Shown here: positions 1 through 35,394 of the stretch, in pieces | How positions within the stretch are numbered: position 1 is the stretch's first letter | Layout of the letters: each line of letters begins with the position of its first letter | The notes under the pieces: model-generated | Database searches by the model: none | Seen by the model: only the letters and a program-made list of their open reading frames with translations | Told to the model about the DNA's origin: nothing | DNA from: a bacterium | GTDB taxonomy: Bacteria > UBA9089 > CG2-30-40-21 > SBAY01 | Length of the DNA: 35,394 nt | Direction of reading: 5' to 3' | NCBI GenBank assembly: GCA_040757115.1 | Contig: JBFLYA010000012.1 | Span: 1 to 35,394 of the forward strand | Position numbers and translations under genes: made by a program

Positions 1-207
1 ATTCGTGCCAAAAACTTCTATCATATTGAGTCCTATCCAAAAACTTGAACATCGAGTAATAGAAATTTATGGAAATTTGTTGTTTTCCACAATCAATTTC
101 TACCTATTTCTATAAATTTCAATCTATATTCTATTATCTTATCTCCATATCACTCTTATCTCCTTATCCCCTTTCTTACACTTTTGATATATAGCCTGAA
201 CGGTTAC
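1..207. mobile_element. Right part of a type-A miniature inverted-repeat element (left end outside the window)
   Basis: Ends in CTGAACGGTTAC (196-207), identical to the right end of 316-557. The interior has short-period repeats (ATTTCTA, CTTATCT). Confidence 0.65.
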
Positions 208-277
208 GTTTTTTTAGATCAATCTGTTCTAAAAGTTGAACAGTGCTTCCATCATAAATTCCTTTAACTGCCAGCAT
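176..277 (-). pseudogene. Truncated DUF104/AF2212-like antitoxin 5' fragment (MLAVKGIYDGSTVQLLEQIDLKK), reading into the type-A element
   Basis: GGAGGTGAAGG RBS before ATG 277. The AVKGIYDG N-terminal motif resembles this family. The native frame is cut at the element end (207), and the tail RNRSGYISKV* comes from the element. Confidence 0.55.
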
Positions 278-315
278 CTACCTTCACCTCCATTTCTATT
301 TTACTCTAATTTTTC

Positions 316-557
316 GTAACCGTTCAGCCACAGAGGCTCAGAGTTCACAGAGAATTAGAGAAATTAGCCACAAATGGACACGAATTAACCTCTGACATTC
401 GATAAATGTAGTGCGAACCTTTAGGTTCGCTTTCCTGCTTGCCAGAAGCGAGGCTAACGTCTCGCACTACAAATCTTTTTATTATTCGTGTTCATTCGTG
501 GTTATATATTCCCTCTGTGTTCTCTGTGACTCTGTGGCTATATCCCTGAACGGTTAC
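316..557. mobile_element. Type-A MITE-like element with nested hairpin layers
   Basis: Perfect 12-bp terminal inverted repeat GTAACCGTTCAG/CTGAACGGTTAC. Inner inverted pairs are GCCACAGAG/CTCTGTGGC and GACACGAAT/ATTCGTGTT. Confidence 0.8.
408..470. repeat. REP doublet (REPIN-like), GTAG type
   Basis: GTAG-T-GCGAACCT-TT-AGGTTCGC faces an inverted partner GCGAGGC-TAAC-GTCTCGC-A-CTAC. This is the GTAG-plus-palindrome architecture of RAYT-associated REPs. Confidence 0.65.
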
Positions 558-668
558 CAATTTTAAAGCAGCCAGCTCCTTTAATTTTTGAGAAAACTGC
601 TACTTTGTAGTACCCAGAACAGCAAGAACCTCATCTGGTATCCCTACTTGAGCTACACTCATACCCAT
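558..668 (-). pseudogene. UPF0175-family putative antitoxin 5' fragment with an in-frame stop, truncated at the type-A element
   Basis: GGAGGTGA RBS. Translation MGMSVAQVGIPDEVLAVLGTTK*QFSQKLKELAALKL ends at the element boundary (557). Confidence 0.6.
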
Positions 669-745
669 TAAAGTCACCTCCTTGATAGGAATTTGCTTTT
701 TGACTGTTTTTAGATTGTGTATCCATTTTTAGCCATTCTGAAGAT

Positions 746-774
746 ATTCTATCACAAATTTTATCCTATGTCAA
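746..774 (-). promoter_or_regulatory. Sigma70-type promoter, leftward
   Basis: TTGACA-17 nt-TAGAAT on the minus strand. Confidence 0.55.
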
Positions 775-836
775 CAAAAAATCCCAGTCTATTTATCCCG
801 CAATTTGATTTTTTTTAATTTTAATTAAAAAAAATG

Positions 837-865
837 TTGACAAAATTAAAGAAAAAGTGTAAAAT
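837..865 (+). promoter_or_regulatory. Sigma70-type promoter for the TPR gene
   Basis: TTGACA-17 nt-TAAAAT. Confidence 0.6.
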
Positions 866-911
866 ATATTCTAATTATAATTATCTTCAGAAAAGCTAAT
901 TATAATAATGT

Positions 912-1035
912 GTAATTATTTAGCCATCTGAAGTGAAACAACAGGCAATGGTTGTTAGGTTCAGGGAGCAAGGTAAAAAATAAGCTCCAGTGCTTCGTGA
1001 ATTTACTGTCTCACTTCACGGGGGTAAATAATTAC
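912..1035. mobile_element. Degenerate type-A element
   Basis: Ends GTAATTATTTAG / GTAAATAATTAC (11/12 inverted match). Internal stem GAAGTGA...TCACTTC. Confidence 0.55.
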
Positions 1036-1068
1036 TAAAATTTTAATATGAATGAGGAGGGAAAGATA

Positions 1069-2226
1069 ATGAGAGGAATAAAGTTTCTCTTTTTATGGGT
1101 TATGATTTTTATTTTGGTCGCACCAATAATAAGTTCAGCCCAGACGCTGGCAGAGACAAAAGAAAAGGCAAAAAAGAGATTTGACACAGGCTATCAGTTG
1201 TATTTTAAGAGTAATTTTGAAGGAGCGGAGAAGGAATTTAGTAAGGCAATTGAATTAGACCCGTCAAATCCGGAGTATCATTTCTTTTTAGCGAAGAGTT
1301 ATTATAAGCAAAAGAATTCTTCTAAAGCGATTGATGAACTTAGGCTGGCAATCGGGATTAAACCTGAATATTTACAGTCTCATTTACTTTTAGGTGATAT
1401 TTATTTTGAAAGAGAAAATTGGACAGAGGCAGAGAAAGCCTATTTAAAAGCAGATGAGTTAGATGACAAAAATTTTGATGCCAATTTTAAAGTAGGACAG
1501 GTTTATATCAAACTAAAAAATGTAGATAAGGCGATTACACATTTAAGTAAGGCAAAGAGATTAAATGGAAGTGAACCTTATGTTTCGTTTTATTTAGGTC
1601 AGGCTTATTTGGAAAAAGAGGAAATCTCTTTAGCGGTAAGTGAATTTGATAATGCGATTCGGCTCCAAACCAATAATCCACTTTTCTATTATTGGCGAGG
1701 GAATGCCTTTTTTGCCGCAGGAGATTATCGAGACCCAAATGATTATAATTGGCGCTCGGTGGTAGATTATCAACAAACCATAGAATTTGGATTGACTACT
1801 CCGTATGTTTATTTTATGTTTGGGAATACCTTACTTAATCGGGCATTTTATTGCCTCACGGTTAAGAGAGATACAGATAGTTTAGACTTATTGGAACGGT
1901 CAATTGTCAAATATCAAGAGGTAACTGTATTAGAACCAAATGCTTCTAATGCCTACAATAATTTAGGGCTTGCTTATTATTACCTGGGTCGATTGGATGA
2001 AGCGATTGAGGCATATAGAAAGGCAATTGACCTTGAGCCAGTGGTAGCATTCTTCCATGATAACTTAGCAGATGTGTATTACAAAAAGGCTAATTTTAAT
2101 GAGGCAATTGCTCAGTGGAAGTTAATTCAAGAATTAGACCCAAATTATGTCTTAAGTGATGTCTACTTCCCTACGCCACAAAAACCCATTAAAGAGAAAT
2201 TACGAGAGGCAGCAAGAAGGAAATAA
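1069..2226 (+). CDS. Secreted tetratricopeptide-repeat (TPR) protein
   Basis: GAGGAGG RBS before ATG 1069 (the ORF track starts at 1048). Signal peptide ending ...ISSA-Q. Many TPR units, e.g. AYNNLGLAYYYLGRLDEAIEAYRKAIDLEP. Confidence 0.9.
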   Translation: MRGIKFLFLWVMIFILVAPIISSAQTLAETKEKAKKRFDTGYQLYFKSNFEGAEKEFSKAIELDPSNPEYHFFLAKSYYKQKNSSKAIDELRLAIGIKPEYLQSHLLLGDIYFERENWTEAEKAYLKADELDDKNFDANFKVGQVYIKLKNVDKAITHLSKAKRLNGSEPYVSFYLGQAYLEKEEISLAVSEFDNAIRLQTNNPLFYYWRGNAFFAAGDYRDPNDYNWRSVVDYQQTIEFGLTTPYVYFMFGNTLLNRAFYCLTVKRDTDSLDLLERSIVKYQEVTVLEPNASNAYNNLGLAYYYLGRLDEAIEAYRKAIDLEPVVAFFHDNLADVYYKKANFNEAIAQWKLIQELDPNYVLSDVYFPTPQKPIKEKLREAARRK

Positions 2227-2299
2227 ATTACATCATATCTTAAAACTACATTTCCACTCTACTTAATTTCTGGCAAAAAAATCTTTTTTAAAAATTTTC

Positions 2300-2329
2300 T
2301 TGACAAAAATTTAGATAATATAGTATAAT
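2300..2329 (+). promoter_or_regulatory. Sigma70-type promoter of the rpmG-secE-nusG unit
   Basis: TTGACA-18 nt-TATAAT. Confidence 0.65.
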
Positions 2330-2372
2330 TAAAATTCTTGTGTTTAATTTTGGTAAAAGGAGATTTTAAAAA

Positions 2373-2525
2373 ATGCCACGAGAGATAATTATTCTGGCAT
2401 GTTCAGAGTGTAAAAATCGGAATTATTCTACAACCAAAAATAAGAAAAAGCATACAGAAAAACTTGAGTTGAAAAAATACTGTCGAACTTGTAGAACTCA
2501 TACACTACATAAGGAAACGAAGTAG
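2373..2525 (+). CDS. rpmG: 50S ribosomal protein L33 (bL33), zinc-binding form; not in the ORF track
   Basis: [50 protein letters not shown], with AGGAG RBS, two CxxC motifs and the conserved position before tRNA-Trp/secE. Confidence 0.97.
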
Positions 2526-2534
2526 TTGGGTAAC

Positions 2535-2612
2535 AGGCCCGTGGCTCAATTTGGTTAGAGCATCGGTCTCCAAAACCGAGGATTACAGGTTCGAGTCCTG
2601 TCGGGCCTGCCA
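2535..2612 (+). tRNA. tRNA-Trp (CCA)
   Basis: Acceptor stem AGGCCCG/CGGGCCT, anticodon loop CTCCAAA, T-arm GGTTCGAGTCC and encoded 3' CCA. Confidence 0.97.
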
Positions 2613-2706
2613 GAAGACAGAGGTCAAAAGTCAAAAAACAGATATTAAGGGAATATCTTTAAAATGTATGTGTTTAGCGTGTTCCAAAGTGCGTTGATTT
2701 GAGACT

Positions 2707-2844
2707 TATAGTAGTTATTAACGAAAATTTCTCATAGAACAGATATAGCAACAGGGTTGATGGTTGATAGTTTATAGTTGATAGTTTCATAGACTATCAA
2801 CTATCAACAATACTAATGTGAACTTTTGGTTAATACTTACTATA
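2707..2844. mobile_element. Type-C MITE-like element (TATAG ends) between tRNA-Trp and secE
   Basis: Imperfect TIR: TATAGTAGTTATTAACGAAAATTTCTCA versus reverse-complemented right end TATAGTAAGTATTAACCAAAAGTTCACA. Cargo is a GATAGTT/AACTATC heptamer hairpin. Confidence 0.7.
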
Positions 2845-2851
2845 TTTTCTG

Positions 2852-3091
2852 ATGGGAGAGAGAGTTGTGAAAGAGAAAATAAAAGAACTAATTTTTAAAG
2901 CAAAAAAATTCCTGAATGAGGTCTGGACCGAAGTTAATCCAAAACAAGGTAAGGTTTCCTGGCCTGACCGTAAAACAATTATTGGTTCTACGGCGGTAGT
3001 TATTATCTGCGTTCTGATTATCACCTTATATATTTATCTTGCGGATGTTATTTTTATTGTCGTGGTTAACCAGCTTATTGGTCGGAGGTAG
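2852..3091 (+). CDS. secE: Preprotein translocase subunit SecE
   Basis: KVSWP motif followed by one TM helix, located between tRNA-Trp and nusG. The start could be GTG 2867. Confidence 0.93.
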   Translation: MGERVVKEKIKELIFKAKKFLNEVWTEVNPKQGKVSWPDRKTIIGSTAVVIICVLIITLYIYLADVIFIVVVNQLIGRR

Positions 3092-3092
3092 A

Positions 3093-3623
3093 ATGAGTAA
3101 AAATTGGTATGTTATTCATACTTATTCTGGATATGAGAATAAAGTAAAGACAAATTTAGAGCAACGACTTCAATCAATGGGACTGGGAGATAAAATTGCT
3201 CAAATTGTTATTCCTACTGAAGAAGTTACTGAAATACGCGGTGGCAAGAAAAGAAAAGTCCCAAGGAAATTTTTCCCGGGGTATGTATTGATAGAAATGG
3301 AAATGGCTGATGACACCTGGCATATTGTCAGACATACACCCGGAGTATTTGGATTTGTTGGCGACAAGAATAAACCAATTCCATTGAGTGAAGTAGAGGT
3401 TAAAGAGATTATTCATGGAGCAATACCAGGAGTTTCGAGATTAAAACCTTCTTTAAAATTTGAAAAGGACGAACCCATCCGGGTTATTCAAGGACCTTTT
3501 ACTAACTTTATTGGAACGGTTGGAGAGATAGACCAAAAACAAGGAAAATTAAGAGTGATGATGAATATCCTCGGTAGAATAACACCGGTCGAAGTAGAAT
3601 TTCATCAAGTGGAGAAGTTGTAA
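3093..3623 (+). CDS. nusG: Transcription termination/antitermination factor NusG
   Basis: MSKNWYVIHTYSGYENKVK, FPGYVLIEM and a KOW domain (GPFTNFIG). GGAGG RBS before ATG 3093. Confidence 0.98.
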   Translation: MSKNWYVIHTYSGYENKVKTNLEQRLQSMGLGDKIAQIVIPTEEVTEIRGGKKRKVPRKFFPGYVLIEMEMADDTWHIVRHTPGVFGFVGDKNKPIPLSEVEVKEIIHGAIPGVSRLKPSLKFEKDEPIRVIQGPFTNFIGTVGEIDQKQGKLRVMMNILGRITPVEVEFHQVEKL

Positions 3624-3772
3624 CAAAGGTCAGCTTTTTCATCCGGACTACCTCCTTAATGTTTGGGGCAATGTCTAAAAAGACAACCCTCTTCTATTAT
3701 ATCAGATATCGGGTAGTCTGGATGACTTTTTATAAATCTTTTTTAATATCTTTGAAATATAAAAGTATTATA
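3624..3772 (-). mobile_element. Probable IS left-end remnant: -10 box plus RBS/ATG sequestered in a long stem, pointing into nusG
   Basis: 14-bp inverted repeat at 3639-3652/3712-3725. On the minus strand TATAAT (3696-3701) is in the loop and TAAGGAGG-ATG (3642) overlaps the 3' arm. Only MKKLTF remains before nusG sequence. Confidence 0.45.
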
Positions 3773-3773
3773 C

Positions 3774-4288
3774 CAGACCTCGAAAGCAGAATTAACTTGA
3801 CAAAATGAGAAAGATAAAGATTATGTTATTATAAAAGTTATTATGGCAAGACCACAAGACCATGGAGAGTACAATACCAAGGTGCAATATATCATGTAAT
3901 GTCCAGAGGGGTGGCTCAACAGGAGATATTTCGTATTGAAGATGACTATCATCGATTTTTAGACTATCTTGAGAAGAGTGTGGATAAATATGGATTAGAG
4001 ATATTTGCTTTTGTGCTAATGTCGAATCATTATCATTTATTTGTGCGAACAAAGGAGGCAAATCTTTCTAATGCACTACAATGGTTGCAAACAGAAAGGG
4101 ATGTAGCCATTTATATATTATATATAGTCATACTGGATTGAGTAATAAAGAGATAGGTGAGATATTTGGAGTAAGTCCAACAGCGATAGGTAAGGCAAGT
4201 ATCCGAGTAAGAAATCAGATGAGCGACCATAAAGGATTTAAAAAGAAGGTAGAAGATATAGTTAATTCTGCTTTCGAGATCTGACCCC
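3774..4288 (+). mobile_element. Decayed HUH (Y1/RAYT-like) element with 24-bp inverted ends
   Basis: CAGACCTCGAAAGCAGAATTAACT (3774-3797) versus AGTTAATTCTGCTTTCGAGATCTG (4260-4283), 23/24 inverted match. Followed by a duplicated TGACCCCAATAT. Confidence 0.7.
3843..4284 (+). pseudogene. REP-associated-type tyrosine transposase (Y1_Tnp plus C-terminal HTH), frameshifted and internally deleted
   Basis: MARP.WRVQYQGAIYHVMSRG after removing an 8-bp duplication (CAAGACCA). HUH motif LMSNHYHL. Abrupt jump to a C-terminal HTH (TGLSNKEIGEIFG) with a second frameshift. Confidence 0.85.
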
Positions 4289-4311
4289 AATATAGTTTCG
4301 TGACCCCAATA

Positions 4312-4470
4312 TGGTTTGTCCTTTGGGATAGGAGGACAGCCCTTGCCCCTGCGGTTAAAAAGGCAAAGGAACTTGAGGAAAGGGAAGAAAGGATAGAAAA
4401 GGCGCTCAAGGAATATGCGATTCAACAACCTAAATTAGCAGCAGTTTTAAGAGAAGTTGGAATTTTGTAA
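4312..4470 (+). pseudogene. Orphan 3' fragment of a TM/coiled-coil hypothetical protein (WFVLWDRRTALAPAVKKAKELEEREERIEKALKEYA...GIL*)
   Basis: Protein-like frame with a stop but no start or RBS. Begins at the transposase element edge. Confidence 0.5.
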
Positions 4471-4494
4471 AAACTTGACTAAAGATGAAACACT

Positions 4495-4630
4495 TATGTT
4501 CACAGCGAGTGGACATAAATGAAGAGGAAAATTAATGGGACGCAGATTTTCGCAGATAAACACAGATGAATTAGAGAATTAGATTTTTAACTTTGTGTGT
4601 CTTTGTGTAAAGAAAACTATTTTCAGGAAA
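4495..4630 (+). mobile_element. Single type-B unit (ATG-hairpin head, cargo, ATTTTCAGG tail)
   Basis: TATGTTCAC..GTGGACATAAATGAAGAGGAAAATTAATGGGACGCAGATTT matches 13756-13809. Ends ATTTTCAGGAAA. Confidence 0.65.
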
Positions 4631-4675
4631 AAACAATAACTTTGTTCTTTGACAATTTAATATGTTTTTTTTGTG

Positions 4676-4705
4676 TTGACAGAGGAAAGAGAGTAGTGGT
4701 ATAAT
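4676..4705 (+). promoter_or_regulatory. Sigma70-type promoter with extended -10
   Basis: TTGACA-18 nt-TATAAT with a TGn extension. Confidence 0.65.
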
Positions 4706-4727
4706 GGATAAGTGATGAGGTGAAGAG

Positions 4728-4937
4728 ATGGGGAAGAAAGATAGAAGACAGAAGTCAGAAGTCAGAGAACAGAAAAAGAGGAAGTGGAAGGTTCATCTTA
4801 AAATTCCAAAGTTTCTCATTCCAAAGGATGAGCCGATTGTGCCAAAGGCATTTACTCCAATAGATTATGTGGGTGGGATAGTGGTATTTTTTATCTGCGG
4901 GAGAGTATATCTATATACGATAGAGGAAATGGAATAA
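4728..4937 (+). pseudogene. Short ORF resembling the N-terminus of a DUF2723/TMEM260-like membrane glycosyltransferase, truncated
   Basis: GAGGTG RBS, basic N-terminus and a TM segment ending VYLYT, where DUF2723 domains typically begin. Stops immediately afterwards. Confidence 0.4.
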
Positions 4938-4938
4938 T

Positions 4939-6813
4939 ATGGGTAAGAGGAAAAAGAAAATAAAGAAAATTAATCAAAAAACTCAAAAATCAATAATTAA
5001 AGATTTGTTAAGAAAACGATTATTTAAAAAAGAGAATTATATTATAGCAGGGATACTCATTTTTGCGTTTATTCTTCGATTAATTCACCTTTTTCAAATG
5101 CAAAGTAATTATCCCGAATTTTACTCACCTAACCCAGGAACAGATATGGGAATGTATGATAAAGCTGCTATGGAGATAGTTCATGGTAATCCAATAAAAG
5201 GTCCATTTTATTATAATCCTTTGTATTATTATTTCTTAGCCTTAAATTATTATTTATTTGGACATAACCTATTTATTATAAGATTAATCCAGGCATTATT
5301 AGGAATTATTACAGGTATATTAACATATTTTATTGCTAAAAAGATATTCAATGAAAAGGTAGCTATAATTTCTCTTTTGCTTTATGCCTTATGTGGTTAT
5401 CTTATATATTATGAAGGAGTACTCTTATCAATAAGTTTAACTACTTTCTTATGTGTAGCATCTATTTGGTTCTTTTTTCAAGCAAGGGAGAAAAAATCAA
5501 ATAAAAGATTTATCATTGGAGGTATGTTATTAGGACTGGCGACTCTTTCTCAACCTAATACTATTCTTTTTCTTCCATTTGTTCTTTTATGGATATTATT
5601 AGAGTTGAAAGAGGATGTAATAAAAAGAAGATTACAAAGATGTGCTATTGTTCTTTTAGCCTGTTTTGCAGCTATTTCTCCGATTACTATTAAAAATTAC
5701 CTTGATTCAGGAAGATTTGTTTTAATCACAACAAGTGGGTCTTTTAACTTTTGGTTAGGTAATCACGAACATTCATCAGGATGGTTTGATTTTTTTGATA
5801 GAGATTTAGAAAGACTTGAAGAAAATAAAAAGAGTGATAAGAAAATAAATGATGTTTATATAGAAGATGTGATAAGATTTATTAAAAAAGATCCACTAGA
5901 TTATCTAAAACTTTTCATAAAAAAGATACTTTTATTCTGGGGAGAATGGGATATACCTCATCAGGTACATTATGGGAAAGGTAAATTTTACTCTCCTTTA
6001 TTAAAATGCCCATTTATTCTTGATTTTGGTTTATTAGCAACATGGGGAGTTGCTGGAATATTTCTTTCTCTTAAGAGATGGTTGAAGAAAGGATTATTAC
6101 TTTATTTTTTTATTTTTGCATATAGCTTTTCAGTAGTGATTATAATGGTTAATGGAAGATATCGTCTTCCTGTGGTCCCTTTTCTTATAATCTTTGCGGG
6201 TGTTTTATTCATTTATTTATATGAGAAATTTAAAAAACGAAGATTTATCTCTCTATTCTTTTCTTTCTGGATATTAATCTTCTCAATTCTATTTGTAAAT
6301 TCTCAATTTGTTTATGCTAAAATATTTTGTATAATTAACCCTAATGGAATGTATATAGAAAGGGATAATACCCTTTTTATTAGCGATAATAGTGAAAAAT
6401 GTGCTTGGGAAGAAACAATTTCTATAAATTCACCTAATATGAAACTTAAAAAGGAATTCATTTTAATAAATGATATCTCATTTTTTAAAGAAGGGAAATT
6501 GTCCTTTGATTATATTTTTCAAGGAAATGGACATTTCATTTGTAGTATTAATGGGATAGATTCTCCACCAGCAATTTTATCATCGGATGGATTTATACAT
6601 AATATAAGATTTAAATTCCCTCCTTATTTATTAAAAAGAGGATTAAATAGTATCATTTTTAAAATTACAAATGAAGGAAAGTTAGATATACCTGTCAGTA
6701 AATATTATAATTATGAAAGATCCTATATTTATGATGGGATAAAGTGGAAAAAGATAAATGGGGAATATTTAATTCAATTAGAATTGATAAAATTTAAAAA
6801 GGAGGATTTATAA
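4939..6813 (+). CDS. GT-C fold glycosyltransferase (ArnT/PMT, GT39/GT83-like) with soluble C-terminal domain
   Basis: TDMGMYD after TM1, YNPLYYYFL, multiple TM helices, GRYRLPVVPFL. Paralogous to 33101-34951. Confidence 0.85.
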   Translation: MGKRKKKIKKINQKTQKSIIKDLLRKRLFKKENYIIAGILIFAFILRLIHLFQMQSNYPEFYSPNPGTDMGMYDKAAMEIVHGNPIKGPFYYNPLYYYFLALNYYLFGHNLFIIRLIQALLGIITGILTYFIAKKIFNEKVAIISLLLYALCGYLIYYEGVLLSISLTTFLCVASIWFFFQAREKKSNKRFIIGGMLLGLATLSQPNTILFLPFVLLWILLELKEDVIKRRLQRCAIVLLACFAAISPITIKNYLDSGRFVLITTSGSFNFWLGNHEHSSGWFDFFDRDLERLEENKKSDKKINDVYIEDVIRFIKKDPLDYLKLFIKKILLFWGEWDIPHQVHYGKGKFYSPLLKCPFILDFGLLATWGVAGIFLSLKRWLKKGLLLYFFIFAYSFSVVIIMVNGRYRLPVVPFLIIFAGVLFIYLYEKFKKRRFISLFFSFWILIFSILFVNSQFVYAKIFCIINPNGMYIERDNTLFISDNSEKCAWEETISINSPNMKLKKEFILINDISFFKEGKLSFDYIFQGNGHFICSINGIDSPPAILSSDGFIHNIRFKFPPYLLKRGLNSIIFKITNEGKLDIPVSKYYNYERSYIYDGIKWKKINGEYLIQLELIKFKKEDL

Positions 6814-6818
6814 AGAAA

Positions 6819-9800
6819 ATGTATAAAAGAAAAATTTTATTGATAGGGATATTAATATTTATAGGAATAGGAAATAATATAGAAATTGCGAAAGCAGAGG
6901 TAGTAGAAGTAAGTGGAAATGTATATGGAACATGGACTAGTGGCAACATCTATGTTGCCACTGATACAATCAGTGTAGCGAGTAATACCACTTTAACTAT
7001 TCAACCTAATGTAATAGTGAAGATTACTCCGGGTAAAAGATTAAATGTGTATGGTAAGTTGATTGCGGAAGGTATAGAATCAGGAACTATCACTTTTACT
7101 TCTTTAAAGGATGATATTGGAGGAGATACAAATGGAGATGGAACATCTACCTCTCCTACTGCTGGAGATTGGAGTGGATGCATTTTTGATGGTGAGGGAA
7201 GTATAGGTAGCAAACTAGATCACTGTGTAGTAAGGTATACTTACAAATATGGAATTTCCATTATTTCATCTTCTATTTCTATTAATAATTCTGATATTTG
7301 TGAAGTTTATGCTACCTGGGAAGGAGGTGAATATGTAGAAGTTCCTTCTTATGGAATTTATGTTTCATCAGGTACCTTAACCATTGTCAACTCCAATATT
7401 TTTAATATTTCTTCTTATGCACTGGGAGAGCGTTTTGGACAACCCCTTGGATATGGAATTTATATTTCTGGTGGTATTGTATATATTAGTAATTGTAATA
7501 TTTTAAAGATTAGAAGTAGTAATGATTTGTATGGAGTATCAAAAGCCTATGGAATTTATGGGTCATCTACCATATCTTATATCAATAACTCTAATTTTTC
7601 TCAAATTGAAGGAGAAACCAATATTGCCTCATCAGAAGCCTATGGAATTTACTTTTCTAACTCATCTGTTTTTATTAATGATGAAAACTACATTTCACAA
7701 GTAACAAGTAAAGGTAGTTCTTATGGAATATATGTTTGTAATTCATCATCTCCATTCACCATTTTAAACTCTAAGATTTTTAAAATCATAGGTAATGGCT
7801 ATGCTTACGGAATTTATCTTTCCAATATATTATCTGAAGGTATCATTCGTGGTATTAATATATTCGAAGTTAAGGGAAGAAATAATGGATATGGTCTCTA
7901 TCTGCTCTCTGGACAATTGTCAATTATGGATAATGAGATTTATGATATTAAAGGAGAGTGTGTTGGATATTATGGTTTAGGTTATGGATATGGTATTTAC
8001 ATAGTTTCTGGACAAGTATCAATTATGATTAATAACATTTATGATATTAAAGGAATTGCTAATTTTTCATGGAATGAATTTGGATATGGTATTTATCTAT
8101 CCCAAACACAATCATCAATATTAGGTAATAACATTTATGACATAGGGAGTGGAGGTACTACCTATTACTTATGGGCAGATGGTACACAGACAGCAGAATA
8201 TAATTGGTGGGGTAGTACCTTTCCAATTCCTTTTAACTTCTCTAACAATATTGATTATGACCCTTGGCTGAAAGGAACATATACAGGATACGCACTAATT
8301 ACTATTTTACCTACTTATGGAACGGTGGGAAACTTGGTATCTATAAGAGGTATTGGTTACAATCCAACAGAGCAAATAAAAATCGATTTTGGGACATCAT
8401 ACAATTATACCGAAGTATCAACAAACGCCGATGGTATGTTTTCTACTTCCTTCATTGTAAATACGCAACCTTATGGCCCTACTTCAATTGTAGCTACTGG
8501 GTTAAGTTCTAATAAAACTGCTTCGAATTACTTTCGTATCCTACCTCATATTTTATTTGTATCACCCAGTAGCGGTACTATTGGAAGTTTTGTTACCATT
8601 GAAGGTAATGGATTTGGTAAGATGGATACTATACGGGTTGATTTCGGAACAACTATATCTATCTGTAATATAATGTCAAATACCTATGGGACATTTATTG
8701 CTACCTTTACCGTAGATACTCAAGCCTATGGAACCATTCCTATTGGCTGTTATGGGATGACATCAGGTGCCTATGACTATGAATACTTCTTTATCAGAGG
8801 GAATATTGTCTGGATAAGTCCAACGCAGGGAACTGTTGGTTCGGCTGTGACTATAATGGGCAACGGCTTTGGAGCAACTGAACTAATCGGCATAGATTTT
8901 GGCACCACACTAAACATTAACCAGTGCACCACGACTACAGACGGGAAATTTACTACCCTATTTACGATAGATACCCAACCTTTCGGCATTACTACTATTA
9001 CAGTTAGAGGGATGCAGACTGGTTTGGTGGATAAGGCTGGATTTACTATCCTGCCAAATATTGCCCTTATCAGCCCTATTTCTGGGACTATCGGTTCTAT
9101 TGTCACCGTAATGGGTAATGGATTTGGTGCTACGGAATTGATCAGGATTGAATTTGGTAATATTCGTACTATTACCACTGTTTATACTTATGCTACTGGG
9201 GAATTTCAGACAGTATTTACAGTAGATTCTCAGCCGATTGGGACAACGACTATCATTGCTCATGGTTTGATGACTAATGCCTATGCTCTGGCACAGTTCA
9301 TTATTCTTCCATTAACTACTTTAAAGATTACACCTGCCTTACAAAATGTAGCTGTTAATTCAACATTTACCTGCCAGGTGGAGATAGAGGATGTGGAAAG
9401 ACTAAGAGGTGTGGAATTACATCTTAGTTTTAATCCCAATATCCTTGAAGTAAAAGAGATTGGGACAGGTACATTTCCACCAGATGGTTGGGTAATGCAG
9501 AATAAGTATGATAATATCAAAGGAGAGATAGATTATACCATTGGGTTGATTTCTGGCTCTGCTACTGGTTCAGGGGACATTTGTAAAATAAAATTTAAAG
9601 CAATATCAGGTGGTACATCAACTGTAATATTTGATTTTACTAGACCCAACCGTATCACAAAACTATTAGATATAGGAAACAACGGAATTCCATTTAAGAA
9701 AGAAGAGACTATGTATCAGGTAATCACTGGTATCGAAATCAAGCCAAAAGATAAAGAGATTCGTGCAGATGAAACTATTGATTATACCTGCCTTGCATCA

Positions 9801-11588
9801 TGTGGAAGTTTAGAACTTGATGTTACTGGCTCTACTACCTTTACTTCAAATGGTGGTGGCTCTTTTACACTTAATACCTTCCATGCAAAATATATGAATA
9901 CATATACAATTCAAGGGGAATATCTTGGATTTATTGGAACTACATCAGTGATTATCCTACCTGGCACTCCAACAACTTTAGTTTATGTATCAGGAAATGG
10001 TCAGGTTAATACCTGTACCTTTACCTTAAAAGACCCATTTATAGTTAAGGTAGTGGATAAATATGAAAACCCTTGCCAGGATGTAGAGGTAAAGTGGGAA
10101 ATTATCTCTATCCCTTCTGGTGCAACTTTATATTCTATCTCCCCAACTAAAACCACAACCAATGTTCAAGGTACAGCGTCATCTTTCCTTACCTTAGGTA
10201 CAGAACCTCCAGGTACATATAATGTACATGCTATTTCAACTGGATTAAGTGGGTCTCCCTGTACTTTTACTGCACATTCATTAAGGCGATTTGGTAATAT
10301 AGCTGGTTTTTGCATGTTGGATTTGGGGACAGTTACATTAGGTACATGTTCAGATATTCAGGTAAGGATTGTAGAGCTTGGTACAACTACAATGACTAAT
10401 AATAATTCTTATTTCATCTTTAAGAATATACCAGTAGGAACTTATACCCTTACTTTTGATACATGGGGTGCATCGTCAGCAACTAATACCAATATCTGTA
10501 TTAGCCGAGCACAATTTGAGGATACTACATACATTGGTACTATTACACTATTAGCAGGAGATGTAAATAATGATGGCAAAGTAAATATTGGAGATTGGCC
10601 TGGATTTGTAGACAGTTTTGGTGATTATGAAGGTAATCCTGAAGGTAATTGGGAACAAACCAAAGAAGGAAATTTTAATCATGATAAGGTTGTTGATATT
10701 TGTGATTTTGGTATCTTTGCAGATAATTTTGGTAAACAGCAGCAAAAAGGTAAGACTAAAGAATTAACTACAATGCCTGCTCGTACTAAAAAGACCTCTG
10801 GTAGGATAGAGTTGTCCTTTGACCTTCAGACACTTGCAGGGGTAGATATTAATGAACTGCGTGTTGGAAATATTATCTATCTTAAGATATATGTTCGTGA
10901 TGCAAAAGACTACCTTGGTGGTGAAATACACTTGTCATTTAATCCAAAGGTATTACAGGTAATAGATGCGGATAACGGCAAAGATGGTATCCAGATTCAA
11001 CCGGGGGATTTCCCACGGGGTTCAGTGAAACATCAGGCTGATATTCTGAAGAATGAAGTAGATAATTCATCAGGTAAGATTGATTATGCTGTCGTAGTCT
11101 GGGAGCCAGAGAGAGATGATGAAGGATTATTAGCTACCGTGCCATTCAGGGTCATTTCTTGTGATGCCTATTCTAAAGTTAATTTTGAGTTTGATGATGA
11201 AGAAAACCGGGAAACAAAGTTTATCGAAAGAATTGGTCAGGAACAACCTGTTGACCAGCAACCTGATGTATTACCTGATGAAATAACTATCAAAGTGCCA
11301 GCGGTATATAATAATTTAGAGAAGGCACTGGTCTATCCCAATCCTTCTTATAACGGGAAAGAGGTAACCTTTACGCAGATTACCACTGATAAACAGGTTA
11401 CTTTAAGAATATATAACTTAGCCGGTGAATTAGTCATTGAGAAACAAAAAGATAACATCTATGATAGCCAGATTAAATGGAATTTAAAGAATAAAGATAA
11501 CGAAGATGTTGCCTCAGGTATTTACATCTATTTCTTAAAGGATGAACTTGGCTCGGTTAAGAAAGGTAAGATTGGGGTGATAAAGTAA
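6819..11588 (+). CDS. Large secreted modular protein: parallel beta-helix, 4 IPT/Ig-like repeats, cohesin, Ig-like, dockerin-like, cohesin, C-terminal YPNP...ASGIY (T9SS-A/FlgD-Ig-like) domain
   Basis: Signal peptide (AKA-E). FTSLKDD..GGDTNGDG..AGDW motif. YGIY repeats. Four ~84-aa P.SGT.G..VTI.G.GF repeats. LHLSFNP twice. GDVNNDGKVNIGD...NFNHDKVVDICD. VYPNP/VASGIYIY. Confidence 0.85.
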   Translation: MYKRKILLIGILIFIGIGNNIEIAKAEVVEVSGNVYGTWTSGNIYVATDTISVASNTTLTIQPNVIVKITPGKRLNVYGKLIAEGIESGTITFTSLKDDIGGDTNGDGTSTSPTAGDWSGCIFDGEGSIGSKLDHCVVRYTYKYGISIISSSISINNSDICEVYATWEGGEYVEVPSYGIYVSSGTLTIVNSNIFNISSYALGERFGQPLGYGIYISGGIVYISNCNILKIRSSNDLYGVSKAYGIYGSSTISYINNSNFSQIEGETNIASSEAYGIYFSNSSVFINDENYISQVTSKGSSYGIYVCNSSSPFTILNSKIFKIIGNGYAYGIYLSNILSEGIIRGINIFEVKGRNNGYGLYLLSGQLSIMDNEIYDIKGECVGYYGLGYGYGIYIVSGQVSIMINNIYDIKGIANFSWNEFGYGIYLSQTQSSILGNNIYDIGSGGTTYYLWADGTQTAEYNWWGSTFPIPFNFSNNIDYDPWLKGTYTGYALITILPTYGTVGNLVSIRGIGYNPTEQIKIDFGTSYNYTEVSTNADGMFSTSFIVNTQPYGPTSIVATGLSSNKTASNYFRILPHILFVSPSSGTIGSFVTIEGNGFGKMDTIRVDFGTTISICNIMSNTYGTFIATFTVDTQAYGTIPIGCYGMTSGAYDYEYFFIRGNIVWISPTQGTVGSAVTIMGNGFGATELIGIDFGTTLNINQCTTTTDGKFTTLFTIDTQPFGITTITVRGMQTGLVDKAGFTILPNIALISPISGTIGSIVTVMGNGFGATELIRIEFGNIRTITTVYTYATGEFQTVFTVDSQPIGTTTIIAHGLMTNAYALAQFIILPLTTLKITPALQNVAVNSTFTCQVEIEDVERLRGVELHLSFNPNILEVKEIGTGTFPPDGWVMQNKYDNIKGEIDYTIGLISGSATGSGDICKIKFKAISGGTSTVIFDFTRPNRITKLLDIGNNGIPFKKEETMYQVITGIEIKPKDKEIRADETIDYTCLASCGSLELDVTGSTTFTSNGGGSFTLNTFHAKYMNTYTIQGEYLGFIGTTSVIILPGTPTTLVYVSGNGQVNTCTFTLKDPFIVKVVDKYENPCQDVEVKWEIISIPSGATLYSISPTKTTTNVQGTASSFLTLGTEPPGTYNVHAISTGLSGSPCTFTAHSLRRFGNIAGFCMLDLGTVTLGTCSDIQVRIVELGTTTMTNNNSYFIFKNIPVGTYTLTFDTWGASSATNTNICISRAQFEDTTYIGTITLLAGDVNNDGKVNIGDWPGFVDSFGDYEGNPEGNWEQTKEGNFNHDKVVDICDFGIFADNFGKQQQKGKTKELTTMPARTKKTSGRIELSFDLQTLAGVDINELRVGNIIYLKIYVRDAKDYLGGEIHLSFNPKVLQVIDADNGKDGIQIQPGDFPRGSVKHQADILKNEVDNSSGKIDYAVVVWEPERDDEGLLATVPFRVISCDAYSKVNFEFDDEENRETKFIERIGQEQPVDQQPDVLPDEITIKVPAVYNNLEKALVYPNPSYNGKEVTFTQITTDKQVTLRIYNLAGELVIEKQKDNIYDSQIKWNLKNKDNEDVASGIYIYFLKDELGSVKKGKIGVIK

Positions 11589-11654
11589 AGCAGAGAGTAG
11601 AAAGTAGAGAGTAGAGAAAAAACTATCTTGCTACTCGATATTTATTCAATTTCC

Positions 11655-11769
11655 GTAACCGTTCAGGTGATAATTTACCGCAGAGACGCAAGAGGACACA
11701 CCCCTAACCCCTCTCAAGAGGTGTGTGTTTTTCTCTGCAAACTCTTTTGTCTGTGCGGTGAACGGTTAC
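11655..11769. mobile_element. Type-A element directly upstream of rplK
   Basis: GTAACCGTTCAG ... GTGAACGGTTAC ends. Inner stem CCGCAGAGAC/GTCTGTGCGG around a CCCCTAACCCCTCTCAAGAGG module. Confidence 0.75.
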
Positions 11770-11820
11770 CTACAAGCTTTAGTGTGCATCCTTTTCGCGA
11801 GACATTTACAGGAGACTAAT

Positions 11821-12255
11821 ATGGCAAAAAAGAAAAAGGTTGTTAAGGAGATTAAATTACAGATACCGGCTGGAAGGGCTAATCCCGCTCCACCCGTAGG
11901 TCCTGCCTTAGGACAGGCAGGGGTAAATATTATGGAGTTTTGTAAGGAGTTTAATGCACAAACATCCAATCAGGAAGGTCTAATTATCCCGGTAGTCATC
12001 TCCGTGCACGAGGATAGAACATTTTCCTTTGTTTTAAAAACACCACCTGCGGCTGTCCTTTTAGCTAAAGCCGCGGGGATAGAAAAGGGCTCCGGAGTGC
12101 CTAATAAACAAAAGGTAGCAAAACTTAATATCGAAAAAGTAAAAGAGATTGCGAAGATGAAACTTAAAGATTTAAACGCTTATGACATTGACCAGGCGGC
12201 ACGACAGATTATGGGCACGGCTAAAAGTATGGGAATTGAGATAGAAGGGGGATAA
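11821..12255 (+). CDS. rplK: 50S ribosomal protein L11
   Basis: [39 protein letters not shown] before ATG 11821. Confidence 0.98.
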
Positions 12256-12261
12256 AGTAAA

Positions 12262-12972
12262 ATGGCTCGTTGCGGTAAAAAGTTTTTAGAAAAAAGTAAA
12301 CTGGTAGATAAAGAAAAATTATATGATATTGATGAAGCACTTGACCTGCTTAAACAAACCTCCTGTGCTAAATTTGATGAATCAATAGAGATAGCAATAA
12401 GGTTAGGCGTCAACCCAAAACACGCTGACCAACAGGTGCGTTCTACGGTAATTCTAAGGCATGGCACAGGTAAATCTCAACGAATAGCGGTTTTTGCTAA
12501 AGGAGAAAAGGTAAAAGAGGCAGAAGAAAATGGTGTGGAGATAGTTGGTGCCGAAGACTTAATTGACCGTATAAAAAAAGGGTTTTTAGATTTTGATGTC
12601 GCTATCGCTACCCCAGATATGATGCGTGATGTCGGACAGTTGGGTAAAATCCTTGGACCACGAGGACTTATGCCTAATCCAAAAGCAGGCACCGTCACCT
12701 TTGATGTCGGAAAAACAATTAAGGAGATTAAAAAAGGTAAGATTGAATTTAGATGTGATTCGTTTGGGATAGTCCACTCGGCTATCGGCAAAGTTTCATT
12801 TTCAAAGGAAATGCTTTATGATAATTTTAAAGATTTTGTCTTAGCTATCCTTAAGGTAAAACCAGCCACGGTTAAAGGACAATATGTTAAAGGTATCGCT
12901 TTATCTACAACAATGGGACCCGGCATAAAACTTGACACAAAGGTAACAAAGAGATTGCTTGAAGAAGGCTAA
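12262..12972 (+). CDS. rplA: 50S ribosomal protein L1
   Basis: [31 protein letters not shown]. Confidence 0.98.
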
Positions 12973-13027
12973 AGATGATATATTTTCTATAATGAAGATT
13001 ATAATTCTTTGAAAAGGGGTAAATAAA

Positions 13028-13546
13028 ATGCGACCAGCAATTATTAAAAAAGAAAAACAGGTTAGCGAATTAAAAGAGAAATTATCTAAGACATCTTCGG
13101 CTATTTTAACAGATTATCGAGGTCTAACCGTTAAAGAAATTACAGATTTAAGACGCAAATTCAGAACCGCAGGCATAGAATATAAAATCATAAAAAACAA
13201 CATCATCTTTAGAGCGGTTAAAGAAAGTGACCTCGATGCCTTAAGTGAATACCTACAGGGACCTACGGCCATTGCTTTTAGTCTAAATGACCCGGTGGCT
13301 CCAGTTAAATTCTTAATAGATTTCTCCAAAGAATATAAAAAACTTGAACTTAAAGCAGGGATTATTCAAGGTAAGGTTCTAAAGGCTGATGAACTAACCC
13401 AGGTATCCAAGTTACCACCTAAAGAAGTATTAATTGCCCAGGTAGTAGGGGGAATGAAAGCACCGTTAGTCGGTGTAGTTAATGTCTTAAGTGCGCCAAT
13501 AAGGTCATTGGTTAATGTATTAAAGGCGATTGAGGGGAAAAAATAA
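13028..13546 (+). CDS. rplJ: 50S ribosomal protein L10
   Basis: DYRGLTV, KIIKNN, GPTAIAFS, plus gene order. Confidence 0.96.
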   Translation: MRPAIIKKEKQVSELKEKLSKTSSAILTDYRGLTVKEITDLRRKFRTAGIEYKIIKNNIIFRAVKESDLDALSEYLQGPTAIAFSLNDPVAPVKFLIDFSKEYKKLELKAGIIQGKVLKADELTQVSKLPPKEVLIAQVVGGMKAPLVGVVNVLSAPIRSLVNVLKAIEGKK

Positions 13547-14136
13547 CCAGGACCAAAGACTATAGACCGAAGACCAAAGGCAAAAAACAGCGGGTAGCTG
13601 GTAGTTTCACGCCAAGCACGCAAAGGACGCAAAGGAAAATAAGGGAAAAAATTACCTTTGCGTCCTTTGCGTGAAAAAACTGTTTTCAGGGGAATGTAGT
13701 TTTGTAAATCTGTGTAATCTGCGAAATCTGCGGATTATTTTCAGGAGAAACCGGGCATGTCCACGGTGGTGGACACAAACGACGATGAAAATTAATGGGA
13801 CGCAGATTTACAGGATTTACAAGATTTTAAAGAAAAACCACTAAGGCACTATAAAAACATCAAGAAACTCTAAGGAAATAACTATAGAAATACAATATAA
13901 AAAATTAATTTTAATCCTGTTCATCTGCGAAAATCTGCGTCCTAATTTACATTTTCAGGGGAAACGGACATGAGCCAGGGCTCACAAAGGGCAATGAAAA
14001 TGGGAGAAAGACAACCCCCTAACCCCCTTTATTAAGGGGGAATATCTGTTCTACACCAGAGGATACGAGTCTGTGGATACTATACTAATTCGCTAATCTC
14101 TAATTCACTAATTCGCTATTTTCAGGGGAAACAGGG
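13547..14136 (+). repeat. Tandem array of type-B units with variable hairpin cargo
   Basis: TTTTCAGG(A/G)GAA motif near 13683, 13737, 13951 and 14118. Full junctions ATTTTCAGGRGAAA..CATG-hairpin-ACAAA..ATGAAAAT at 13737-13792 and 13951-14001. Confidence 0.8.
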
Positions 14137-14514
14137 ATGAGTAGAATTGTAAAGAAAATCGAAATTGAAGGGAAAGAAGTTATGGCACTGTTTGATACTG
14201 GTGCAATGCATACTTATGTCTGCAATGAAATTGTGGGTAGTGCCCCGACAATAATTATCCCGGAGCCGTATAAGGTTGCATTTGATGGGAGAATAATTGA
14301 AGTCAAAAAACTCTGTCTTTTATGGGGTAAAATTGAAGGCAGAGGATTAGATATGGAGGCAGTGCCGATAGATGACATCGGGAGAATAAATGGAAATAAG
14401 ATAGATGTGGTCATTGGCGCATTAACTATGGAAAAGTGGGAAATAATCCCTAATCCAAAAGATGGAACATTAGATTTAACAGGACTCAAACGACGTGAAT
14501 TTATTGAGTTTTGA
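14137..14514 (+). CDS. Retropepsin-like (clan AA) single-domain aspartic protease
   Basis: ALFDTGA catalytic motif and VVIGA C-terminal motif, 125 aa. Confidence 0.85.
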
Positions 14515-14588
14515 AAAGTAATAATTGGGCTATGGTAACTAATTACTATTCACCAATTACCAGTTACCAAAATATAGGAGGTGAAAAA

Positions 14589-14978
14589 ATGGCAACTGCT
14601 ATTAAAAGCAAAGAGGAGATTATTGATGCTATCTCTAATATGACAGTTCTGGAACTCTCAGAATTAGTTAAGGAATTAGAGAATAAATTTGGGGTATCTG
14701 CGGCAATTCCTATGGCTATGGGACCAACGGTAACACAAGCCGTCCCAGAAGCAGAAAAGGAAGAAAAAACTGAGTTTGATGTTGTTTTAGCCAGTTTTGG
14801 TGAGAATAAAATCCAGGTGATAAAAGAAATTAGAACTATTACCTCTTTAGGATTAAAAGAAGCTAAAGAATTAGTAGAAGGCGCTCCACAGCCAGTGAAA
14901 AAAGGTATTCCAAAAGAAGAGGCTGAAGAAATCAAGAAAAAATTAGAAGCCGCAGGAGCGAAGGTAGAGATTAAGTAA
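14589..14978 (+). CDS. rplL: 50S ribosomal protein L7/L12
   Basis: [51 protein letters not shown] before ATG 14589. Confidence 0.98.
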
Positions 14979-15107
14979 CAGAAAACAGAGGACAGAAGTC
15001 AGAGCTCAGGTATTTAAGGTATTCCCTATTATATCTGTTATCTGTCTTCTGTCCTCTGAATTTAACTTCTAATTACGGTTATCTGTCCTCTAATTTCTAA
15101 TTTCTGA
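14979..15107. repeat. Heptamer-period inverted repeat (CAGARGA / TCTTCTG type) between rplL and rpoB
   Basis: CAGAAAACAGAGGACAGAAGTCAGAG pairs with TCTGTCTTCTGTCCTCTG. Confidence 0.6.
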
Positions 15108-15125
15108 TAAAAGAGGTGAGATTAT

Positions 15126-18100
15126 ATGCTTAAGCAAGAACGGGTTTCTTTTGGAAAAATAAAAGAGGTCATAGATGTCCCATCATTAATTGCTATTCAA
15201 AAGGATTCTTTTGAATGGTTTTTGCAAAAGGATGTGCCTCCAGAGCAAAGGAAACCTCAGGGATTACAAAAGGTATTTTTAGAGACTTTTCCCATTATAG
15301 ATTTTAATGAAAAAGTAGTCTTAGAATTCGTTGACTATAGTCTTGGTGAACCAAAATATGCGGAGGAAGAATGTCGAGATAGAGATATAACTTATGGAGT
15401 TCCATTACGAGTCCGATTACGATTAATCTGTCGTGAGACAGGTGTCATTCAGGAACAAGAAATCTTTATGCGAGATATTCCTTTAATGACCGAACGGGGA
15501 ACATTTATTATTAATGGGGCTGAACGCGTCATTGTCAGCCAGATGCACCGTTCTCCAGGGGTTTATTTTGACTATGACCCATCAACTCGATTATACTCAT
15601 CCAGGGTTATCCCTTATCGAGGGGCATGGTTAGAATTTGAATTAGACACTAATAATATTCTCTTTGCAAGATTAGGACGCAAAAGAAAAATCATTGCAAC
15701 TACCTTTATTCGAGCCATTGGTTATTCTACTATCGAAGATATACTAAATCTTTTTTTCCCGGATCAAATTCGAATAGATAAAGTGAACGAAAATTTAGTT
15801 GGACTTCGATTAGCCCAGCAAGTAATAAATAAAGAAGAGAACGAAGTATATCGTCCAGGGATGAAGATTACCAATACGCTCTTGAATATTTTAAAGAAAC
15901 AACGGATTAAAAAGATAAAGATATTAGATGTGGAGAGTTCATTTATATTAAATACATTAGAACGAGATGATACCAATTCTACGGATGAAGCCCTGATTAA
16001 GATTCATAACCTGATGCGTATCGGGGAACCACCTAATATTGAAAATGCTCAACAGACCTTTTACCGATACTTCTTTGATCCACTTCGCTATGATTTATCC
16101 GAGATAGGTCGGTATAAAATTAATCAAAAATTGGGACTGTCAATTTCAGAAGAAGTCACAACATTGACTAAAGAAGATATAGTAGAGACGGTCAAATATA
16201 TGATTAAATTGATTAAAAAACAAGGGGAAATAGACGATATTGACCATCTTGGGAATCGGCGTGTCAGGTCTGTTGGAGAATTACTACAAAATCAATTACG
16301 GATAGGGATGTCAAGATTAGAACGAAGTATCCGTGAACGGATGGCAATCCAGGATATAATGACAATGAAACCACATACCGTCATTAATATCAAACCAGTT
16401 ACCGCCGCAATCAATGAATTTTTTGGCTCAAGCCAGCTCTCTCAATTTATGGACCAAACAAATCCCTTAGCCGAATTAACTCATAAACGAAGATTATCTG
16501 CTTTAGGTCAGGGTGGGTTATCTAAAGAAAGAGCAGGGTTTGAGGTTCGTGATGTCCATTACTCTCACTACGGGAGAATATGTCCAATCGAAACGCCTGA
16601 AGGACCTAATATTGGACTAATTGTATCTCTATGCGTTTATGGAAGAGTAAATAGATTAGGTTTTATTGAAACTCCCTATCGGAAAGTCTTAGACAGCAAA
16701 GTTACTAATCAAATTGAATATCTAACTGCGGATAAAGAACAAAAACATAATATTGCTCAGGCAAGTAGTAAAATAGGGAAAAATGGTGAGTTTATAGAGG
16801 AGGCAGTTGCGGCAAGGTTTCGAGACGATTTTCCATTAGTTACTCATGATAAAGTGGATTATATGGATGCCTCTTTAAAACAGATTATTAGTGTTGGAAC
16901 AGCATTAATTCCTTTCCTGGAACATGATGATGCCAATCGTGCTTTGATGGGGTCTAATATGCAGCGCCAGGCAGTCCCATTACTCGTTAGTGAATCTCCT
17001 TTAGTTGGCACAGGCATAGAACAATATATTGCCAGAGATTCCGGCATCGTGATTATCGCCCCTGTTGATGGCATAATAACTCGGGCGACGGCAAGTGAGA
17101 TTGTATTAAAAGGTAAGGATAAGAAAGAATATTCTTATAACTTATTGAATTTTAAAAGGTCTAATCAGGCAACCTGTATTCATCAAAAACCTATTGTTAA
17201 AAAGGGAGAACAAATCTCAAAAGGTCAACCTTTAACTGAAGGCACGGCGACTGACAATGGCGAACTGGCATTAGGAAGAAATGTCCTGGTGGCATTTATG
17301 CCCTGGGAAGGATATAATTTTGAAGATGCCATCCCTATTTCCGAAAGGTTAGTTAAAGAAGATATTTTTACTTCAATTCATATTGAAAGATATGAAATAG
17401 AGGCAAGGGATACTCAACTTGGCCCAGAGCAAATTACCGCCGATATTCCTAATCTGGGCGCTGAAGCACTGAAAAATCTTGATGACCGCGGCATTATTAG
17501 AATTGGTGCCATGGTTAAATCAGGCGATATATTAGTTGGTAAGGTTACTCCAAAAGGGGAGACAGAACTTTCTCCAGAATATAAATTACTTCATTCTATA
17601 TTTGGTGAAAAGGTCCGCGAAGTTCGGGATACCTCACTTCATCATCCTTATGGAAGTGAGGGAATAGTCCTTGATGTTAAGTATTTCGCCACCAGGCAGG
17701 GCGATGACCTTCCACCTGGCGTGGAAGAATTAGTTAAAGTCTATGTGGCAACTAAACGAAAGATTATGGTTGGTGATAAAGTTGCCGGCAGACATGGAAA
17801 TAAAGGTGTTATCGCTAAAATCTTACCTGAAGCAGATATGCCTTTTCTTGAAGATGGCACACCAGTAGATATGGTTTTGAATCCTTTGTCAGTTCCTTCA
17901 AGAATGAATATCGGCCAGATATTAGAAACTCATCTTGGCTGGGCCGCTCATAAATTAGGAATTAAAACTACCTCCCCGGTATTTGATGGAGCAACTGAAG
18001 AAGAAATCAAAGACTATCTTAAAAAAGCAAACTTACCTGAAGATGGCAAGGCTTACCTTTATGATGGAAAAACAGGAAAAAGATTTAAGGATAAAATTAC

Positions 18101-18548
18101 GGTTGGCTATATTTACATGATGAAATTAATTCATTTAGTAGAGGATAAAATTCATGCTCGCTCTATTGGTCCTTATTCATTAGTCACACAACAACCACTG
18201 GGTGGTAAGGCTCAATTTGGTGGACAACGACTTGGTGAAATGGAGGTCTGGGCATTAGAGGCTTATGGTGCCTCGCATCTGCTCCAGGAATTTTTAACTG
18301 TAAAATCAGATGATATTATTGGTCGGGCAAAGGTATATGAAGCAATTGTTAAAGGCGAAAATGCCGCAGGACCCGGCGTGCCTGAATCTTTTAATGTCCT
18401 ATTCCACGAACTTCAAGGATTAGCCTTAGATGTTAAGGTCTTAGATGAAAAAGGGAAACCTATCGATGTTAAAAAACTCAACGAAGGCCGACGCACACCA
18501 CCAGTCACTATGAAATCTCAAGAACATTTGATAAAACCTATGTTTTAA
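15126..18548 (+). CDS. rpoB: DNA-directed RNA polymerase beta subunit
   Basis: [56 protein letters not shown]. Confidence 0.99.
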
Positions 18549-18616
18549 ATTGGTAATGGGTAACGGTTGAATGGTAGATGATAACTGGTAACCATTTAAC
18601 CAATTACTATTCACCA

Positions 18617-18990
18617 TAGGGTTCTGCAAAATAGGATTTGGGGGAGACAATAAATAAATATTAAATATCAAATATTAAATATCAAAATGCAAAATTACAA
18701 ATCAAATTTCAAATTGGTAATATCTTTGCTTCAAGTATTTTAACGCTGAAAGGAAAGAGATAATTTTACTGAACTGTGGCAAAGATAGTTGATAGTTTAT
18801 AGTTGATAGTTTATAGTTGATAGTAGATAGTTGAAGGACTATAGACTATAAACTATAAACCATAAACTATAAACTATACACTATAAACTATAAACGAGTT
18901 TTGCATTTTGCTCTTTGGAGGAAATTGATAAAAATAGAGGTTTTAAATACCCGCTTAAAAACTACAGTTTCCTAGTTTTGCAGAACCCTA
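18617..18990. mobile_element. Type-D MITE-like element between rpoB and rpoC
   Basis: Perfect 15-bp TIR TAGGGTTCTGCAAAA including terminal TA. Cargo has CAAAATGCAAAA/TTTTGCATTTTG and GATAGTT/AACTATA heptamer hairpins. Sits inside an ACCATTC/TGGTAA repeat tract. Confidence 0.8.
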
Positions 18991-19020
18991 ACCATTCACC
19001 AAAAAGAGGAGGGATTTATC

Positions 19021-22000
19021 GTGAATAAAGAAGTAATGCAAGAACCAAAACAAACTTTTGAGTCTCTGTTTTCAACAATTGATATGACTAACTTTGCCGC
19101 TATTAGTATAGGACTTGCCTCACCAGAAATAATTAAAAGTTGGTCTTATGATAAGGTAAAGAAACCCGAAACAATAAATTATAGAACCTTTAGACCAGAA
19201 CGAGATGGCCTATTCTGTGAGCGGATATTTGGTCCAAATAAAGACTTTGAATGCTTCTGCGGTAAGTATAAAAGTATGCGGTATAAAGGGGTTATTTGTG
19301 ATAGATGTGGTGTAGAAGTAACATATTCTGAGGTTCGAAGACAACGAATGGGACATATCGAATTAGTTACCCCGGTATCTCATATCTGGTATTTTAAGCG
19401 AGTCCCATCTCCAATGGCAGTTGTATTGGATATTACTGTTAGAGACCTTGAACGAGTCCTGTATTACGAGGGATATATTGTGCTTGACCCGGGTAATGAT
19501 GTACCTCTTAAAAAGAAAGATGTTATTAATGAAGACGAATATAGAACCTTCAAAGAGAAATATGGCGGGAATTTTGAAGTAGGTATGGGGGCGGAGGCAA
19601 TTAAAAAATTGTTGAAAGAGATTAATCTTAAAGAAGAAGTAGAAAACCTGCGATTAGAAATGGAAGGAGACTACTCTTATCAAAAACGCCGCAAAATCGT
19701 CCGACGACTTGAAATATTAGAATCTTTCTTGCGAAGTGGAAATAAACCTGAATGGATGATTTTAGATATTATCCCGGTTATCCCACCTGAATTACGACCT
19801 ATGGTACAATTAGATGGTGGTCGATTCGCTACATCTGATTTAAATGACCTGTATCGTCGGGTAATAAATCGCAACAACCGATTAGAACGACTCATCGCCT
19901 TAAAAGCTCCAGAGATAATTATTCGCAATGAAAAAAGAATGATGCAGGAATCGGTTGATGCCTTATTTGATAATGGCAGAAGAGGCAGACCTGTAGCCGG
20001 CACTGGAAATAGACCACTAAAATCTTTATCAGATATGCTCAAAGGTAAACAGGGTAGATTCCGTCAAAATCTATTAGGAAAACGAGTAGATTATTCAGGT
20101 CGCTCGGTCATTGTCGTTGACCCAACATTTAAACTATTTCAATGTGGCTTACCTAAAAGAATGGCTTTAGAATTGTTTAAACCTTTTATTATGCGGAAAT
20201 TAGTCGCAGATAATTTAGCCCATAATATTAAAAGTGCTAAACGCATGATAGAACGAGAAAATCCTGAAGTCTGGGATGTTTTAGAAGAAGTTATCTCACA
20301 ACATCCGGTCCTTCTAAATCGTGCCCCAACTTTGCACCGTGCGGGAATCCAGGCGTTTATACCTGTCTTAATCGAAGGAGATGCAATTAAAATCCATCCT
20401 TTAGTTTGTCCAGCATTTAATGCTGATTTCGATGGAGACCAGATGGCTGTCCATGTTCCTTTATCAATTGAATCTCAAATAGAAAGCCAGATATTAATGC
20501 TTTCCGCTTATAACTTATTATCCCCGGCTAACGGAAGACCTTTAGTTGCACCTACTCAAGATATAGTCCTGGGATTGTGTTATCTAACTAAAGAAAGACC
20601 AGATGATTTAGGACAGGATAAAAAACTCACTAATATTCACGAGGCTTTAATGGCTTATGAAGAAGGAATAATAAGTTTAAATGCCAGGATTTGGATTTGT
20701 ATTAATGGTAAAAACTTACAGACGACTATTGGACGCATCATATTCAATGAATGCTTACCTGAAGAACTTCAATTTATTAATGAAAAGGTGGATAAGAAAA
20801 AGATAGGTCAAATAGTCGCTGAGGCATACCGTAAATGTGGAATGAGCAAAACCGTTGATTTACTGGATAAGGTGAAACAACTTGGATTCAAATACGCCAC
20901 GGAGTATGGAGTATCTATTGGCATAGATGATATTAAAGTCCCACCTCAAAAACCAGAGTTATTAAAACAAAGTTATAAAGAGATAGAAAAGATTTCACAA
21001 CAATATCATCAAGGAATTATTACGGATGAAGAAAGATATAATAAAATAGTGGATTTATGGACATATATCGGTGATGAAATATCTAAGGTAATGTTTGAGG
21101 GAATGGGCAATGATAAAAATGGGTTTAATCCTATTTATATGATGGTTGACTCTGGGGCAAGAGGCAGTAAACAGCAAGTTAGACAATTAGCCGGAATGAG
21201 AGGACTTATGGCTAAACCCTCCGGAGAAATCATAGAATTACCTATTATTGCTAATTTTAGAGAGGGACTTACTGTCTTAGAATACTTCATTTCAACTCAC
21301 GGCGCCAGAAAAGGTTTGGCTGATACCGCCTTAAAAACCGCTGATGCTGGTTATTTAACGCGTCGATTAGTTGATGTTTCTCAAGATGTTATTATTACTG
21401 CTGATGATTGTGGCACGATTAATGGGATGATAGTTGAGGCAATAAAAGAAGGTGATGAAGTTATCGAACCATTAGGTGACCGTATCCTCGGCAGAGTCTC
21501 TTTGGATGATGTCGTGAACCCGATGACAGGTGAAGTTATTATCAAGGCTAATGAGGAGATAAATGAAGAAAATGCTCAGGCTATTGAAGATGTAGAAATT
21601 GACCGCATCAGAATTCGCACCGTTCTTACCTGTGAGACACAAAGAGGGGTATGTGCTAAATGTTATGGCCGAAATTTAGCTACCGGGAAATTAATAGATA
21701 TAGGCGAACCGGTGGGAATTGTTGCCGCACAATCTGTCGGAGAACCAGGAACACAATTGACAATGAGAACCTTCCATATCGGTGGAACCGCATATCGACA
21801 GGTAGAAGAAAGAGAAATTAGATTGCCTTATGAAGTTGAAATCGTCGAACTACCGAAAAGATTGATATATTTAGAAGATGGAAGTATGGTTGCGGCCAGA
21901 GCAGGCGAACTCGTGCTACGAAAGGTGCTAAAAGAATATAAATTATCTCCAACTACAAAATTTACTGTTTTTGATGGTTTGTGGGTAAATGCCGGAGATA

Positions 22001-23247
22001 AAATAGCTCAAGTTGAAGAAAATGAAATAATCACAGAGATGGCGGGAATAGTTCGGATAGAACCTGAAAAAAGGATTTTGATTGAGGCTAAAGACCGTAA
22101 TATACCGATTAAAACAGGTGGAAAATTATTTGTTAAAACAGGGGATATTGTTCCGGCTAACAAGTTAATTGCTGAATTTGACCCATATCATGAACCAATA
22201 TTAACTGAAGTAGAAGGAACAGTGCAGTTTAATGATATTATTAAAGAAAGAACGCTCCGCGAAGAACTTGATGAAAATACAGGTTTGTTTAGAAGGGTAA
22301 TTATCGAAGACCGTGAAGGAACACTCCAACCTCGAATATGTATTCTCCGTGAAAATCAACCAACTATCAACTATTTTATTCCCAATGGCGCCAGAATAGC
22401 GGTAAATGATGGAGATAAAATTACTGCAGGGATGGTTATCGCTAAATTCCCACAAGAATTAATTAGAACTAAAGACATTACGGGTGGGTTGCCACGAGTC
22501 GCAGAGTTATTTGAGGCTCGAAGACCAAAAGAACCAGCATTAGTTACGGAAATTGATGGTGTGGTAAAATTTAAAGGGCTTAAAGAAAATAAACGAATTA
22601 TTGTTATTGAGAATGAGTCAACCGGGGAAACAAAAGAATACGAAGTCTCACTGGGTAAACATTTGAAGGTTCATGAATATGATGTCGTCTCAGCTGGAGA
22701 CCAATTAACCGAAGGACCAACAGACCCCCATGACATATTGAAAATAAAGGGTGAACGGAAATTACAAGAATACTTAGTTAACGAAATTCAAGAAGTCTAT
22801 CGCCTACAAGGGGTAAATATTAACGATAAACATATTGAGGTGATTATCCGCCAGATGCTGCGTAAATTAGAAGTAACAGATGTAGGTGATACAACATTTT
22901 TATTAGGTGAGCAAGTAGATAAATTCAAATTTGCTCAAATAAATGAAACAATACTCGCTAAAGGGAAAAAGCCAGCACAGGCGAGACCTATTTTACTCGG
23001 TATCACTAAAGCCTCTTTATCTACGGATAGTTTTATCTCTGCCGCATCCTTCCAGGAAACAACAAAAGTTCTCACCGAATCGGCTATTCAGGGTAGAATA
23101 GACCACTTACGGGGATTAAAGGAAAATGTAGTCATCGGACGACTTATCCCCGCAGGCACAGGAGTCCCTAAATATCACAAGATAGAAGTTGCTGTCCCTG
23201 CCCCAGTTCAAGAAGAAGAAATGGGGAACTATTCAGCCACTGATTAA
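19021..23247 (+). CDS. rpoC: DNA-directed RNA polymerase beta' subunit
   Basis: [13 protein letters not shown]-terminal Zn cysteines, [12 protein letters not shown]...[19 protein letters not shown] before GTG 19021. Confidence 0.99.
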
Positions 23248-23329
23248 CACGGATTAGCACGGATAAATACAGAGGTCAGAGGAGAGATGAGAAAGGGGGA
23301 AACGGAGAAGGAAAGGAGACACGAGGCAC

Positions 23330-23739
23330 TATAGCAGTTATTAGTCAAAACTTTACTCAGAGTGGATAAGTAAAAAAAATCCCAAATCCCAAGCACCAAA
23401 TCTCAAATAAACACCAAATTCCGCATACCAAAAAGCGAATTATATCAATTCTATAAAGTTTTTGCCTCTTTGTCAACACGAATGCACACGAATAAGAAGC
23501 AAATATTCCCCCTTAATAAAGGGGGTTAGGGGGTTGTTGACCTATAGGCGTTAAGATATAAGGCTTATTAAAGAGGTAGAAATTAACTAAAATTGATATT
23601 AGAGATTAGTGAATTAGAGATTAGATTTTACTAATTCGCTAATTCGCTTAATTCACTAATTCACTAAATGGAATTTGGAATTTGTGATTTGGAATTTCAT
23701 AGCCATATCTATGTCAAATTTCGATTAATAAGTGCTATA
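23330..23739. mobile_element. Type-C element nested in the type-A element
   Basis: TATAGCAGTTATTAGTCAAAACTTTAC versus reverse-complemented right end TATAGCACTTATTAATCGAAATTTGAC. Cargo includes AAATCCC/GGAATTT arms, an ATTAG/CTAAT hairpin and the CCCCCTTAATAAAGGGGG module. Confidence 0.75.
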
Positions 23740-23863
23740 TATGAAATTGGCAAATATCAAGGTTGGTCTATTGATAAATTTCAATGTGGAAAGATTGAAA
23801 AAAGGCATAAAGAGATTTGTTCTGTCCAATCTTCGTGTCCTTCGTGCTCTTCGTGGTGAATAG
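23738..23863 (+). pseudogene. C-terminal fragment of a GxxExxY (PD-(D/E)XK-like) protein
   Basis: YMKLANIKVGLLINFNVERLKKGIKRFVL matches the typical GxxExxY C-terminus (GLLINFN..L..GIKR). The 5' part is missing at the type-C element boundary. Confidence 0.8.
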
Positions 23864-23884
23864 TTACGTTTAAGACAAAAATGA

Positions 23885-24844
23885 TTAAAGACCTCCTGAC
23901 CTGCTGGCTGAAATTAATCCACTCACAAACCCTAAATTCCAATAGATAATAGTCATAACCAATAATCTGGTAAATTGTAATGTCTTTTTCATTGACTTTG
24001 TCTTTAGTAAAAACCAGAGACTAAAGGCCACAAAACACAAAAGACCAAAGACCAAAGGCCAATGACCAATGACCAATGACCACAGACTACTCAAGGCTAA
24101 TATCAGTAAAAAAAGTGGCTCATAGTGTATCAATCTAAAAACCCCATATTTTTTTACCAAAAATCCCTGTGCCCAGCCATAATTCTTCATCATTTGACAA
24201 AATTCCCGTAAATTGTCAGGTCGGTAGTGATAAACGATTGCCTGTGGATTATATTTTAGTTTATATTTTTTTAGTTTCTTTATGCGATAATCAAATTCTA
24301 CATCCTCACCAGGCCATAATCCTTCTAAAAATCCCCCCAGTTTATCAAATATTTCTTTTTTATACATGACATTACAACTGGGATTATGTTTAGTTTCTAT
24401 CATTGTTTTTTGGGCTTTAATATAATCAGTTACAAATCCAACTGTTTTTAAAAACCCCTGCACTATTTTCCCAAACTCACTTTCATCATCAGGTGATTGT
24501 TGGTCGCCTCCTACACCGACTACAGAATCTTCATCAAACCCTTTTAATAACTCCTTTAGCCATTCTGGGTGAACTATGCAATCTGCATCAGTAAAGGCAA
24601 GATAGTCTCCTTTTGCCTGTTTGATACCCAAATTCCTAGAACTGGCTGGACCAACGCCTGATGTTTTCATAGTCTGGATACCTTCATATGAGCTCAAGAT
24701 TTCTTGTGTTTTATCGGATGAATTATCATCTATGACGATGATTTCATAATTAGTGTAGTTTAGATTTTTTAAGGAATCTAAACATTTCTTAATCGTCTTT
24801 TCACCATTTTTGACTGGAATTATTATTGAAATAAATTGGTTCAT
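23885..24844 (-). CDS. Glycosyltransferase family 2 with C-terminal TM helices
   Basis: ISIIIPVKN, VIDDNSSD, FTDADC (DxD), GEDVEF. Confidence 0.92.
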   Translation of the reverse strand: MNQFISIIIPVKNGEKTIKKCLDSLKNLNYTNYEIIVIDDNSSDKTQEILSSYEGIQTMKTSGVGPASSRNLGIKQAKGDYLAFTDADCIVHPEWLKELLKGFDEDSVVGVGGDQQSPDDESEFGKIVQGFLKTVGFVTDYIKAQKTMIETKHNPSCNVMYKKEIFDKLGGFLEGLWPGEDVEFDYRIKKLKKYKLKYNPQAIVYHYRPDNLREFCQMMKNYGWAQGFLVKKYGVFRLIHYEPLFLLILALSSLWSLVIGHWPLVFGLLCFVAFSLWFLLKTKSMKKTLQFTRLLVMTIIYWNLGFVSGLISASRSGGL

Positions 24845-24892
24845 TTTCGATTTTTGACTTCTGTCTTCTTATTTTCTCAACTGCTTAACTTC

Positions 24893-26047
24893 TTATCTTC
24901 TTATTCTCTCATCTTCTGTCTTTAGTCTATGGTCTATGGTCTTCAAATATTCTTCCTCAACTATCTGTGCATGCTTTTGCCAGGTATATCTATCTTTTAC
25001 CAAATGATACGCATTAAACCCCATCTCTTCAGCTTTGTCTTTATTTAAAAGTAAATATTCTAATCCCTCGGATAGTAATTCTATATCTTTTGGTGGAATT
25101 ACTATGCCTGCTTTATATCTTTTTACATTCTCAGCTACGCCGACAATATCGGTTACTATAACTGGTTTTTTACAAGCCATAGCCTCCAGGGCAACTAATC
25201 CAAAACCCTCTTGTGTAGAGGAAATCGAAGGAAGGACAAAGACATCACAGAGATTATAATATTTAACTACTTGTTCATTATCTAATCTTCCTAAAAAAAC
25301 AACCTTTTCTTCTATTCCGTTTTCCTTAACGAATCTTTTATAATCATATATCAGCTCGCCCTCTCCACCGACATATAGCTTTAAAGGTATCTTAGGTGCA
25401 ATTCTTTTAATGGCTTTCAAAAGGAAATCCAACCCCTTATAAAGATGGAATCTATCTAAGCGGCTTAAGAAAAAGATAATATTTTCCTCATTTTTGGGTA
25501 GATTTAAGGGCTTAAATCTATCTAAATCTACGCCGGGTGGGGTGATAACAATCTTATCCTTAAATGACTTCAAGAAAGGTGATGTTTTAAGATAATTTTC
25601 ATGGGTGATAAATATTTTCTTTGCTCTCCTCAGAAGAAACCTTAAAAGGGCAAAATTGTATGTCTTCGCAATAAGTTTATTTATGCCTATTCCGGTAATG
25701 TCGTTATAATAAGTCAGGAATAGCGGTTTATTTTTCATCAAGGCAGCTATAGCACTCATATCCGCACTCCAGGGATGAGGGAGATGGGTGTGGACAACAT
25801 CAAAATCCTCTTTCATTAATTCCATAATTAAGGAAAGGGTAATATTGGTATTAGCCATCTTACCAATATAGGGAAGTCTTCTGACCTCTATATGTTCAAT
25901 AATACCATCACCTACATCCGGCTCATTGGCACAGATAACTTTTACATAGTGTCCTTTTTTTGCCAGTTCCCTACATAAATAAAAGGCTACTTGTTCTGTC
26001 CCACCTATGTAAGGATAAAATCGCGGTGGTGTTTGAATAATTTTCAT
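24893..26047 (-). CDS. Glycosyltransferase family 4 (GT-B)
   Basis: PYIGGTE, KGLDFLL, DVFVLPS..EGFGLVALEAMACKKPVI. Confidence 0.93.
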   Translation of the reverse strand: MKIIQTPPRFYPYIGGTEQVAFYLCRELAKKGHYVKVICANEPDVGDGIIEHIEVRRLPYIGKMANTNITLSLIMELMKEDFDVVHTHLPHPWSADMSAIAALMKNKPLFLTYYNDITGIGINKLIAKTYNFALLRFLLRRAKKIFITHENYLKTSPFLKSFKDKIVITPPGVDLDRFKPLNLPKNEENIIFFLSRLDRFHLYKGLDFLLKAIKRIAPKIPLKLYVGGEGELIYDYKRFVKENGIEEKVVFLGRLDNEQVVKYYNLCDVFVLPSISSTQEGFGLVALEAMACKKPVIVTDIVGVAENVKRYKAGIVIPPKDIELLSEGLEYLLLNKDKAEEMGFNAYHLVKDRYTWQKHAQIVEEEYLKTIDHRLKTEDERIRR

Positions 26048-27486
26048 AGATTTTTGTTCCTTGAAGTAAGTAAATAATTAATAAAACTCCAGGCACCTCT
26101 TATTTTGCGATACAAATCTCTAATATCTTTGGTCTTAAGAAGAAATTTCCACATATACCCTGGCCGAAAATAAAAGGATTTCAGCCCCTTATCCACATAA
26201 TCATTAATTTCTTTACTGCTTAGCCCTGGATAATCAACTATGCCTGATTGTTCGCCTTCTTTCAGCCAGTCTGTCCATGACTTTGGCTTAAGTAGTCCTT
26301 GAGATTGACAGAAATTATAATATTCTGTGCCAGGGAAAGGAACTGCTCCAGCAAACTGAACGGTAGTTAATCCTAATTTCAAGGCAAAGTTTAATGTCTT
26401 TTCCATTGTTTCCTTTGTTTCACCTGGCATGCCAAAGACAAAACAGCCGTGAACTTCAAGTCCAGCTTCTTTAGCCACCTTCATAAACTCTATTGAATCC
26501 TCTACCTTCATTCCTTTTCGCATTTGGTTTAACATTTCCTGGTCACCTGATTCAAAGCCAACCAGTAAAAGTCTACAACCTGAAGCCTTCATAGATTTAA
26601 ACATCTTTAAATCATAAATATCTGGTCTGGCATTACAAGACCAGGTAATCTTTAATTTTCTACTCATAATCTCTTCACAAAGGGCTAAAACCCGCTCTTT
26701 ATTAACCGTAAAGGTATCATCTTCAAAGAAGAACTCTCCTTTTCTTATCTGAGGGAAGAGGTTAATGTCGGATTCTATTTCATCAACGATATTTTTAGCT
26801 GATCTAACTCTATGCTTATGCCCGAACATCATCTGCGGCAAGAGACAGAAGGTACATTGATATGGACAACCTCGACTGGTAAAGATGTCTATATAAGGGT
26901 ATAATTTACCTCCATCAAAGTATTTCATAATATCTAAATGATGCCAGGCAGGAAAGGGCAGGTTATCTAAATCTGTTATCAATGCCCGTGGTGGAGTGCT
27001 TTTAAAACTCCCTTTATCCAGGTAGCATATCCCTGGTATGCTTTCCAGTTTATTCCAGTTTTGGACTATATCACGGATAGTATAATCATATTCACCCAGA
27101 GCAATAACATCAATGGAACCTTTAGCCTCTTTAAGGGTTTGTTCTGGCAGTGCCGTAGCATGAGTACCGACCATAATCACCTTAGCCTGGCTTTCTTGTT
27201 TAACTATGTGGGCACATTCAATATCGGAGTAAATAGATGGCGTAGTAGAGTCTAAAACGACAAATTGAGGTTGTTTGTCTCTGATTAATTGATGCAGTTT
27301 CGTTTTATCCCAGTTCATAGCCGGGAAATCATAGAGTTCTAGTTCTTCTCCTGCTTCTTCCAGAACAGCGGTAGCATAAGCCAACCAATCAGGCATTCTG
27401 AGTACCCGACCTCGAGTCTTAGCTGGCCAGCGCTGACATCGACAAAAATCTTTAATAAATGGTGCGTTTATAATAAGTGTTTTCAT
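26044..27486 (-). CDS. Cobalamin-binding radical SAM protein
   Basis: N-terminal B12-binding domain (MVGTHATALP, GEYDYT) and SRGCPYQCTFC (CxxxCxxC), FEDDTF, GFESG. Confidence 0.92.
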   Translation of the reverse strand: MKTLIINAPFIKDFCRCQRWPAKTRGRVLRMPDWLAYATAVLEEAGEELELYDFPAMNWDKTKLHQLIRDKQPQFVVLDSTTPSIYSDIECAHIVKQESQAKVIMVGTHATALPEQTLKEAKGSIDVIALGEYDYTIRDIVQNWNKLESIPGICYLDKGSFKSTPPRALITDLDNLPFPAWHHLDIMKYFDGGKLYPYIDIFTSRGCPYQCTFCLLPQMMFGHKHRVRSAKNIVDEIESDINLFPQIRKGEFFFEDDTFTVNKERVLALCEEIMSRKLKITWSCNARPDIYDLKMFKSMKASGCRLLLVGFESGDQEMLNQMRKGMKVEDSIEFMKVAKEAGLEVHGCFVFGMPGETKETMEKTLNFALKLGLTTVQFAGAVPFPGTEYYNFCQSQGLLKPKSWTDWLKEGEQSGIVDYPGLSSKEINDYVDKGLKSFYFRPGYMWKFLLKTKDIRDLYRKIRGAWSFINYLLTSRNKNL

Positions 27487-27630
27487 CTAAAAGTACCTAA
27501 TTTTTATTCTTCTGGTAGATAATAATACCTTGTTTCATAACAAAATGTCAAGAAAAAACTTTAGAGAATTAGAAAATTAGCGAAGAGAATTCAACGGATT
27601 GAGGAAAATCAACAAAATCAAAAATTGTAG

Positions 27631-27659
27631 TTGACAAAATCTCTTATCTTGTGTATACT
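27631..27659 (+). promoter_or_regulatory. Sigma70-type promoter, likely producing a leaderless mRNA
   Basis: TTGACA-17 nt-TATACT, with ATG 27666 six nt after the -10 and no RBS. Confidence 0.65.
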
Positions 27660-27665
27660 CTTTGT

Positions 27666-28589
27666 ATGAAAAGGAAAGAATGGCATCCTTATTTTTCCAG
27701 TGTTTTGAAGCATCTACTTGAACCTAAAGGGTTTAAGGTTGAAACCCAGGTTGAGGTTGGAGAAATGCCATTGAAAATAGATGTAGTGGTGATTAAAAAA
27801 GGTAAGGATGCAGATGTTAAGTCCTTACCTCTGGTCTTTCAATCCTTTACTGATTACAATATTATCGAGTATAAATCACCTAAAGACAGGTTCAGACGAG
27901 ATGATTTTGATAGATTATTTGCCTATGTGCTTTTATTTAAGATTAAAGAGGGGATACAGTGGCGCAGGCAAATAAATGTCTATGCCCTTATATCAGGAGG
28001 CATAAAAGGGATAGAAGATTACATTCGCAGGAATGGACATGAGCTTGTACGGATAAAGGAAGGGTTTTACTTTGCTGATTTTGGGTTTAATTTTTATTTG
28101 ATACAGTTGGATAAGTTAGAGGCATCTCCTGAAAACTATAAATTGCTTCTTTTCACCTCTGGGGAGAAGGTGAAAGAGTTAGTGAAGGGGATTTGTGAGA
28201 GGGGTAAGGAAATATTAGAGGTAGATTTAATAGAGTTAATCGAGACTGGATTATATTTACATCCTGAGGAATTCAGGGAGGAGGTGAAATTGATGCCGCA
28301 GACATTAGCCGATAGACCAGATATAATAGGTGAGTTAGCAGATATAGTAGGGGTGGATATATTTGTGCAAGGAATAGGAAAAGAGAAAGTGATTCGTAGC
28401 CTTGGTGAGGAGGATGTAATTCGTAGCCTTGGCGAAGAGAAAGTGATTCGTAGCCTTGGCGAAGAGAAAGTGATTCGTAGCCTTGGCGAAGAGAAGATAA
28501 TTCGTAGCCTTGGCGAAGAGAAGATACAAAAGAATCTTATAAAACTCCTGGGCAAGGAAAAGATAAAAAAGATGTTAGAGGAAAACTAA
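27666..28589 (+). CDS. Putative PD-(D/E)XK nuclease-like (Rpn-like architecture) protein with C-terminal 9-aa repeats
   Basis: WH..., E..PLKIDVVVIKK...IIEYKSP motif pattern and a repeated helical tail. Start at ATG 27666 is preferred over GTG 27651, which overlaps the promoter. Confidence 0.65.
   Translation: MKRKEWHPYFSSVLKHLLEPKGFKVETQVEVGEMPLKIDVVVIKKGKDADVKSLPLVFQSFTDYNIIEYKSPKDRFRRDDFDRLFAYVLLFKIKEGIQWRRQINVYALISGGIKGIEDYIRRNGHELVRIKEGFYFADFGFNFYLIQLDKLEASPENYKLLLFTSGEKVKELVKGICERGKEILEVDLIELIETGLYLHPEEFREEVKLMPQTLADRPDIIGELADIVGVDIFVQGIGKEKVIRSLGEEDVIRSLGEEKVIRSLGEEKVIRSLGEEKIIRSLGEEKIQKNLIKLLGKEKIKKMLEEN
28293..28589 (+). CDS. Candidate in-frame internal small protein (98 aa, RpnS-like antitoxin)
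   Basis: AGGGAGGAGGTGA RBS inside the gene, 5 nt before in-frame ATG 28293 (EEVKLM). Confidence 0.5.
   Translation: MPQTLADRPDIIGELADIVGVDIFVQGIGKEKVIRSLGEEDVIRSLGEEKVIRSLGEEKVIRSLGEEKIIRSLGEEKIQKNLIKLLGKEKIKKMLEEN
28383..28526 (+). repeat. Coding tandem repeat, 27 bp x about 5.3 (EKVIRSLGE)
   Basis: GAGAAAGTGATTCGTAGCCTTGGCGAA units, contiguous with no spacers. Confidence 0.95.
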
Positions 28590-28724
28590 AAAACTATAGA
28601 TTGCTTCTTTTCACCTCTTTGTCCTATGGTCTTTGGTCTGTTTTTAGGAGAAGTGATGAAAAATAATATCATCAGCCTCTAATGTATCTCCGTGTGAGGC
28701 AATAAGAGAGACATACTCCAATCT

Positions 28725-30722
28725 TTAATCTTTCCACCCATAGAGGTAAAGATTACCTTCTTGAAATAATAATTTTAGATATGTTTGGGCAAAGGTATTA
28801 AAACTTTCTACCTCTTCTTTGGATACACCGTTATCGGGGTAATAATAACAAAATATGACAGTGGTATTGACTAAAATATGGGTGATTTGTTTATTATCAA
28901 AATATTCCTTTATTTGAGATATATCTTTGTATGTAAAAGACTTCCATCCCCACATACTAAAATCAGGTATAAAATTTCGATGACAATAATAACCCTTTTT
29001 CTCACCTATAAAATATATTTTAGCCTCTTTGGGTAGATACTTGTTAATAAATTCCATAGCATTATAATATCCTTTTTCTGCATTTCTACGAACAAAATCT
29101 CCCTTTGACTCAAATCCTAAGATAAAGTTAATTGGATTACGGTAATGAATTATTTGAAACCCATCCCAGCTTAATATAGCTGTCCAAATGCCAAAGATGA
29201 TGATTAAAATTATCCTTTTTAAGAATTTTTTTGAATCAAAAAGGGTGTAAAAAATACTGGTTAAAACTGATGATAAAAGTGGTAATAAAGGTAGGAGGTA
29301 TCTTGAAGAATGTAATCCACAACTCCAAAGAATAAATTTAATCACTATGTAGCAAACAAGGTATACCCCTACAATTTTTAGTTTTCTTATAAAAATTAAA
29401 AGAGGTAAAAACATTAGATAAATTGGGCTAATAGTTGCTCCAAAAGGTAGCGAGCCTAAACAACCATAAATAATAACATTCCAGGGAAGAAGTAAGGAAT
29501 CAATCAAAGTTTTCCCTCCCATTGTAAATACACTATTTGATGTTTGGCCTGTAATTATGTCCATTGGAGTTAAACTTACCTTTCTTATAAATAAATCCTC
29601 CAGATAAGGATAAACGGGATTATGGGTGTAGAAAAAGTTTTTTAGATACCAGGGTGAACCTATCAGACAACAGATAATTCCAAAAATAACAAGGTTGAAT
29701 ATCATCTTTCGTAACCCTATTTTTACTATTCCAAAACCTATAACACTTAAATATAAAATAATCATCGTATGAATTCCAGGATATTTAATTCCGACGATAA
29801 AACCACACATAATTGCCAGAATTATCAGCCATCTGTTTTGATATGAAGTAATCCAATTGAGAAAGGCAAATATAGCTAAGAATTCATAAAAGGTTAAGGC
29901 TAAATCTATATAGGCTGTTCTTGAGAGAAAAATAACTAAGGGACAGATATAAAATATGGCAGAGGCTAATAAAGAACTTTTAGAATTAAAATAGCGTTGA
30001 CTTAAACCGAAGACACCAACCATAGTCAAAACACCAAATAGGAAATGAAATAATTTTGATAGGATATCACTTCCCACTAACATGCCAAGTAAATATAGCA
30101 TAGCAATATTTGCAGGAAAATTGGCAAAGGCAACATCTGGTATGTGGAATATACGGTGGTGTTCTATGAAAAGTTTAGGACCTTCAAGGTGATAGGCTAA
30201 ATCATCCCAGTCAAAAGGAGGACATAATCCGTGTAAAAAACATAATCCGCAGGTTATAACTATAAAAAATAATATAATGATCTCCTGCCCACTAAATCTT
30301 TTCAATGATAAAGATTTTATTCCTCTTGTTATTTCACCAATAGTATTCATTAACCCTTTGAATAACAGAATGATTAAAACAAATATTAATCCATAAGCAA
30401 TTTTAGGCTCAAGTAGTCCTAAAAATCCCAATCCCATGATTAAATAAGACAATATTCCAAATCCTGAACCGAGACTAAAGACTAATCTTTCCTGGATGGA
30501 GTTAAATTCAAACTTACAAATTGAAAGTATTCTAAATCCCAATGTATAGGCTAATAGAGTGATGATAATCAGTAGAAATAGGTCTTGTGCGATGGTATTT
30601 TTAAGATTAAAAAGAAGAAGATAATGAGGATATTGGTGGAGACAAAATAATAGGATTATTCCCATCCAAAGATAAAAGAATAAAGTTAATATTGATGTTA
30701 TGTTCCAACCTCTTTTTAGCAT
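28725..30722 (-). CDS. Multi-TM GT-C fold glycosyltransferase-like membrane protein
   Basis: PPFDWDDLAYHL, TAYIDL, SPWYLKN...NPVYP, RYLLP and many TM helices. ATG 30722 has AAGGA upstream; the ORF track start (GTG 30785) lies in a repeat. Confidence 0.8.
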   Translation of the reverse strand: MLKRGWNITSILTLFFYLWMGIILLFCLHQYPHYLLLFNLKNTIAQDLFLLIIITLLAYTLGFRILSICKFEFNSIQERLVFSLGSGFGILSYLIMGLGFLGLLEPKIAYGLIFVLIILLFKGLMNTIGEITRGIKSLSLKRFSGQEIIILFFIVITCGLCFLHGLCPPFDWDDLAYHLEGPKLFIEHHRIFHIPDVAFANFPANIAMLYLLGMLVGSDILSKLFHFLFGVLTMVGVFGLSQRYFNSKSSLLASAIFYICPLVIFLSRTAYIDLALTFYEFLAIFAFLNWITSYQNRWLIILAIMCGFIVGIKYPGIHTMIILYLSVIGFGIVKIGLRKMIFNLVIFGIICCLIGSPWYLKNFFYTHNPVYPYLEDLFIRKVSLTPMDIITGQTSNSVFTMGGKTLIDSLLLPWNVIIYGCLGSLPFGATISPIYLMFLPLLIFIRKLKIVGVYLVCYIVIKFILWSCGLHSSRYLLPLLPLLSSVLTSIFYTLFDSKKFLKRIILIIIFGIWTAILSWDGFQIIHYRNPINFILGFESKGDFVRRNAEKGYYNAMEFINKYLPKEAKIYFIGEKKGYYCHRNFIPDFSMWGWKSFTYKDISQIKEYFDNKQITHILVNTTVIFCYYYPDNGVSKEEVESFNTFAQTYLKLLFQEGNLYLYGWKD

Positions 30723-30834
30723 AGTCTGATTTCCTTTGGGAGATAAAGGCTTATGACCATTGTTCTGAAAATGCTTTTTTACCACGAAAACACGGAATTA
30801 CGGAAACACGGGATAAAAATCAAAATTTTGTGTC

Positions 30835-30969
30835 TCATAATTTCTGTGCCTTTTCCAATACAGCCGTGGCATAAGCCAGCCAATCTGGTGGTCTAACACG
30901 AGTTTTAGCTGGCCAGCGCTGACATCGACAAAAATCTTTAATAAACGGTGCATTGATAACCCAAATCAT
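30835..30969 (-). pseudogene. Truncated paralogous copy of the B12 radical SAM N-terminus (44 aa)
   Basis: MIWVINAPFIKDFCRCQRWPAKTRVRPPDWLAYATAVLEKAQKL* versus MKTLIINAPFIKDFCRCQRWPAKTRGRVLRMPDWLAYATAVLEEA at 27486. Confidence 0.85.
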
Positions 30970-30985
30970 TGAAATTTCCTTTGAT

Positions 30986-32068
30986 TTAAACTTGATAGGA
31001 CACTACTCTATTATATGTACTATCTCTTTCTACCGGAATTCTACCTGCCTCGGTAATCAGGTTAATTAATTCTTTTTTAGATAATTCTTGAGGTGTTTTC
31101 GCACCTGCAGAGTGGGTTATTTTCTCTTCGACTACCGTGCCATCAAGGTCATCTACGCCAAAACTCAAAGATACCTGGGCTAATTTTACCCCTAACATAA
31201 TCCAGAATGCCTTGATATGGGGAAAATTATCCAACAAAAGCCGAGAAATAGCCAGTGTTTTCAAATCTTGATAGCCGGTTGTGCCTATCCCACTTAATTC
31301 TGTATTCTCTGGATGATACGCCAGCGGGATAAATGACTTAAAACCAAAAGTTTTATCCTGTAATTCCCGCAGGGCTAAAATATGGTTCACCCGCTCTTCT
31401 ATTGTCTCTATATGTCCGTATAACATTGTGGCATTACTTTTAATCCCAAGTTTATGCGCTGTCTCCATTACCTCAAGCCAGAGTTTGCCTTCGATTTTCT
31501 TAGGGCATATCACCTTTCGAACCCTTGGCGAAAAAACCTCTGCCCCGCCTCCTGGGATTGAAGTTAATCCCGCTTGTTTTAGTTGGCTTAATGTCTTTTC
31601 CAGACTTAAATTAGCCCTCCGGGCAAAATAGTAAATTTCAACCGCGGTAAATGCCTGAAGATTAACCTGTGGAAAGGCTGAATGTAACTTAGATAGCATC
31701 TCAAGATAATACTCAAAAGGGATTTCAGGATTTAATCCCCCAACAATATGCAACTCTTTAACCCCATTTTTATCACAACCCTTCGCCTTTTCCATAATCT
31801 GGTCAATGGTTAATGTAAAAGCACCTTTCTCACCTTTGTCTTTACTATAGGCACAAAACCTACATCTATTTTCACAGATATTGGTGTAATTGATATGGCG
31901 GTTGATGATGAAATAAGCATTATTGCCATTTAGCCGTTCCCGAACTAAATTTGCCATTTCACCAATGGTGAGCAGGTCATTGGATTGAAACAACCTGACA
32001 CCATCTTCTTTACTTAATCTTTGTCCTGTGTTGACTTTTTTATAAATGTCGTTCAATAAATTTTCCAT
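30986..32068 (-). CDS. mqnE: Aminofutalosine synthase (radical SAM, futalosine menaquinone pathway)
   Basis: NRHINYTNICENRCRFC, PGGGAEVF, NATMLYGHIE, LDNFPHIKAFWIMLG, DGTVVEEKITHSAGA. Start ATG 32068 with GAGG RBS. Confidence 0.88.
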   Translation of the reverse strand: MENLLNDIYKKVNTGQRLSKEDGVRLFQSNDLLTIGEMANLVRERLNGNNAYFIINRHINYTNICENRCRFCAYSKDKGEKGAFTLTIDQIMEKAKGCDKNGVKELHIVGGLNPEIPFEYYLEMLSKLHSAFPQVNLQAFTAVEIYYFARRANLSLEKTLSQLKQAGLTSIPGGGAEVFSPRVRKVICPKKIEGKLWLEVMETAHKLGIKSNATMLYGHIETIEERVNHILALRELQDKTFGFKSFIPLAYHPENTELSGIGTTGYQDLKTLAISRLLLDNFPHIKAFWIMLGVKLAQVSLSFGVDDLDGTVVEEKITHSAGAKTPQELSKKELINLITEAGRIPVERDSTYNRVVSYQV

Positions 32069-32080
32069 ACATCCTCTAAA

Positions 32081-32261
32081 TAGTGTCGTGTTGAGTAAGT
32101 TTTGCACGGCGTATCATCAGATTTCATAACCTGCAAACGGATAATTGGTAACTGGTTAAATAGTTTCGTCCTGAGATCAGCCGAACGGTATTTAATTACC
32201 AGTTACCAATCACCAGTTACCAGAATCAAATTCCGTGCGTTATTTGTTCAACACGACACTA
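32081..32261. mobile_element. Type-E MITE-like element between ubiA/mqnP and mqnE
   Basis: Perfect 14-bp TIR TAGTGTCGTGTTGA including terminal TA, extending imperfectly to GCACGG/CCGTGC. Cargo is a TGGTAAC/GTTACCA heptamer hairpin. Confidence 0.8.
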
Positions 32262-33098
32262 GAAAATATTATCAATCCATGTCATTACAAATAAAAAAAC
32301 ACTGACCAGGCCATTTACATTGAAAAAGGCAATGTTCACCCGGCTTAAATCAGCAGGGTTGACAAGGGAGTGTTCGTATATCAACATTAAGGAGACCACA
32401 AACACGCCCATAAAGTAGGAAAGCCCAAGCTGAGCTAATACCCCAAACCATAAAAGCAAGATAACCATAAAAAAATGCATCACTCGTGAAATAATCAATG
32501 CCTTTGGAATGCCGAATCTGACTACCATTGATTGAAGTCCATAGGTTTTATCAAATTCAAAATCAAGCGTGGCGTAGATAATATCAAATCCCGCTACCCA
32601 GAAAAGAACAGCTAATCCAAGAACAAGTGGGACTAAAACAATCTCTGATTTTATGGCAATCCAAACACCGATAGGTGCTATAGCCAGAGATAAACCTAAG
32701 AAGATGTGGGTTAGCCAGGTCCAGCGTTTGGTAAAGGAGTAAAAATAAAGAATAGCCAGTGCAACTGGGGATAGATAAAAGGCAAGGTTATTGAGCATAG
32801 CGGCAGAAATAATGAAGATTATGGCTGTAGTTATCGTAAAAAGCCAGATAGATTTAACTGAAATTTCTCCCCGAACAAGGGGTCGGTTTTGCGTTCTTGG
32901 GTTAAGTGCATCAAACCTTAAATCCACCACCCGATTAAATGCCATAGCACTACTTCTGGCACTTACCATTGCCATGAGAATCCAGAATATTACCCAAAAA
33001 GAGGACCAGCCATTTTCACAAACTAACATCGACATTAAGGCAAAAGGCAGGGCAAATATGGTATGTTGAAATTTAATTAGCTCAAATATAACTCTCAT
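32259..33098 (-). CDS. ubiA: UbiA-family prenyltransferase (MqnP-type, menaquinone futalosine pathway)
   Basis: IKFQHTIFALPFA, AMAFNRVVDLRFDALNPRT..RP, GFDIIYATLD. Adjacent to mqnE. Confidence 0.9.
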   Translation of the reverse strand: MRVIFELIKFQHTIFALPFALMSMLVCENGWSSFWVIFWILMAMVSARSSAMAFNRVVDLRFDALNPRTQNRPLVRGEISVKSIWLFTITTAIIFIISAAMLNNLAFYLSPVALAILYFYSFTKRWTWLTHIFLGLSLAIAPIGVWIAIKSEIVLVPLVLGLAVLFWVAGFDIIYATLDFEFDKTYGLQSMVVRFGIPKALIISRVMHFFMVILLLWFGVLAQLGLSYFMGVFVVSLMLIYEHSLVNPADLSRVNIAFFNVNGLVSVFLFVMTWIDNIF

Positions 33099-33100
33099 AC

Positions 33101-34951
33101 TTAATACACCGGATTAGAAAGTAATTCTAATTGAATCATTAACTCTCCTTCGACCTTTTCCCAGTTAATCCCATCTTCAGAAAATGAGGAACGACCAAAA
33201 TTGTAATAATTATCTACCATTATTCCAACCTCTGCCCCTTCTATGACAGTTAAAGTGATAATATTTCGCCCTTTTTTAAGGATTAAATTAGGGTTTTGGA
33301 ACTTAAATCGCACCTGGCGAACAAAAGGACCATAAGGAATATTTTTACAATCTACCACGGAAAATAATATATCATTCATTTTGATTATTAATTTACCTCT
33401 ATCTGTGCAGGAATAGGTTAGACTTATACCTGCAGTATCAAATTTAGAGACATCCTTATTGATAATAATTTCTTTTTTTAGAATTTTCTGCGGTGTGTCC
33501 AATGTCTTTTTTATATCGCCGTGCCAATCGCCGCTATCATCCCGAAACAAAAATCCTTCCCGTTTTTCAAGACAAAATCCATCTGGATAAATCAACGGAT
33601 ATGTCCAGCCATAAAATGTGTGGAAATCAATAACCGTATAAAGAACCAGAAAAAGGATTAATGTTGCAAAAAAGGAGATTAATCTTTTACGCTGGATTTT
33701 TTTATACCAATAATAAATTGTCACGCCGGCAAAGATACTCAAATAAGGAACAATCGGCACTCTAAATCGAGATTGAATAAAGAAGAAAACAATGGCACTC
33801 ATATAGCCAAAGATAACTAAATATAAAAGAAATAAGTTTTTATTTAATCTTCCAAGACTCAGGAATAATCCCATTATTCCTAATGAAGCAACCAGCCCAA
33901 AGGGAATCATTATTCTAAGTAAAGGAGATAGTTTTAAAAATCGGTCATAAACGACATCGTTATCTGGAATTTCATAAGCATTCCAGAACACGGTAATTTT
34001 TTTAAATAAAAGTCGAAGGTATTTCTCAGGTTTTTCCTTGATAAATCTTATGGCATCCTCGCTGTAAAAGTTTTTATTTTTACTACTCATCTCATCCGCA
34101 TAAGGAGGTAAATGATAAAAACCTTCAGAATCCTCATTATTCCCAGCCCAAAAGGCAACAGGTCCCGTGGCGGTCAAAAGAATAAATTTACCGCTATATT
34201 TATAATTACGGTAGGTCACCGGGGCAAAGGTTAGAGCCATACCTAAAACAATAAGCCCACCGGCACATAAAAATCTCTTGTTCATACCCAGTCTAATCAA
34301 TAACCATAATAATAAAAATGGAAAAACTAAAAGAGTAGTGGCACGAGATAATGATGAAAGGGCTAAAATTACCCCTGCGGCAAAATACCATCTCATAGAA
34401 TTTTGTGAGACACTTTTTAAAAGGACAAAGACACTTAACAGGAGTAAAAAACTATCTAAAACGGTTGTCAAAAGCAAGGTTTCATAAACCATAAAGGCAC
34501 CATAAAGGCTACAAATCCCGGCGGCAATCATTCCAATATTTTTATTGAAAAGTTGTTTTGCAATTAAATAGACAATCAGACAAGTTCCTAATCCCATAAA
34601 TATCTGAACAATTATTGCCTTAAATGGCTCATGCCCAACAAAGGAATAGATTAAAGCCAGAAAATAAAAATATAACGGATTATAACTATAAGGCGTTTTC
34701 GATAGCGTTCCATCTAATACCTGCATAGCTAAGGCATCATAACAACCACTATCTGTGCCTTCAAAATGGAGAAAATTAGGGTCGTTATTTTTTACCTGAA
34801 ATAAAAAAATAAGCCTCAAGATTAACCCAATTAAAAGAATGCCAACTAAAATAAATTTATGTTTATGTTTTGATGGGAATTTTTTTATCTTATCTTTGAA
34901 AGAGATATGAGGTAGAGGAGTCTTTTTTTTGTGTAATTTTTTTTTAGACAT
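33101..34951 (-). CDS. GT-C fold glycosyltransferase (ArnT/PMT-like), paralog of 4939-6813
   Basis: TDSGCYD, YNPLYFYFL, SRFRVPIVPYL and a shared C-terminal domain ending ELMIQLEL. Start ATG 34951 after AGGAG; the ORF-track extension to 35059 is repeat DNA. Confidence 0.85.
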   Translation of the reverse strand: MSKKKLHKKKTPLPHISFKDKIKKFPSKHKHKFILVGILLIGLILRLIFLFQVKNNDPNFLHFEGTDSGCYDALAMQVLDGTLSKTPYSYNPLYFYFLALIYSFVGHEPFKAIIVQIFMGLGTCLIVYLIAKQLFNKNIGMIAAGICSLYGAFMVYETLLLTTVLDSFLLLLSVFVLLKSVSQNSMRWYFAAGVILALSSLSRATTLLVFPFLLLWLLIRLGMNKRFLCAGGLIVLGMALTFAPVTYRNYKYSGKFILLTATGPVAFWAGNNEDSEGFYHLPPYADEMSSKNKNFYSEDAIRFIKEKPEKYLRLLFKKITVFWNAYEIPDNDVVYDRFLKLSPLLRIMIPFGLVASLGIMGLFLSLGRLNKNLFLLYLVIFGYMSAIVFFFIQSRFRVPIVPYLSIFAGVTIYYWYKKIQRKRLISFFATLILFLVLYTVIDFHTFYGWTYPLIYPDGFCLEKREGFLFRDDSGDWHGDIKKTLDTPQKILKKEIIINKDVSKFDTAGISLTYSCTDRGKLIIKMNDILFSVVDCKNIPYGPFVRQVRFKFQNPNLILKKGRNIITLTVIEGAEVGIMVDNYYNFGRSSFSEDGINWEKVEGELMIQLELLSNPVY

Positions 34952-35360
34952 ACCATTCTCCTGAAAATAGGAAGTAGAGAGTAGAAAGTAGAGAGTAGAG
35001 AGAAAATCTTTCCTCCACCCTGTTTTTCCCCTATTTTCATTCTCCTGTTGTGAACCCACGGTTCATGAGCATTTCTCCTGAAAATCGGGACTTGGGACTC
35101 GGGAAGAAAGAAACTCTCAGCAATTCCCCCTTAATAAAGGGGGTTAGGGGGTTGTCCTTCTCCCATTTTCATTGCCCTTTGTGAGCCTTGGCTCATGTCC
35201 GTTTCTCCTGAAAATAGCCGTAAGAATAGAACACGGATGACACGGATTTAACGGATTTTCGCTGATTTTTTTCTCTTTTTTCTGTCTTCTATCTGCTCTC
35301 CGCGAATATCCGCATCATCAGCGTCATCAGCGTGCTATTATTTTTCATCGTCCTCGTATA
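34952..35360 (-). repeat. Tandem array of type-B units
   Basis: On the minus strand, full junctions ATTTTCAGGAGAAA..CATG-hairpin-ACAA..ATGAAAAT lie at 35215-35165 and 35085-35033, with a terminal ATTTTCAGGAGAA at 34968-34956. 35123-35215 matches 13951-14043 at 90/93. Confidence 0.85.
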
Positions 35361-35394
35361 ATATATATTGTTGGTCATTTTGAATGCCACAATC

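Follow-up and report, generated by a model that had tools for sequence, protein, structure and literature searches.

Repeat elements in the window and across the genome

The window analysed here, a stretch of 35,394 nucleotides, comes from the 4.3-Mb genome of an uncultivated groundwater bacterium, available as an assembly of 462 contigs. Its genes include rplK, rplA, rplJ, rplL, rpoB, rpoC and a PMT_2 glycosyltransferase gene. The intergenic gaps are densely occupied by miniature transposons (MITEs) of several families and by seven-base-repeat hairpins, which are inserted into one another and have exchanged their inner parts. The earlier note had described a modular system of hairpin elements with five types of ends, A to E. 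Our analyses confirm this observation as a real and very rich case, and they identified the following features:

57-207: right-hand part of an A element; end exact at 197-207; ~165-228 BLAST hits in the genome
316-557: A MITE of 242 bp forming one long hairpin; ends exact; interior in a cluster of 9; flanks without an intact 8-bp duplication
912-1035: low-copy foldback with A-like ends; 8-13 BLAST hits
2707-2844: TA-ended C MITE of 138 bp; GATAGTT/AACTATC heptamer hairpin in its centre (2756-2812)
11655-11769: short A MITE of 115 bp upstream of rplK; ends exact; no intact duplication
13552-13690, + strand: free-standing GACCAAA tract and 9-mer (ACGCAAAGG) hairpin after rplJ
13683-14136, + strand: B array of three units, two with a head hairpin; junction motifs at 13683, 13738, 13952 and 14119
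14533-14570, + strand: TTACCA-type heptamer tract upstream of rplL
14986-15058, + strand: free-standing hairpin with heptamer arms, immediately downstream of the rplL stop codon
18617-18990: TA-ended D element of 374 bp in a TTACCA-type heptamer tract of the rpoB-rpoC gap
23225-23867: composite with A-type ends enclosing a C element; left end with one mismatch (GGAAC...), right end (23857-23867) exact
23330-23739: C element of 410 bp, of the CTAATTC-hairpin type that is normally ~249 bp, with a nested insertion
23445-23599: nested small element F, ~155 bp, with short inverted ends, carrying the module P1
32081-32261: E MITE of 181 bp
34953-35216, - strand: B array with junction motifs at ~35214, 35084 and 34967

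The arms of the window elements were recovered by an inverted-repeat search, and the positions assigned earlier to the A, B, C, D and E ends hold. The foldback at 912-1035 had been counted as an A copy, but it was rejected as such, as it matches only 9 of 11 consensus positions.

The ends are not rare. Genome-wide, we counted 1,144 A ends (561 forward and 583 reverse, against 9 and 16 matches for the A motif read backwards as a control), 181 C ends (93 and 88), 102 D ends (47 and 51 for the 15-mer), 35 E ends (19 and 10 for the 14-mer) and 282 occurrences of the B junction motif; an 18-mer of P1 was found 36 and 31 times. Because the assembly is fragmented and breaks inside D, with many D ends within 300 nt of contig ends, the counts of intact elements are lower bounds.

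Transposon families, nesting and turnover

The A elements are miniature copies of an insertion sequence of the IS66 family (ISBst12 group). The genome harbours ~570 of them. An exact 8-bp target duplication flanks 77 of 269 paired copies, with 0-4 cases at other lengths; the remaining 192 pairs, and all A copies of the window, are devoid of an exact duplication. A 1,563-bp copy with the same ends (C198:3061-4623) contains a single reading frame matching positions 3-282 of the 284 of DDE_Tnp_IS66, broken by two in-frame stops. No intact A transposase was found in the genome, the other five hits being fragments. A filled/empty pair is provided by G001, a genome of the same genus whose genes are 96-99% identical to those of the host: an A copy flanked by TAATGAAG lies there between rplA and rplJ, and the window has the empty site.

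ISDge4 of Deinococcus geothermalis, an active member of the ISBst12 group, makes an 8-bp direct repeat according to passages of PMC12898284. The A family resembles it in the length of its duplication, in its ends, which begin with GTAAC and are close to the ISDge4 inverted repeats, and in the presence in the same genome of a DDE_Tnp_IS66 copy that has these ends and a single reading frame. Unlike ISBst12-group MITEs, A copies have only ~11-13 terminal bases in common, and their interiors form at least 58 clusters (for 262 interiors), each with its own tandem-repeat arms directly inside the ends. The 316-557 copy folds far better than its shuffled versions (z = -12.5; none of 200 as good). The A end motif is enriched in 22 of the 24 relatives searched within the phylum. 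The left end of the composite at 23225-23867 supplies the last seven codons of rpoC; the genome yielded no paralogue free of interruption, and the composite is only a putative single element.

Among the TA-ended types, E derives from an IS630-family element present in the genome: a DDE_3 copy (C185:861-2074) has the same left end and a right end that differs at two positions. C and D are flanked by TA and probably IS630-like as well. The earlier note had linked the terminal TA of all three to IS630-like elements, which the relative in the genome bears out for E and which is only probable for C and D; TA belongs to the search motif itself, so that its presence does not prove a TA duplication. 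Searches of the genome yielded no parent transposon for C or D, the best candidate for the latter being a 13/16 resemblance to one IS630 end. Transposase-bearing copies bounded by matching ends were located for A, with its two stops, and for E, with its two differences, but not for C or D.

With TA at both ends, sizes of 140-410 bp and hairpin folds, as well as the ends that E has in common with the DDE_3 element, these types resemble MITEs derived from IS630/Tc1-mariner elements, such as RUP of Streptococcus pneumoniae as presented in parts of PMC3049150; Correia elements of Neisseria are also described as TA-flanked (PMC10969869, in part). They differ from such MITEs in the missing parents of C and D, in the preference of D for insertion into one kind of heptamer tract and in the pairing of one ~40-nt C end with at least five unrelated interior types, as judged by eye. 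The D element of the window folds well (z = -8.6; none of 100 shuffles as good), and its interior is a mosaic.

As the earlier note had proposed, the elements nest in one another. Approximately 30% of A and C copies are located inside other repeats: both flanks recur elsewhere for 22 of the 77 A copies with a duplication and for 13 of 44 C copies. In the window, F is inserted in a C element; it is absent from at least 25 C paralogues, whose flanks overlap by 2-4 bp including TA. Elsewhere, an IS630 copy sits at a TA in the middle of the hairpin of an A MITE, and an IS4-like reading frame is nested in an E-ended element. A sixth family, G, was found outside the window and is attributed to an IS1-like family enzyme making an 8-bp duplication. 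Among its 33 pairs, 17 have an exact 8-bp duplication, and 17 contain one D end with the D interior, with none harbouring both D ends. G thus captured one D end plus the D interior and was then amplified.

Comparison with G001 revealed a rapid turnover of elements between two close genomes. The D elements are absent from G001 at both sites compared, as is the C copy at 2707, and together with the empty A site of the window these represent the empty-site alleles predicted in the earlier note. Heptamer copy numbers also differ, with ~13 more units in G001 for the tract upstream of rplL. B arrays are found inside the rplJ-rplL operon in both genomes, but arrays at the same gene, including that at 13683-14136, have wholly different contents, and one of the differences amounts to four units (493 bp) bounded exactly at the junction motif. 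An independently assembled genome of the same genus harbours the same families in similar numbers, with 1,285 ends of A and 161 copies of the junction motif.

Shared repeat modules and B arrays

At a score of at least 40, the genome contains 784 tandem arrays of period 7, and a shuffled version none. Most arrays of period 6-10 (1,276 of 1,601) lie outside long reading frames. A strict inverted partner was identified for only 80 of 1,913 arrays, against 9.8 in the control. In support of the claim that unrelated ends enclose the same cargo, 11 of the 32 families of short tandem repeats are shared by at least two frame types, and four by at least three. In the window, GATAGTT tracts are found in C (2756-2812) and D (18779-18904), CTAATTC tracts in B (14078-14118) and C (23598-23667), and P1 in both B arrays (14011-14043 and 35123-35155) and in C (23505-23537). 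P1 is indeed present in B and C, but C acquired it within the separate F element. Cargo sharing is therefore real, and much of it is due to nesting: nested insertion, capture of an inner element by an outer one and slippage-prone tandem repeats account for a large part. Nesting leaves unexplained that the same 7-8-base units form separate tracts of differing length and phase across frames and also stand free, as for 60 of 121 GATAGTT-type arrays, which are in no recognised frame. The ACGCAAAGG hairpin after rplJ also recurs as a cargo type of B at other sites of the genome.

P1, a module of ~33 nt with a small hairpin, has sharp edges in ~9 flank contexts, as judged by eye. Its surroundings are varied and unrelated, and other repeats are among them; in this P1 recalls the small dispersed repeats of cyanobacteria that Elhai et al. 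reportedly described in Genome Res in 2008. Intergenic heptanucleotide tandem repeats are known as STRR in cyanobacteria. The long simple-sequence repeats of Mrazek 2007 are presented in parts of PMC4679880 and PMC4692102; the former also describes TAACTGA repeats that immediately precede start codons in Beggiatoaceae, and the latter inverted pairs of GGGAATC in Xanthomonas. As in those accounts, period 7 is the commonest here, the repeats are intergenic and often form inverted pairs, close strains differ by unit steps and some tracts directly precede start codons. The present genome differs in having dozens of different units rather than one or two, and many of its tracts are arms or cores of transposable elements as well as insertion targets.

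Rather than a conventional transposon, B is an asymmetric array of units, each composed of a junction motif (J) with a Shine-Dalgarno sequence, an optional 56-nt head hairpin and a cargo drawn from at least 15 types. As to the side of a unit to which J belongs, the findings contradict each other; the same J variant is found on both sides in 57 of 100 units, for 44 expected. The 182 arrays are scattered across the genome, and most units carry no gene. The 100 units fall into 15 types, and their 33 adjacent pairs represent 22 different ordered pairs. Arrays often end just before a start codon: in 65 of 161 assessable arrays a reading frame of at least 80 codons starts beyond the terminal J, mostly at a spacing of 2-5 nt, compared with 149 of 910 random positions, and J holds AGGAG or GGGG at Shine-Dalgarno distance. 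In the window, the last J of the 13683-14136 array gives the Shine-Dalgarno sequence of the ORF at 14137-14514, and the 34953-35216 array stops 4 nt short of the ATG (~34951) that opens the PMT_2 glycosyltransferase gene. The behaviour of B units, which are variable, hairpin-rich, separated by a short conserved junction and strain-variable in order, is like that of integron cassette arrays with attC hairpins. This is a likeness of behaviour, not membership; unlike the single array of an integron, the B arrays are dispersed, and most of their units carry no gene.

Origin of the modular organization

We favour, with a probability of about 70%, the presence of several independent non-autonomous families, each moved in trans by its own transposase, amid slippage-prone repeats of 7-9 bases. 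An IS66/ISBst12-type enzyme would move A, and an IS1-like enzyme G, both generating 8-bp duplications; IS630/Tc1-type enzymes would move E, and probably also C, D and F, by insertion at TA. The elements insert into one another, preferentially into hairpins and repeat tracts, and a nested element having lost an end would become cargo, amplified along with the outer element. Repeat arms would lengthen and shorten by slippage, and recombination between shared tracts and junction motifs may swap interiors. For B units, the most likely means of spread and reshuffling would be recombination or gene conversion via the junction and the 56-nt head.

The earlier note had viewed the elements as a combinatorial system rather than independent MITE families. 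Module sharing and nesting agree with that proposal, as does the pairing of single end types with many interiors, but the end types are independent families, since their transposases (IS66, IS630 and IS1-like) and target duplications (8 bp or TA) differ. A single machinery shuffling cargo among all end types, such as an HUH/RAYT-type, IS110-type or integron-like recombinase, would account for the cassette-like composition of B arrays, their complete replacement at the same gene, the four-unit block bounded by J and the sharp edges of P1. In addition, the genome has seven Y1_Tnp hits, including a window pseudogene flanked by a 24-nt inverted repeat. We nevertheless consider this explanation unlikely. 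A, E and G each have transposase-bearing relatives of their own and different target duplications. The genome's RAYT-like Y1 genes and its hairpin repeats in intergenic mosaic arrays recall REP/BIME mosaics and the REPINs moved by RAYTs (PMC2817692; PMC3116915, in part), but A and G make target duplications, which REPINs do not. Within 2.5 kb of the five Y1 loci examined there is no junction motif, and no link was found between the Y1 loci and any element family described here. The slight excess of identical J variants on both sides of B units is only a weak sign of target duplication. A and B do not form one system, because A ends are enriched across the phylum and B is confined to one genus, as an extra layer over the transposon families.

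That the elements, above all B units, are more than selfish DNA and are kept as expression modules also appears improbable. Each unit, a hairpin followed by a U-rich stretch and a Shine-Dalgarno sequence, would then lie in 5' leaders and between cistrons and control attenuation, translation or the stability of the mRNA. The frequent position of J at gene starts, its Shine-Dalgarno sequences, the arrays in the rplJ-rplL operon of both genomes and compensatory changes in the inner stem of the head hairpin speak for such a role, as do the Beggiatoaceae heptamers upstream of start codons and the expression effects of BOX, Correia and ERIC elements (parts of PMC3049150 and PMC10969869). However, for 96 of the 161 arrays no gene start follows directly, the one B unit folded does scarcely better than its shuffles (z = -1.6; 16 of 200 as good), Rfam gave no match, and palindromes arising from a copying mechanism show 'compensatory' changes without selection too. 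Two very close genomes carry different units at the same gene, which speaks against a finely adjusted role for individual units. Artefacts of assembling or binning the metagenome, by chimeric contigs or collapsed repeats of several organisms, are the least credible explanation and one already largely refuted. The assembly does break at repeats, as shown by the D ends near contig ends, and public contigs of the probable source sample likewise break at elements; yet the elements lie within long contigs between conserved genes, the same families recur in the independently assembled genome, and misassembly cannot produce precise 8-bp duplications or a clean filled/empty pair.

The elements described here have a parallel in BOX elements. 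In pneumococcus and Streptococcus suis, these are modular, cluster and insert into one another, and in S. suis the boxA/boxC and boxE/boxF end pairs surround the same boxB module, according to sections of Croucher et al. 2011 (PMC3049150). The likeness is one of organization, with no sequence relation seen; here, end and cargo types are much more numerous, and the cargo consists mostly of tandem repeats of 7-9 bases. The broad features of such bacterial repeat DNA were already known, with BOX, BIME and heptamer repeats as precedents. The combinatorial look of the repeats of this bacterium results from four ordinary processes, insertion, capture, slippage and, as proposed here, recombination, and of all frame types the B arrays alone have the behaviour of a true combinatorial cassette system.

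Elements around the ribosomal-protein and RNA-polymerase genes

The genome that contains the window (G000, in which the window is contig C24) comprises 4.32 Mb in 462 contigs, with 36.8% G+C. The relatives of its RpoB protein are all distant, with at most 68% identity across the best full-length matches in the named collection searched. The window is organized as follows.

Start of the window: TPR gene, tRNA-Trp, nusG, then an 8.2-kb insert
3630-11811: the 8.2-kb block, between nusG and rplK, with a PMT_2 glycosyltransferase gene and a gene for a 1,589-residue Por_Secre_tail protein
3881-4093: Y1_Tnp/RAYT-like pseudogene inside this block, with a 24-nt inverted repeat on either side (3774-3797 and 4260-4283)
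Middle: rplK, rplA, rplJ, a small retropepsin-like ORF, rplL, rpoB, rpoC
14137-14514: the retropepsin-like ORF (125 residues, DTGA motif, weak Asp_protease_2 match), between rplJ and rplL
After rpoC, opposite strand: glycosyltransferase genes, radical-SAM genes, UbiA gene

The 8.2-kb block is missing from G001, a genome of the same genus whose genes are 96-99% identical to those of G000, and in which nusG lies directly 5' of rplK. The retropepsin-like ORF begins at a copy of J, the junction motif of the asymmetric B arrays (see below). It is kept in G001, where a second paralogue is found just upstream, and four paralogues are present in G000. Two further repeats were observed in the region after rpoC. 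An ORF with no Pfam match (27651-28589) harbours an in-frame 27-nt tandem repeat at 28381-28522 (5.3 copies, 89% matches), and a 61-nt stretch is duplicated at 93% identity, near the start of a radical-SAM gene (27413-27473, gene 26044-27486) and upstream of the gene at 28725-30785 (30899-30959).

BLAST searches of the window against G000 showed that its intergenic stretches are nearly all repeated in the genome, with sharp internal breakpoints. An Rfam 15 scan of the whole window at E values up to 1 yielded the tRNA-Trp as sole match, together with one chance match on that tRNA locus. A promoter and terminator scan identified 12 terminator-like sites at 11500-19100, against 5.7 expected, most of them corresponding to P1, a module of ~33 nt, or located inside genes, so that the scan was uninformative. 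The stretch is present in three public DNA runs from a single groundwater study, with no RNA run among the matches listed. Public contigs over 11500-24000 break at the elements, and their joints lead to other repeat copies only; the empty-site form was not seen among them, and such contigs cannot show absence.

All end types, i.e., A, C, D and E as well as B, are located where the earlier note had placed them, with two corrections. The segment 912-1035, assigned to type A, agrees with the A consensus in no more than 9 of its 11 positions, and the A-type segment 23225-23867 is correctly positioned, with one mismatch in its left end at 23225. The ends proved abundant genome-wide, as shown by the motif counts below. 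Long-hairpin folding is much stronger than in shuffled sequences both for A (z = -12.5, none of 200 shuffles as good) and for D (z = -8.6, none of 100).

Occurrences of the end motifs and of P1 in G000 (forward + reverse)
A, 11-mer: 561 + 583 (control motif read backwards: 9 + 16)
C, 14-mer: 93 + 88
D, 15-mer: 47 + 51
E, 14-mer: 19 + 10
P1, 18-mer: 36 + 31

Separate families of miniature transposons

For type A, we collected 287 forward-to-reverse pairs in G000, mostly of 200-300 bp. Exact 8-bp duplications are found right at the ends in 77 of the 269 assessable pairs shorter than 700 bp, with other duplication lengths scoring 0 to 4. The consensus end of the 287 pairs is of the IS66 type, begins with GTAA and closely resembles the inverted repeats of ISDge4, an IS66-family element of the ISBst12 group that is described as active and as having an 8-bp direct repeat (PMC12898284). 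We identified a transposase-bearing copy with A ends (contig C198:3061-4623, 1,563 bp), in which a single reading frame with two in-frame stops covers positions 3-282 of the 284 of DDE_Tnp_IS66, along with DUF6444. No intact duplication surrounds this copy, and no A-ended pairs of 900-3,500 bp with a duplication were found in G000. A filled/empty pair was also identified: the rplA-rplJ interval of G001 contains an A copy with TAATGAAG on either side, and the window site is undisturbed. Because of these 8-bp duplications, the DDE_Tnp_IS66 copy with A ends, the ISDge4-like repeats and the filled/empty pair, A is a family of IS66-type miniature elements (MITEs) of the ISBst12 group.

The outer 11-13 bases are all that the A copies have in common. 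Clustering of their 262 interiors gave 58 groups, of which the four biggest comprise 58, 35, 24 and 20 interiors, every group having tandem-repeat arms of its own. Of the 24 relatives from the phylum, 22 have more than 10 copies of the A end motif, with up to 1,285 in G001, compared with 0-8 copies in the six more distant genomes.

Several individual A-type copies are worth mentioning. The end of one of them supplies the last seven codons and the stop codon of rpoC (window 23225-23247); the rpoC tail of G001 is different and shorter. The G001 copy between rplA and rplJ (contig C401) contains, as judged by eye, a fragment resembling the C-terminal part of a small nuclease-like protein, and similar fragments are found in a nested A/E composite on G001 contig C39. 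At a site shared by the two genomes (G000 contig C46:19774-20031 and G001 contig C379), the interiors of the A-type MITEs look mutually inverted.

E is represented by five pairs in G000; four measure 181-188 bp, and the fifth 2,752 bp. Its left end is that of an IS630-family element (contig C185:861-2074, DDE_3 match at E = 1.8e-20), and the right end differs at two positions. E is thus an IS630/Tc1-derived MITE, sharing its ends with an IS630-family element of the same genome. The 2,752-bp element harbours a reading frame with a DDE_Tnp_1 match, and therefore it contains another insertion sequence nested inside.

The 46 C pairs of G000 are mostly ~222 or ~249 bp long and share an end of ~40 nt, with at least five unrelated types of interiors. 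None exceeds 520 bp, no DDE_3 locus of G000 has C or D ends at its borders, and a transposase-bearing parent of C was not found in this genome. D resembles one end of an IS630 copy on contig C145 at 13 of 16 positions. It is represented by 102 ends but just three intact pairs, as many ends are at contig ends and many others lie within a further family (see below). Beyond a left module of ~95 nt, D copies are mosaic in sequence.

As C, D and E were searched for with motifs that include the terminal TA, its presence alone is no proof. Independent support for TA comes from F, a small element of ~155 bp that contains P1 and for which we found at least 25 empty paralogues, their flanks overlapping by 2-4 bp with TA in the overlap, and from an IS630 copy with TA on either side, inserted mid-hairpin in its host element. 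D is lacking in G001 at both sites compared, between rpoB and rpoC and at C189:16781-17041. Both D copies are at a TA inside a tract of TTACCA-type heptamers, and many other D flanks are alike. As these tracts changed between the two genomes, the exact empty site is unreadable at both orthologous sites, and no paralogous empty copy of the D host site was found in G000.

Nesting, capture and shared repeats

The proposal that elements nest inside one another holds in the window, where F lies within the C copy at 23330-23739, itself located between A-type ends. No uninterrupted paralogue of 23225-23867, which hosts this C element, was found in G000. Elsewhere in G000, an IS630 copy is found within an A MITE and A copies within D, and in G001 an E copy lies within an A-like element. 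Both flanks are repeated elsewhere for 22 of the 77 duplication-bearing A copies and for 13 of 44 C copies.

A sixth family, G, was discovered because 44 D left ends have one outer flank in common. Absent from the window, it comprises 74 + 73 ends and 33 pairs in G000 (e.g., contig C9:12258-12613), with 10-nt inverted ends and a basic size of 200 bp. Exact 8-bp duplications are present in 17 of the 33 pairs. One D end with D interior, including the GATAGTT hairpin or an alternative module, is found in 17 of the 33, and both D ends in none. A G-ended copy of 1,270 bp with a duplication (contig C149:2526-3795) has a reading frame weakly resembling DDE_Tnp_IS1, which scores 20.8 bits and falls short of the 24.1-bit cut-off. 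The G-with-D composite is a direct case in which the interior of D became the cargo of unrelated ends and was then amplified. G000 thus offers a concrete path to cargo sharing among separate MITE families, i.e., nesting, loss of an end and amplification by the outer ends.

Heptanucleotide repeats of the STRR/LSSR class are present, over-represented and intergenic. Among the 1,601 arrays with a period of 6-10, 1,276 are found beyond the reading frames of at least 100 codons, which make up 82% of the genome. An array of the reverse-complement unit follows within 150 nt downstream for 80 of 1,913 arrays, compared with 9.8 in the control, and array copy numbers differ between G000 and G001 by whole-unit steps.

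Tandem arrays at score >=40 in G000 and in a Markov-shuffled genome
Period 7: 784; shuffled, 0
Period 8: 420; shuffled, 1
Period 9: 174; shuffled, 1
Period 14: 535; shuffled, 24

We grouped the repeat units into 32 families with at least five arrays each. Cargo sharing between end types, which the earlier note had put forward, is real: 11 of the 32 families occur in at least two frame types (a frame being the region around recognized end motifs), and 4 in at least three, with at least two arrays in each. The fixed-size frames total ~279 kb, a rough upper bound as their overlaps were kept in the sum, compared with 780 kb outside long reading frames.

Distribution of two repeat types among frames, approximate because frames are set by fixed distances from end motifs
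CTAATTC type, 88 arrays: 33 in C, 46 in B, 5 in A, 2 in D, 9 frameless
GATAGTT type, 121 arrays: 47 in D, 11 in C, 5 in A, 1 in B, 60 frameless

The sharing of cargo and the nesting of elements had been taken to indicate one combinatorial, non-autonomous system rather than independent MITE families. Both observations stand, and the single system does not: the best interpretation of the data is that several MITE families, independent of one another, and repeats prone to slippage undergo nesting, capture and recombination. A REPIN/RAYT system does not account for them, as A and G make duplications and no J was found within 2.5 kb of the five Y1_Tnp loci examined, with only stray A ends nearby. 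BOX elements are alike in architecture only, as compared from the available part of the description by Croucher et al. (2011), in which BOX elements are modular, the boxB of S. suis is enclosed by two different pairs of end modules, and BOX, RUP and SPRITE insert into each other (PMC3049150). According to two reports, heptamers are the most frequent class of long simple repeats in numerous bacteria, with inverted pairs in Xanthomonas and heptamers directly 5' of start codons in Beggiatoaceae (PMC4692102, PMC4679880). The words 'nested', 'IS66' and 'modular' are absent from the available part of a recent MITE review (PMC10969869). A search of the literature on repeat elements bearing a Shine-Dalgarno sequence returned nothing relevant among the matches listed. 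Small dispersed repeats of cyanobacteria were reportedly described by Elhai in 2008.

B arrays and their junction motif

J, a 12-nt junction motif (TTTTCAGGRGAA), is present in 282 copies in G000, which form 182 arrays with one to five copies each. A head of ~56 nt follows 93 of these copies. It has a 7-bp outer stem, and the stem of its inner hairpin varies among copies with compensatory changes. The cargo after the head belongs to 15 types in the 100 complete units, and the 33 adjacent pairs of units represent 22 different ordered pairs. Among the 161 arrays uncut by a contig end, 65 have a terminal J with a reading frame of at least 80 codons starting after it, compared with 149 of 910 random positions. 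The distance from J to the start codon is mostly 2-5 nt, and J contains AGGAG or GGGG at Shine-Dalgarno distance. The 14-nt form of J is found in 175 copies in G000, 161 in G001 and 24 in one other genus of the family, and in at most three copies in each of the other 28 genomes searched.

Comparisons with G001 revealed differences in array content. The arrays between rplJ and rplL have entirely different units in the two genomes, and in G001 there is an extra retropepsin-like ORF with J before it. At the C46 locus, G000 has four additional units (493 bp), exactly at J, and at two C189 loci the content 5' of the shared last J was replaced. The J variant tracks the upstream cargo, with a mutual information of 0.21 bits that none of 1,000 shuffles reached; the C46 case is contrary, as J appears there to travel on the 5' side. 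For 57 of 100 units, both flanking J copies belong to one variant (44 expected), a difference too weak to decide on target duplication.

These arrays might represent a lineage-specific cassette system, in which a site-specific mechanism acting on J would install, stack and exchange units made of a hairpin and a Shine-Dalgarno sequence upstream of start codons. The four-unit block exactly at J speaks for such a system, which we nevertheless regard as improbable. No link to B was found for the Y1 transposase, reverse transcriptase or retropepsin paralogues, which are present in the genome, and the arrays resemble integrons in array behaviour only. If the cassette interpretation were true, the leaders of dozens of genes would be rewired between strains otherwise 96-99% identical, with an integron-like logic without genes in the cassettes. 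The B arrays are genus-restricted.

The initial observation is thus real, and richer than was visible from the sequence alone. Heptamer repeats and MITEs are usually treated separately; here, the repeats constitute the arms, cores and insertion targets of transposons. Element-derived DNA turns over between near-identical strains, as seen in the three contig pairs compared between G000 and G001. The elements extend into the ribosomal-protein/RNA-polymerase operon, where one of them provides the end of rpoC and B units provide putative ribosome-binding sites, and they therefore matter for gene calling and expression in candidate-phylum genomes.

Follow-up and report, generated by a model that had tools for sequence, protein, structure and literature searches.

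Introduction

Small repeats that lie between genes, among them REP, MIRU, BOX and Correia elements, were first recognized decades ago, and the questions of how most of them move and why they are tolerated are still open. Transposons of the IS200/IS605 type insert 3' of a short specific sequence without target duplication; they have no terminal inverted repeats, carry subterminal hairpins and use one active strand. Integrons recombine at core sites with the consensus RYYYAAC ... GTTRRRY, next to an intI gene. REP sequences and their BIME and REPIN clusters are, in the cited descriptions, thought to move as single strands via a Y1 HUH enzyme, RAYT (PMC2817692, PMC3116915).

Here we analyze arrays of short hairpin repeats in a 35,394-nucleotide stretch of DNA from a groundwater bacterium (GTDB lineage Bacteria; UBA9089; CG2-30-40-21; SBAY01; assembly GCA_040757115.1, contig JBFLYA010000012.1, positions 1 to 35,394), hereafter the window. 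On balance, their sequence organization favors reading them as stacks of a lineage-specific, non-autonomous mobile unit of ~100-260 bp that is used in one orientation.

Results and Discussion

A three-part unit forms arrays in a ribosomal operon

The main array of the window lies inside a ribosomal operon, between rplJ and rplL. Each unit consists of a head, a long cargo hairpin and a tail, in that order. The head reads ACGnnCATG, then a 5-7-bp hairpin in which the stem sequence varies and the pairing is kept, then CACAAA-n5-ATGAAAAT. The cargo is a long hairpin, often with arms of short tandem repeats, and falls into ~12 partly mosaic families. The tail, ATTTTCAGGRGAA, combines an AU-rich stretch with a Shine-Dalgarno sequence. 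Units start with ACGCTCATG... and finish with ...ATTTTCAGGRGAA, ends that are not reverse complements of each other. The window features are as follows.

13547..13681 (+): opening of array 1, immediately past the rplJ stop codon and also kept in the sister species; a short-tandem-repeat arm (ggaccaaag...), then a cargo hairpin of the 'ctttgcg' family (D)
13682..13694 (+): tail copy GTTTTCAGGGGAA, one mismatch, with cargo directly after it and no head
13695..13736 (+): short cargo (tgtagttttgtaaatctgtgtaatctgcgaaatctgcggatt)
13737..13749 (+): tail ATTTTCAGGAGAA, AU-rich stretch plus Shine-Dalgarno AGGAG
13750..13792 (+): head 1, accgggCATG, hairpin TGTCCAC/GTGGACA, CACAAA-cgacg-ATGAAAAT; junction (13737-13792) 60.8 bits
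13793..13950 (+): cargo E, in which 'atctgcg'/'cgcagat' repeats form the arms of a long hairpin; shares 91% identity with a copy from another genus
13951..13963 (+): tail ATTTTCAGGGGAA
13964..14001 (+): head 2, acggaCATG, hairpin TGAGCC/GGCTCA, CACAAA-gggca-ATGAAAAT; junction (13951-14001) 68.6 bits
14002..14117 (+): cargo B (gggagaaagacaaccccc...ctaattcgct), the usual follower of the AGCC-type head
14118..14130 (+): terminal tail ATTTTCAGGGGAA, putative ribosome-binding site of a 125-aa ORF with its ATG at 14137
14137..14514 (+): 125-aa retropepsin-like ORF; DTGA motif by eye, no Pfam match
34956..34968 (-): terminal tail of array 2 (ATTTTCAGGAGAA then tggtATG), putative ribosome-binding site of a PMT_2 glycosyltransferase gene, 33101-34951 (-)
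34969..35032 (-): cargo of the 'ctactttc' family (C')
35033..35085 (-): tail and head junction, hairpin TGAACC/GGTTCA, 70.7 bits
35073-35085 (-): tail within that junction
35086..35164 (-): cargo with a B-type left part and 'cccgagt' repeats
35165..35215 (-): tail and head junction, hairpin TGAGCC/GGCTCA, 69.6 bits
35203-35215 (-): tail within that junction
35216..35360 (-): opening cargo of array 2, 'ccgtgt'/'gcggat' repeats; what is left of a decayed head (gacgatgaaaaat) lies on its 5' side
4485..4631 (+): degenerate solo unit; head 4485-4532 (18.1 bits), cargo 4533-4618, tail-like ATTTTCAGGAAAA 4619-4631

A preliminary description of this DNA had proposed an asymmetric head-to-tail unit running from a CATG-hairpin head to a ATTTTCAGG tail, with no cognate enzyme gene linked to it in the window. 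Both points are borne out, and every array feature it listed was found in its place.

The 125-aa ORF, placed between the array and rplL, does not belong to the unit. Like a small coiled-coil gene found adjacent to units, it is a member of a small paralogous family, and in these families few copies have a tail just upstream. Across 12950-14650, promoter-like sites occur at the level of shuffled sequence (6 vs 5.7), and there is one weak terminator-like hairpin, in cargo B on the sense strand. Rfam models at the gathering score match nothing at the arrays; the sole match in the window is a tRNA at 2535-2609.

The repeated junction is a tail abutting the next head

Linkage between the parts sets the unit boundaries. 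A recurrent cargo family precedes 222 of 231 exact tails, and the A/G position of the tail depends on that preceding cargo: it is G in 25/30 tails after cargo B and A in 12/14 after each of cargos D and I. Relative to the head that follows, the A/G split is about even, i.e., independent of it. The AGCC hairpin, in turn, is followed by cargo B in 27 of 33 cases. Since hairpin type is linked to the cargo after it and the tail A/G to the cargo before it, the junction is where one unit's tail abuts the next unit's head. The preliminary description had treated this ~50-bp palindromic junction as a site in its own right, a view that the linkage and 45 array-initial heads contradict. After the 232 exact tails of the genome comes a head (92), a start codon opening at least 60 codons (54) or something else (86). 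Of the 156 heads found, 109 have a tail in front; of the other 47, two are false matches. The remaining 45 are array-initial: unique DNA runs up to a GGAGAA-like hexamer with no ATTTTCA in front (GGAGAA 30, GGGGAA 4, GGAAAA 4, GGTGAA 3, others 4).

Units carry no genes of their own. From each of the 156 heads, the next tail lies within 250 nt except in seven cases (distances of 305-362 nt in five, 4591 nt in one and a larger distance in the last), and no gene-sized cargo or ORF of transposase size was found between head and tail. No autonomous copy was found among the contigs; only four have units at both ends, and all four are ordinary gene contigs.

The head hairpin conserves pairing rather than sequence

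To score covariation, we took 49 distinct junctions, drawn from the window, from the sister species and from a further genus. Pairing in the inner helix holds in 95.7% of cells, and four of its seven pairs vary on both sides (58 cells). The covariation score is 0.217, compared with 0.050 after shuffling, and none of 500 shuffles reaches the observed value; sliding the partner by 1-3 columns drops pairing to 23-51% of cells. The earlier claim that the central hairpin keeps its pairing as its sequence changes thus stands. The outer ATTTTCA/TGAAAAT arms are nearly invariant and so provide no covariation evidence. Within a unit, the head TGAAAAT also forms a helix with the ATTTTCA of the tail, spanning the cargo between them; this base helix is present in 87 of 102 cargo hairpins.

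These 102 hairpins fold more stably on the sense strand (mean -37 kcal/mol) than on the antisense strand (-31 kcal/mol). The sense fold contains 471 G-U pairs and 29 A-C mismatches, and the antisense fold 277 and 100, respectively. This bias is dominated by a few large cargo families and is therefore not independent evidence. In mRNA, the cargo hairpins might act as structured spacers ahead of an exposed ribosome-binding site. Predicted exposure does not differ significantly between tail-borne ribosome-binding sites and others (0.48 vs 0.43 unpaired, p = 0.18).

Units are abundant in a few related genomes

The exact 13-nt tail ATTTTCAGGRGAA occurs 232 times in the 4.3-Mb genome, where the same motif written backwards occurs 0 times. 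The sister species carries 198 exact tails and a second genus 34; in 38 further relatives the count per genome is 0-7. Within the window, a 14-mer allowing up to two mismatches is found 10 times (1.97 in shuffles; 0/100 shuffles reach 10). A covariance model of the junction, as the preliminary description had proposed, gives at least 143, at least 143, 28 and 12 matches across four genomes of the family, and each of 37 other genomes has at most one. The four junctions of the window score 61-71 bits in the sense direction and ~13 bits in antisense.

Searches with the tail plus the start of the head returned no match in viral contigs. The same query gave 14 matches in metagenome contigs; these were rejected, as each is a lone ribosome-binding site of an unrelated GC-rich gene and lacks the head hairpin. 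A literature search with three 13-mers returned no relevant paper, its sole match being a C. elegans GFP paper.

The arrays also coincide with assembly breaks: 76 of 924 contig ends fall in units, and in three sequencing runs from a single groundwater study the contigs end at the array, which is represented by short, high-depth pieces only. Cargo E has 91% identity between genera that share 77% identity in their rplJ genes.

Units lie directly after GGAGAA-like sites, usually Shine-Dalgarno sequences

Comparison of two sister species reveals empty and filled versions of the same sites. In six such pairs (L024/C150, L031/C95, L051/C419, L040/C441, L106/C441 and L114/C21), the unit lies directly after a native GGAGAA-like site, and in at least four of the six this is the gene's own Shine-Dalgarno sequence. 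Three further pairs have whole units right after an existing tail (L108/C162, L110/C51 and L111/C46). At all 6 + 3 sites, insertion is 3' of a specific short target, directly after a GGRGAA-like sequence and without a regular target duplication. More generally, what precedes a unit on its 5' side is in most cases either the Shine-Dalgarno of the gene itself or an earlier unit's tail.

The 54 exact tails (of 232) that precede start codons stand 1-14 nt, mostly 2-6 nt, before them. At this normal distance from the start codon, the terminal tail takes over as the gene's putative ribosome-binding site. The Shine-Dalgarno character of the tail, and its putative use by real genes as judged by position, had been missed in the preliminary description. 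Between co-directional genes, 63 arrays are oriented with the genes and 6 against them, as counted on crude ORF maps, which also underlie the other gene-based counts.

Turnover of units is fast. Between two species with 94-99% identity in their genes, units have appeared, disappeared and been exchanged, and at least nine orthologous sites, both window arrays included, hold different units in the two sister species. Adjacent duplicated units occur, such as a tandem extra copy at L023/C35 that is joined at a 6-nt microhomology, AAAGGG. Not all insertions are tidy. The right junctions are unclean in three pairs (L027/C172, L051/C419 and L114/C21), with 4-8 native bases between the Shine-Dalgarno and the start codon changed or missing, and L106/C441 has an extra 12-bp duplication of a tail-like native site. 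Such junctions count against precise transposition, and they fit homology-driven joining as well as they fit an enzyme.

The enzyme families searched for do not track the units

HUH, IS110 or attC logic had been suggested in the preliminary description; no enzyme family of these kinds has a distribution that follows the repeats. The genome has seven Y1_Tnp matches, and around the six that lie beyond the window no head or tail occurs within 1.5-2.5 kb. The window copy (3881-4093) is a fragment ~400 nt from the decayed solo unit. Nor do Y1 genes follow repeat number across genomes: G004 has nine Y1 matches and one exact tail, and G003 has 34 tails and two Y1 fragments (21-28 bits). The IS200-like copies of G004 and G001 have distinct REP-like hairpins of their own on either side. 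No IS91-type Y2 transposase (PF04986) was found in G000 or G003. Reverse transcriptases occur in all six genomes of the family and so do not track the repeats either. Inverted or alternating orientation of the REP/REPIN type was absent from every array read, all units being direct, head to tail.

Models for the origin of the arrays

We infer that the units are small non-autonomous intergenic repeats that home to ribosome-binding sites. The head hairpin with its fixed flanks may be the feature that a mobilizing activity reads on a single strand. The nearest mechanistic analogy would be an HUH-type single-strand transposon: like such an element, the units would insert 3' of a short target, have ends that are asymmetric, carry a subterminal hairpin and leave no target duplication. 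Each tail would recreate the target, and a target remade by every tail would account for the head-to-tail arrays. Tentatively, we also propose a bolder possibility, about which we are more doubtful: that the units represent mobile DNA of a new class, with the Shine-Dalgarno sequence as its homing target. It would recognize a hairpin by structure only, integrate precisely 3' of AGGAGAA and replace the gene's ribosome-binding site, thereby creating the next target; its mover, whether an enzyme or an RNA-guided activity, would lie outside the known transposase families found here, and its units would cross genera in groundwater communities. Transposition of any kind has to contend with the failure to find a mobilizing enzyme, and with at least seven hairpin stem variants in one genome, which is unusual for a single sequence-reading transposase.

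That same failure, together with the untidy junctions, speaks for spread without a dedicated enzyme, by microhomology-mediated template switching or gene conversion during replication, although we regard this as unlikely. A nascent strand ending in GGAGAA would re-anneal at a unit tail elsewhere, copy one or more units and return at the next GGAGAA; strong hairpins would promote the stalling, and units would be kept as a structured mRNA spacer plus ribosome-binding site. Consistent with this, 6-9 shared bases, (A)GGAGAA(AC), flank every insert on both sides, one native site resembles a whole tail (ATATTCAGGAGAT), the tandem copy at L023/C35 is joined at microhomology, and folding favors the sense strand. 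However, six bases of homology is very little for such frequent events. The genome contains 3709 copies of GGAGAA, yet readable array starts are at intergenic GGAGAA-like sites and only eight arrays lie inside ORFs of the crude map. Invariant flanks and compensatory hairpin changes across genera point instead to a specific recognition partner, and near-identical units in another genus would need transfer between genomes. Movement as cassettes by a site-specific recombinase (integron-like, IS110-type or other) through a circular intermediate, with the junction as attachment site and GGRGAA as crossover core, is very unlikely. It would suit head-to-tail arrays with a single conserved junction and variable cargo, and the cargo hairpins, variable in length with conserved 7-bp inverted ends, are reminiscent of attC. 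Integron integrases are indeed present in the genome, one of them full-length (368.6 bits against a cut-off of 265) alongside several broken copies. But the integron cassettes of this genome have canonical attC sites (...AAC / GTTA...) and include no heads or tails, and two relatives with strong integrase matches have one exact tail each. The inferred joining point, moreover, is at the junction edge rather than in the middle of the inverted arms, and of four IS110 genes just one is near an array, beside which it apparently landed.

Two further models fare worse. Ordinary MITEs, i.e., deletion derivatives of DDE transposons with terminal inverted repeats and a fixed target duplication that abut by chance, are already disfavored, and we give them very little credence. 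A GGAGAA-like hexamer does flank inserts on both sides, and a classical MITE family with 8-bp duplications lives in the same genomes. The preliminary description had named the abutted ends of a known IS-derived MITE as the competing explanation of the junction; abutted ends they are, but not those of such a MITE, given that the unit ends are not inverted repeats of each other and that left and right hexamers differ in 19 of the 29 rows scored as single units. In addition, the tail A/G follows the unit's own cargo, and GGGGAA is found in 87/232 tails compared with 4/45 left flanks. Equally improbable is that the arrays are immobile and arose in place as conserved regulatory leaders (attenuators or small leader peptides), despite an ATG at the right spacing after the tail and readable short ORFs of 12-21 codons. 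The T and G of this ATG are sequestered by the hairpin, and the short ORFs run in differing frames because hairpins of 10-15 nt do not add whole codons. In-place evolution is already contradicted by the empty and filled sites, that is, by presence, absence and replacement at orthologous sites of near-identical species.

Implications for small intergenic repeats

These units are an unusually clear case among small intergenic repeats, as their boundaries can be read from linkage and from empty and filled sites, and their apparent target is a ribosome-binding site. An element that brings a replacement ribosome-binding site could be harmless even in an essential operon, which would account for its presence between rplJ and rplL. 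If homing is enzymatic, the enzyme would be a new single-strand or site-specific activity that targets 6-7 bases. Otherwise, natural hairpin-driven template switching would be shaping 5' untranslated regions genome-wide. Either way, the units would be rewiring the translation signals of dozens of genes, and they fragment metagenome assemblies.

Comparison with described repeat families

The units share features with several described systems and match none of them in full. Like REP, BIME and REPIN sequences, they are short extragenic hairpins with conserved flanks, present in hundreds of copies and in mosaic clusters, often between the genes of an operon. In the cited accounts, however, the REPs of BIMEs and REPINs alternate in orientation and flank a RAYT gene (PMC2817692, PMC3116915), whereas the units are direct repeats and flank no Y1 gene. 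Neisseria REP2 and Borrelia IR sequences also lie immediately upstream of genes (PMC3184786). They have no sequence relation to the units, REP2 is reported to carry a promoter and to number a few dozen copies, and the portion of that source dealing with the two families does not describe tandem head-to-tail arrays, modular cargo or insertion at a Shine-Dalgarno (PMC3184786).

According to the same source, MIRUs resemble the units in being 40-100 bp long, lying inside operons and being co-transcribed with the genes around them; both empty and filled sites occur, with short direct repeats at filled sites, and we also count as a likeness their small ORFs that overlap neighboring genes (PMC3184786). 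As described there, MIRUs differ in that tandem copies are of one unit type, with no separate head, cargo and tail, no conserved Shine-Dalgarno tail and no covarying head hairpin (PMC3184786).

With integrons, the units share head-to-tail arrays, variable hairpins with conserved 7-bp inverted ends and strand-specific folding. Their core sites are different, since units end in TGAAAAT...ATTTTCA, unlike integron core sites, and their "cassettes" hold no genes. IS200/IS605 elements differ in having a transposase, TnpA (Y1), that acts on their ends, and similar hairpins at both ends; the units have no associated transposase, their head and cargo hairpins are unlike each other, and many stem variants coexist per genome. 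The likeness to this group lies in target-adjacent insertion without duplication, in ends that are not terminal inverted repeats, in subterminal hairpins and in a single active strand.

Arrays of hairpin units

The window carries two arrays of a composite repeat unit. A preliminary description had reported a cassette-like array with conserved palindromic junctions and variable hairpin cargo, and every feature that it listed is present on reading the window at 13400-14400, 34700-35394, and 4350-4750. Units consist of a head, a long cargo hairpin (its families include those lettered B, C, D, E, and I), and a tail that combines an AU-rich stretch with a Shine-Dalgarno sequence. The tail is the 13-mer ATTTTCAGGRGAA; a 14-mer, allowing up to two mismatches, occurs 10 times in the window compared with 1.97 times in shuffles, with no shuffle out of 100 giving as many. 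Four window tails are followed directly by a head: ACGnnCATG, a short hairpin, and CACAAA-n5-ATGAAAAT. The gene order around array 1 is nusG, rplK, rplA, rplJ, array 1, a 125-aa ORF, rplL, rpoB, rpoC. With rplJ upstream and rplL downstream, array 1 therefore lies inside a ribosomal protein operon. Rfam gave no match at either array.

Features of the window
2535-2609 (+): tRNA gene (Rfam 69.8 bits)
4315-4467 (+): C-terminal 51 residues of a small coiled-coil membrane protein
4676-4705 (+): near-consensus promoter, TTGACA-18 nt-TATAAT (by eye), 3' of a solo unit and 5' of the glycosyltransferase gene at 4939
13028-13546: rplJ
13547-14136 (+): array 1
13682 (+): tail copy with one mismatch
13737, 13951, 14118 (+): exact tails
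14137-14514 (+): 125-aa ORF, small and retropepsin-like (DTGA motif by eye, without Pfam match)
14533-14572: short-tandem-repeat hairpin, ggtaac/ttacca type, just 5' of the rplL ribosome-binding site
14590: rplL start, which retains its own AGGAGGTG ribosome-binding site
34956 to about 35360 (-): array 2, ending 4 nt ahead of the ATG of a PMT_2 glycosyltransferase gene
35215, 35085, 34968 (-): tails (5' ends)

Several neighbors of the arrays belong to families of their own. Retropepsin-like ORFs occupy 7 loci in the genome under study (G000), with one between rplJ and rplL and two at that position in its sister species, G001 (L001, about 390-752, -). The coiled-coil membrane protein has about ten further G000 matches, three of them in tandem on contig C178, and a full copy of its gene adjoins units in G001 (L031). 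Another locus of G001 (L030:1070-1450) shows an expansion of the ggtaac/ttacca repeat type by about 250 bp.

Units are numerous across the genome. G000 (4.32 Mb, 36.8% G+C, 462 contigs with the window as C24) holds 232 exact tails, followed by a head in 92 cases, by a start codon in 54 (opening at least 60 codons, 1-14 nt and mostly 2-6 nt after the tail), and by something else in 86. Allowing one tail mismatch, we find 278 arrays, with one tail in 186, two in 65, three in 17, and four to six in 10. These copy numbers are lower bounds, because the fragmented G000 and G001 assemblies break in units (of 924 contig ends, 76 are no more than 350-400 nt away from a head or tail). Cargoes are long hairpins of 53-257 nt including 7-bp arms (median 110), commonly with short-tandem-repeat arms (ctactttc, cccgagt, ctttgcg, atctgcg, ctctaat), and their folding energy is far below that of shuffled sequence. 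Many families chained together in clustering because cargoes are themselves mosaics.

Unit boundaries and insertion sites

Linkage, array starts, and empty or filled orthologous sites all agree on the limits of the unit. The type of head hairpin tracks the downstream cargo: AGCC stems precede cargo B in 27 of 33 cases, and AACC stems mostly precede cargo C. The A/G position of the tail tracks the upstream cargo (B with G, 25/30; D with A, 12/14; I with A, 12/14), while against the next head it splits about evenly. The unit is thus head, cargo, and tail. A recurrent cargo family lies directly 5' of 222 of 231 tails, so the 5' side of the tail is almost never unique DNA. A tail precedes 109 of the 156 heads; of the 47 heads without one, two are false matches. 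At the other 45, which begin arrays, unique DNA extends as far as a GGAGAA-like hexamer and gives way at once to ACGCT-CATG; none has ATTTTCA ahead of it, and five share one longer flank and so are not independent. The hexamers are GGAGAA (30), GGGGAA (4), GGAAAA (4), GGTGAA (3), GAGAA (2), GAAGAA (1), and GGAGAG (1).

Comparison with the sister species reveals empty sites. G001 belongs to the same genus, and its genes are 94-99% identical to those of G000; 61 of its loci yielded 78 collinear gaps, of which we inspected any that contained a tail or were empty in one species. In six pairs of G001 locus and G000 contig, one species has units where the other has a bare GGAGAA-like site.

Native (empty) sites in orthologous pairs
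L024/C150: gaccagGAGAAgatacc
L031/C95: tataGAGAAaATG
L051/C419: aaaGGAGAAAcatgATG
L040/C441: attaGGGGAAAgttATG
L106/C441: ATATTCAGGAGAT
L114/C21: GAAGGAGAAAtactgaa

Three further pairs (L108/C162, L110/C51, L111/C46) gained one to four whole units right behind an existing tail. All these inserts start directly 3' of GGRGA(A) and end with a tail. The hexamers to the left and right of a unit are unlike in 19 of 29 rows scored as single units, some of which are undercounted arrays, and GGGGAA occurs in 87 of the 232 tails versus only 4 of the 45 left flanks. This rules out a copied target duplication and makes GGRGAA the unit's own. The 50-bp palindromic junction is therefore the tail of one unit meeting the head of the next. 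It is conserved and its arms can pair as first drawn, but it is not itself a unit. Of the refuting condition set in advance, abutted ends of a known IS-derived MITE with ordinary target duplications, the abutted ends hold and the duplications do not.

A separate, classical MITE family does occur, with terminal inverted repeats GTAAC(C/T)(G/A)TTCAG...CTGAA..GTTAC and 8-bp target duplications. Copies lie at G000:C145:6076-6337, G000:C408:29750-30005, and L001:2054-2347 (G001, between rplA and rplJ), and in L028, L032, L047, and L053. Many differ in presence between the sister species, and one sits inside a tail motif (duplication TTCAGGAG).

These boundaries suggest that units integrate 3' of (A)GGAGAA through an activity that would read the head hairpin on a single strand, for which HUH-type single-strand transposition is the best analogy. 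Arrays would then grow because each tail presents a fresh target. Enzyme-free template switching at the 6-9 shared bases is the chief competing account. In its favor, right junctions are untidy in three pairs, and the native site of L106/C441 is itself tail-like.

Conserved pairing of the head hairpin

Covariation shows that pairing of the head hairpin is conserved while its sequence varies, as the preliminary description had proposed. In the 49 distinct junctions that the window, G001, and G003 (another genus) supplied, the inner helix is paired in 95.7% of cells, and four of its seven pairs show both-sided changes (58 cells). The covariation score is 0.217 versus 0.050 in shuffles, with 0 of 500 shuffles as high, and shifting partners by 1-3 columns lowers pairing to 23-51% of cells. 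Almost no variation is seen in the first two pairs (T-A, G-C) or in the flanks CA...CACAA. The outer arms are constant and so give no covariation evidence in either direction. One genome carries at least seven stem variants side by side. A covariance model of the junction scores window junctions at 61-71 bits in sense versus about 13 bits in antisense; it has at least 143 matches in G000, at least 143 in G001, 28 in G003, 12 weaker ones in G004 (a further family member), and no more than one in any of 37 other genomes.

Two pairings are open to the ATGAAAAT that ends a head: backwards with the preceding tail, or forwards over the cargo of the same unit with the ATTTTCA in that unit's tail. In 87 of 102 units the minimum-energy fold is closed by the forward helix, which is the sole option in single and array-initial units.

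Orientation and ribosome-binding sites

Arrays between co-directional genes follow gene direction in 63 cases and oppose it in 6, as judged on a crude ORF map with a 100-codon minimum. Seven lie between convergent genes, five between divergent genes, and eight inside ORFs of this map. The usual Shine-Dalgarno sequence of G000 is AGGAGG(T) (AGGAGG at 470 starts, GGAGGT at 323), and GGAGAA precedes 38 starts that have a tail and 160 that have none. The tail thus brings an AGGAG core behind an AU-rich stretch. Predicted exposure is similar at tail-borne sites and elsewhere (0.48 versus 0.43 unpaired, p = 0.18), although the 154 nt upstream of tail-borne sites are much more structured (-43 versus -28 kcal/mol). 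The hairpins vary from 10 to 15 nt in length, not in steps of three, so that short ORFs opened by the head ATG run in differing frames; they encode no conserved peptide.

Cargo folds carry a strand bias. Mean predicted fold energy is -37.2 kcal/mol in sense versus -31.2 in antisense, with sense better in 72 of 102. Among 88 distinct cargoes, sense folds contain 471 G-U pairs and 29 A-C mismatches versus 277 and 100 in antisense, counts dominated by a few large families. These modeled folds favor selection acting on the sense strand in single-stranded form, with mRNA the simplest case, where the hairpins would work.

Turnover and spread

Units have been gained, lost, and replaced between the sister species. 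They differ at nine or more orthologous sites (L022/C322, L034/C44, L017/C167, L028/C85, L097/C68, L113/C129, L099/C203, and both window arrays). In the rplJ-rplL array, the first two cargoes are common to both species and the remainder is wholly different. Adjacent duplications occur, with repeated blocks on C145, C98, C156, and C400; at L023/C35, an extra copy in G000 is joined through the 6-nt microhomology AAAGGG, leaving a hairpin-less junction. At G000:C167:9947-10133, an 80-nt 'tccgaa' repeat insert has a flanking 19-bp direct repeat (gaaacggagaataggagaa); the sister species has three units there.

The system is also present in a second genus: G003 has the tail, the head, and several of the cargo families of G000. 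Between the genera, cargo E shares 91% identity versus 77% at DNA level for rplJ, whose L10 protein is 70% identical. A non-coding cargo that outdoes a ribosomal protein gene in conservation is a sign of either transfer between lineages or continued homogenization. Outside the family, the motif occurs at background level only; viral contigs have none, and in metagenome contigs the only matches are 14 solitary ribosome-binding sites belonging to unrelated genes.

Search for an enzyme

No head-tail pair in G000 encloses a recombinase, a transposase, or any other gene, and no G000 contig resembles an autonomous copy. The earlier view that the window lacks a cognate enzyme holds, even with a Y1 (IS200/RAYT) fragment at 3881-4093. 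This seemingly broken gene (3881-4280, +) aligns at 30 bits to positions 4-74 of the 121-position profile; next, in a different frame, comes a stretch resembling, by eye, a DNA-binding helix-turn-helix. It is one of seven Y1 matches in G000; the remaining six have no heads or tails nearby. We rejected Y1 as mobilizer, since its gene number across the family does not correlate with the repeats and IS200-like copies are bordered by distinct hairpins of their own. Such elements, of about 640 bp, occur in L116, L117, and L119 (G004) and L120 (G001), flanked by REP-like hairpins of CCCCGAAGGGG and GCTCCAGAGGAGC types, both also found as solo repeats in G003 (L062).

IS110 has four matches, one adjoining an array. 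IS91-type Y2 is absent from G000 and G003, and reverse transcriptases occur in all six family genomes. G000 has one full-length integron integrase match (368.6 bits, cut-off 265) in a chromosomal integron (integrase G000:C322:13613-14995(-); cassettes 15237-19640, with canonical attC sites between small ORFs), and broken copies on C223, C423, C22, C251, and C18. The integrase was rejected as well: two relatives with strong integrase matches have just one exact tail each.

Comparison with known systems

Units fail the defining tests of REP/RAYT, DDE MITEs, attC cassettes, and IS91. The attC-like logic once proposed is not borne out, the canonical attC arrays of G000 being free of units. In the literature library searched, which was covered only narrowly for the system under other names, the three 13-mers have no relevant match and one irrelevant one. 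HUH-type (IS200/IS605) transposition inserts 3' of its target, without duplication, and involves asymmetric ends and a subterminal hairpin; units share all four traits. IS200/IS605 and REP/RAYT are the nearest mechanistic analogies. The nearest functional relatives, as described by Delihas (2011, PMC3184786), are Neisseria REP2 and Borrelia IR, repeats that bring a ribosome-binding site to a downstream gene, and MIRUs, repeats within operons.
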